A stretch of 64,000 bases of DNA from Centroscyllium fabricii (GCA_051313645.2 JBNRSN020000001.1:588256001-588320000), one strand, 5' to 3'; positions 1-64,000 are shown, counted from the stretch's first letter. Notes: generated by a model from the sequence alone, not told the origin. A program made the numbers and translations.

Positions 1-1779
1 AAAAAGATAAGTGAAATCAAGTGTAGGTCCCTTGCAGTCAGAAGCAGGGGAAGTTATAATGGGGAACAAAGAAATGTCAGACCAATTAAATGCAGATTTT
101 GGTTCTGTCTTCACAAAAGACACAAATAACCTCCCAGAGATGCTGGGGAACATAGGATCTGATAGAAGGGAGGAACTGAAAGAAATCAGTATTTGTAGGG
201 AAATGGTGTGAGGGAAATTGACGGGATTGAAGGTCGATAAATCACCAGGGCCTGATAATCTACATCCTAGGGTACTTAAGGAAGTGGCCCTTGAAATAGT
301 AGATGCATTGCTGATCATCTTCCAACATTTGATGGAATCTGGAACTGTACCCATGGATTGGAGGGTAGCTAATGTTACCCCACTATTCAAAAAGGTTGGT
401 AGAGAGGAAGCGGGGAATTACAGACCGGTAAGCCTGACATCGGTAGTGGGGAAAATGCTGAAGTCCATTATAAAGGATGTAATAGCTGAGCACTTGGAAA
501 ACAGTGACAGGATCGGACAAAGTCAATATCGATTTACAAAAGGTAAATCGTGCTTGACTAATCTACTGGAATTTTTTGAGGATGTAACTGGGAAAATAGA
601 TAAGGGAGAACCAGTGGATGTGGTGTATTTGGACTTTCAAAAGGCGTTCGATAAGGTCCCGCATAAGAGATTAGCGTGTAAAGTTAAGGCACATGGGATT
701 GGGGGCAAGTTATTGACTTGGATAGAGAACTGGTTGGCAGACAGAAAGCAGAGAGTGGGAATAAACAGGTCTTTTTCCGAGTGGCAGGCAGGGACTAGTG
801 GGGTACCGCAGGGATCAGTCCTTGGACCCCAGCTATTCACAATATACATTAATGATTTTGATAAGGGAACTTGATGTAATATCTCCAAGGTTGCAGACGA
901 CACAAAGCTGGGTAGACGTGTGTGCTGCGAGAAGGATACCGAGAAACTCCAGGATGATTTGGACAGGTTGGGTGATTGGGCAGAAGCGTGGCAGATGCAA
1001 TATAACGTGGATAAATGCGAGGTTATCCACTTTGGTGTAAAAAACAAAGGCTGACTATTATCTGAATGGCAATAGATTTGGAGAAGGGGAAATGCAATGA
1101 GACCTGGGTGTCCTTGTGCACCAGTCACTGAAGGTAAGCATGCAGGTGCAGCAGGCGGTTAAGGCGGCAAATGATATGTTGGCCTTCATAGTGAAAGGGT
1201 TTGAGTACAGGAACAAGGATGTCCTGCTGCAGCTGTGCAGAGCCTTGGTGAGACCACACCTTGAGTACTGTGTGCAGTTTTGGTCGCCTTATTCGAGGAA
1301 GGATGTTCTTGGCATAGAAGGAGTTCAGCGAAGATTCACCAGGCTGATACCTGGGATGGCAGGAATGACGTAGGAGGAGAGATTAGGTCGATTGGGCTTA
1401 TACTCGCTCGAGTTTAGGAGAACGAAAGGGGATCTCATCGAAACTTATAAAATTCTGACAGGACTGGACAAACTAGATGCAGGAAGAATGTTCCCGATGG
1501 TCGGGGAGTCCAGAACCAGGGGTCATAGTCTAAAGATAAGGGTTAAGCCATTTAGGACAGAGATGAGGAAGAATTTCTTCACCCAGAGAGTGGTGAACCT
1601 GTGGAATTCTCTACCACAGAAGGTAGTTGAGGCCAAGTCATTAAATATATTTAAAGGAGGAGTTAGATTTATTTCTTAAGGCTAAAGGTATCAAGGGATA
1701 TGGGGAGAAGGCAGGGACAGGGTACTGAAATTGTATGATCAGCCATGAGCGCATTGAATGGCGGAGCAGGCTCGAGGGA
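1..1779 (+). mobile_element. CR1-clade (HER1-like) LINE, ORF2 reverse transcriptase region and 3' UTR; truncated by the window edge, with stops and frameshifts
   Basis: ORFs 218-874 and 1116-1679 carry CR1 RT motifs (KSPGPD..HPRVLKE, NYRPVSLTS, YLDFQKAFDKVPH, GVPQGSVLGP, FFTQRVVNLWN). A duplicated 3' tail continues at 2012-2110. Confidence 0.95.
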
Positions 1780-1784
1780 CAGGG

Positions 1785-2011
1785 TGATGTGCCATCAATA
1801 ACTCCCAAAAGACTAAGAGTTAAACTTATAACAAGTAGGCTTTTATTAACAAAAGAATACGAGCATGCCTCTGCTGGTAGACCGATCCTTAAAGCCAGGG
1901 GGACTGGAGGTCAATCACCTTTATACCTGGGCTTAGGGGTGGAGCCAGGGGCGGAGCCAGCTGAGGCATGCCCAGACATGTTCTGTACAGGCAGATTAGT
2001 GGTTTACCACA
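1785..2011 (-). mobile_element. Solo LTR of the Gypsy lineage (copy D)
   Basis: TG...CA termini (minus strand tgtggtaaacc...ggcacatca). Perfect 5-bp TSD CAGGG at 1780-1784 and 2012-2016. The end resembles the LTR at 25395. Confidence 0.85.
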
Positions 2012-2253
2012 CAGGGTACTGAGTTTGGATGATCAGCCATGATCTCATCGAATGGTGGAGCAGGCTTGAGGGGCCGAATGGCCTACTCCTGCTCCTATCT
2101 TTTATTTTTCTATCACTTACAGTTTTAAGACAAAATGCAGCAAGGCTATCTTCAAACCATATTTCATTAACTAATTTGAACATTAGAACAACATTGCATT
2201 GGTAAACTAGTGGGAATGGTTGATCTGCAGTCGCTCCTTCAGCAAAAGGCACT

Positions 2254-2808
2254 GGGCCTGAAAATGCTCAAGTCCATGGAAGGGGCTGACCTCCACACCT
2301 GACCTCACCAGGGTGAGGGTGGAATCAATTCATTTTAATACCTATGGCAGGTTACTGGCCTATTATAATTGGAACCTGGGCACACACAATAGGGTGGAAG
2401 AGTTGGGAAATGAGTCGCTGGGAAGCCAATCAACCAGCTGGCACCTCCGGCTCTGAAGACTATTTTTGCTTACATTATGGCATATTCAGGGATGTCCAGG
2501 CCCAGATCCCCAAATGGAATCCACTTCTGCTGACTCAACAACATGTACGCCAAGTTCACTCTGGTGAACAGTTTGCTGGCCAGAAGGGAGGCCAGGACAG
2601 AGCAAACCTCTACCCAGGTCCTGCTGCCTCTGATATCAGGGGCCAACATAAGGACAGGTAGGGTTTCAGTTTTCCCCAGACCTCTGAACAAAGCAGCTGC
2701 CGCTAGGATTTTGGGCAGAGGCCTGATATTTCTAGCTTCCACCAAATTTGCAAATTCACTGGGTCCATTATGCATGGATCTGCAGCAAGCCCAAGTATTT
2801 TTGGGCCC
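2254..2808. mobile_element. Non-autonomous PIF/Harbinger-type MITE
   Basis: Imperfect TIR gggcctgaaaat / atttttgggccc, 3-bp TSD ACT on both sides, no coding capacity. Confidence 0.6.
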
Positions 2809-2819
2809 ACTGCATTCAA

Positions 2820-3560
2820 AACGGTGATGCACAAATTATATATTACAGACAGCCAATACTATATCTGGTCAAAGAATTACCTCAGGGATCATCATTTATC
2901 GTTAAATTTGAAGGTCAGATTTATTTCTTAGGTGCAACTGCATTCCCGAGAGGAATAAAATTCTGGTTTGATAGGTTGTCAGTATTAAAAGGAAATCTCC
3001 AGGTTCCAAAGTCATTTAATATATAGAACTCTCCAAAGCCTAATGCAGGACACCAAGTCATTAATAACCTTACATTGCCAGGTTATATCAAGCGTCTAAC
3101 TCTATGAAACTAGGTTTGTTCCTTTTTAAATGCTTCTTTTCTCTGAGCAAAGTAAGCTGAGCGCTGAAATGTCCCCGTTTAATCATTGGCAAAATACCGA
3201 TCAAGTCTCTAAATACCAAAGACATCCTTGGTTATTTCTTTTGTCCATATATTTTAGCAGCAGGTAGCTTTTTGACATCAATATCTGATGACTAAAAGCT
3301 GTTAACCTTCTCTCTAAAAGCAGTTCAATGCCATCAGGTGCAAGAAAACCATCCTCTTGGAAATTGGTTTTTACTCTCGATGAAATGATAAAAATAAATT
3401 AGTGCTGAAAACCAGATATTGAAGTGTTCTGTATTTTAAGTACAAGTTGTTTGGAACTTCTAGTTTCCCTTTAATCTGTCAGTAACCTCTCTCACGAGAT
3501 CCAATTCATCTGCATATCCTTCGCTGTAATTTTTCCCCATTTTTCCCATCTTGAAAGAAA
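2820..3560 (-). mobile_element. Highly decayed L1/Tx1-like LINE fragment
   Basis: Minus-strand translation with many stops gives RRLTAFSHQILMSKSYLLLK, resembling the post-RT W..R.LS..GR.L..KS.LL region of Tx1/L1 ORF2. Confidence 0.35.
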
Positions 3561-3679
3561 TACAACTACTGAGTGGGATGCATACAGGAGTATAAACAGA
3601 AATACAAAATTTGAGTACAGCTAGTGAAGGTCAGAACCAACAGATAAAGTTCATAAATATTAGGTACAAGAATATCAGG

Positions 3680-4815
3680 TCCCACTGTCCAGGGCCCCAA
3701 ACACTACTTCCAGGTGAAACAGCGATTTACTTGTATTTCTTGCAATTTAGTATACTGTTTTTGCTGCTCACGATGCGGCACGGTGGGATAGTGGTTAGCA
3801 CTGTTGCCTTACAGCACTAGAGACCCGGGTTCAAATCCCGCCTCGGGTACTATGTGTGTGGAGTTTGCACATTCTCCCCGTGTCTGCGCGGGTTTCCTCC
3901 AGGTGCTCCGGTTTCCTCCCACAGTCCAAAGATGTGCGGGTTAGGTTGATTGGCCTTGATAAATTGACCCTTAGTGTTAGGGGGATTAAATATGTGGGGT
4001 TACGGGGATAGGGTGGGATATGTGTCGGTGTAGGCTCGATAGGGATTGAGGGATATGGGGACAAGGCAGGGACAGGGTGCTGGGTTTGGATGATCAGCCA
4101 TGATCTCATTGAATGGTGGAGCAGGCTCGAAGGGCCGAATGGCCTACTCCTGCTCCTATCTTCTATGTTTCTATGTTTCTACGTCTCCTCCATATTGGGG
4201 AGACCAAACACAGATTGGGTGACCTCTTTGTGGAACACCTCCGTTCAGTGTACACGCATGACCCCTGAACTTCCGGTCACCTGTCACTTTAATTCTTCGC
4301 TCCACTTCCACTCTGACCATAGCCTCTGACACTCTTCCAACGAAGCACAATGTAAGCTGGAGGAACAGCATCTCATCTTTCGATTAGGCACTTTACAGCC
4401 TTCTGGACTCAACATCGAGTTCAACAATTTCAGACCATAACCTCGGCCCCTATTTTTTCAGATGGCAGCTGATGATGATTCTGCCATTGCCATTTACCAG
4501 TCTCACCTAGACTCATCTTTTGTTTCTTAACTTGTCCCATTCCCACCCCGTTTTGCCTTGCACCATCATCCATTTTGTTAATTGATCTCTTCTGCCTTCC
4601 ACCCCATCACAGACCTTCCCTTTTGTTCTTTCCTCCGCTCCCCCTTAACTTGCTTAAAAACCTGTTAGATCTCTAACTTTTTCCAGTTCTGACAAAGAGT
4701 CATTGACCTGAATCGCTAACTGTTTCTCTCTCCACAGATGCTGCCTGACCTAGAGTATTTCCAGCATTTCCTGTTTTTATTTCCGATTTCCAGCATCTGC
4801 AGCATTTTGCTTTTG
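3680..4815 (+). mobile_element. Penelope-like element 3' fragment (GIY-YIG endonuclease plus pseudo-LTR), interrupted by a SINE
   Basis: Translates (with breaks) as IGETKHRLGD...PVTCHFNS...KLEEQHLIFRLGTLQPSGLNIEFNNF. The 3' end ctctctccacagatgctgcctgacc...ccagcat is shared with 29800-29925. Confidence 0.8.
3775..4180 (+). mobile_element. tRNA-derived V-SINE (HE1-type) with CR1-derived tail
   Basis: A/B boxes (ggtgggatagtggttagc; gggttcaaatccc), V-domain core gtggagtttgcacattctccccgtgtctgcg...ggtttcctcc, and a tail matching the CR1 3' end ending in (ttctatgt)n. Confidence 0.9.
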
Positions 4816-6210
4816 TGTTCATAAATGTCATAGTTCCACTTGGCAAACAGCAAGAAATACTCCATTTTGCTCCCAGCCTCAGTACAGTCCATGAGATTGG
4901 GGGGGGACGAGAAATAGATACATTACCCTATGCCAGACTCCTTTCCTCTACAGCATCAGAAGGATGTTGGCAGCCAGCTGGGCTTATTTTAAAAAGAAAC
5001 AAACATGAAGATAAATGTTAAAGGGCACAATATGTGTGTGTTGCTACCAGAGTAGAGCTGAAAAGATTTTGTGGCCAGATCTTCAAATGTTTGTGCCAGG
5101 AACACAAGAGCTGTTGCAGCTGCACCTCAGCACCAACTTAAAAATCAGCACAGAATACCAGCTGCAAAATCCTGGCCATTGATGTTTTTATTTATGAGAC
5201 AGGGCCATCACCTAGAATACAGGCCCTTGCATAAAGTTGAAAAGCAAAGTTAACCACCACTTCTTCAACCAGATTTGCTGGAGCATGCATTAGGAAATTT
5301 GCAACTTGCTCATTTGTGTCTCAGCACAAATTGTCTTATTGTGTAGTGTGTACAGGGAATACCAGGGTCAATTTTGAAAGACATCTGTTCTCATTAGTGT
5401 CATCCTATTGTTATTTCACCCTATCTGCACTCGACCTTTTCACAAAATTAAATAATTACACATCCAAACTACAGAAAACAAATGTCTCATCACAGAGAAG
5501 CCTTCATGTACAAAAAAAATTCCTTTTATAGACGCACAATAGATAATTAGGAAGCAATTACAAAATAGGATTTCAGACCACAGCAAACCACAAGTGAATT
5601 TTGAGTCAGTTAATATACTGTCCAAATTTCAAAGCCTAGAGATGTTTACTATCTTACACTTTTAGTTCATACTTATTTTTGCCATAGCAAATACAATTCC
5701 TGTGCAGAACATTTCTTAACATTGTATTCACAGAGCCTTCCCAGTGTTTGGAACTGCAACAAAAGCTTTGGGCAATATGGTCATTCAATGCACATTGCAA
5801 AGCTTGATGTTGTAAGATAAACACATTGAGAATATGGCAGGTAGAAGGATATTACAGGTTTTGAGTGTGGCAAGATACAGCCAAGTTTTTGTCAACAGCC
5901 AAGGGGATCTGGTGAACCATAAAAACACGAACGAGTTTAATGCATTAGTAAAGGCACTTTATTATCAAGGCACATGATCTAAGCCAACCACTTATTTATT
6001 TATACGTATATCATTCAATCTTGTCTTCGTATTCAGTTTCTAATCCTTTCTGTCCTGATTTTATTCGACACAGAGATGCTCTCAAGATCACTCAAAGCAG
6101 CCAACCCTCTCCTGAAGTGCTTTTATACTGGGTGTTTCTGTAGTTTGGGCAACAGGAGTGACATCGGTCTGTCAGCTCTTCGTCTTTACATAAATTGCTA
6201 AAACTAACGC

Positions 6211-6604
6211 GCGGCACGGTGGCATAGTGGTTAGCACTGTTGCCTCACAGCGCTAGGGGCCCGGGTTCAAATCCGGCCTCGGGTGACTGTGTGGAGTTTG
6301 CACATTCTCCACGTGTCTGCGTGGGTTTCCTCCGGGTGCTCCGGTTTCCTCCCACAGCCCAAAGATGTGGGGGTTAGGTTGATTGGCCATGATAAATTGA
6401 CCCATAGTGTAAGGGGGATTGAATATGTGGGGTTACGGGGATAGGGTGGGATGTGTGTGCAGGCTCGATAGTGATCGAGGGATATGGGGACAAGGCAGGA
6501 CAGGGTACTAGGTTTTGATGATCAGCCATGATCTCATTGAATGGCGGAGCAGGCTCAAAGGGCCGAATGGCCTTCTCCTGCTCCTATCTTCTATGTTTCT
6601 ATGT
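6211..6604 (+). mobile_element. V-SINE (HE1-type)
   Basis: Near-identical to 3775-4180. Confidence 0.9.
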
Positions 6605-7557
6605 AACACTCTTATTCTGATGGGATTCCGTATACCTATGGTCAAATATAAAAGCACCTCTGATGGCCAAGGTTTACTTCACCACAAGTATGTGTCTACA
6701 TAGGAATGATCATTCTGGGGCACCAGATTAACAGTGGGTTTACAGAGTCTTTTCACCTCTGGCATCCCAGAGCGAAGGGACAACATAAAACACCCCATTA
6801 ATCTGCAGTTGGCAAAAATACAATTTAAAAAATCTCAATTCAGAGGTGCTAAACAACATGAAGATAAATGTTATTAGAACTGGGGTTTAGAAAAAAACTG
6901 TTGCAGAAGAGGCTGCCTTTCAAATGTAGGAGTTGATATGCTATGGATGGAATCGAGGGAGCTTACATCTAGCCATACTTACCTGACCTGAGAGTATGTT
7001 GATACGGATGTTATGTACTCAAAATGGCACCCAGCACTGCCATTCCCACATTGAGGAGCATAAACATATTCATATAAAAATGACTTTAAAACCACTTTAG
7101 AGAAAAATTCTTCACTCAAAAGATGATGAATGCTAGGAATAATCTATCAAGTAGGATAATAGATTTAAAGATGCAAGCAGAATTTACTAAACGTACAGAT
7201 TAGAGGCCTACCAAACTCTAGGCTGGCTATGCAGGGTTTGTAAGATTAGGTAGTTAACATACACTTATATCGGATTAGTTATTCTACATATAACCAGCTC
7301 CGCTTATAGAAATTAAATTAAGTATTAACATATAAACAGCCAAAATCCAGAAAACAGTCAAATTAGAATCTACCCATAATGCAGAAGGGCCTGGCTAACA
7401 AAAGATGCACCAAGCTGCAGTTTGTTTGAAGGCTGGGAAACAGGCAACGAGGAAGCCCAGGCCTTGTTACAAGAGGCCCAAACATTCCAGAGGTCGGAGC
7501 AAGATAAGCAGCTATGGGAACAATCAAAACCTACGTGGTAAGCTGGCTTTAAGACAA

Positions 7558-8261
7558 GGGCCTGGAGTTTCTGCCCGATTGCGCTGTTTTGTTCAGCGCA
7601 ATTTGGCTGAAAATCAGTGTAAAAGACTGAAAAATTTTAAGTGCAAATTGCGTTTGGTGCAACTAGTTTCCGCAATCTCTTCCGCAAGTTTTAAAAACAT
7701 CGCGCTGGAAGCAGGCCCCGCCCACAGAACTGGCCATGCCCCCCAGGGTGATTAGTCACCATTGGGAGTTTCCACGAACTGTGCTAGTTTGCAAGCCTTC
7801 AGGGGGGCTTTAAAAATTAAGCTGAATCTTTTGGGCGCCAGGACACTAAAAGGTACGTTTTCAAAGCTTTTAAATGCAATTTTAGTTTTAATTTACTAAG
7901 AAACTGACTAATGAACCTAGAAAATAGTTTTATATCTCTTTCAAAAGTGAATTTCAGTTATTTAAAATCGGGTTACTCAGGAGATGGATTGACACCGATT
8001 ATAAAAATGCTGATTTTTTGTGATAAACCTATTTTCAGCTGATTTAAATCAAACTTCAAGTTACCACTTTTAATTATATGAAGGAAAAAAATTTTAAAGC
8101 AAAATTTAAAAAGCTGCCCGATTGCGCTGGCTCGTGACAGGTTTTGCGGGCAACAATATGCAAATGATTTTGAGCAGACATCATGGGGGGACAACACTTT
8201 TCAAAACGGGTGCAATTTGCACCAGAATCAGCAATTGCGCCCAAAGCGGAAACTCGAACCC
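7558..8261. mobile_element. Probable Harbinger-type MITE
   Basis: Imperfect TIR gggcctggagtttc / gaaactcgaaccc with CpG-rich ends around an AT-rich core. No clean TSD. Confidence 0.4.
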
Positions 8262-9139
8262 AGGGAGTTTAGACAGCTTGAAGTTATCGACAACAGGAGC
8301 AGAGGCCAGATGACATTCTGTGGGTTGCGCTCTTTATCCAAAGAAGGCGGCGCGCAATATTGTTTATTTCTACGTAATACTATTGCCTTAAAGAGTGTTT
8401 GATAGTTGGTTAAATTCAATAAAGGATTAATCGCAAACAAATTGGTGTCAAATCTGAATGGTTTTGGGTGACTGACCTCCTCAATTTTCCTTTGAGGATC
8501 TTGACCTAGCTGAATAAGATTGTAAGTCTTCAGTGTTAACCTCACTTAATTTTTTGCCCATTTTAAAAATGCTATTATCTATGTATTTTAGCTTTGATAC
8601 TTTTCCAAAACAGGGTTTAAAGAAGAAAACATCAAGTATTTTAAACACCAAGTAAACATGTTAGAGATATCACAGAACATGGGGGTTAGATATTTTCCCT
8701 CCACCTTCTGCATGTGGCAGGAATACAAAAAATTGCCCAAAATAATTGGGAATCAAAAACGCATTTGAAAGATTACATGGCCAGTCCTATGTCACTAGTT
8801 TTCTTTTTTGAGAAAAAGATTTCTGGATCATTTAATGTACAAGACCAACATGATCAACATCCCGTATAAACAATTATCCAGCCTCACAATAAGCTGCATT
8901 TCATTCTGTGTGATGGGTGTCAGCTCTAAATTAAGTGTGATATTAAAATAACTATTTTGGTCCCTATGGTAACTGCATACCAACATTAATCATTTTGTCA
9001 ATTAAGTTCCAAATACAAAAAGAAAAAGAAAACTGGTTGGAAAGTAGGGTAGATTATTGATGGAAATGGAAGGTGGAAACACAGGCCCCCCTTTATTATG
9101 CAGCTGTTGCGATATATTATTTAAATATAAGTACTTCAC

Positions 9140-9211
9140 CTTCTCTGCTGTAACATCATGTTTCTTTAAGGCATTTTCTCTCATTGCTCCCATTAAAAAA
9201 AGCTCATCACC
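9140..9211 (-). CDS. Candidate 72-nt symmetric exon (GDELFLMGAMRENALKKHDVTAEK), gene not recognised
   Basis: Polypyrimidine acceptor ttcttttctccaag, open 24-codon frame and donor AAG|gtgaag, all in non-repetitive DNA. Confidence 0.3.
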
Positions 9212-9794
9212 CTTGGAGAAAAGAAATTCATCTACGTCCTACGTAATGTTATTAAAGCATCAACATTAAAGATTTAGTGATAACTTGTGAGCAGGCGGCT
9301 TCGTTGCTATGGTGATGACGAGGTGATGGAACAAAAGCCGTATGGCTATTTTCTCACCCGCTTTCATCTCTATTTATCAGATCACCTGTCTTGGACCTTA
9401 CTTTTTCTTTCTCCCCTTCCAACAAGAACGGCATATCAGAAAGACACAGTATTCAATTTCAGCCACATCATCCAATGATCCCTCCATCTAATGATGTTCA
9501 CCGAGCCAGGCTCAGAATTCAATGTGTACTTAAGAACCTATTTCTGCAGCAATGCTCGCATCCCAAGAGGTTTTAAGCCAGCAACATTAATGAATAATGA
9601 ATTTGCACTCAAGTCTCAGAACCTACAATCACTTTGTTCACCTGAGGAAAGGAAAGGTTTTCTTGCTTATTTACAACATAACAAGAATTAGTAGTCAAAG
9701 TAACGCTGATTTTGAAATGCTGATTTTCAGACATGAAATATTTTCTGCAAAACACGAGACACTTAAAAAGGATACAACAGATGCATCATCAATA

Positions 9795-10211
9795 AAGGTT
9801 GAGCACCGGTAATCCGGCACCCGATGGTCCGGCAGCTTCAGCGGTCCGGCACGATTGGAAACCGGTGCTCTTCATTTTGCAGAGCAGCTGCTCGGCGGCG
9901 CCACTGTTTCCCGCGAAGGGTGAGCAAGCGCCAAAGGTGTTGGGCGTTTGTTTTTTTTTTTTTTTTTTTTTTTTTTTGAGGTGTTCTACCGTTCTACCCT
10001 ACGCTCCGGGCCCCGGGGAGTGTTCTACCCGCGCACTCCGGGCCCCGGGGAGTGTTCTACCCGCGCGCTCCGGGCCCCGGGGAGTGTTCTACCCGCGCGC
10101 TCCGGGCCCCGGGGAGTTTCTATCCGCGTGCTCCCCCCTCCCACCCCCGAACCTTCAGTGGATCGCAATGTTCAGTGGTCCGGGGGTGCCGGATTAACGG
10201 TGCTCAACCTG
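9795..10211. mobile_element. TA-flanked Tc1/mariner (pogo/Tigger-like) MITE, CAGGTTGAGCACC family, copy 1
   Basis: TIR (a)aggttgagcaccggtaatccggcacc / ggtgccggattaacggtgctcaacctg with TA on both sides. Confidence 0.85.
9980..10130. repeat. About 32-bp GC-rich minisatellite inside the MITE, preceded by poly-T
   Basis: About 4 copies of gtgttctacccgcgcgctccgggccccgggga. Confidence 0.9.
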
Positions 10212-11671
10212 TATATTGATAAATAACTACATTTTAAACTAAATTATATTCCATTCACAATGCATCAATCTTTAAACAAATAGGAGGCACTTAAAAAATG
10301 AGTCTTAAGGCATTGATGGAAAACTCCCTGCCTGCAAAGTCATGTCATTAGCTTCTTCTAAAGCACCAATTTGCTTGAATACCACACACAAATCCAAGCA
10401 GAGACACATCAAAGGCTGACAAAACTTGCAGTTCAGTTACCTTGAAATAAATATTTTCTCATTTAATAGTCTCTAAACCCAGGGAAACTAAGCAGAAAAA
10501 ATTACCAATTGCTGCTCAAATAAAATTGAGATGTCATCCCCCCAATGTTAGAGGGCATTAGTAGGTGAGGTGCTCAGACCATGAAAGTTCCAGGTTCGGT
10601 CACAGTCTTTACAGGATTAGGCAACTTCATTTAGTTCTCAATTAGGGCTGATCGTGTACTGAGCACCCATGCTGGCTGGAACTTGGTCGGCCTCAAGTGA
10701 AACGCCTACATCACCTCCATTGCTAAAGCAACCGTCAAAAAGATTAGTTGCCTCTTATAGCAAACACTTCAATTTCCCCCACCACCTCTAAAATCTATAT
10801 AACGACCAGGCCTGTCAAGATTTGGATACTGCCTTCATATCCGATGATATTTCAACACACCTCACTCAAGATACAAGTAAAAGGCTATTAATAGACAACC
10901 TCTCATTTCTCGCCTCCAGCTTCTCTCATCCTGCCATATATCTTGTATCTCCCTATTTTATTTGAAAATACAATCGTCAGTACCCCTCTGAACAATCCCA
11001 TTATTTTTGACCTCTAGTTGCAGCAGCCTACATGCTCTTCCTATCATCTGCTACTCAAACTCATTCATTTCCCCAAATTTCCCCTAAACTGTGAACCTCC
11101 TAACCTCTGTCTTCCCCTCTTAGTTACATGCAGAGGAGGGGGGAAGAGGCTCCTGTGGTGCATAAACACAGACATGGCCAAATGGCCTGTTTCTGTGCTG
11201 TACATTTAAACAATTCTTTCCAAAATCTACAAACCAAAGCTGGGCATCACTTGGAAGTGTAGTAAACGGTGAGGAAGATAGTAGTGGACTTCAAGACAGA
11301 CAGGCTGGTGGAATGGGTGGACACATGGCAGATTAAATTCAATGCAGAGGTGTGAGGTGATACATTTTGTAGGAAGAATGAGACAACACAATAGAAGCAA
11401 AATGGTACAATTTTAAAGGGAGTGCAAGAACAGTGTGCAAGAACAGTGTGCGTGCACAAATCTTTGACGGCAAAAGGACAGCTGAATAAAATAGTTAACA
11501 AAGCATATGGGATCATAGAAAATAGGAGCGGGAGTAGGCCATTCAGGCCCTCGAGCCTGCTCTGCCATTTAATGATCATCCAAGGTCAGTACCCTGCCCC
11601 TCCCTCTCCCCATATCCCTTGATCCCTTTAGCCTTAAGAAATATATCTAACTCCTTCTTGAATATATTTAA

Positions 11672-14219
11672 AGGCCCTGTCACACCTAGACGATTTAGCC
11701 AGCGTATGCAAATTTGGCTAAAACGCTGGTTTACGTCGGATACGTTATGGGTACGTTATGCATACGTTAAGAGCACGTTGGCATACGCTGGACATACGTT
11801 GTATACGTCGTTGAATTTCGAGTAAGTCGAGATTTTTTGTGCATGCACAAAAAATCACGACGTATCAATGTTACGATTTATACGTTCCGCATACGCTGGC
11901 CATACGTTGTAGGCACGTTAGGCGATCGTTGACACACGTTACTTGTAAGTTAGTCATACGTCAAAATACGTCGAGATAATGACTAGCGTACCCGGAACTT
12001 ATGTCTAACCTATGAGTAACGTGCTTTGAACTTGTGTAACGTATCTCCAACGCATATTGACGTATGTAGACGTATTTGACGTCTTCCGGACGACCACAGA
12101 ACTTACTGAACGTGTTTCTAACTTACAGCTAACGTATAATGGCGTATTGGCAGCGTTTAGGGAATTTGGTATATAAAAATGGGGTTCACAGGAGGAACCA
12201 GTCAGTGTTCCAGACTCCATGGTGAGCAGATGTCCATGTCATCCAAGAGATGGAGGATCCGGCAAGACGAGAATTACTACTAGCTGTCCTCCAACATCAA
12301 CATGCACTCATCGATTTTACACTGTACCAGAGGCGTGCCAAAAGAGCCAAGAGAAGATTAGGTGAACGGAGGAGAAGGAACTGGGTGAGACCATGGATCG
12401 TGAGGCGACGGCAGTTTGGCATGTATGACCAGCTCATGGTGGAACTCCGTAACGAGGACCATGCATCCTTCACCAACTTCCTGCGTATGCCCCCAGTGAT
12501 GTTCGACGAGCTGCTAGCCAGAGTGGGTCCAAGGATAACCAAGCAGTACACCTTCTACAGGGATCCGCTTGAGCCTGGCATGAAGCTGGCACTGACTTTG
12601 CGTCACCTTGCCTCTGGAAACAAGTATGCCTCGATGAAGTTCGCATGGAGGGTCCCTCACAACACCCAGTCCCTAGTGGTCAGAGAAGTCTGTCAAGCCA
12701 TTATTGCCAAATACGTGGATGAGGTGATGGTTTGCCCAAGTACTCCTGATGGTTGGCGCGCCATAGCTGACAAGTTCTTCCAACGATGGAACTTTCCCCA
12801 TACATGTGGGGCACTTGACGGGAAGCACGTGGCCTGCCGCTGTCCTCCAAAGACTGGGTCACAATACTACAACTACAAAGGATTCTACTCCATTGTTCTG
12901 ATGGCGCTTGTGGATGCTGACTACAAATTCATTTGGGCAGATGTCGGCGGTACTGGATCTGCATCAGATGCGCAGATATACAATGACTCTGAGCTGAAGG
13001 AATGCGCTGAAGACGGTACCCTTGGTTTCACTGACCCTGAGCCTCTTCCCAACGACAACCAGGACGTGCCTTACTTCTTTATCGGTGACGATGCCTTCGC
13101 CTTACGACCAACCATGATGAAGCCATACAGCCTCCGTGGTCTGACGAATGAAGAACGCATCTTCAACTACAGGCTTAGCCGAGCAAGAAGGGTAGTAGAA
13201 AATGCATTCGGCATCCTGGCTAACAGATTCCAGGTTCTGCTAAGTACCATGCAGCATCACCCCTCCACTGTCAAGCTCATTGTCAAAGCATGCTTGATCC
13301 TGCACCTCATGAGGACCAGGTAATTCATGTTTACATAGCATATATTATACAGTATACAATGAAATTTAACTTTTAGCCTATGCTTATAAACATTATATGA
13401 TTTACCTTAAATTTTACATGTATCATTATATTACTTTTTAATGTACAGCGCATTAGAATATATGTTTTCATTATAGGTGCGCTTTATAAGTAAATAAAAT
13501 CAAATTCAAATTCCAGGTACCCAGGACTACAGAACCAGCAGCTTGACCAGGCAGAGAATGAGAACCGTGACCTTGTTCCAGGAGCATGGCGACAGGGACA
13601 TCAGTTGGAGGATACACAGACAGCTACTGGCCCCAACACTGCCTCCAAGGACGGAAGGAAACAGAGGAATCTCCTCAAGCACTGGGTTAACTCCCCAGCT
13701 GGCGCAGTTCCGTGGCAAGATAGGATGATTTAGATATTTGTATTACTGCATTGTTCAGGCAATAAAGAGACTTTCCTCCTGAAATGAACATCTTAAAGCC
13801 TTTTTTTCAATTATCCACTTTTCAATATACATGTACATTATTTAATTATACTTTTTTCAAAGTGTTTGAATTTATTATTGTTAATTATTGTTTATGATTT
13901 AAATTATTAAACAATAACATCAACAAACATCAAGAGTTTGCTCAACTTGATCGTCGGCGAAACGCTGCCGCGCGCTATGCATAAGTTAGACTATCGTTGG
14001 GCATAAGTTGTGAACGCCGACAACACGCTAAGCATTCGTTGGTATAAGTTATCTGTAACTTATCGAAACGTTCTCTGTACGTTACTAATACGTTATGCAT
14101 ACGTCCAATACGTTATGAATACGCTATTACACGCCCAAAACTGAAAAAAAAGGTCGAAAGTTCAGCGTTTTAGCCAAATTTGCATACGCTAGCTAAAACG
14201 TCAAGGTGTGACAGGGCCT
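11672..14219 (+). mobile_element. PIF/Harbinger DNA transposon (transposase only; no Myb/MADF ORF seen)
   Basis: TIR of about 55 bp (aggccctgtcacacct...gctaaaacgctg) and 3-bp TSD TAA at 11669-11671 and 14220-14222. Confidence 0.95.
12250..13733 (+). CDS. Harbinger (HARBI1-like, DDE_Tnp_4) transposase; two exons 12250-13319 and 13517-13733, about 428 aa
   Basis: Motifs LALTLRHLASG, GALDGKH, YYNYKGFYSIVL, GDDAF, FNYRLSRARRVVENAFG. Splicing the GT-AG intron 13320-13516 restores the typical C-terminus ...RNLLKHWVNSPAGAVPWQDRMI*. AATAAA follows at 13761. Confidence 0.9.
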
Positions 14220-15690
14220 TAATGAATTGGCCTCTACTGCCTTCTGTGGTAGAGAATTCCACAGGTTCACCACTCTCTGGATGAAGAAATTCCTCATCTC
14301 TGTCCTAAATGGCTTACCCCTTATCTTTAGACTGTGACCCCTGTTTCTGCACTCCCCCGCCATCGGGAACATCCTTCCTGCATCTAGTCTGTCTAGTCCT
14401 GTTAGAATTTTATAAGTTTCAATAAGATCCCCTCTCATTCTTCTAAATTCTAGTGAATATCAGCCTAATCGACCCAATCTCTCTTCATACATCATTCCTG
14501 CCATCCCAGGTATCAGTCTGGTGAATCTTCACTGCACTCCCTCCATGACAAGAACATCCTTCCTCAGATAAGTTGACTAAAACTGCTCACAATACTCAAG
14601 GTGTGGTCTTACCAAGGCCCTGTACAACTGCAGCAAGACATCCTTGCTCCTGTACTCGAATCCTCTCGCTATGAAGGCCAACATACCATTTGCCTTCTTA
14701 ACTGCCTGCTGAACCTGTATGCTTACCTTCAGCGACTGATGCACAAGGACATCCAGGTCTCGTTGCACTTCCCCTTTTCCCAATCTATTAACGTTCAGAT
14801 AATAATCTGCCTTCCTGTTTCTGCCACCGAAGTGGATAACCTCACATTTATCCATATTTTACAGCACACATGCTCACCCAGCTTTGTGTCGTCTGCAAAC
14901 TTGGAGATATTACATCTAGTTCCTTCGTCCAGATCATTAATATATAGTGAATAGCTGGGGTCCTAGCACCGATTCCTGCGGTACCCCACTAGTCACTGCC
15001 TGCCAATCGGAAAAAGATCTGTTTATTCCAACTCTTTGCTTCCTGTCTGCCAACCAGTTCTCTGTCCAAGTCAGCACTTTACCCCTAATCCCATGTGCTT
15101 TAACTTTGCACACTAAACTCTTATGCGGGACCTTATCAAAAGCCTTCTGAAAGTCCAAATACACCACATCCACTGGTTCTCCCATATCTATTCTACCAGT
15201 CACATCCTCAAAAAATTCCAGTAGATTAGTCAAGCATGATTTACCTTTTGTAAATCTATGTTGACTTTGTCCGATCCTGTCGCTGTTTTCCAAGTGCTCT
15301 GCTATTACATCTTTTATACTGGACTCTGGCATTTTCCCCACTACCGATGTCAGGCTTACCGGTCTATAATTCCCCATTTTCTCTCTACCACCTTTTTGTT
15401 TGAATAGTGGGGTAACATTAGCTACCCTCCAATCCATGGGAAATGTTCCAGAATCTATAACATTTTGGAAGATGACCAGCAATGCATCTACTATTTCTAG
15501 GGCCACCTCCTTAAGTACCCTAGGATGTAGACCATCAGGTCCTGGGCCTTCAATCCAGTCAATTTCCCGAACACCATTTCCCTACAAATACGGATTTCAT
15601 TCCGTTCCTCCCTCTCATTAGACCCTTTATTCCCCGACATCTCTGAGGTTATTTGTGTCCTCCTTTGTGAAGACAGAACTAAAGTATGTA

Positions 15691-16953
<1,263 letters not shown>

Positions 16954-17477
16954 TATTTAATTGGTCTGCCATTTCTTTGTTCCCCATTATAAATTCCCCT
17001 GATTATGACTGTAAGGGACCTACGCTTGACTTCACCAATCTTTGCCTCTTCACGTATCTATAAAAGCTTTTACAGTCATTTTCTTTGTTCCGTGCAAGCT
17101 TACTCTCAGATCCTGGGCTTTATAAATAGAGGCAGAGTAAAACTTTGTTTATATTGGAACAAATGCAATGAAATAATTACAATTCTTGCAAATTAAATTA
17201 CTCTTATTTTTTGAACGAAACAAAACCGTAGACTGACCCGAAATCTTTTTGACAATTTTTATTAACCGTCACATTCTCAATGCAAGCACTTTATCTGGAC
17301 TATTTGATTAGCCTTGTACGATAATCAGACCGGTCAAATCTAGCTCTTTATGGTTCAATAACACAAGCTGTTTTTCTTTTTAAAATACACAGCTTTGAGC
17401 TTGCAATCTGTTTGACTCCATGATCACAGATCTCAATTCTACAACACCTCAAGTGTTGACAAACTGAACTCCAAGTT

Positions 17478-17876
17478 GAAACATAGAAGATAGGAGCAGG
17501 AGTAGGCCATTCGGCCCTTTGAGCCTGCTCCGCCATTCAATGAGATCATGGCTGATCATCCAAACCCAGTATCCTGTCCCTGCCTTGTCCCCATATCCCT
17601 CGATCCCTATCGAGCCTACACCGACACATATCCCACCCTATCCCCATAACCCCACATATTCAATCCCCCTAACACTAAGGGTCAATTTATCCTGGCCAAT
17701 CAACCTAACCCGCACATCTTTGGACTGTGGGAGGAAACCGGAGCACCCGGAGGAAACCCACGCAGACACGGGGAGAATGTGCAAACTCCACGCAGATAGT
17801 ACCCGAGGCTGGATTTGAACCCGGGTCTCTAGTGCTGTGAGGCAACGGTGCTAACCACTGTGCCACCGTGCCGCCC
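17478..17876 (-). mobile_element. V-SINE (HE1-type)
   Basis: Reverse complement of the 3775-4180 family. Confidence 0.9.
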
Positions 17877-19189
17877 ATGGTGAAGGGACTCATTGAAAAA
17901 CAATTCAGACCAATTGAGTCCAATGTTTCAGTCAAAGGTACATCAAATTTGGCTAAAGTTTTGATTCCTCCCCAATTACTACTATACCAAGACCCATTTG
18001 CTTTCCAATATTTTTGCTACTTTACTTGTAGAACAATAGTATGGTTGTTGAGGATGAAAGAGTGGTGCTACCCGGAAAAAAATGGTAGTAAGCTGATTTT
18101 TGTACCAGATGATTAGTATATATCATAGAACAACATATCCAAAATCCGCAAAATCCGCTCTGGGGAAAATTTTTATTGAGCGTTGGAATATTTTGCATAT
18201 TTTTGTATCGAAAATGTCAGAAAGGTAAAGATTTTATTTGACTTTGGGGGTTAATTCACCTTCATTAAAGAAAATACAAAGACTTAGTAGTTAAAAATTA
18301 TTTTAAAAAATGGCGGGGGCGATGACTGGAACCAAAATACAATTCATAAAAGCCCAAAAAATGCATTTTACGCATGAAATACCATAACTACAACAGATCT
18401 AAAACCACCATATCTTCTCGACCCATAGTAAATTATAGAAGAATTAGAAGAATTTATAGTGATTTAGATAAGTACAAAATTAAATTATTTGACCCCTATA
18501 ACCTATTCAATGACACTAAAAATCTCATCTTGGATAATATTTTTTCCCCAAAGAACATTTTAGCGGATTTTGGATATGTTGTTTTATGGCACATTCTGCT
18601 CATCTGGTGCAAAAATCAGCTTACTACCATTTTTTTCCCGGTCAAAATGCGCAACGACCATACTACAACAGCTAAAGTTAAAATCTTCAATCAAATCATG
18701 GCAGAAAAGCTTATTGCAAATATTTTGGCTCGAGCTTAATTGCTTGATTTGTTGTTATGCTTGATAGAGCACATACAGAGGAGTGGGGTTTGGTTTGGTT
18801 GTTGACTCAGTGGGCCTTCTGTGAGTGATCAAGCACTTCATACAAGGGATAAGCATAGAGATGTTTTGAACACCTGCTCTTGATTGTTCACCACTATGCC
18901 CAAAGTCAGTCCTCCGACCACAACCAGGCTTTTCCTGTATATTATGCTTTACTACGCCCATTTTCTTCATGTATGTTCCCCATTACAGGCACGAGTAAAA
19001 TCACACCAAACATTGGAATAGTGAAGCCATTAAATTTGATCAACATGTATTGTGGCAATTAGGGTCCATACTGAAGCTTCACTTTCCTCTCTTGGGTGGG
19101 ACTTCAGCATGGTTCTTAGTTGTTACCTGTAGTAATCTACTTCAATTATTTGAGCAGGTCACCGGCACAGTGTATATGGGAGTGTCTCT

Positions 19190-19610
19190 GGCTGTTGTCG
19201 ACATGAACTTCCAGTCGGCATTTGATAAGGTTCTGCACAAGAGATTGAAAGTGCATAGAATTGGAGGTAACCTTGGAACATAGGTTGCATAAACAACTTG
19301 GATGAAAGAATAGCTATTTGTATATCCAAGTTTGCAGATGACATTAAGTTAGGAGGCACATTCATGTGTGTGGATGGGAGCAGGAAGTTACAAAGGGTCA
19401 TCGTGAGTGGGCAAAACTATGGCAGATGGTGTTCAATGTGGGGAAATGAGGTCATCCACTTACGTCTGAGAAAGACAATTCACAACATTTTCTTCACGGG
19501 GAGAGACTAGGAGCTGTGGAGGAGTAAAGGGATTTAGGGGTCCATGTACACAAATCACTAAAACCTAGTGCTAAGGTACAAAAAGTAATCAAAAAGGCGA
19601 ATGGAATGCT
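19190..19610 (+). mobile_element. Decayed CR1 RT fragment
   Basis: NFQSAFDKVLHKRL and ISKFADDIKLGG motifs. Confidence 0.75.
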
Positions 19611-20159
19611 GGGATAACAGAAAATGCTGGAAACACTCAGCAGGTCAGGCAGCAACTACGTAAACAATAGCTCAGGAATATAGTCAAGTTATTAAGGAAA
19701 AACTTTATCAAACTATGAGAATTTCCACCCCCCCAGCCCCCTCCCCCCACAGACACTTGGAAGAGAATTTCTCCCTCTGGCTTCTCAAACTGCCATTTCC
19801 TTCTGCATTCTACTTACGAATGAGGCAGCTTTGTCAACGTAACACTACCCCACTAGCCTGTAGCCAGCACACAAGTAAATATTATTGGGCATGTGATTGA
19901 GTGGGTCAGTCTTGCACAACAGTCTGCTTCATAGCCCTCTGGTACATAGGAAGCATCTTGGTCTGTACTGATATTTGAATTTTAAAAAAATCACTCATTC
20001 GTCCCAGTCAAAGTATGAAGAGCAATCTGCTCAAGTATCTACTAATGCTACTCTGAAGTGTGCAAAACTGACAACCCTTGCTCCAATTCTCCCTCCCATA
20101 TGGACAAATCAGATGCTCAGTAGCACAGAACTGAACCAGCTTCTGACAACGATTCTAAA

Positions 20160-20500
20160 AAAGAACTTGCATTACATCACGCCTGTCACGACCTCAGAAT
20201 GACCTAAAGTGCTTTATAGTCAATGAAGTACTTTTGAAGTGCAGTCACTGTTGCAATGTAGGAAATGCGGTAGCCACACAGCAAGGCACCTCAAACAGTA
20301 ATGAGATAATGACAGATAATCTGTTTTAGTGATGTGGTTAAGGGATCAATATTGGCCACTTTGAATAGTGCCACGGAATCTTTTACGTCCACCTGAGAGG
20401 GTAGACTCCCTGTTTAAAGTCTCATCCAAAAGACAAGACCTCCACGAAAGAGGCGAGATTACTACCACTGAACCACAGCTGACAGACACTTTGCAGTGGT
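20160..20500 (-). mobile_element. Decayed DeuSINE-like SINE
   Basis: Reverse-complement similarity to 26490-26895 (gatcttttac.tccac core; aatgaagtactttt..agt.cagtcactgttg tail). Confidence 0.5.
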
Positions 20501-21540
20501 GCATATGTTGGCAGTTCAATGTGCTCTGCTACCATGTTGCCTTGTGCAGGCTTCTTAAAAACTGCTTCAAATGCCTGTGTATAAAATAGACTGATAATAT
20601 TTGTAAAGGACTTTCATCTCTGATTGAGGTTTCTGCAGCTTCAATTTTAAGCCCCATTTCTGAGATTTCGAGGAGGGTGCTCAGTTATAGAATAGCAGAG
20701 TTTCTCTGCTGCATATCTCCCCACCTGCTTTATGATTATACAGAGTCTGGCAGCAGGTAATTGGGTGATTCTGCCGCTGTTCCGTATCAGACAAGCGCTC
20801 TGCAGAATTAGTGGCACTTTCACTTACTGCAAACTTCATTAAAATTAAAAAAGTTACACAGCTCTGCATCAACTTCAGTTAATTTAAATAAGTTGCAATT
20901 TAAGGCATTTATTTAATTTGAAAATTTCAAAAATTGCAACAGTCCTGGTGATGATAGCTTTTAACTTTTTATAAATTGCATGTGTGGATTCTGAATTATA
21001 TAGAAATGTGAGAAAAATCAACATCACAATGCACAGAATAATATTGCAATTACAAACTTAAGCACAAGTTTGTAACAATCCAAAAATTGTACACACAAGA
21101 AAGCTAGCTCACACTGATCAACTGACATGGGAATACAAGCTTGACCTGTCGACACCCATCATAAACTATAGCCTTCTGATCCAATCCCATGAAAAGGTGC
21201 AATGAAGAGGAGGAACAGGAAACCGTTGCAATAAACACAGAATATTAATTTTTAAAACACTGACTGTGTCCAAGAGGAAAAGATAAGTCCAAACCATCAT
21301 GCTCTCATGAATTGTCCCAGGTATGAGGGGATAGTTGGAACAGAATAAATGGTTTAGATCCAGAGTGCAAATACCAAAAGCCTCAGCTAGTCCTAAAAAC
21401 AGAAACAATCATGATCTGTGGATGGTAAAGCTTTACCCAGGTACCATAGTTTCTGACTTGGTACAACTGCTCAACAGAAAAGCTTAATGCTGAACACATT
21501 CCAATACACTGGGGTAAGCGAGGCAGTTTAGAGATATAAA

Positions 21541-22106
21541 GGGCGGCACGGTGACATAGTGGTTAGCACTGTTGCCTCACAGCGCCAGGGGCACGGGTTC
21601 AAATCCGGCCTCGGGTGACTATCTGTGTGGAGCTTGCACATTCTCCCAGTGTCTACGTGGGTTTCCTCCGGATGCTCCGGTTTCCTCCCACAGTCCAAAG
21701 ATGTGCGGGTTAGGTTGATTGGCCATGATAAACTGACCCTTGGTGTTAGGGGCATTAAATATGTGGGGTTACGGGGATAGGGTGGGATGTGTGTCGGTGC
21801 AGGCTCGATGGGCCAGAATGGCCTCTATCTGCACTGTAGGATGTGATGAAACCGGTTTGTATTGATCCTGTGCTGTTTAGTTTCACTTTCTATTCCCGAC
21901 TAAACTGAGGGGTTCCGGGAAGTAGTTCTGGGCAACGCCCACTCTGTCCTGTATACAAGGACTAACCCGAGTACCTGATTCCATTCTTTGTGAGACATTC
22001 TACCGGTTGTAATACTACTGTAATTCCAAGTTATTAAAAGCCTTTCCTTTTAAACCTACAAATCGAGTTGTATAGTAATTGAAGGCACTTCATAGGGATT
22101 CTATGA
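21541..22106 (+). mobile_element. V-SINE (HE1-type) with a solo LTR inserted in its tail
   Basis: Same head and V core as the other copies. The tail ...ctgcactgtagg|gattctatga is split by 21842-22092. Confidence 0.85.
21842..22092 (+). mobile_element. Solo LTR of the Gypsy lineage (copy E)
   Basis: tgtgatgaaac...ttgaaggcacttca termini resemble LTRs A and C. Carries the lineage motif agttattaaaagcct. TSD tagga/taggg (1 mismatch). Confidence 0.75.
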
Positions 22107-22689
22107 TATATTAGAAAAACATTGTCTGAATACATGGCTATTTTCCCATCTTCATCTGCCATGAGACTCCCTCATACTTCCAGAGCAGTACAAATGCTGT
22201 AATAGAGCAGTCCAACAGCCAAAGCAAAAAGGAGCTATAAATAATATTCCTGTCAATTACATTTAGAAAATCCAAATATAGACTACGCAATCTCATTAGC
22301 ATCAACTGCTGAGTGGGGCAAGAGTACAAGGAGATCCATTTGGTAAATATTTCACCAAATCTCATGGCTTTTAGCACACTTGCAACAAAGGCCACTTCAT
22401 GCCATCAAAGACCTCATAACATCATCGCCTTAGATCAACCCGAATTTGTCTGATGCAGTCATGAAACATCTGATGTTGCGAAGCTGCCAGGACCATCAAA
22501 ATAATGCTTTGCACAAATAAAACCTACACGATTAAGGAGAATTAATTTGGAAGCCAGATCATTCAAATCAGTTGCATGATTTTGATTCAAAAAGAGAAAT
22601 AGACCAGTAGAATCCACTTCACCAGGGTCCTTGCTCATTTTCAGTGAGCAGTCAAGGTATTTTGCTGCGAACGATGGTCAGTTTGAGGT

Positions 22690-23580
22690 TAGGCCTCACC
22701 CAGCCTTCAGGAGAACAGCAACCACGACACCACACAACCCTGCCACAGCAACCTCTGCAAGACGTGCCAAATCATCAGCACAGATACCATCATCACACGT
22801 GAGGACACCACACACCAGGTACATACTCATGTGACTCAACCAACATTGTCTACCTCATACGTTGCAGGAAAGGATGCCCCGGGGCATGGTACATCGGTGA
22901 GACCATGCAGACATACGACAACGGATGAACGGACACCGCACAACAATTGCCAGGCAGGAGTGTTCCCTCCCAGTCGGGGAACACTTCAGCAGTCAAGGAC
23001 ATTCAGCCTCCGATCTTCGGGTAAGCATTCTCCAAGGCGGCCTTCGAGACACACGACAACGCAAAATCGTCGAGCAGAGGCTGATAGCCAAATTCCGCAA
23101 CCATGAGGACGGCCTCAACCGTGATATTAGCTTCATGTCGCGCTACATGTGACCCAGCCTGACGTAGCGTCATCCAGACTCGAGTTGTCTTTGTCCTTTT
23201 TGGTTCCGGCAATTTCCAGTAAAGAAAATCCCTTTTTTTTTTAAATCATTATGTGTTTTCACACAGACACGACTGCAACATTTGACCCTTTGTGACTATA
23301 CCTCATTGATCTCAGACTGGTGCCTGATTAATATGTTAAAATATGTTAAAACACCTTTGTCTGCTCTGTGTGTCTCTCTGCTGAAGTGTGCTGATGTTGG
23401 AGAGATTAGACTGCTCTCTCCCTTGTATATATGCGGTCTTTAAATGAACTTCTCTTTCACCTGAGGAAGGAGCAGCGCTCCGAAAGCATGTGATTTCAAA
23501 TAAAACTGTTGGACTATAACCTGGTGTTGTGTGACTTCTTGCATTTGTCCACCCCAGTCCAACACCAGCACCTCCACATC
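22690..23580 (+). mobile_element. Penelope-like element 3' part (GIY-YIG endonuclease plus pseudo-LTR)
   Basis: YIGETMQT...RMNGHR...PVGEHFS...EQRLIAKFRNHEDGLNRD, followed by a terminal repeat with a hammerhead-like core and AATAAA. Confidence 0.9.
23455..23500 (+). ncRNA. Minimal hammerhead-ribozyme-like motif in the Penelope pseudo-LTR
   Basis: CTGAGGA (23461-23467), stem II ggagc-agc-gctcc, GAAA (23482-23485). Confidence 0.6.
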
Positions 23581-23934
23581 AAAGAAACAAGCATTTGTAT
23601 GCCAACTTAGTCCCTCAATAATAGAGGTCAGAAGGCAATCCAATTCCCTCTGGTAATCATGAGGCCAAAAAAGACCTTGGGTATCCAATTGGCTTTGTTG
23701 GCTGACTAACAATCTGCTCCTTGAAATGAACCTCAAAAACCTATGCTCCATTGGAGATATAGATGACTTCTTCACAGGTTTACTCAAGTTTAAGTTTCGT
23801 GCTTCAAATATTTATTCATTTTAACAAATTTATATTTCCCAAGTTTGAGGAAAAAAGTCTGAAACGGCCATACAAAGTGCATCATCTTCAGTCATTTTGA
23901 AGCTGCTGTTTCACGTCACATTACTTGTTGTCAT

Positions 23935-24540
23935 ATCTCATCTCCACCCTGCCTCAGCTCATCTGCTGCTGAAACCCTCATCCATGCCTGTTACCTCGGG
24001 ATTCAACAATTCCAATGATCTCCTGGCCAGCCTCCAACCTTGCACCCTCCATTAACTTGAGTTCATCCAAAATTCTGCTGCCCATATCCTAACTCACACC
24101 AAATACAGTTCACCCATCACCATTGTGCTCGCTGACCTACATTGGCTCCCAATTTGGCAATTGCTCAATTTAAAAATTCTCATCCTTGTTTTGAAATTCC
24201 TCCATGGCCTCGACCCACCCTATCTCTGTAACCTTCTCCAGCCCTACAACCCTCGGAGATCTCTGCTCCTCCAAATCTGGCTTCTTGCACCCCCCCCGAT
24301 TCTCATCACTCCATCGGCGGCTGTGTCTTCAGCTACCTAGGCCCCAAGCTCTGGAATTCCCTCCCCAAGCTTCTCCCTCCTCCTTTAAGATGCTCATTAA
24401 AACCTTAGACCAAGTTTTGTGTCATCTGTCTTAATATCTCATGTGGCTCAGTGTCAAATTTTGTTTGATAATGTTCCTATAAAGGTCTTTGCAATGTTTT
24501 AATACGTTAAAGGCACTATATAAATGTAAGTTATTCTTGT
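23935..24540 (+). mobile_element. L2 LINE 3' fragment
   Basis: LADLHWLPI...KILILVLKFLHGLDPPYLCNLL, with an L2-type end ttaaaggcactatataaatgtaagtt. Confidence 0.85.
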
Positions 24541-24954
24541 TTGGATAGTGAGCACAACTCTAGATTTACCTCAGACAAAATAGCCTTGCTCCTAAAGTTA
24601 ATAGCTTTGGAACTACGAGCTTATTTTTTAGTGGAACTGCAGATATGCCATCCAAAAGTCACAAACCATTCTTGACGCCTACCATAAGTCAGGGTAGAAT
24701 TTATTTCCTTTTCAAACCTAAAAGAAACACTCTAATTTCAATAAAAGACAGATTACTTACTTGGTAGGGGATCCTATATATGTAAATTGTTGAAAAATGA
24801 ATATCACTGAACATACAAAACTGAATGGTATGCATCCTTCACATGGTGTAGGAGCACAGGCCAGCTGGTTAGGTTCTGGGGAAATTGCGCCCTGATATTG
24901 TGGTTGAATGCACTATACATGGTCTCCTACTCCTGTACAGTACAAAGCCCCAGG

Positions 24955-25653
24955 ACTTGATTTGAGGCCTGTGATGAAGGAATCGCGGACCAATTCGTCA
25001 GAGTACACGTTGGCCGTCACGTCCTTGCAGTTACAGTCCCGGACCTTTAGGACCTGTAGAAAGTCGTCCGTTGATTCCTCTGGTCGCTACTTGCGTGTAG
25101 CCAGCAGATGTCTGGCGTACACTTAGTTTACCGGCCTCTGGTATTGGGCCTTCAGGCTAGCGATGGCCTCCTCGTAAGAGGCGCCGTCCCGGATGAACAA
25201 ATAAGTCCAATGATTTATGCGAGTAGTCAGTAGACCCAGTTTCTCTGCCTCACTAGCGGATGTGGCCTCCGTGAAGAGTTCGAAGCATCTGAGCCAGTGT
25301 CCAAATTGATTTGATGCTTCAGCAGAATGTGGATCCAAGTTCAGATGCTCTGGTTTTAGGAGTCGATCCATCCTAGTATTTTAGTGATTAAAATTGATGT
25401 GCCTTCAATAACTACAAAACTAGAAGTTATAGACTTAAACAGATAGGCTTTTAATCACTAAGAATTAGAGCTCACAGGAATGAGTCATACAGAAACTGGG
25501 TTCTTTATGTAAGCGGAGCCAGGGCGGAGCCAAAGCCAATTCCTGGAATCTCCCAGGTTTAGTCAGGAAATAGGAAGTGAAACTATACACAGTGGGGGAG
25601 GACAATATACACGAGTGCAAAACGAATATATACAGACAACAGATTTCATTACA
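24955..25653 (-). mobile_element. Truncated Gypsy element (copy C): 5' LTR 25395-25653 plus gag N-terminus
   Basis: Gag MDRLLKPEHLNLDPHS...HWLRCFE...RPVN*VYARHLLATRK is homologous to the gags at 43628 and 54340. LTR reads tgtaatgaaat...ggcacatca. Confidence 0.85.
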
Positions 25654-25748
25654 AGCTCTATCTCTTGGCACACCCAAATCCTGATATCGTACTCACTCAC
25701 CTCCAGGTAGACTTTCAACTCCTCAAAGTCAGGCTTGATTCAGTAATA

Positions 25749-26489
25749 CAGGTTGAGCACCGTTAATCCGGCACGGGTGGGACCAGGCCCGTGCCGGGGA
25801 AGTGAAAATCCCGAATGATTGAAGCTTCGGCAAGCGCATACGTGGTCCATTCAAAATGGCTGCTGCGAAAGGCCAGCGGCCATTTTGAGTGGTCTGCGCA
25901 TGCGCTTATCATTCAGTGAGGCTGGCTCGGGGAGGCTTGGTAAGGCCCGGCTCGGGACGGCAAAGCAAAGCCCGGCTCGGGAAGCCCCAGCCCGGCTCGG
26001 GAAGGCTCGGGTAAGGCGAAGCGAGGCCCGGCTCGGTACGGCGAAGTGAGGCCCGGCTAGCCCCAGCCTGGCTCGGTAAGGCGAAGCGAGGCCCAGCTCG
26101 CGAAGCCCTAGCCTGGCTCGGGAAGGCGAGGCCCGGCTCGGTAAGGCGAGGCCCGGCTCGGTAAGGCGAGGCCCGGCTCGGTAAGGCGAGGCCCGGCTCG
26201 GTAAGGCGAGGCCCGGCTCTGGAAGCCCCGGCCCGGATCGGTAAGGCGAGGCTCGGGAAGGCCCAGCAGGGGCTCGTTTGGCAGCGCATGCGCAGATCAT
26301 TAAAAACTTTGCAGCGGCCATTGTGAATGATCTGCGCATGCGCGCGCCGTTCGGCGACGCATGCAGATCATTCACTGAAGCATCAATCACGGCGGCCATT
26401 TTGCGCATGCGCAGGGCAGTCGGGGCAATTTGTTCCGGAAGACTGAAGCTGCCGGCTTATCGGGTAACGGATCAACGGTGCACAACCTG
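25749..26489 (+). mobile_element. CAGGTTGAGCACC-family MITE, copy 2, with an internal 20-bp minisatellite (ggcccggctcggtaaggcga)n at about 25920-26265
   Basis: TIR caggttgagcaccgtt / aacggtgcacaacctg, TA flanks, tandem array visible. Confidence 0.9.
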
Positions 26490-26895
26490 TAGCACTCTTG
26501 CATGAGAGTCAGAAGGTTTGGGTTCAAGTCCTACTCCAGAAACTTGAGCACATAACACAGGCTGACACTCCAGTGCAGTGTTGAGGGAGTGCTGTTTTTC
26601 AGATGGGAGATTAAACAGAGGCCCTCTCAAGTGGATGTAAAAGATCTCATGGCACTATTCGAAGTAGGTTTGGAGAGTTCTCCCGGTGCCCTGGCTGAAT
26701 ATTTCCCTCTTAGCCAGCATCACTCAAACAGATTATCTTGTCCTTATTGTTGTCTGTGGGGCTTTGCGGTGTGAAAACTGGTTACTATGTTTTCCTACAT
26801 TACAACAGTGACTACCCTTGAAAAGTACTTCATTGACAGTGAAGCACTTTGGGATGTCCTGAGGTCATGAAAGGAGAAAAATAAATGCAAGCTCT
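26490..26895 (+). mobile_element. DeuSINE-like (SacSINE1-like) tRNA SINE
   Basis: B box gggttcaagtcc, Deu-like core gtggatgtaaaagatctcatggcacta, and an L2-like tail gtgaagcactttgggatgtcctgagg. Confidence 0.65.
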
Positions 26896-27268
26896 TTCAA
26901 GTTCTTGCTAAACAGCATTGCTTATTTTACTTTGCTTTGTAGGTTTGTCCTGTTAACGACAGTCAGAATGCTTTTCTAGAGGTTCATTGCCCAGTACGGA
27001 AAGGTACCAATACCATAAACTCCTGGGAAACCCAAGAGATCATAAAAACTGGCCCTGGCTAGCTTAGGCAGCTTAGAATACACGATGAAGTCAGTCTAAT
27101 CCAAAGTACTCCTAAGGAGGCTAGTGCTTTTGCCCCCAAAACTTTGAAGAGTGATCTTATTCAAGGAATGAAGAACCTTTACCTAGGTTCCTCACACTTG
27201 ATACAACTAAGGAACAGATACCATGTAGCACCAACTAAATGCTGGGACATTTTCACGTGCATGCTTAG

Positions 27269-28124
27269 CAGGTTGAGCACCGTTAATCGGGCAACCGAAA
27301 AGCCGGCAACTTTAGTCGTCCGGCACAAATCGCCGACTGCCCTGCGCATGCGCAAAATGGCTGCTGCGATCGAGGCTTCGGCGAATGATCTGCGCATGCG
27401 CTCGCCGTTCAGCGGCGCATGCGCAAATCATTCGCCTAAGCCTCGATCGCGGTGCCCATTTTGCGCATGTGCAGGGCAGTCGGGGCGAACACAGACAGGA
27501 GAGGACAGGCGAGAGAGAGAGAGCAGCAGAGCCCACTCCAGCCTTTGATCCCGGCACATTCACACTCACCGTCCCGATGGCTTCAGGAGACGCCGACCCC
27601 ATGGAAGGCAGCAGTGACTCGGACTTGGGAGGCAGAGCTCCCCGGCGCCTTGGAGTCGCTGGGATACGAGGAGGAGAAGGAGGAGGCCTTCTCCGACCTG
27701 TCGGATGAGGAGCAGATGCCCCACATCGGTGTGTACCGCGCGCCCTCAACCGCGCTTGAAACGGGGACAGGTCCCGCCTAGCTTGCTTTGATTTTGGGGG
27801 GGGGGGGGCAGGAGGTTTGTGATTGGTGGCATGGCCTGTCAATCCCGTGGCTTTGGTGGGGGGGGGGGGGAAAGAGAGGAGCCTTGTGATTGGTGAAGCA
27901 GCCTGTCAATCCTGCGGCTAGGGTGCCAGGAGGCTTGTGATTGGTGAAGCAGCCTGTCAATCCTGTGGCAAGGAGAGGGAGGCGATTTTGTGATTGCAAT
28001 ATTATGCGCATGCGCGCGGCCATTTTGAATGGTGCGCGTACTGGCCAACTTCATTCTTCCGTTTTTTTCGCAAAACCGGCCCGGGCCTAGTCCCGCCCTT
28101 GCCGTTATAACGGTGCTCAACCTG
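27269..28124 (-). mobile_element. CAGGTTGAGCACC-family MITE, copy 3 (opposite orientation), with gene-like cargo
   Basis: Same TIR and subterminal blocks as copies 2, 4, 5 and 6, but inverted. Confidence 0.85.
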
Positions 28125-28932
28125 TACAAGAAATATCTCTTTCTTCAGCACTTTAGGCTAGCGAATGAACAACATTGTCCAAGTGCCATTAATTTGGGAG
28201 AAAAGGATGCTTCATTTTGATTTGAACTGAACTGCTGTGTGTTCTGTCTGTCGTTGTCATTTACAGCTGAATGCTTTAAGATCGCTGTGATAGACAATGC
28301 GGGCAGCTTAAGAAATAGCAAGAGGAGGTAAAATGAGTATTTTTATAAACAAAGTCAAATATGGCTTTCATGCACAGCAAAACAAACCAGTTCAAAATCA
28401 AGACAAACAATTGACAGCAGAGAGAGATATGTATTCAAGATAAACATTAACTTGCACTTCCATCACATGGGGACAAATTGTAATTCAGATAGAAAGGAAG
28501 ATAATTTGTCAAAAAATGGCTAGTTACTTAGTCAACATCTGTTGAAAGCAACCGATTTCAGCAGGGAGATTCAAAATGTGCACTTCATGTACAGTACTAT
28601 AATATGACTATTATCTTAGCCGTCTTAAAATCTTTTGCATTGTGCATGTTGAAATGTCACATACAATGTGTCTTTAGAGATCACTTTGATGGAAATTCCA
28701 ACCCTTAGGAGCTCATTATTTATATTCCAGAGCTGCAGAGTGAGACATGCACGGGTGTCTGATTGCCGGAACTGCCGTATCATGGGCTCTCTGAAGATTG
28801 CCTGTGCCATTTTAAGTTTAGCCAACAATGACTATTGATACCAAGAATAATTGTTATTTTCATTTCAGTAAAAGGTTGCATTATATCTTACACAATCATA
28901 AATTAAAAACCACTTAAATATTCATTACTCAC

Positions 28933-29005
28933 CCAGTCCTAATAGATCGATGGTGGATTGTGCCACCTTCTGAGGGCTCATTCTGGTGTCCAATTGATCT
29001 TTCTT
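28933..29005 (-). CDS. SMAP1: Internal exon of an ArfGAP SMAP-family gene (SMAP1-like): KKDQLDTRMSPQKVAQSTIDLLGL(D)
   Basis: Acceptor cttgcttttaatggcacag, donor G|gtgagt, 73 nt (phase 0 to 1). From memory, the peptide resembles human SMAP1 KKDQQLEPKKSTSPKKAAEPTVDLLGLD. Neighbouring exons were not found in the window and SMAP2 is not excluded. Confidence 0.55.
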
Positions 29006-29279
29006 CTGTGCCATTAAAAGCAAGTATGAATTAATACAGCTCATTAATATAATCCAATTTCAACAATTCTTTAAGATAAACATTTGTAGTCACTGCAAGA
29101 ATATATTCTCTCATTTTGGTCTCTTTATAGCCACATGTTATCCCCTCTTTTTGCTCTCCAACACATTATGTTCAACACTTTCCTGACTGACTGCACAACA
29201 GTTCTCAAATTCTCCTTGCTCAGTCAGAGGAATGAACCCACAACCTACCATTAAGGTGCAGAGTGCATTGATACAATAA

Positions 29280-29760
29280 ATTTGCATTTGTACAGCACCT
29301 TTAACATAGAAAAAATCTTGTGCTTTAAGAGGAGTAACAATGGGCCCAGGCCCTGATCCCAAAAGGGGATGTTTGCAGAGGTAAGCAAAAGCATGGTAAA
29401 TTGTGGAAGGTCCATCTAATTGACCATGCTTGCGGTCACCTCTGCAAGTAACAGAGCAAGTGAGGTGGGATGGCTTAGGGAGAGTTCCCAAGAGTCAGGT
29501 TACAATAGATGAAAGCTCTACAACCAACTGTGGAACAAAGGAAGGCTTGGATGGACAGGAGACCAGTTAGAGGAATAAAATGGGTATAATGGTTGAAGAG
29601 GTCACAGAGATAAGCTGAGGCGATACCATGGAAGGATGAGTAGATAAGCATAAAGATTTTGAAAATCAAATCAATCTGTTTGGGGATAGGCAGTTAATGT
29701 ATGTTGACGAGGATTGGAGTATTGGGCAAGCATTACATTATTAGTATAGGACAGTATGGG
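29280..29760 (-). mobile_element. Decayed L2 3' fragment
   Basis: IFKIFMLIYSSFHGIASAYLCDL and an L2-type tail. Confidence 0.6.
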
Positions 29761-29799
29761 GTGGTGGAATTTTGGATAAGTTGTAATTTATGGAATAGC

Positions 29800-29925
29800 A
29801 AAATACTGTGGATGCTGGAAATCTGAAATACAGAAAATGCTGGAAATACTCACCAGGCCAGGCAGCATCCGTGGAGAGAGAAACAGTTAACGTTTCAGGT
29901 CTGGGACCCTTCATCAGAACTGGAA
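29800..29925 (-). mobile_element. Penelope-like terminal fragment with a hammerhead-like core
   Basis: Minus strand reads ttCTGATGAagggtcccagacctGAAAcgttaactgtttctctctccacggatgctgcc. Confidence 0.65.
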
Positions 29926-30744
29926 AAAGGTGGCCTTTGGGAAGCCAGTGAGGAGGGTGAGAGAGAAATCAAGTCAAGAGGTATGAACGTATGGATTAGG
30001 GATTTGGCTGTGGTGGGCTTGAGGAAGGGGTGGAGGTGTTGCAGTGGTTGTAGTAGTATAGGTGATGATGGTGGCAGTCAGAACATGAGGTTTGATATAT
30101 TAATACTACAAACTGCTGGGCTGCCACAAGCTCATCACCACTGTGTGGATTGCTAAAGTCAGGCTCAACTCTTATTTTATGTTTTAAACCATAAATTTAG
30201 TGAAAAAAACTGTGACCTTATTTATATGTCAATGATGTCCTTGAAGATCAACAATCAACCTAACTGTTGTTGCAATGCTATGTACAAATATTAATGGAAA
30301 AATAGAAGCACCTATGACCATAAATTAAATCCTTTCAGATCTGAGAAGAATATTTAAAACCCCAGTGAAATTCTTTCATGCACTCTCAATTTTAAAAGGA
30401 AATTTTAAGCCCATTTAAAAAAAGTCAGTAATTCATAAACCAAATCCTGTGCCAAGAATACAGAACCATGCGTTGCTGTGGAAGAACATTCCAGAAAGTA
30501 ACACTGCACAAGGACATCCCATTTTTGGTAATAATCAACAGTGATGTGATGACAGCATGTAGTCTGTTTTGGTTCGTAACTGTACACAGAATATCAATGG
30601 ATAAAACACACAAGGTGGATCGAACAGATTGGTGCAGAGATCATGGAGCAGGAATTCAGGCTCAACCTGCCCAAATTCATAAAACTGCTGGTTTTTTTTA
30701 CTCCCAGTAGTGCAATTTGGCAATACCCATCTTTTGAAGTGCAA

Positions 30745-32130
30745 AATCACCTGTTCAAAAAAAAGGGTCAGAGACATAAACCAGGTAACTACAAGCCTGT
30801 CAGCCGAACTTAGAGATAATAAACTGGGACAAAATTAATTGTTTATTGGAAAAGTTAATCTAGCACAGCCAACGTGAATTTATTAAAGGCAAATTGTGTC
30901 TGACAAACTTCTTTGAGTCCTTCGATCAAAATAACAAAGACGGTTGATGAAGGTAGTGCAGTTATGTTGTGTTTATGGATGTTCAAAAGCTGTTTGATAG
31001 AGTGCCACATAATAGACTTGTTAGTGAGATTGAAGCCCTTGGGATTAAAGAGGCAGTGGCAGCGTGGATATGAAATTGGCCAAGAGACAAAAAGCCGAGA
31101 GTACTGCTGAATGGTTCTTTTTCAGACTTGGAGGGGGGTGTGGGGTGCAAGTATACAGTGAAGTCCCCCCGTGGTCGGGGTATTCGGACCACTGCTCTTT
31201 TTGACATATTAATGACACGGGCTCATTTCAAAGTTAGCGGATGACAATGCTTGGCAATGTAATAAACAGTGAGGAGGATAGTAACATACTTCAGGAGGAC
31301 AGACAGACTGGTGAAATAGGCAGACACGTGACAGATGACATTTAATGCAGAGAAGAGTGAGGTGATGCATTTTGAAAGAAAATCTGAGGAGAGGCAATAT
31401 AAACTAAATGGTACAATTTTAAACATGGTGCAGGAAGAGAGACCCGAGGGGTTTATGTATAATAATCTTTGATGGTGGCAGGACAAGTTGAGAAGGCTGT
31501 TAAACAAGCACACGGAATCCATGGCTTTATAAGTAAAGGCAGAGTACAAAACCCAAGGAAGTTATGCCAAACCTTCAGAAATCACTGGTTAGACCACAGC
31601 TGGAATACTGTAGCCAATTCTGGGCACCACACTTTAGGAAGAATGTCAAGGCCTAGGAGAAGGAGCAGAGGATATTTACCAGAATGGTACCAGAGATGAG
31701 GGAATTGAGCTGTGTGGAGAGATTATAGAAACTGGGATTGTTCTAATTCGAGCAGAGACGGTTAAGGGGAGATTAAAAAGAGAGATAGGTGTTTAAAATT
31801 ATGATGGGTTTTAATAGAGTAAATAGGGAGAAACTGGTTCCACAAGCAGTAGGGTGGGTAATCACAGGATAAAGTTTTAAGATAATTGGCAAAAAAAAAA
31901 TCCAGGGGGAGCAGAGGAGAAATATTTTTACACAGCGAATTATGATCTGAAAGGGTGAGGCAGCAGGTTCAATAGTAACATTCAAAAGGGAATTAGATAT
32001 ACACTTGAAAAGTAGAAATTTGCAGGGATATGGGGGTAGAGCAGCAGGGGGTGATTAATTGGATAGCTCTTTCAGACAGCAGGCACAGACACAATGGGCC
32101 AAATGACCGTTTTCTATGCTGTATGATTTT
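30745..32130 (+). mobile_element. Decayed CR1 LINE
   Basis: Degenerate PLFKKG...PGNYKPVS, SKLADD and QFWAPHFRK motifs plus a CR1-type tail. Confidence 0.8.
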
Positions 32131-32323
32131 GATCACCTGTGAATACTGTGAATTTGTACACAAACACTGATGAGCACTTCAAATACTTCAGCCACCTTTT
32201 GTCAGATTTTAGACTTTTATCTCTGATTTGCTTGTCTCGTCTTTAATTAGTTGGTTAATGTCGCAATGGAAAACAAACTCCGATTGTGGAAGGTCAGGTT
32301 TGAGTTATTAACCAAGGTAATTA

Positions 32324-33456
32324 CAGGTTGTGTACCATTAATTCGGCACGGGCAGGACTAGGCCTGCGCCGGTCTACCGAAAAAGCCGGGAGAATGAAGC
32401 CGGCCAGTGCGCGCACCATTCAAAATGGCCGCGCGCATGCGCACAACATTGAAAATGGCTGCCGGAAGTTTTGATCATCTGCAGTGTAGCTGCAGCCCAA
32501 GTCCATACATCATGGTAAACGGCAGTGGCAGAGATCAGCTGGTCAAGCCAGGCCGTGGATGGGGCCTGGGGGTCACTTTAACAACACGAACGTGTTGGCG
32601 CTCATGTGGTGGCAATGTTCGAAACCCTTTCTTTTTGAAGACAGGACAGGACGATTTAAATCATACGACCTCAAGCCCTGGTTACAAAAAGGGGTCCCGG
32701 AGTGATTATGGACGTGCGGAGGAATTTTAGCAAAAGTAAAAAATCAGAGGAGACATTGATTGGCGAGAACAAGCGGAGGAAAGCCCCCCAAATCCCGACT
32801 GGGTGTGGGCGGCGGTTCGCGTCTCTCCATTGGGTGACTCTCTCCCTGGTCTCTGGGTCATTGAGGGGGGTTTACTGATCTGTGAGTCAGTCGTGTTTAA
32901 CAAACAAAAAAAAAGAATCTTCTTTGTTGATGATCGCTACAGCGAGCGAACAGGAGAAAAAGAGCGTAAAATGCAGAGACAATTTTATGGCCTAACATTC
33001 CTTCAGGGTCAGGCAATTTATCAAATCCCCTGTTCTGGTTTCAATTACGCAGCTATCGAGAAAATAACCTATTTTAGCAGGTTAATTTGCCTCAGTTGGG
33101 AATATAGGGGTTTTGACTTTAATACATCATCTCGCATACAGTCTATCCCTTTCCCAGTGTAAGCCTTTTACAAAGTATTAAAAGTAATTGTATTAAAAGT
33201 ATTGCAGTGTAGCTGCAGCCGCCCAGAAACCGCCGTGCGCGGCAGATCCTTACCGTTCGGCGGCGCACGAATGAGGAGGCAAAGGTCAGTCCAGCCTCCG
33301 GCGGCCGTTTTGAATGATCTGCGCATGCGCTCGCCGGCGCATGCGCAGATCATTCGCGGCGGCCATTTTGCACATATGCAGGACAGTCGGGACAATTTGT
33401 TCCGGAAGACTGAAGCTGCCGGCTTATCGGGTAACGGATTAACGGTGCACAACCTG
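32324..33456 (+). mobile_element. CAGGTTGAGCACC-family MITE, copy 4, with about 720 bp of unique cargo
   Basis: TIR caggttgtgtaccattaat / attaacggtgcacaacctg, TA flanks. The right arm is nearly identical to copy 2. Confidence 0.85.
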
Positions 33457-33964
33457 TAGTAACATAATTCTGCCCCATTTTCACAAATGGAGATAAGAGG
33501 CGACTGAGGATTTTAGCCAATAGTTTTCACCTGAAAATGTTTTACTGATACCAAGCAATTGATGCTAACCAATGAAGAGAAAGGGAAACTGATGAATATA
33601 AATATTAGCCAGATTTAGAAAAACCATGTAATACACATTTAGGAGTCCCCCAGAAAGGGAAAGAAGTCTGGTGAATACAAAAAGTTCTCTTTTCACCTTC
33701 ATTATTTTCTTTGCTCACATGAAAGCAATGACTCCTTCCCAGAGTCAGGTTCCACAGGAAAATGTTGCGCTCTCATACCTCACCCAAGCGGGCCTAATTC
33801 AAGATGAGCAATTATGGTGAATGTAACATGGCTATTCGACAGTAGAATGCATCACAGCCACATCCAAACTGCTGTGACCAGAAGCTGGCACCTGTTCTTC
33901 CAGCAGCCATCACCGAATACTAATCAGGAGCAGGAATGTTGGCTGATTTAACCCTAACCCAGGG

Positions 33965-34540
33965 CAAGCACTGGAGAGGTACCACCAACACTGCCTCTGC
34001 AAGATCCTGCAAATCCATTGGCAGGATAGGTGCACCAACATCAGTGTTCTTGCTCAGGCCAACATCCCCAGCATCGAAGCTTTGACCATGCTCAATCAGC
34101 TCCGATGGATGGGTCACATTGTCCGCATGCCCGATACGAGACTCCTAAAACAAGCGCTCTACTCGGAGCTCCAGCACCGCAGGAGAGCCCCAGGTGGGCA
34201 GAGGAAATGCTTCAAGGACACCCCCGAAACCTCCTTGAAAAAGTGTAACATCCCCACCGACACCTGGGAATCCCTGGCCCAAGACCGCACAAAGTGGAGG
34301 AGAAGCATCCGGGAAGGCGCCGAACACCTCGCGTCTCTTTTCCGGGAGCAAGCGGAAGCCAAGCGCAAACAGCGGAAGGAGCGCACGTCAACCGAAGCAC
34401 CCCACCCACCCGCCCCTTCAACCACCGTCTGCCCCACCTGTGACAGAGACTGTAGGTCCCGCATTGGACTCATCGGTCACCTGCGATCTCATTTTTAATG
34501 TGGAAGCAAGTCATCCTCGATTCAGAGGGACTGCCTAAGA
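33965..34540 (+). mobile_element. RTE-clade LINE 3' fragment
   Basis: QLRWMGHIVRMPDTRLLKQALYSEL...GGQRKCFKD...CPTCDRDCRSRIGLIGHLRSH. Confidence 0.9.
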
Positions 34541-35123
34541 ACAACCACCCAGGGCACTCAGGCCAATTAGAACTATCCTAATGTCACCCAGACTGAGATC
34601 AGCTAACTCGGCACAAACAAGGACGGCCCTGGTTTGTATGAACTCTCACGGAATTCTAAATTTTAATTTTGACATGTAAAAACAATTAATTTTTAGCTCT
34701 GACCAAAATCTATTAAAAAAAATTACTTAAAAGTTGAATCAAAACAGGATCAAAGTATTTATTCCATCACTGTTATTTTGAATGCACAAATTAAAGGAGG
34801 AGCATTAGTGGTGTACCGCAGTAACCATGGCCCGCTTGATTTCTCAAAAGGTTTAAAACTGTGTGTGAAGGCTATTCAACAATTGAAATGAACAAGAATA
34901 AAACCCCACAGGTTTGGGTTCTCCTTTAAAGATGTAATCTGACAAAAATGTTAGCATGTGTTAGATAATTATTCTTTTTCACTGGTAAAATGTGGGTAGT
35001 TGATGTTTTAACAAGAAAAAAAGTGACCAAAATCATATTCTGCAAAAACCGACCCGGAGTCCACCAGAACAAATTTTAGCAAGATCCAGCTGTTGTTACA
35101 CTTCCTTGCTTCACTAAACCTCA

Positions 35124-35936
35124 AGCCCTGAAATCCTGCACCAGCGATTTGCTCAGACTTAATGGGCCGGTTTTTCCGATGGCCCCGGGGCCCAACGCGT
35201 GCGCACGGAGCGGGTACTCACGCGTGCGGCCCTTGGAATTGCAGGTAGATGGCATTTCCCGTGCATACGTGAGATACCTGCAATTCCGAAGGCGGCCGGT
35301 TGGGGGGGGGGGGGCGCGTTCGGGAGCTGAAGCGCGTTGGCCTGCGCACCAGGAGGTGCGCAGTGCACTTCCGATTTTTTCCTGAGTTTTTCATCAGGGT
35401 AAGTATCGGGAAAGTTAAGGCTGAAAATATCAGCCGTAACGACCCCTTTTTAGCCGGTAAGTCTTTATTTTATTGAATTGAAGTTTTTTGGTTTTTTTTA
35501 AACAGGTATTTACTTTTTTTTAAACTTTAAAGACAGGTAACTATTTCATTAGGGCAGTTAATATTTTTTCAAATTTTTTATTTTTTGTTAATAGGTAATT
35601 TATACTAATTATAGGAATGTTAAAAAATGTGGTGTTTTTATTAAATGTATTTCACTGTTTACTGTGTTTTTGGGGCTCTTCCATTTCATAACTTTGACAG
35701 ATCTCTCTGTCAAAGTTATGAATGGAGGATTATTTCCAGTGATTGGCTCCCCGCGGACCGCGTGGAGCTTCCCCATTAACTCCGACACCGAGTTGCCTCA
35801 GCGCAGCGCGTGGGGCCTGGAGCAGTACCTGGAATCGGGATTTCAAATCCCAGAAGAGGACAATGGCAGGTGCGCTCCGTAAGTGTGGGTTGGAGGCTTG
35901 CACTCGCAGGAAGCCTCCAACCCGAATTTCTGGGCC
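35124..35936. mobile_element. Probable Harbinger-type MITE with internal hairpins
   Basis: Imperfect TIR agccctgaaat / atttctgggcc. Perfect stems cataactttgacaga/tctgtcaaagttatg and gggttggaggctt/aagcctccaaccc. Confidence 0.5.
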
Positions 35937-36499
35937 AATATACAAACAGCTTCAAGCTCCGAGTTTGTTAATGGGCCAGGCACTGAAGATGTGTATTAAA
36001 GCAAGACGAGCCAGTTTATGAAATGCTGTAGCTCACAGCTGACTTCAAATGGAGACAGAGAGAATCAATTCATTCACCCCAGACTTTCCCTATTCATGTT
36101 GGGAATAGCAGAAGATGGTCAGGTACATGGTTTTACTGATAGACCTACTCACGAATCATTGAATGGAGAAGTTAGAGGGATGGCCTTCCCACTTGTTGGG
36201 GAAAATAGGGGGGAAAAAAGACACTTCTTTAAAGAGGATACTTCCAGGTGCAGGCCTGTGCCTGAAACTGAAAGCCAAGATCCAGGAGGTCAGGTTTTGC
36301 CACTAGAATTTGTCTAGAAAGGGGAAAGCAAAAACAAAGTCAGCCCACGAAAGGAGATAAATGAAAACTAAGCAGTTGGTGCCATTTATTTCCAACTGTT
36401 ACTCTGTTCATTTCCTGTCTGCACTGGAGAAGCACATGTGAGGGCATATGCAAAAGATGGGATATCCAGTTCAGATCATGGGGGGCTGGCCTTAAGAAC

Positions 36500-39400
36500 A
36501 CAAGAAATAGGAAGAGCAAGTTAAAAACAAAGAAATAGGAGGAGTAGGCCATACGGCCCTTCGAGCCTACGCCACCATTCAATATCATCGCTGAACTTCT
36601 ACATCAACTCCACTTTCCCCATATCGCTCGATTCCCTTAGTGCCTAAGAATCTATCATAGAGTCATAGAGTAATACAGCACAGTAAGAGGCCCTTCGGCC
36701 CATCGCGTCCGTGCCGCCCATCAATTCCAGTCTATATTACTCCCATTTTCCCGCATTTGGTCCGTAGCCTTGTATGCTGTGGTGTTTCAAGTGCTCATCC
36801 AAATGCTTTTTGAATGTTGTGAGGGTTCCTGCCTCTACCACCCTCTCAGGCAGTGAGTTCCAGACTCCAACCACCCTCTGGGTGAAAAAGTTCTTCCTCA
36901 CATCCCCACGATACCTCCTGCCCCTTACCCTGAAATTATACCCCCTAGTTATTGACCCCTCAACCAAGGGAAAAAGTTCCACTCCATCCACCCTATCTAT
37001 TCCCCCCACAATTTTGTACACCTCAATCAGGTCTCCCCTCAGCCTCCTCTGCTCCAAGGAAAACAACCTCAGCTTCTCCAGTCTCTCTTCATAGCTGAGG
37101 CTCCACAGCCCAGGCAGCATCCTGGTGAATCTCCTCTGCACCCTCTCCAAAGCTTTTACATCCTTCCTATAGTGTGGCGACCAGAACTGCACACAGTACT
37201 CCAGCTATGGTCTTACCAGTGTTTTGTACAGCTCCATCATAACTTCCCTGTTCTTATATTCTATGCCTCGGCTAATGAAGGCAAGTATCCCATATGCCTT
37301 TTTAACCACCTTATCCACCTGTCCTGCTGCCTTCAGGGACCTATGTACCTGCACACCAAGGTCCCTCTGATCCTCTGTCCTCCCTAGCGTCCTACCATTC
37401 ATGGTGTATTCCCTTGCCATGTTAGACCTACCGAAATGCATCACCTCACACTTTTCAGGATTAAATTCCATTTGCCACTGTTCCGCCCATCTTACCAACT
37501 CATCTATGTCGTCCTGCATGTTGCGGTTTTCCTCCTCACTATTTACCAACCCCCCAACTTTTGTGTCATCTGCAAACTTACTGATCATGCCTTTTACATT
37601 AATATCTAAATTATTAATATAGACTACAAACAGCAAGGGACCCAACACCGATCCCTGCGGTACCCCACTGGACACAGGCTTCCAGTCACAAACACAACCT
37701 TCGACCATCACCCTCTGCCTCCTGTCACTAAGCCAGTTTTGGATCCTATGTGCCAAGGTGCCCTGGATCCCATGGGCTCTTACCTTCTTGACCAGTCTCC
37801 TATGCGGGACCTTATCAAAAGCCTTACTGAAATCCATGTATACCACATCCACTGCACTACCCTCATACACACACCTGGTCACCCCTTCAAAAAATTAAAT
37901 CAAATTAGTCAGACATGATCTTCCCTTGACGAAGCCATGTTGACTATCCTTAATTAATCCTTCCCTCTCCAAGTGGAGACTAATTCTGTCCCTCAGGATT
38001 TTTTCTAGTAATTTCCCCACCACTGATGTCAGGCTCACCGGCCTGTAATTCCCTGGTTTATCCCCACTACCTTTCTTGAATAATGGCACTACATTGGCCA
38101 TTCTCCAGTCGTCCGGCACATCACCTGTGGCCAGAGAGGTTCTGAAAATTTGTGTCAGAGCCCCTGCAATCTACTTCCTTAGCCTCACCCAGCAGCCTGG
38201 GATACATCTCGTCAGGGCCTGGAGACTTATTCACTTTTAAGCCTGCTAAAACCGCTAGTACCTCCTCCCTGTCAATACTAATATGATCAAGTGTATCGCA
38301 TTCCTCCTGTCTTATTTCAATGTCCACACCGCCCTTCTCCACAGTGAACACAGATGCAAAAAATTCATTCAAAACCCCACCTACATCCTCTGGCTCTACA
38401 CACAGATTCCCACGTTGGTCCCCACCCTTTCCCTCGTTATCCTCTTGCCCTTAATATATTTATAAAACATCTTAGGATTTTCCTTTATTTTGCCCGCCAG
38501 TGTTATCTCATGGCCCGTCTTCGCTCTCCTAATTTCTTTTTTAAGTAACCCCCTGCACCTTCTATACTCTTCCAGAGCCTCCTCTGTCTTTAGTTCTTTA
38601 TGTCTGCCGAAAGCCCCCCTTTTTTTCCGAATCAATTCACGTATATCCCTTGAAATCCAAGGTTCCCTGGGCTTATTGGTCCCACCCTTGACCTTAAGGG
38701 GAACATGTTTCCCTTGTACTTTCTCAATTTCCCTTCTGAACGCATCCCACTGTTCTGATGCGGACTTTCCTTCGAGTAGCTGGTCCCAGTCCACTTGGGC
38801 CAGCTCCTGCCTTATCATATTAAAATCGGCCTTGCCCCAATTTAGAACCTTTATTTCTGGTCCATCGTTGTCCTTCTCCATTACTACCTTAAATATCTAC
38901 CTATCGATCTCAGTCATGAATATACTCAACGTCTGAGCATCCACAGCCCCCTGGGGTAGAGAATTCCAAAGATTCACAACCCTCTGAGTTAATAAATTTG
39001 TCATCTAAATGGCCGGCCCCTTATCCTGAGACTATGACCCCTAATTGTAGACTCTCCAGCCAGGGGAAGCAGCCTCTCAGCATCTACCCTGTCAAGCCCG
39101 CTAAGAATTTTATACGTTTCAATGAGATCACCTCTCATTCTTCTAAACTCCAGAGAATATAGGCTCATTCTACTCAATCTCTTGTCAGGGCAGCCCCCTC
39201 ATCCCAGGAATCAATCTAATGAACCTTCTTTAAGGCAAGTATATCCTCCCTTAGGTAAGAAAACCAAAACTGTACACAGTACTCTAGGTGTCATCTCACC
39301 AAAGCCCTACATAATTGCAGCAAGACTTCCTTACTCTTATAATCTAACCCCCTTGCAATAAAGGCCAACATACCATTTGCCATCTTATTTCCTTGCGGTA

Positions 39401-39880
39401 CTTGCATGTTAACTTTATGATTCATGTACAAAGATACCTAAAACCCTCAATACCAACATTTACTAGTCTCTCACCATTCAAAAAATATTCTGCTTTTCAA
39501 TTCTTACCGAAGTGGATAATTTCACACTTCCCCACATTAGACTCCATCCGCCACCAATAATTCTTGCCCAATCACTTAACCAGGTCTCGATAGCTTTGCA
39601 GCCTCCTCACAGGTTACTTTCCCACCTAACTTTGTATCGTCAACAAACTTGAATATATTACACTGAGTCCCATCATTTAAGTCATTGATGTAGATTACAA
39701 ATAGCTGTAGATTGCAAATAGCTAAGGCCCAAGCACTGATCCTGGCGGCACCCCAGTAGTTACACCCTGCCACCCCGAAAATTACCCGTTTATCCCTACT
39801 CTGTTTTCTGCTCGTTAACCAATCCTCAACCATACCAATATATTACCGCCAATCCGATGAGCCCTAATCTTGTCTAACAC
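36500..39880 (-). mobile_element. CR1 LINE containing a second nested CR1 family member (about 36656-38890)
   Basis: Inner CR1 ORFs 36737-38881 have their own (ctatga) tail. The outer CR1 tail is at 36500-36655 and the element resumes at about 38891. Confidence 0.85.
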
Positions 39881-40039
39881 CATCAAGGTCATGAAAAGTA
39901 AACTAGAAGATGAACTAAATCATAATGTAGTGATGAGGTGACATCAAGCTTGGATTTTTAAAGCTTGAAGGAAGAAGCTTGGGTAGGAGAGAAAATAGGA
40001 AATGATGGGTTTAGGTTAGGAGAGAGTGTAGTGATAATG

Positions 40040-40450
40040 GGAATGTACACAAATTGGCAGGATGTAATTAATGGTGCCTCCAGGGATCTGTACTGGAACC
40101 TCAGTTTTTCACGATATTTATAACTGACTTAAATTAAAAGGAATACGTGCCATATATGCAAGTTTGCTGACGACGCCAAGTTAGGTGGCACAGTAAATAA
40201 TGCAGATGGGAGCAGAAAGTTGTCAAGGGACATTGATAGATTAAGTGAGAGGGCAAAACTGTGACAGATAGGAGTTCAATGTGGGAAAGTGTGAGGTCAT
40301 CCACTTTGGACCCAGTAAAGATAGATCAGAATGTTTTCTAGATGGTGAGAAGCTAGGAACTGTGGAGGAGCAGGGAGATTTAGGGGTCTAAGTACAGAAG
40401 TCACTAAAAGCTAATGAACAGGTACAAAAAATAATTTAAAATGCTAATGG
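40040..40450 (+). mobile_element. Decayed CR1 RT fragment
   Basis: GASRDLYWN (degenerate GVPQGSVL), CKFADDAKLGG and KCEVIHFG motifs. Confidence 0.7.
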
Positions 40451-41020
40451 AGATAGCCATAGAGCAGGAGCAATAGACAGAGCGAGTGAGCTGGACAGAG
40501 AGCAAGTGAGCTGGAAATAGAGCTAGAGCAAGATGGATAGATATTCATAAAGCTTCTAATTAGGTTTATAAAAGTGGACTATAAAATAGTTAGGGAGTAA
40601 CTGAAATTGAGAACCAGTAACCTTGGCATTTATTGTGCATTTCACCTTATAAATTAACAATTATTAAATTTGCAGTTATTTACTTATTTTCAAGGCTTTA
40701 TGCTGGTGAAAGCTCAGGAGGCACAACAGCTATTTTTTCACAATGTTAGGATTGTCTCTACCTTGGCCAAATGTATTCCCCAGCATGAATCACAGAAAAC
40801 GATTATGATGCAATCTGGCTGTTAACTAACTAATGTGGAGAAAGTCCACTAAATATACAAAGTCATTAACATTTTCAGTCCATGATTAACTAGTCCAGAA
40901 GAACACTTAAATTAAAACAGATCTCTCAGAAAAACTGCAAAGGCCATCAGAAGTATCTGAACTCAGCTATTGGAACTAAACTCAAACTATGCAAGTTTTA
41001 TTGCAATCAGAAGTGTAATA

Positions 41021-41506
41021 CAGGTCTGACATCATTAATCCAGCACGGTCGGGACCGGGACGGTGCCGGATTTTTGAAAAATCCAAACGGTTGAAGCTTC
41101 GGGGAGCGCATGTGCAGACCATTTTCAGTTGCCTGCTCATGCGCTCGAAGCATCAATCGTTCTGGGAGAGGCCCGGGCATGCGCAGCAGCCATATTACGC
41201 ATGCGCAGATCAGTCGGGGAGAGGCCCGGGAACGCAGCCATTTTGTGCATGTGCAGGGCAGTCGGGGAGAGGCCTGGGCATGCGCAGCCATATTGCGCAT
41301 GCGCAGACCAATCGGGGAGGGGCCCGGGCATGCGCAGCCAAGCGCGGCGGTCATTTTGCGCATGCGCACACCAGTCGGGGAGAGGCCTGGGCATGCGCAG
41401 CCAAGCGCGGTGGCCATTTTGCGCATGCGCACACCAGTTGGCCGGATTCGTTCCGGACGACTGAAGTTGCCGTATTAACGTGTCCGGATTAACGGTGCTC
41501 AACCTG
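41021..41506 (+). mobile_element. CAGGTTGAGCACC-family MITE, copy 5; interior is a 50-60-bp tandem array rich in GCGCATGCGC
   Basis: TA-caggtctgacatcattaatcc ... ggattaacggtgctcaacctg-TA, with about 5 units of cggggagaggcc.gggcatgcgcagcca...gcgcatgcgca. Confidence 0.85.
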
Positions 41507-43981
41507 TACTGTCATTTCAATGTTGGACGGACATGTTTGGGGTCACAAAACATCATGTTTTCCACAAATCAATACTTCTTAAAACTGCATGCGTGTATTT
41601 ACCCTCCAACTCCTACATACACCCACACATCTACATTTTTATATTTGCCCCATCTCATCTTTTAATACTCCCACATCAACAAGGGGAGGGGGAGGCCTAT
41701 ATCATGCCGTGTTTCAACCAGCTGCTGGGAGATCCAGGGGTTCCTACATTAACAATAGTTCCTTTATAACTTCACTTAGATTATCCGGGAAAAAAAAATG
41801 GATATGCCCATTTCAATTGGCATTTTGGTGCATCAGAAAATGGATAACAAAGTTCCAAGCCATCTAGAGTTTCTCCAGAAAATCAAAATGGCTATTTTGT
41901 TAAGCACATGTGCTTTTTCATTATCAAAGGGACAGGAGTTTGGGGGCTATGGAAAGGGAAACATGAAATTAAAACAGAGGAAGAGAAAGCAATTTATCGT
42001 GGGCACGTTGGTGTGAACACGATTTGCCAGCTATACACGATGGGCGGTATAACAGGATAGTGCTTTGATAGTATTTTCTTTTAATCTGGGTTTGGTTTGC
42101 AGAGTTTCTCCTTGCTTTCCACCTTAGCAGTAGCTAAGGAGAATCTTCTTCTAAGTTTATCACTGTATCTTGCATCTTTTGAAATTTTTCAGCTTAGATT
42201 TGATTTTATCCACTTGATCCATTTCTCTTCCATGGATAGGTTTTTCAGCCCTTGGAACCAAGATTTTCATGTGTGATAGCCATGCTGTCTGTTTATAAAT
42301 GCTATTTGGTAACTCGGGAGAATCATCCCTATTCTTAGCAATATCAATGGAGGATCTCTAGGTTATTTGTGGAACAGCCTCTTAACTTGAAGACATTGGG
42401 GTCAATTTTCCTGAAGGTGTGTGAAATGGGTGGGATCCTCGCTGATCACTATCTTCCCACTATCTGAAGGGTGTGGAAGCCACACGCAATTTTGCATCAA
42501 TTGGCCAATTAAATCCCTGAGTTTGGGAAGCCCCTGCCAATTGATTCATTTTACACAGAAAGCAGGCGGCCTTTCCACTGTGTAAGCAGCAGAGCCGATG
42601 ATTGACAAATCAAAGTGGGCTGCTGCTTTTCTCTGTGGTTTAGGGCATTCTGACGTCATAATCCAATGTAAACAGATTGTAACTGCAACTCGATGGATGA
42701 CAGCTAGGGTTGCAGAATTCAAGGAATTTTTGAGAGAGGAAACTTTCCATGTGAATTTAGGGAATTGAGAGTTTTTTTACACTCATGGTTTTTGTCTCTG
42801 ACCCATATATTATCTTTGTCCTCAAAATAGAAATACTGTTCCATACAAATAAAAGCAGGCTTTCAAAACTTTATTTAGGTTATAATTTTGAACTTTATTG
42901 AAACCCCACAAAAAAGACCCATCTAAAATAAAATAAAAAGAGCGTCAGCTTACTTAGCCTGTAATTTGTCCTTATGTTGTCCCTTTGAGTCTTCTACTCG
43001 TGAGTCTTCTACTCATCATTGCTCCTCCTGATTCTCTGACTCTGGCTCGGACGTGTCCATTTCCTCCTCTGTGTCACTGTCTAGCTGTGTGGTGGACACT
43101 TCTGTATTTGGCTCAATAAGTTGTAGGTTCGCCCGGATAGCCACCAGTTTCTCCACTCTCTTGTTAGTCAGCCTGTTGCGCACCTTTGTATGCGTATTCC
43201 CAAAAAGTGACCAGTTTCGTTCAGAGGCCGCTGATGAAGGTGGGATTTGGAGTATCACCGATGCAATAGGTGACAGGGCCTTAGATGCACAAAGTCCCTT
43301 CCACCAGGTATGTGCACTGAAATGCTTGCATGATTCCCATATCCCTTCTGTGATGGAAATATGTATGTTCATCAGACTGCTTTTCACCTGGACTTGCCTG
43401 TGCTAGGAATGTATGTACCGCCCACCTTTGTCTATTGTATATGTCGGGTTCCGCCCTCGTCTTTTGTTATATGGAGGACTCCAGAGCGGCTTGAGCCATT
43501 CGACCTGGAGAACTCAGTGTGGGAACATGCACCACAGTTCTTAGTTATTAAAAGCATACCTTTAAGTCCTTAAACTTCTCGCTTGGATTATTGATGGCCT
43601 ATCAATTTTAATAACTAAAACATTGCAATGGATCGGCTCCTGATACCAGAGCGCTTAGATTTAGATCCCCACGCCTCTGATACCGCCAAACAGTTCGAAC
43701 ACTGGTTCCAGTGCTTTGAATTTTTTCTGGAAACCTCCGCCGCCACGATAGCATCGGCGACTGCCACCGGGGACGCGAAACTGGGTATCCTACGGAATCG
43801 GGTGAGCCATCGGGTCTCAACCCTCATTAAGGATGCCCCCAGCTATGAAGATGCCTGCCCCACCCTGAAGGCCCACTACGTGCGGCCAGTGAACGAGGTA
43901 TACGCCAGACATCTTCTAAGCACCCGCAAGCAGCGGCCTGGTGAGTCACTGGAGGATTTTATGTTGCACCTAAAAGTACTG

Positions 43982-44134
43982 ATGCAAGAAGTCACACAAC
44001 ACCAGATTATAGTCCAACAGTTTTATTTTAAATCACAAGTGATTTAAAATAAAACTGTTGGGACTATAATCTGGTGTTGTGTGACTTCTTGCATTTGTCC
44101 ACCCCAGTCCAACACCGGCACCTCCACATCATGG
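43982..44134 (+). mobile_element. Penelope terminal fragment in fold-back configuration, inserted in gag
   Basis: Matches 23490-23580. Inverted arms of about 55 bp; 12-bp direct repeat ctaaaagtactg at 43970-43981 and 44135-44146. Confidence 0.85.
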
Positions 44135-45557
44135 CTAAAAGTACTGGGCAGAGACTGTAATTCCAAGGCTGTGTCTGCCACCGTGCACACAGAGGAGCTG
44201 ATCCGTGAAACCTTCATCGCAGGCCTCAGATCGAATTACATTAGGCAGAGGCTGTTCAAGAAAGAGAAGCTAGACTTAAAGCAAGCAACGGACATAGCGT
44301 TCCTCTGGGCCATATCTAGCGATCGCGCGGAGTCTTACCCCTCAGGCCACGCGGCCCACCATGCCTCGTGCGCACCGTGGGGGCAGCCACCTTGGAAGCC
44401 ATCTTCGCCTCCCGGGTTTCAGGCCAGCGCAGCACCACCAGAGCCCCAGCCTCCACCCAGGAGCCCCACTACTGCCGCGATGCATCGGGGCCTGAAATCT
44501 TACCTCTGCGGTCAGGACAGGCACTCGAAGCTTTTGTGCCCAGCGAAAGGCACCACCTGTTTCAGATGCGGGAAGAAAGGCACTTCGGCAAGGTCTGCAG
44601 AGGGAACCCCCGCCTCCAGCTCCTCCACCGCCGCGTGCGCGCAGTGGGGGCAGCCATCTTGGTCGCCATCTTGCCCCGACTCTTCCAGCTCCCCCACCGC
44701 TGCGCGCGCGCCATGGGGGCAACCATCTTGGACACCATCTTGCCCCGACTCTTCCAGCTCCCCCACCGTTGCGCGCGCGCACCGTGGGGGCAACCATCTT
44801 GAACACCATCTTGTCCCAACTCCACACACCTCCAGGACCCAATGGTGGGCATGATTACAGTGGATCAGTCCAGGCCACACCCACTGTCCAAATCGATGAT
44901 GGACATAAGAGTCAACGGGAACAATTGTTAAATGCCTGATTGACTGCGGGAGCACCGAAAGCTTCATCCACCCCAGTCTGGTGAAGAAACTCTCACGAAT
45001 AGTAGTCCCTACACAGGGCAAAATCGCCATGGCGGATAAAACACCCACCTCACATATTACGGGGTTCTGCATGGTTATGCTGTCAGTCAAGGGCAATGAT
45101 TATAAAGATTTTAAACTACTGGTAATGCCAGACCTGTGTGAGAGCGTGATCTTGGGTCTGGATTTTCAGTGCCACCACCAAAGTATCACGCTCACCTCCG
45201 GTGGGTCCCAGCCACCCCTCTGTGTGCGGTCTGGCTACCCTGAAGGTCAAGCTGCCCTGCCTGTTCGCCAATCTCGCTCCGAACTGTCGCCCCATAGCGA
45301 CCAAGAGCAGGCGGTACAGTCGGGAGGACAGACGGTTCATTGTGGCGGAAGTTGAAAGACTACGGCGGGAGGGTATCATTGAATGCAGTACCAGCCCATG
45401 GCGCGCCCAGCTGGTAGCAGTCAAGGGGAGCGAAAAGAACGGATGGTGATAGATTATAGCCAGACGGTTAACCTACACACCCAGCTGGATGCCTACCCCC
45501 TGCCCTGCATATCAGATATGGTCATCGAAATCGCCCAATACCGGGTGTTTTCCACCA

Positions 45558-47064
45558 CGTAGAGTGAACGCACGGAAGGCCGCGGGTCCTGATGGCATCC
45601 CCGGCCGGGCACTCAAAGAATGTGCCGACCAACTGGCTGAAGTCTTCACTGACATCTTCAACCTGTCACTGGCGAAGGCAGCTGTCCCTACCTGCTTCAA
45701 GACCGCCACCATCATCCCTGTGCCCAAGAAAACGGCCGTGACGTGCCTGAACGACTACCGCCCTGTTGCACTTACACCCATTATCATGAAGTGTTTCGAG
45801 CGGCTGGTCCTGGCCCACATCAAAGCCAGCATCCCCGCCGCCCTGGACCAATACCAGTTCGCCTACCGTGGGAACAGATCTACAGAAGATGCTATCACTA
45901 CGGCTCTTCACTCTGCATTAACCACCTGGATAGCAAAGATACGTATATCAGAATGCTGTTTATTGACTACAGCTCAGCATTCAACACCATCGTCCCCAGC
46001 AAATTATCTACCAAACTCCTCACCCTCGGCCTGAACACCTCCCTCTGCAACTGGACCCTGGACTTCCTAACCAACAGACCACAGTCTGTGAAGTTAGGCA
46101 ACCTCACCTCCCCCCCCCACCTTACCCTGAACACGGGGGCCCCACAAGGTTGTGTGCTCAGCCCCCTCCTCTACTCCCTCTTCACTCACGACTGTGTGGC
46201 TGTCCATGGCTCCAACACGATCATCAAGTTTGCGGATGACACCACGGTGGTTGGCCAGATCACCAACAACGATGAGTCAGCCTACAGGGATGAGATCCAG
46301 CGCCTTGTGGGTTGGTGTGCCGACAACAACCTGGCACTGAACACCAAGAAAACCAAGGAGATCATAGTGGACTTCCGGAGGACTGGAAGCAGAAGACACC
46401 CCCCCATCTTCATCCAAGGGGCTGAGTTGGAAAGGGTGTCCAGCTTCAAGTTCCTCGGGGTCCACATCTCGGAAGATCTCTCCTGGTCACTAAACACCTC
46501 CTCTCTGGTTAAGAAGGCCCAACAGCGCCTCTACTTCCTAAGGAAGCTGAAGAAAGCCAGGCTGTCATCCGGCATCCTCTCCAACTTCTACCGCTGCACA
46601 ATCGAAAGCATACTGACAAGCTGCATCATAGTCTGGTATGGAAATTGCACCATCTCGGACCGGAAGACCCTGCAGCGGGTAGTCAAAACTGCCCAACGAA
46701 TTACCGGTACCCAGCTACCGTCAATGGAAAGCATCCACCTCAAACGCTGCCTACGGAGGTCTCTGAACATTATTAAAGACCCCACACACCCCAGCCACAG
46801 TCTGTTCGCCCCCCTGCCCTCCGGGAGACGCTACAGAGCAATTTGCACCCGCACGACTAGATTTCAGAACAGCTTCTTCCCCAGGGCTGTCAGCCTACTG
46901 AACTCTGAAAATAAACTCCGGTACCTGCACGCCTGATAATGTACTTTACTGTATGCAATTTGCATGTAATTTATTTGCACTACTCTCGGGAGAGTCGAGT
47001 CTTCGTCTCGTTGTATTGTACTAGTACTCTGCAATGACAATAAAACTTGAATTGAATTGAATTG
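45558..47064 (+). mobile_element. Rex1/Babar-clade LINE, 5'-truncated, inserted in the Gypsy RT
   Basis: [94 protein letters not shown] and (ttgaa)n tail. The Gypsy reading ST|IDLKSAYHQL resumes after it. Confidence 0.92.
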
Positions 47065-50000
47065 ATTGACCTGAAATCGGCATACCACCAGCTCTCCATT
47101 AGGCCGGAGGACCGCCCTATCACGAGGGATGTGTGCCAGCACCCAGGGAGACAGGCTACAGGCCCTGCACAATGACCCCTGCCACCCGGGAATCACCCAG
47201 CTATTCCACCTGATAAAATCCCGTAACCTGCCCTATTCCATTGAAGAGGTCCATGACCAGGAACTGCCGCATCGGCGCGGAGTGCAAGCCCTGATTTCAC
47301 AGGCCCAACCGAGCCCACCTGATCAAAGCTACACGGCCATTTGAGCACCTAAGCTTAGACTTCAAGGGACCCCTCCCCTCCACCAATCGCAATGTGTACT
47401 TCCTCAATATCGTGGACGAGTACTCCCACTTCCCATTAGCCTACCCCTACCCAGACATGACCAGTGCCACGGTCATCAAGTGCCTCGGCAGCCTGTTTTG
47501 CATGTTCGGCATGCCAAGCTGCATCCACTGACAGAGGGGCGTCGTTTATGAGCAACGAGCTACGCCAATAACTGCTGTCAAAAGGGATAGCCACGAGTCG
47601 GACCACGAGTTATAATCCCCGGGGTACTGGGCAAGTGGAGAGGGAGAACGCAAAAGTGTGGAAGGCAGTCACCTTAGCGTTAAGGCCCAGAGACCTCCCC
47701 ATCTCCCGCTGGCAGGAGGTAATCCTGGATGTACTCCACTCGATCAGGTTGCTCCTGTGCACAGCGACCAATACCACCCCTCACGAGAAGATGTTTGTGT
47801 TTCCCCGCAAGTCAACTTCAGGGGTGTCCCTACCCTCGTGGCTCTCCACCCCAGGATCTGTCCCACTACGGCAGCATGTGAGAGGCCACAAAACGGACCC
47901 CCTGGTAGAGGCAGTACACCGACTGCACACGAACCCACAGTACGCGTACGTCAGGCACGCCGATGGGCGTGATAGCACTGTGTCCATGAAGGACCTCGCT
48001 CCGGCGGGAGATGACGGCATCCCGCCCACACCACCCCCAGAAGTACCTGCCACACCCTCAGCACATGGGTATGCCCAGGAGGGCACCACAGACACCCGGC
48101 CTGAACCCGAGGTACTGTTGCTCCGATTGGGGCGGACTATCACACCCCCGGTCAGACTCAATTTTTAAGAAGGAGTGAATGAGATGAAATATGCATGTTC
48201 ATCAGGCTGTGCTTTTCACCTGGACTTGCCTGTGCTAGGAATGTATGTACCGCCCACCTTTGTCTATTGTATATGTCTCTTGTTATGCGTAGGACTCCAG
48301 AGCGGCTTGAGCCATTCGACCTGGAGAACTCAGTGTGGGAACACGCACCACAGTTCTTAGTTATTAAAAGCCTACCTTTAAGTGCTTAAACCTCTCGCTT
48401 GGATTATTGATGGCCTATCACCGTCCCCATTCCAAAGACTTTGCTTGGCAGAGAACTTTGCCAGACTTCCCAGAACTTTGCCCACATCAAGATTGAGATG
48501 GTGTGCGAGGGTAGAAATCACACTAAGCGCTGTTGATCTGTTCTCCAGAAAGTATTGGTCTCCCAACATGCTTTGGGTCCAGCATGTATGCTGCAGCATG
48601 AGCGGCTTGACACAAAATTCTTGACTCGTCTGCATGAATTGAACAATTGCCTTCTCCTCTGCTTTGAGCAGCAGGGATGTGGGTAGGTCAATGCTGATTT
48701 GTTCTTTTAAATCAGCAAAAAGCCTGAGAGCATCTGACAAGACAGCGTCATCTCCTTCAATCTGAGCAATTGCAGATGCTACTGGTGAGAGTAGTTTAAG
48801 GCTGCTAACCACTCTCTCGCCAAACACATCATCCAGCAGTATTTTCTTGCTGGTGGTTGGTTTCCATATCCCCAGACTGGGATATTGCCATTTCTTGCAG
48901 TGACTCCTTACCCTCCAGAAGGCTGTTACCCTCCAGAAGGCTGTTGTACACTATGACAACACCACCCCATCTAGTGTTGTTGGGCAGCTTCAGTGTGGTG
49001 TTCTTTTTCTTTGTCATTTGCTTGGAGTTGTAGGTTGCTGCAACTACCTGTTTTCCCGACATACTTAACAACTTGCTTGGCTCTCTTGTACTGTGCTTCC
49101 ATGGTTCTCAAACCCATGATGTCCTTGAGGAGCAGGTTAAGCCCATGAGCTGCGCACCCAATAGACGTAATAGGCCTCCTCCACTGGAGCCCAAGCAGCC
49201 TTCATATTCGCAGCATTGTCAGTAACTACTGCAAAGACCTTTTGTGATCCAAGACCGTTGATGACCGCTTTCAGCTCATCAGCAATGTATGTGCCTGTGT
49301 GTCTGTTGTCCTTCGTGTCTGTGCTCTTGAACACGGAGAGGAGTGGAGACGATGTAGTTTATGATGCCCTCCCCTCGTACATTTGACCACCCATCTAAGA
49401 TAACTGCAACACAATCTGCCATCTCTGATTGTTTCTTTGAGCTTTCCTTGGTCTCTGTTATACTCAGCCTCCAGCAAATAAGTAGACAAAGCATGTCTGG
49501 TGGGAGGACAGTATGCAGGGCGAATAACATTGAAAAATCTCTTCCAGTACACATTGGCTGTGAGCATGAGGGGTGAGCCTGTTGCATATATAGCTCGAGC
49601 AAGGCACTCATCTGTATTCTGCTAGCTATGGCTTTCCATTGTATCAAAGAACCTTGCAAGTGGGCCAGGAATTGCTGATGCTGAATGAGAACCATCATCT
49701 TCTTGAATGGAAGCAAAGGAACTCTGGGCTGACTGCTGTGAGCTTTGAGTGAAGTTGCTGCATTTGGGTAAATGCTGCTGCATCTTTGCGGCATTCTTTA
49801 CATATGGCTTTGTGACGTATCGTCAATATCTCTTAATAAAAGACTGGACGAGTAGTTACCGTAACTATAGGCTTTTAATAACTTACTTTGGAGCTACCCT
49901 CCGAACGAACATCAGAACAGAATGAGGGAGCATCGGTCAGTCCTCACCTATAAAGGCCTCACCTGGGGGAGGAGTTAAAGGTGTGGCTGACCTGGCTCCA

Positions 50001-50107
50001 CGACAGTATTACAGGCTGTGTATCACACACAGCCAATTGTTGGCAACAATAATTACAGTGGTAATATATACAATAAGCGTTACCACATTCACCCCTTCTT
50101 GAAAATT

Positions 50108-53100
50108 TTAAGTCCAGTGGGGTGAATGGACCGAGCAGTTCAATATGAGCTTGTCCGGCGGTCGTGTCAGCCTGGAGGACTGCCGGAGTTCCGGTGATGG
50201 TTCCTTGTGTTCCGTGCTGCTCGAGTCCGGTGGTGGTGACAGCGGCTCTGGTGCCGTGGTTTCAGATGTTGGTGGTCTCAAATGGTCCGAGCCATCGGAG
50301 TGGTGGTCTTGGGCTGGCCACGGCTGGGGCTCTGGAAACCTCGGAGGCCATCGTAGATGTAGAGGGTGTTCTAGATACTGTGGCTGGGCGGGCTGCTGCC
50401 CGACCAGGGGCTCCGCTGCGGTGCTTCCTGCGGGCGCCAGGTCCCTGATGGATATGGTGTCCTCGCGCCTGTCCGGGAACTGTACAAATGCGTATTGCGG
50501 GTTCGCATGCAGGAGCTGCACCTTGTCCACCAGGGGGTCGGTCTTGTGGCCATGGACGTGTCTCCTAAGGAAGACCGGCCCCGGTGTCGTGAGCCATGGA
50601 GGAAGAGCTGTCCCCGAAGTCGATTTCCTGGGGAAGGAAAAAATCAAGTCATGAGGGGTGGCGTTAGTGGCCGTACACAGGAGAGAGCGTATTGAATGCA
50701 GCGCGTCTGGGAGGACTGCCTGCCAATGGGCCACTGGAAGGCCTCTGGACTTCAGAGCCAGGGTGACCGCCTTCCAGATGATCCCATTCTCCCTTTCTAC
50801 CTGGCCGTTCCCCCGGGGGTTATAACTGGTCGTTCTGCTCGTGGCAACCCCTTTCTGGAGCAGAAACTGACGCAGTTCATCGCTCATGAACGATGACCCC
50901 CCCGGTCGTTATGGATGTAGCTGGGGAGACCGAAGATGGCGAACAGCGTGGTGAAGTGTTTTATCACCGTTGCGCTCGTCATATCTGCGCAGGGGAAGGC
51001 GAAGGGGAAGCGGGAGAACTCATCTACGACCGTGAGGAAGTATGAGTTGCGGTCGGTGGTGGGGAGGGGGCCTTTGAAGTCCACGCTGAGACGTTCAAAG
51101 GGGCGGGTGGCCTTGATGAGGTGCACCGTGTCTGGCCGGAAAAATTGGAGTTTGCACTCGGCGCAAACAGGGCACTCTCGGGTCATAGCCTTGATCTCCG
51201 TGATGGAGTAGGGGAGGCTACGGGATCTAACGAAGTGGGCGAGTCTGGTGACACCCGGGTGGCAAAGGCCGTCGTGGAGGTCCTTCAGTCGGTCTAGCTG
51301 GGCACTGGCGCACGTTCCCCTGGACAGTGCGTCCGGGGGTTCATTGAGTTTACCTGGTCGGTAAAGAATGTCGTACTCGTAAGTCGAGAGTTCGATCCGC
51401 CACCGCAGGATCTTATTCTTGATCTTACCCTTTTGTTTATTATTAAACATAAACGCCACCGACCGTTGGTCGGTGAGAAGGGTAAAACGCTTACCGGCCA
51501 GGTAATGACGCCAGTAGCGCACGGCCTCCACGATGGCCTGGGCCTCCTTTTCCACTGCAGAGTGGCGAGTTTCGGGTCCCTGTAGGGTGCGGGAGAAAAA
51601 CGCTACGGGCCTGCCTGCCTGATTCAGGGTGGCAGCAAGGGTAAAGTCCGAAGCGTCACTCTCCACTTGGAAGGGAATGGATTCATCAACAGCGAGCATG
51701 GTCGCCTTGATGATGTCTTCCTTTATCCGGGCGAATGCCGTTTGGGCTTCTACCGAAAGGGGGAAGACGGCAGCCTTGAGGAGTGGTCTAGCCTTGTCCG
51801 CGAACTGTGGGACCCATTGTGCGTAATAGGAGAAAAATCCTAGGCATCTCCTCAAGGCTTTGGGGTTGTGAGGTAGGGGCAGTTCTTGAAGGGGGCGCAT
51901 ACGCTGTGGGTCGGGGCCGAGGACCCCGTTCTCCACCACGTATCCGAGGCTGGCGAGCCGGTCTGTATTAAAGACACATTTGTCTTTGTTATACGTGAGG
52001 TCCAGCTTATCCACCGTGTCAAGGAATTTGGCCAGATTGGCATCGTGGTCCTGCTGGTCGTGGCCGCAGATGGTTACGTTGTCCAGGTAAGGGAAAGTGG
52101 CCCGCAACTCGTTCTGGTCAACCATGCGGTCCATCTCCCGTTGGAACACTGACACTCCGTTGGTCACGCCGAAGGGGACCCGGAGGAAGTGGTGGAGCCG
52201 ACCGTTCGCCTCGAAGGCGGTGTACGGGCGGTCGGCTTTCCGGATCGGGAGTTGGTGATACGCCGACTTAAGGTCGATCGTGGAGAACACCTTATATTGG
52301 CCGATCTGATTGACCATTTCCGAGATGCGGGGGAGGGGGTAGGCGTCGAGCCCGGTGTAGCTGTTGATAGTCTGGCTGTAATCGATAACCAGCCGCTGTT
52401 TCTCGCCAGACTTCACCACTACTACCTGGGCCCGCCAGGGGCTGGTGCTGGCTTCAATTATCCCCTCCTTCAGCATACGCCCGACCTCCGACCTGATAAA
52501 CGTGCGATCCCCCACACTGTACCGCCGACTCTTGGTAGCAATAGGTTTGCACTTGGGGTCGAGGTTGGCGAACAGTGAGGGGGGGTCAATTTTCAGGGTG
52601 GAGAGGCCGCAGGCCGGGCTCCGCTTTGGGAAGGGACTGTCCCGGCTACTGACGGTGAGGGGGGGCAAGGTCCCGCCGAACTCCATTGTCACGCTCTTGA
52701 GGTGGCACTGGAAATCCAGACCTAGTAAGGCTGGGGCACACAACTGCTTGAGGGTGTACAATTTAAAATTATGGTACACGCACCCCTTGACTGAGAGCGT
52801 GACGGAGCAGTAGCCGGTGACGTCCGCGGTGTGGGACTGTGAAGCAAGGGAGACTTGGTAGTTCGTGGGCAGGATCTGCAGTCCGCAGCGCTGCACTGTA
52901 TCGGGGTGCACAAAACTCTCCGTGCTTCCAGTGTCAAATAGGCAATCGATAATATGGTCGTTTATTTTAATTGGCATTATCGAATTCGACAGAGTGTGTG
53001 GCCTGTCCTGGTCCACTCTGGGTATGGCTGAGGCCGACGTGTACTTTTGTGTGTGGGGGCCCCCTGCTGGTTGGGGCTGTACACAAAATGGCGGCGCTCC

Positions 53101-54340
53101 TGGCTCGCACATGGTGGGGCCTTGGAGACAAAATGGCGGCGCCCCTGGCTCGCACATGGTGGGGCCCTGGAGACAAAATGGCGGCGCCGAGGGGTCGCAC
53201 ATGGCGGGCCGCTGGGGACGAGATGGCTGCGCCCGTGGTTCGCACGCGGCTGACCGCTGTGAGCGCACTGGCAGCGCCCGTGGTTCGCACGCAGCGGGCC
53301 GCGGTGACTGGGTTGGCGGTGCCCGTGGTTCGCACGCAGCGAGCCGCGGTGGTTGGGTTGGCGGTGCCCGTGATTCGCACGCAGCCGGCCGCGTTGGGTC
53401 TGCTGCTGGCGTTGGGGGGTCGCGCTTGGCCGGCCTTTGCCGCATCGGGGTGGGAGATGGGGGCGCTTTCCTTCTATCCCCGGACCGTCGCTGGATCGCG
53501 CTGCTATTGCAGCTTACCTGAGGTCTGTCGGAGCTTTCACAGGCTGCGCTGTTGTACCTGGAGTTGGGCGCTGCTGGTGCTGATCTGCAGGCCTTTGCAT
53601 AATGTCCCTTTTTGGAGCACCTCTCTCAGGTCGCGGTCCTTGCTGGGCATCTCGCTCGCGGGTGCAGTCCCTGGCCGCAGAAATAGCACCGTTTGTCCTT
53701 TGCGGCTGTCGCAGCCATCGTGGGGGGTTTCGACCCATTGTGGTGCTGCCCAGGCCTGGGCCCGTTGTGGCGCGGCCCACATGTTTTAGGCCTGCGGGTT
53801 TGTGCCGCTGTACGCCTGCAGTTTATTGCGTGCTCCTTCAACGGAGTTAACTATGGCGATCGCCTCTTCAAGAGTCAAAGAGTCTTTTTCGAGCAGCCAC
53901 TGGCGGGCTTCCACGCACCTCAGGCCAGTTACATACGCGTCTCGGACAAGGAGGTTCGCCTCCTCTTCTGCTGTCCAGGCTTGGCAGCCACAGACCCGTA
54001 CCAGGGCCTGGAGCGCTTGCTCAACCTATTCATTGGTCTCACCAGGTAGTTGTGGTCTGGTCGCGAGCACATGTCTGGCGTAGACCAAATGGACCGGGCG
54101 CTCGTAGCATTTCCTCAGCTTTTCCACTGCCCCTGGGTAGGTTTTGGCGTCTCGGATGAGGGAGAATACTCGGCTGGAGATCCTAGACCGGAGAACCTGT
54201 AACTTGTTCCCGTCGGTTGTAGCCTTGGCGGCGTCCATGTAGGCCTCCAGGAGACCGAACCAGTGTTCAAACATGGTGGGGGCGGCTGGGTCCTGTGGAC
54301 TGATATCCAGCTTTTCTGGCTTTACTGCACCGCTCTCCAT
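50108..54340 (-). pseudogene. gag-pol of copy B (gag with two Cys/His knuckles, PR-RT-RNaseH-IN; a few stops and frameshifts; no chromodomain or env seen)
   Basis: ORF 50884-53445 has LFDTGSTES, IDLKSAYHQL, VPFGVTNG, YLDN, ESDASD, TDQRS, H..LCHPG..C..C and VDFKGPLP. The integrase continues in 50108-50887. Confidence 0.92.
53080..53395 (-). repeat. 39-bp coding minisatellite in the gag-protease linker (13-aa AACEPRAPP../TMCEPGAPPFC units)
   Basis: About 8 units visible in both DNA and protein. Confidence 0.85.
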
Positions 54341-54940
54341 TTCAAAATTTCTAAGTTATTAAAATTGACGTATCGTCAATATCTCTTAATAAAAGACTGG
54401 ACGAGTAGTTACCGTAACTATAGGCTTTTAATAACTTACTTTGGAGCTACCCTCCGAACGTACATCAGAACAGAATGAGGGAGCCTCGGTCAGTCCTCAC
54501 CTATAAAGGCCTCACCTGGGGAAGAGTTTAGAGGTGTGGCTGACCTGGCTCCACGACAGTATTACAGGCTGTGTATCACACACAGCCAATTGTTGGCAAC
54601 AATAATTACAGTGGTAATATATACAATATGGGTTACCACACTTTGTACACTGTTTGCACATGTACACAGTCTTTCCATCTTTAATGCCTGGGATAAAATG
54701 GTTCCACACATCAGACGGTAAACATGGCATCGTTCTATGCAGAGAAATAAAGGACATTCATCTCTGTCGAACTGCGGTCGATCAGCACGATTGCAACAAG
54801 GCGAGTACATTTTTGCTGATGCTCCATGTGATGGAAGCATGACCTGTACACACACAACGCTGCATCACCAATAGTGTATTATTTTGTATATTTTAAATTG
54901 AAGGACAACAGAGTTCAACAAGTGTAATACCCACTGGAAA

Positions 54941-55893
54941 TGTTATGTTATAAATATATTTATGTTAGGTTATAAATATATTTGTGTTACGTTATAAATC
55001 TTTAACTTAGACACTGTATTATCACTGTTATAAATCCCTGGGTTAAAGTTGCCAATGTGAAGGTACAGCATGAACTTTTAAAAACACAACATTGCAACAG
55101 TGGAGGCTGTGCAGTCTCCAGCAGCAACCCTAGGACAGCTGACCTGTTTTCGGTGGGAAAAACAGGCCCCATGTAACCCTCGGGGTTACATTTTGGGGGC
55201 GGAGACACATCGGCCAGAGCTGGAGACACAGACTGGAAGAGGAGAGGACAGGAGCTCTGAAGAGGGGGCTCAGGAGGCAAAGGGCTGCCGCATCCTGTCC
55301 CGGGCTTCCAAACTCGGCCGCCGCCCTTCTTATTAGTAGCACTGCATCCTGAACTGGCCGGCTGCAAGTCATCAGTACCGGGGGATCGTCATCTGAACCC
55401 AGATCTGCAAGGCGGAGGACTGGGGAGAGCTACTTGCCTCGTGCTGATGGGGATCTACTGGGAAAAGCTGCAGAGAGAGAGAGAGTCACCAACTCCAGCT
55501 GCTGCTGTGCGCTCTGCATCCAGAACTCAAAGTGGGACCCAGTGATCGTGAACAGAATTCAACGAAGGGGTTCGGAGTCATAAGTCTTGCCGACATGAGC
55601 TCCAACTTAAGCGCACCAACGAAAGAGGCCTGATACAGGTTGTGTTAATTGAACAAATTCTAGAGTGCACTCAAATTTGGACACAGGGACAGATTCTCCT
55701 TTGAATCCATGTAAATGGGGAATGTATGTTTATTATGTCTAGATTTGTTCCAATGCATACAAATGTCTAATTTAGTTCATTGACCTGTAATCATCTTATA
55801 CTGTTTGATGTTAAAACTATAAAGTAAGATCATTAGAATTAAGCCATTGTAGTAGTGACCTCCTTACTGGACCATAGAATACTGCATATAACA
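54941..55893. mobile_element. Possible solo LTR of an unrelated family inside the hAT 5' region
   Basis: tgttat...ataaca termini; flanks gaaa/gaga. Confidence 0.4.
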
Positions 55894-55913
55894 GAGACCA
55901 CATCTCACATATA

Positions 55914-56582
55914 CAGGTTGTGCACCTTTAATCCGCCACGGGCGGGACCAGGCCCGTGCCGGGAAACTGAAAAAACCGGGAGAACGAAGTTGGACACTGC
56001 GCATGCGCACAATTCAAAATGGCCACGCGCATGCGCACAACATTGGGATTGGCTGGCGCGCGCATGTGCAGATCAACCAATAATGGCCGCCGCAAAGTTT
56101 TTTGAGGGGCTCAGGCTTGTGTGGCGTTCCGTTTGCTTTTTACTGCTGTCGGGCAGCAGTGAAAGGCCGGTCTTGCGGGGGGGAAGGAGGGTTGTGCGGG
56201 CGCGGGTCGGGCCCAGTAGGTCCGCCTTCCCTCTCCATCGCCTTTTGGGTTGCTGCTGCCGCCGAGCCGGACTCAGGCTGACAGCTGTTGCCTAGTGACT
56301 GTCCGCCTCAGTCACGGGGCTCAGCTGTCGAGAAAATAACCGGCGGCCGTATTGAATTATCTGCGCATGCGCTAGACGTCCGGCGACGCATGCGCAGATC
56401 ATTCAAAACACCCGGCAGCCGTTTTGAATGATCTGCGCATGCGCTCGGCGCATGCGCAGATCATTCGCCGAAGCCGCGATGGCGGCTGCCATCTTGCGCA
56501 TGCGCAGTGTAGTCGGAGCAATTTGTGCCGGCAGACTGAAGCTGCCGGCTTTTCGGGACACGGATTTTCGGTGCACAACCTG
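55914..56582 (+). mobile_element. CAGGTTGAGCACC-family MITE, copy 6, with GC-rich cargo
   Basis: TA-caggttgtgcacc ... ggtgcacaacctg-TA, with family subterminal blocks. Confidence 0.88.
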
Positions 56583-58189
56583 TATCTAAAGAACCGTGAA
56601 GGGATTACACAAGTAACTGGTTTATTTGGTATAAAGTCTGATTTACTTACTGCATCATCACAGCATCAGCAGAAAACAAAATGACTTCCCTCAGGACCCC
56701 TAACCTGGATCTTAAAAAAACTATAGCAGTCTTACAGATGCCTGCAGGCCAATCACAATTCGAAATGCAAATATTACAAACAGGGGGAGCTAATCGGTCA
56801 TCCACCCAATCAGGACACATTTGTTCACAGTCACACACAAAACTTGTAATTATTAAAACAAGCCAAGTAAGAAGATAAACATATATTGATTAAGAAATTC
56901 CTTAATAATTAAGATTCCATCTGTTAGTAATGTTAAGAGAGGACCTGTGGAATTTTTTTATTTTTTTTAAATAATATTATGCTAGCATGTGCTTTTTTGG
57001 GCAAAATTCCCAAGCTAAACTTCCCGTGGAAAATTTCCGGAAACTTTCCACCCCTTTGCAACCCTAATGACAGCTCTAACTAGTCTGGTCTGTTTGTTTG
57101 TGGTTTCAGAGAGCAGAATGCTATGTAAACAGAAACTAACACCAACTGGATGATTGACAGCTCTAAGTGCTTTGTTTCACAGACAGGCTCCTGACAGCTG
57201 CACAGCACGTCCTGTGTGAGCCATGGGGAAGCAGCTAGGTTTTTTTTTTAAAGGTTTTTGGCCACTAACCTTGGGCACCCTAGGGAGACAGTTAGACCTC
57301 CAGCATGTTGGAGGCCAACAAGCCATTCTGCGGCAGGTGATTCAATGCCTTGAAGGTAGAAGTCACCAAGCCGATTGTATGTCCGCCAGCTTTCAATGGC
57401 GGTGTTCCAACCAGGTGGGTTTTGCTTGCGAAGGGGCTCAAAATAGCAATGGGCCCTTAAAATGGCATTACCGATGCCAATTAAAGGCCCCTAATGAGCC
57501 TAACGATCATCCCCGCCAATGCCAGGCGGGACTGAGGCTGGCCGATCGGACCAACCAGGTGAAACTGACAAGCGGGTGGAAAGCCGGCGGATGGGGTTGC
57601 GGACCCCCGTTTTAGCGATCTTCCCTACAGGCCCGCCCAAAAACCCACCTGGCGGCTCCACGAAGATTGTCCCATTGTGTCTTATTGAACAAAATCTTCA
57701 TTCTTGCATTCAGTGCACCTTAACGAATTGCAAACTGATGAGTAAGCACAGCAGTTTCGGCCTGATATAAACAGACCACAAGACCCTATAAGCGACAAAT
57801 CTGAAATTGACATGAATGCAAATGGATAATGGTTATCATTTTGTGGCCTATATAAAGCAACTGCCCACTTTAAATGTGGACATTTTAAGTGGTGGCGACT
57901 GCATTTCAGAATCTTAAAATTAAAACAAGAAACACTAAGTATGAACACTGTTGCAGGATTTGTTTTTGTTGAAAGCATTTTCTTCTGTACTCAAGTGTCA
58001 AGAGAAAATAACACGTCAGGATAGGGATGCACTAAGTTAACTCATCCTCAAAACTGTCCCTTCCCTCCTTCTGGTGCTTTTGCTTCAGCTAAGATAGGAA
58101 TTGTAGATATTACTTCTTACCTCGCTAAACAACCCACAATGGCACTAGCAATTTATTTTTTTATATATTCGAGCTATATTTAATATTAT

Positions 58190-59219
58190 GGTCTGAATTT
58201 TGCAGTCGGTATGATTGGGTCCTTTGAAATGGACTGCAAGTTCAGGATTTTCGCATGTACTAAATCCCGAACTTGTGATCTGTCAAATTCTGACGGGACA
58301 GATGATCTGCAACGTCAGGGATATCCTTACTGCTGGTGCAGAGTTGAGCTAATTGCCCATCAACTGCTCAGCAATTACGCCTGAAAATTTTACGGCTGAT
58401 GCAAACTGGCGCAGGGCCTTACAGGGGATATACCTCCTGACAAATCCAAGTAATTTTAAAAGCTATACGAGGCCAGAAATGGAAGCATTTTAGGATTTTG
58501 TCCATTAGTCCATGAAAAGTATTTATTGTCCATGCAATGTTTGGATGAAGCAGTTGCTGCATTGAGGGTTTTATTTAATTTTTGCACCTATGTAGCGCAT
58601 AAGCTTAAATTAAATCGACGCAGAAAGTGGAGGAAAGGAAAAGAAACAAACCCTCATTACTGGTGCCTTCAGAGATTTAACGTGGATAAACATCTGTTAT
58701 AAATAATGAGACCCCTCTTCTGTTTGCTGATTGGAGCACCGGCCCACCTGATCCCAGATACGCTTCCGCACACGGTGCGCCCCGGGATCCGTGGGACACT
58801 ACGCGGCCCTCTACTCCACAGCGTCCGACAGCAACTTCTCGAAGGAGATAAGGGGTAATCCATTTAGGACTGAGATGAGGAGGAATTTCTTCACCCAGAG
58901 AGTGGTGAACCTGTGGAATTCTCTACCACAGAGGGCAGTGGAGTCCAGTTCATTAAATACATTCAAGAAGGAGCTGGATATAATTCTTAAGGCTAAAGGG
59001 ATCAAGGGATATGGGGAGAAGGCAGAGACAGGGTCCTGAATTTGGATGATCAGCCATGATCTCATTGAATGGCGGAACAGGCTCGAGGGGCCAAATGGCC
59101 TATTCCTGCTCCTATCTTCTATGTTTCGTTGAGGGTTTCCATCAGGTAAGTTTGCATTCCACTCAGGTGCCAACAGCATAATTTGTAGTTACGCCACCAA
59201 CCACCACAAAATTCAAGTC
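58190..59219. mobile_element. Harbinger-type MITE containing a CR1 3' fragment (about 58845-59127)
   Basis: Imperfect TIR ggtctgaatttt / aaaattcaagtc, TSD TAT. CR1 motif FRTEMRRNFFTQRVVNLWN inside. Confidence 0.55.
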
Positions 59220-60039
59220 TATATGTCTACATTAATGAACAGCGTGACTTAAATTCAATCTACCAGGAACTGTGATCTACTTATCCAGCTCAAACATCAT
59301 GCTGGTTTTAATTTAGTAGCCAAATATAAATATATATTAAAAATACATGTAACCTAGTAACGTGCATTGTAAAATGAAAATTACTTTTCAATCAAGAAAT
59401 AGGCTGAAAAGTAAGAGTTTAATTCAGTTAATAGCCAAGCACACAACAGCAACAGACTCCCCATCACCATCCAATGTATTGGTAAAAGGTGCCTCATTGA
59501 ACCTCTGTTCTCAATCATGAAAACAACCCTGGCAGCAGCAATCTTGGCCAATATCTCAACTTTATTTCGAAGGAGGGTTGTGTGAATTAAAAGGAGTGAC
59601 AAAGTAATGTTCTGTCTTACATATTTTCAGCGATTATCATTGCTAAAATATTTTGAGTCTGCAAATTTAACTTTATCCAGTTGTTTCAATCTTATAATTT
59701 CCCTTTTAATTTTTCCTCCCATTTCTGCAGTACAAACATACAAACAATGACTTACAGGTAAAGACCCTCTGGCTCATCCAGCCGGTATCTCACAATTGTG
59801 ATACCTTATGTATCACAATATATACATTCCTCATCCCACCCAAAACTACGTGATCTCCTGGGAGAGGCAAAATACCAGATAAATATCAGGCCAATTTGGG
59901 GGAAACATAATCTGGAAAATTATTCTCCTGGAAAGGTATGGTTACTTTGTATTCTCAGCATTGCATTCCTGAAAGCATTCCATTTAAGTTCCTTTTAGAT
60001 GTGTTCCGGTCGAGTACTTACCTCATCTATTCAAAATCT

Positions 60040-63000
60040 ATCCTCCTGAAGTTGAGCAGCTAGGGGTCAAACTAAAACAGAACCTCAAGGGTAATAATCT
60101 CTGGGTTATTACCTGAGCCACGAGCGAATTTGGCTAGGGTAAATAAAATTAGGGAGTTAAATGCGTGGCTCAAAGACTGGTGTGGGAGAATTGGGTTTTG
60201 CTTCTTGGGACACTGGCACCAGTACTGGGACAGGAGAGAACTGTTTTGGCGGGACGGGCTTCACCTGAACCGGGCTGGGACTAGTGTCCTGGCGAATCAT
60301 ATAACTAGGGCTGTAGAGGGCTTTAAAACTAATTAGTGGGGGGGAGGTTTCTAGAGAGCAAATAAATAAAATGACACTGGAGAAGGTAATGGACATAGGT
60401 AACAACGGGGTAATTAAAAGACAGAGTGTGTCAGGAAGGGAAAGAATGTATGGAGATAAAGGTAAAGTTGAAAAAAGGGAAAAAGCAGGAATGAAGTGTC
60501 AGACATATTTGAAAGTCCTTTATTTGAATGCACGTAGTATTCATAATAAAATGGACGAGTTGACGGCACAAATAGTTACATATGGGTATGATCTTGTGGC
60601 AATTACGGAGACATGGCCACAGGGTGACCAGGACTGGGAATTAAACATACAAGGGTATTTAACGATTAGGAGGGACAGGCGGGAAGGAAGGGGAGGTGGG
60701 GTGGCTATGTTAGTAAGGCAAGGTATCACGGCAATACAGCGGAATGATATTGGCTCAGAGGATCAAAAGATGGTGAAACAGTTTGGGTGGAAATAAGAAA
60801 TAATAAAGGGAAAAAAAAACTGGTGGGCGTAGTCTATAGGCCTCCAGACAGTTGTAACACAGTTGGTCGGAGTATAAATCAGGAAATAGTTGGGGCTTGT
60901 AATAAGGGAACAGCTATAATTATGGGAGATTTTAACTTTCATATTGACTGGACTAATCAAGTTGGACAGGGCAGCCTTGAGGAAGAGTTCATTGAGTGCA
61001 TTAGGGATGGGTTCCTTGAACAGTACGTAACTGAACCGACCAGGGGGCAAGCAATCTTGGATCTGGTCCTGTGTAATGAGACAGGATTAATTAAAAATGT
61101 CCTAGTAAAGGATCCCCTTGGAAAGAGTGACCATAACATGGTCGAATTCCAAATTCAATTAGAGGGTGAGAGGGTTGGATCTCAAACAAGGGTACTGAGC
61201 TTAAATAAAGGAGACTATGATGGTATGAGAGCAGAATTGATTAAGGTAGACTGGGGAAACAGATTAAAGGGTAGGACGGTACATGATCAGTGGTGTGTAT
61301 TCAAGGAGTTATTTTATAACTTAAGAAAAATATATTCCACTGAGGAAAAAGGGGTGTAAAAGAAAAAAAGCGCTATCCGTGGCTAAGTAAAGTAATAAAG
61401 GAGAGTATCCGACTAAAAACAAGGTTATTTATATAAGGTAGCTAAATCTAGTGGGAAGATAGAAGATAGGGAAGCTTTTAAATGTCAGCAAAAGATAACA
61501 AAAAGATTGATTAGGAAAGGGAAGATAGATTATGAAAGTAAATTAGCAAAAAATATAAAAACAGATAGCAAGAGTTTCTATAGTTACATAAAAAGAAAAA
61601 GGGTGGCTAAAGTAAATGTTGGTCCTTTAGAGGATGAGACCGGGAAATTAATGGTAGGAGACATGGAGATGGCAAAAGCAATGAACAAATATTTTGTATC
61701 AGTCTTTACAGTAGAGGACACTCAAAATATCCCAATATTGGATAAACAGGTGGCTCTAGGGGGGGGAGGAGCTAATTACGATTAAAGTCACTAAGGAGGT
61801 GGTACTCGGGAAAATTATGGGACTTAAGGAAGATAAATCCCCTGGACCTGATGGCTTACATCCTAGGGTCTTGAAGGAAGTGGCGGTAGGGATTGTGGAT
61901 GCGTTGGTAATAATTTTTCAAAACTCTCTGGACTCGGCAAAGGTTCCGGCAGATTGGAAAACTGCTAACGTAACGCCCTTATTTAAAAAGGGTAATAGAC
62001 AGAAGGCTGGAAATTATAGACCAGTTAGCCTAACATCTGTGGTTGGCAAAATGTTAGAACCTATTATTAAGGAAACAGTAACAGGGCATTTGGATAAACA
62101 CCATTTAATAGGACAAAGTCAGCATGGTTTTACAAAGGGGAAGTCATGTTTGACAAATTTGCTAGAGTTCTTTGAGGACATAACATATAGGGTGGATAAA
62201 GGGGAACCAGTGGATGTGGTGTATTTGAACTTCCAAAAGGCATTTGACAAGGTGCCCCACAGAAGATTATTACTCAAGATAAAAAATCACAGGGTTGGGG
62301 GTAATATTCTGGCATGGGTGGAGGATTGGCTTTCTAACAGAAAACAGAGAGTTGGGATAAATGGTTCGTTCTCAGACTGGCAGTCAGTCACTAGTGGTGT
62401 TCCACAAGGGTCGGTGCTGCGACCCCAACTCTTTACAATCTATATTAACGCTTTGGAAGAAGGGACCAAGTGCAACATATCAAAGTTTGCGGATGACACA
62501 AAGATGGGACGGAGGGTGATGAATGAGGAGGACATTAAAAACCTGCAAAAGGACATAGATAGGCTAAGTGAGTGGGCAGAGATTTGGCAGATGGAGTATA
62601 ATACTGGAAAATGTGAAGTTATGCACTTTGGCAAGAAAAATAAGAGCGCGAGTTATTATCTAAATGGAAAGGAACTGGAAAGTACTTCAGTGCAAAGGGA
62701 TCTGGGGGTCCTGGTGCAGGAAACACAAAAAGTTAATATGCAGGTGCAGCAGGTGGTAAGGAAGGCCAACGGAATGTTGGCTTTTATTGCTAAGGAGATT
62801 GAGTATAAAAGCGGGGAGGTCTTGCTGCAGTTGTACAGGGTATTGGTGAGACCACACCTGGAATGCTGCATGCAGTTCTGGTATCCCTATTTAAGAAAGG
62901 ACATACTTGCTCTCGAGGCAGTGCAGAGAAGGTTCACTAGGTTAATTCCGGGGATGAGGGGGCTAACATATGACGAGAGGCTGAGTAGATTGGGCCTCTA

Positions 63001-63603
63001 CTCATTGGAGTTCAGAAGAATGAGAGGCGATCTTATTGAAACATATAAGATTGTGAGAGGGCTTGATCGGGTGGATGCGGTGAGGATGTTCCCAATGGTA
63101 GGTGAGACTAGGACTAGGGGGCATAATCTTAAAATAAGGGGCTGCCATTTCAAAACTGAAATGAGGAGGAACTTCTTCACTCAGAGGGTGGTGGGGCTGT
63201 GGAATTTGCTGCCCTAGAGAGCTGTGGAAGCAACTACGTTGAATAAATTTAAAACTGAGATAGAGAGTTTCCTGTAATTAAAGGGAATTAGGGGGTATGG
63301 TGAGCGGGCAGGTAAGTGGACGTGAGGCTAGGTTCAGATCGGCCAGGTGATCTCCTGGACCAGTTTTCAATCGCCTAGATGGGTCGGAGAGGAATTTTCC
63401 TGATTTTTTTCTCCCAAATTGGCTACTGTTTTTTTTTAGATCTGTTTTTTCGCCTCTCCCAGGTGATCACATGGGTCTGGGCGGGGTGGAGAGTAAAAAT
63501 AAAATTGAGGTTAGGATCAGATCAGCCATGATCTTGTTGAATGGCGGAGCAGGCTCGAGGGGCCGATTGGCCTACTCCTGCTCCTATTTCTTATGTTCTT
63601 ATG
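60040..63603 (+). mobile_element. Long CR1 LINE: ORF1 C-terminus (SGNH esterase-like) plus ORF2 (APE endonuclease and RT) with frameshifts, and 3' UTR
   Basis: ELNAWLKDWC...RDGLHLN; YLNARSI, AITETW, VVYRPP, MGDFN, LDLVL, SDHN; RT ORF 61799-63217 with FADD; tail ttcttatgttcttatg. Confidence 0.95.
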
Positions 63604-63649
63604 TTAATCTGTTGTTCTCCATTGTAAAACTAGCCTTAAACTCAATGAC

Positions 63650-63872
63650 AAAAACAGAAAATGCTGAAATCATTCAGCAGGCCAGTCAGTACCTCTGGAG
63701 AGAACAGATTAAGTTTCAGATGTGGGTCTTTCGTCAGAACTTTGTCCTGACAAACGGCCCACCTGAAACATTGATTTGTCTGTTCTCTCCAGATAGTAAC
63801 TGACCTGCTAAATGATTCTGGCATTTTTTGGTTTTGATTCAGACATCCAGCAGCTTCAGTTTTTTTGCTTCA
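63650..63872. mobile_element. Decayed Penelope-like terminal fragment in inverted arrangement
   Basis: aaaacagaaaatgctg...ctggagagaacaga mirrored by tctgttctctccaga...gcattttttggtttt. Confidence 0.55.
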
Positions 63873-64000
63873 CCTCAATCATGTTGCAATCGCTTTCTGA
63901 GGGGTTCTTGACCTGTAACCTCCTCCATCAGCCTCTGACTCTTATAGTATTGTCTAGCATCGTGATTCCCCCAAACGGATTCCTTAATCATATGAACCAT

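Follow-up and report, generated by a model that had tools for sequence, protein, structure and literature searches.

Putative pogo/Tigger-derived elements with common ends, some carrying captured host gene starts, in the genome of Centroscyllium fabricii

Six elements with common ends

The window, i.e., the whole stretch of 64,000 nucleotides analyzed here (G000:C1:588256001-588320000 in a 7.2-Gb assembly), contains six elements, E1 to E6, all of which lie exactly where a first reading of the sequence alone had placed them, and each of which is bounded by a 22-bp terminal inverted repeat (Table 1). Arm profiles revealed two different subterminal arms per element, and reversed sequence gave 0 matches. 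TA flanks and shared subterminal blocks had also been described in the sequence-only reading. TA is indeed found at 11 of the 12 ends in the window, the exception being the left end of the element that starts at 27269, and at 119 of 128 ends in a wider element sample; the hairpin arm is present in five of the six elements but degraded in E1. E1 and E3 are inverted with respect to the other four. By sequence, all six classify as TA-flanked, non-autonomous pogo/Tigger derivatives.

Genome-wide, TA plus the exact terminal repeat was matched 43,680 times (21,853 + 21,827), the control giving 0. Hairpin arms were detected by the arm profiles 14 times across 357 kb of off-target flanking DNA and equally often (14) across 292 kb surrounding transposase loci, where the other arm was found 5 times only. 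Scaling from arm density yields a genome total of roughly 3 × 10^5 copies, a figure that depends on small counts and on flanks of known copies that may be enriched. A very high copy number had been extrapolated in the sequence-only reading from about one copy per 10 kb; the density is 6 per 64 kb in the window but about 1 per 21-25 kb elsewhere. The arms harbor a GC-rich palindrome at about 3-4 copies per element, several hundred-fold above background, and NRF1, YY1, CRE and RFX are presumably the appropriate names for motifs of this type. Contigs from sequencing runs of three other organisms contain the arms as well as pieces of the E4 interior.

Table 1. Elements in the window and their parts. 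Positions count from the first nucleotide of the window; the strand of E1 to E6 is the reading direction of the partner transposase.
Feature	Position	Strand	Remarks
E1, non-autonomous copy	9795-10211	+	Belongs to a sub-family with a 32-bp minisatellite (9991-10134); degraded 3' arm
E2, non-autonomous copy	25749-26489	-	20/40-bp GC-rich tandem expansion, about 25924-26256, common to a sub-family
E3, chimeric cargo-bearing copy	27269-28124	+	Sub-family with 2112 first-look candidates
E3 second cargo, exon-like, with splice-donor-like site at its end on the minus strand	27490-27726	-	
E3 right cargo, promoter captured from upstream of a CNNM-family gene	27727-27975	+	3 CCAAT-containing units
E4, internal-deletion derivative of the partner	32324-33456	-	32479-33456 matches partner 5' end at 89%
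E4 interior	32497-33202	.	Mosaic whose segments recur in other sub-families, with an 18-bp direct repeat on either side
E5, non-autonomous copy	41021-41506	-	Interior (41164-41438) is a tandem amplification of the arm module, without foreign DNA
E6, internal-deletion derivative of the partner	55914-56582	-	55914-56327 matches partner 3' end at 83%

Interiors as markers of sub-families

No low-frequency interior is common to any two of the six copies, and the claim that every copy holds a different interior is correct for the window. It holds only there; elsewhere, each interior is the marker of a sub-family. First-look searches of the genome, the candidate counts of which are not copy numbers, returned 2112 candidates for the interior of E3 and 1212 for that of E4, and the 40 scored in each case were 94-95% and 88-94% identical, respectively (self excluded). 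Among 98 distinct elements, which were not picked by interior and overrepresent perfect ends as well as the first 37 Mb of contig C1, relatives were found for E1 (8), E2 (7), E5 (11), and E6 (16) and none for E3 and E4. The interiors of E3, E4 and E6, originally described as unique promoter- or first-exon-like sequence, are thus not unique. That of E6 is the commonest type (26 of the 98 sampled elements). A low-frequency interior is common to 67 of the sampled elements and at least one other, 20 elements have none, and 11 are singletons.

Three interiors had been recognized as minisatellite-type, and those of E1, E2 and E5 are in fact tandem expansions, with the E5 array consisting of the arms' own module. 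Tandem arrays of at least 100 bp occur in 45 of 103 rows (a few rows being counted in both orientations), and nested LTR elements as well as palindromic repeats add further variety. A subset of E4 copies has flanks in common, which indicates copying within a larger repeat. In the sub-family of E3 and in those named below after CENPW and a CYB561D2-like gene, copies reside at distinct sites with their own target duplications and have breakpoints in common; for E3, both terminal repeats bound the element at 15 of 15 loci. It is these three sub-families that carry more than 100 bp of internal non-TE sequence between both ends, a feature not evident in E1, E2, E4, E5, and E6. Verified host cargo is present in 4 of the 98 sampled elements, i.e., in a minority. 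CpG content was dropped as a test for capture because the background CpG observed/expected ratio is already 0.59, which makes it weak evidence.

A transposase-bearing partner with the same arms

A transposase-bearing partner with the same ends, such as the sequence-only reading had proposed to look for, was reached by walking outward from the E6 interior via longer sub-families, with homology in 12 of 20 stretches (only partial in one of the 12). Four copies with both arms and TA flanks measure 4.1-5.2 kb and have interrupted reading frames, while the copy with an unbroken frame of 593 amino acids has only one arm within its 6.5-kb stretch. A first look gave 256 candidates genome-wide. In the partner, extra GC-rich sequence flanks the reading frame on either side, and the predicted transposase combines CENP-B_N, HTH_Tnp_Tc5, and DDE_1 domains with a DD32D signature; identity to other families in the genome amounts to 45%, 34%, and 31%. 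The partner was not found by DDE_1 and HTH_Tnp_Tc5 family searches, which gave 1715 and 1017 matches (150 of them scored, 50 and 30 loci inspected), and the other pogo families that they returned were ruled out as partner by their different ends.

We assume that the partner resembles JRK/Tigger4. DD32 spacing is also listed for the Tigger-derived JRK and CENPBD1 in the accessible text of Gao et al. (2020; PMC7386202). With the same ends as this transposase-bearing element, the family is classified as non-autonomous derivatives of the pogo superfamily on the basis of sequence; the Tigger family within pogo is a putative placement, and pogoR carries the same domains. The initial assignment to a Tc1/mariner-type family is right as far as the ITm group is concerned, but the pogo domains and the DD32D signature of the partner rule out Tc1/mariner proper (DD34E/DD34D).

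The interiors of E4 and E6, like the left half of E3, may be native to the partner. Some partner copies contain the E4 segment and one two-armed copy lacks it, so its gain or loss took place within the family. When a host donor for E4 was sought with five boundary or variant patterns, 12, 0, 1, 0, and 1 matches were obtained, every one inside elements, which does not equal absence as we estimate that a donor diverged by 7-10% would be missed about half the time. For E6, 14 of 1187 matches were inspected, 13 of which lie in elements and one of which is a short displaced piece; 20 of 57 matches inspected for a second pattern were all element-linked, and none of the 26 candidates for the distal segment, all scored and about 20 inspected, was arm-free. 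In one sequencing run, possibly of RNA, a diverged contig over 32535-32913 could be either a donor or an old copy.

Much of the family behaves as an ordinary MITE family would, its interiors representing deletion products of one autonomous element, minisatellites, and nested repeats: E4 and E6 align with the partner, and the arrays, nested LTR elements and palindromic repeats mentioned above fit equally well. However, three interiors have their match in multi-exon host genes free of arms and not in the partner, which refutes this explanation as a full account and leaves it improbable.

Host gene starts inside elements and their donor loci

Capture of host DNA was shown for three genes, CENPW, a CYB561D2-like gene, and a CNNM-family gene, each of which is present at an arm-free locus. 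The CENPW cargo, seen in three sampled elements, comprises a promoter piece, the 5' UTR, and the larger part of coding exon 1. The donor exon 1 (C1:428958824-428958971) matches solved CENP-W (E 2e-4), a splice donor follows the captured part, and exon 2 lies 10.7 kb downstream (C1:428969638; E 8e-9 in a family search, the 19 further matches of which were weak and, in 18 cases, element copies). The arms nearest to this donor are 16.6 kb upstream and 9.8 kb downstream. Donor and majority of 13 copies differ by 7.6%, and a 23-base piece of the cargo has 10,122 matches in the genome at up to 2 mismatches, with 0 for the control.

Promoter, whole exon 1, and the start of the intron make up the CYB561D2-like cargo. 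The gene has a cytochrome b561 domain, and we take it to be CYB561D2. Its sub-family numbers 5855 candidates genome-wide, with both arms at 17 of 20 loci. The donor (C1156:5726373-5725998) is arm-free over 40 kb and followed downstream by the middle and last exons; in exon 1, 39 of 42 amino acids are identical to one copy. The majority of 8 copies differs from the donor by 6.8%, and a paralog exon is only 48% identical.

The right cargo of E3 matches DNA directly upstream of the start codon of the CNNM-family gene (C745:54412017; donor from G000:C745:54411313 onward), which was assigned by Pfam (E 5e-21). In the non-array part, 59 of 67 bases are identical, and the array has 3 repeat units in E3 and 9 in the donor. 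No arm occurs within about 9 kb of this donor, and a boundary pattern of E3 gave 23 matches, 2 at the single CNNM locus and the other 21 in element copies. As the left half is absent from the CNNM locus, including 6 kb upstream of it, E3 is chimeric. Three frames of the left half yielded no protein match, and its donor was not found; protein queries this short have little power, and even the known exon of the CYB561D2-like gene matched nothing. A CENP-A identity for E3 was dropped as unsupported. Pfam searches of 111 of 135 interior frames returned two weak matches only. One further cargo, with 1516 candidates genome-wide, weakly resembles an internal exon coding for a MAM domain (E 0.017), and its donor was not among the 7 of 68 family matches inspected.

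The proposed capture of promoter and first-exon DNA is real for a minority of sub-families with arm-free, single-locus donors, but only half of one interior in the window, that of E3, could be traced to such a donor. Interiors that map to the transposase-bearing partner and for which the searches gave no host donor, the outcome that would have spoken against capture, were encountered in E4 and E6 but not in the right half of E3.

Could the transposon instead have given promoter pieces to host genes? For the non-coding CNNM array, such exaptation is conceivable. However, in the case of CENPW and of the CYB561D2-like gene, which are conserved, coding exon 1 is part of the shared DNA, the latter stopping inside or just past the exon, and the donors are devoid of arm remnants. 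A reverse flow of this kind is hardly credible. Nor do we expect, except with very low probability, that every copy, once inserted, acquired a cargo of its own when a local gap was filled; this is the single-copy Pack-TIR route and the main one in published animal cases according to the accessible text of Tan et al. (2021; PMC8277862). The 11 singletons among the 98 sampled interiors would agree with it, but both rare interiors that were searched genome-wide proved to be sub-families (the CYB561D2-like and MAM-like cargos), donors are located on other contigs or far off, and about 1.05 Mb of flanking DNA contained no cargo with an adjoining donor.

Proposed mechanism and fate of the copies

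We consider it probable that the elements are Tigger (pogo) derivatives, lineages of which acquired promoter or first-exon DNA and were then likely copied by the partner to thousands of sites. Capture is rare and followed by mass amplification; it is not a matter of one capture per copy. The transposase would excise one copy, and repair of the gap would begin on the sister copy before a template switch to an ectopic site, often an open promoter. The filled element, with both arms kept, would then be moved in trans by the partner transposase, and subsequent deletions, growing arrays, and additional captures could generate the network of sub-families. Gap repair with template switching is the likely route of capture; breakpoint microhomology in the CENPW and CYB561D2-like sub-families amounts to a few bases at most, so no single repair route is picked out. 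Mobilization in trans by the partner is inferred because the ends are shared. All three donors are gene starts, but they were found by recognizing gene starts; any promoter bias of capture may come about through open chromatin as template or through promoter-bearing copies that stay accessible and hop more.

Selection might keep captured promoters, either because they serve as regulatory elements dispersed in the genome or because they boost transposition. Copy numbers of bat Helitrons are higher for 5' captures than for other captures, as stated in the accessible text of Thomas et al. (2014; PMC4224331). In the present family, the arms themselves are furnished with the GC-rich palindrome. On the other hand, coding cargo is altered at all three codon positions (12/7/10 and 9/12/16 changes; small numbers), and sub-families without foreign DNA are likewise abundant. 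We regard such selection as unlikely. Donors are only 2 residues apart from the copy majority in each case (again small numbers). The copies appear to decay neutrally and are most likely decaying passengers. It is also doubtful, though an attractive speculation, that transposase-bearing masters themselves pick up host promoters on either side of the frame, that motif-studded arms bias capture to open promoters and sustain mobility, and that tens of thousands of working promoter modules, together with dated snapshots of ancestral gene starts, have been seeded in this way.

In practice, exon-1 fragments present in their thousands can be a source of error when CENPW, the CYB561D2-like gene, or the CNNM promoter is annotated, mapped, or targeted with primers. 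With the cognate transposase known, cut-and-paste capture of host DNA becomes testable in a vertebrate, as does the question why promoters and first exons are favored. A search of the literature, mostly of papers outside subscription journals, returned no published shark case of such capture.

Comparison with known systems

Plant Pack-MULEs likewise carry GC-rich 5' gene fragments and chimeric cargos, but they belong to another superfamily and differ from the family described here in their long terminal repeats, 9-bp duplications, and low copy number per capture. Pogo/Tigger elements, as described in the accessible sections of Gao et al. (2020; PMC7386202), have in common with it the TA duplication, short terminal repeats, and the combination of CENP-B_N, HTH_Tnp_Tc5, and DDE_1; the D-D spacing of the partner falls into the reported range and its length within 1.2-5.2 kb, at the long end, because extra sequence flanks the reading frame.

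Among animal Pack-TIRs, the accessible part of Tan et al. (2021; PMC8277862) gives 4 multicopy cases (1.4%) with about 3-5 copies, a Pack-Tigger1 example that is single-copy, and 0 for the elephant shark. The present family resembles those multicopy cases in having host 5' sequence between TIR ends, a distant arm-free parental copy, and repeated transposition after capture. It differs in that one capture can be present in thousands to 10^4 copies, that cargos are serially recombined, and that the transposase-bearing element itself has extra GC-rich segments.

Bat Helitrons, from a vertebrate as well, also reach thousands of copies, and promoters, 5' UTRs, and first exons are overrepresented among their captures; the total of 12,382 copies is that for all 54 genes plus 16 non-genic regions (Thomas et al. 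2014; PMC4224331, accessible text). Helitrons are rolling-circle transposons, whereas the elements described here are of the cut-and-paste type, and CENPW alone accounts for 10,122 matches. The family is a multicopy Pack-TIR system with a far higher copy number than published animal cases: while the latter are almost all single-copy, captured gene starts have here been amplified to Helitron-like numbers, and in scale it is the bat Helitrons that come closest.

Further interiors, copies and relatives of the pogo-derived family

A sub-family of the E1 type (E1, one of the six pogo-derived, probably Tigger, elements) carries a MAM-domain-like coding stretch and yielded 1516 candidates, i.e., first-look genome matches rather than copy numbers. 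No donor of this stretch was among the seven examined out of 68 family matches. Six more interiors look unique, several of them exon- or promoter-like. E4-type copies on contigs C1233 and C1377 (L034-L037, L041, L044, L147-L151, L154-L156) have flanking DNA in common and were therefore multiplied as part of a longer repeated or duplicated segment. The CENPW gene region (L239-L248) contains, or has just beyond it, five or more copies of the family.

Three other pogo families occur in the genome (loci, including that of a 510-aa frame: L096, L102 (C967); L097, L098; L116-L145; L101); in two of them a long frame stays open, over 558 and 618 aa between stops. The 510-aa frame, which had no close copy among 21 compared, is possibly a domesticated gene.

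Other mobile elements in the window

The 365-aa frame resembles a Harbinger-type transposase, and the short-repeat clusters near it may be the ends of this Harbinger-like element. The tRNA-headed SINEs are of a kind typical of sharks. A decayed relative of the LTR retrotransposon lies near 44000-48200.

Features and their coordinates
Feature	Position	Remark
MAM-domain-like stretch	L153:2204-2345, L399:1370-1658	E1-type
Unique-looking interiors	L067:2519-2823, L157:1120-1560, L208:2786-3261, L169:4750-5185, L020:1126-1362, L101:3334-3478	
365-aa frame	window 12226-13323	transposase-like
Short-repeat clusters	window near 11733-11961, 14045-14104	
LTR retrotransposon	window 49813-54640	275-bp direct repeats, 97% identical; 913-aa frame
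tRNA-headed SINEs	window 3769-4171, 6205-6599, 17478-17874, 21537-21812	four copies
CNNM promoter array	L389:1371-2020 = G000:C745:54411313-54411962	nine units

CNNM promoter array

In the CNNM promoter, the donor of the right half of element E3, every unit couples a CCAAT box to a TALE-type site. This pairing recalls the co-occupancy of TALE factors and NF-Y in zebrafish (PMC6023610).
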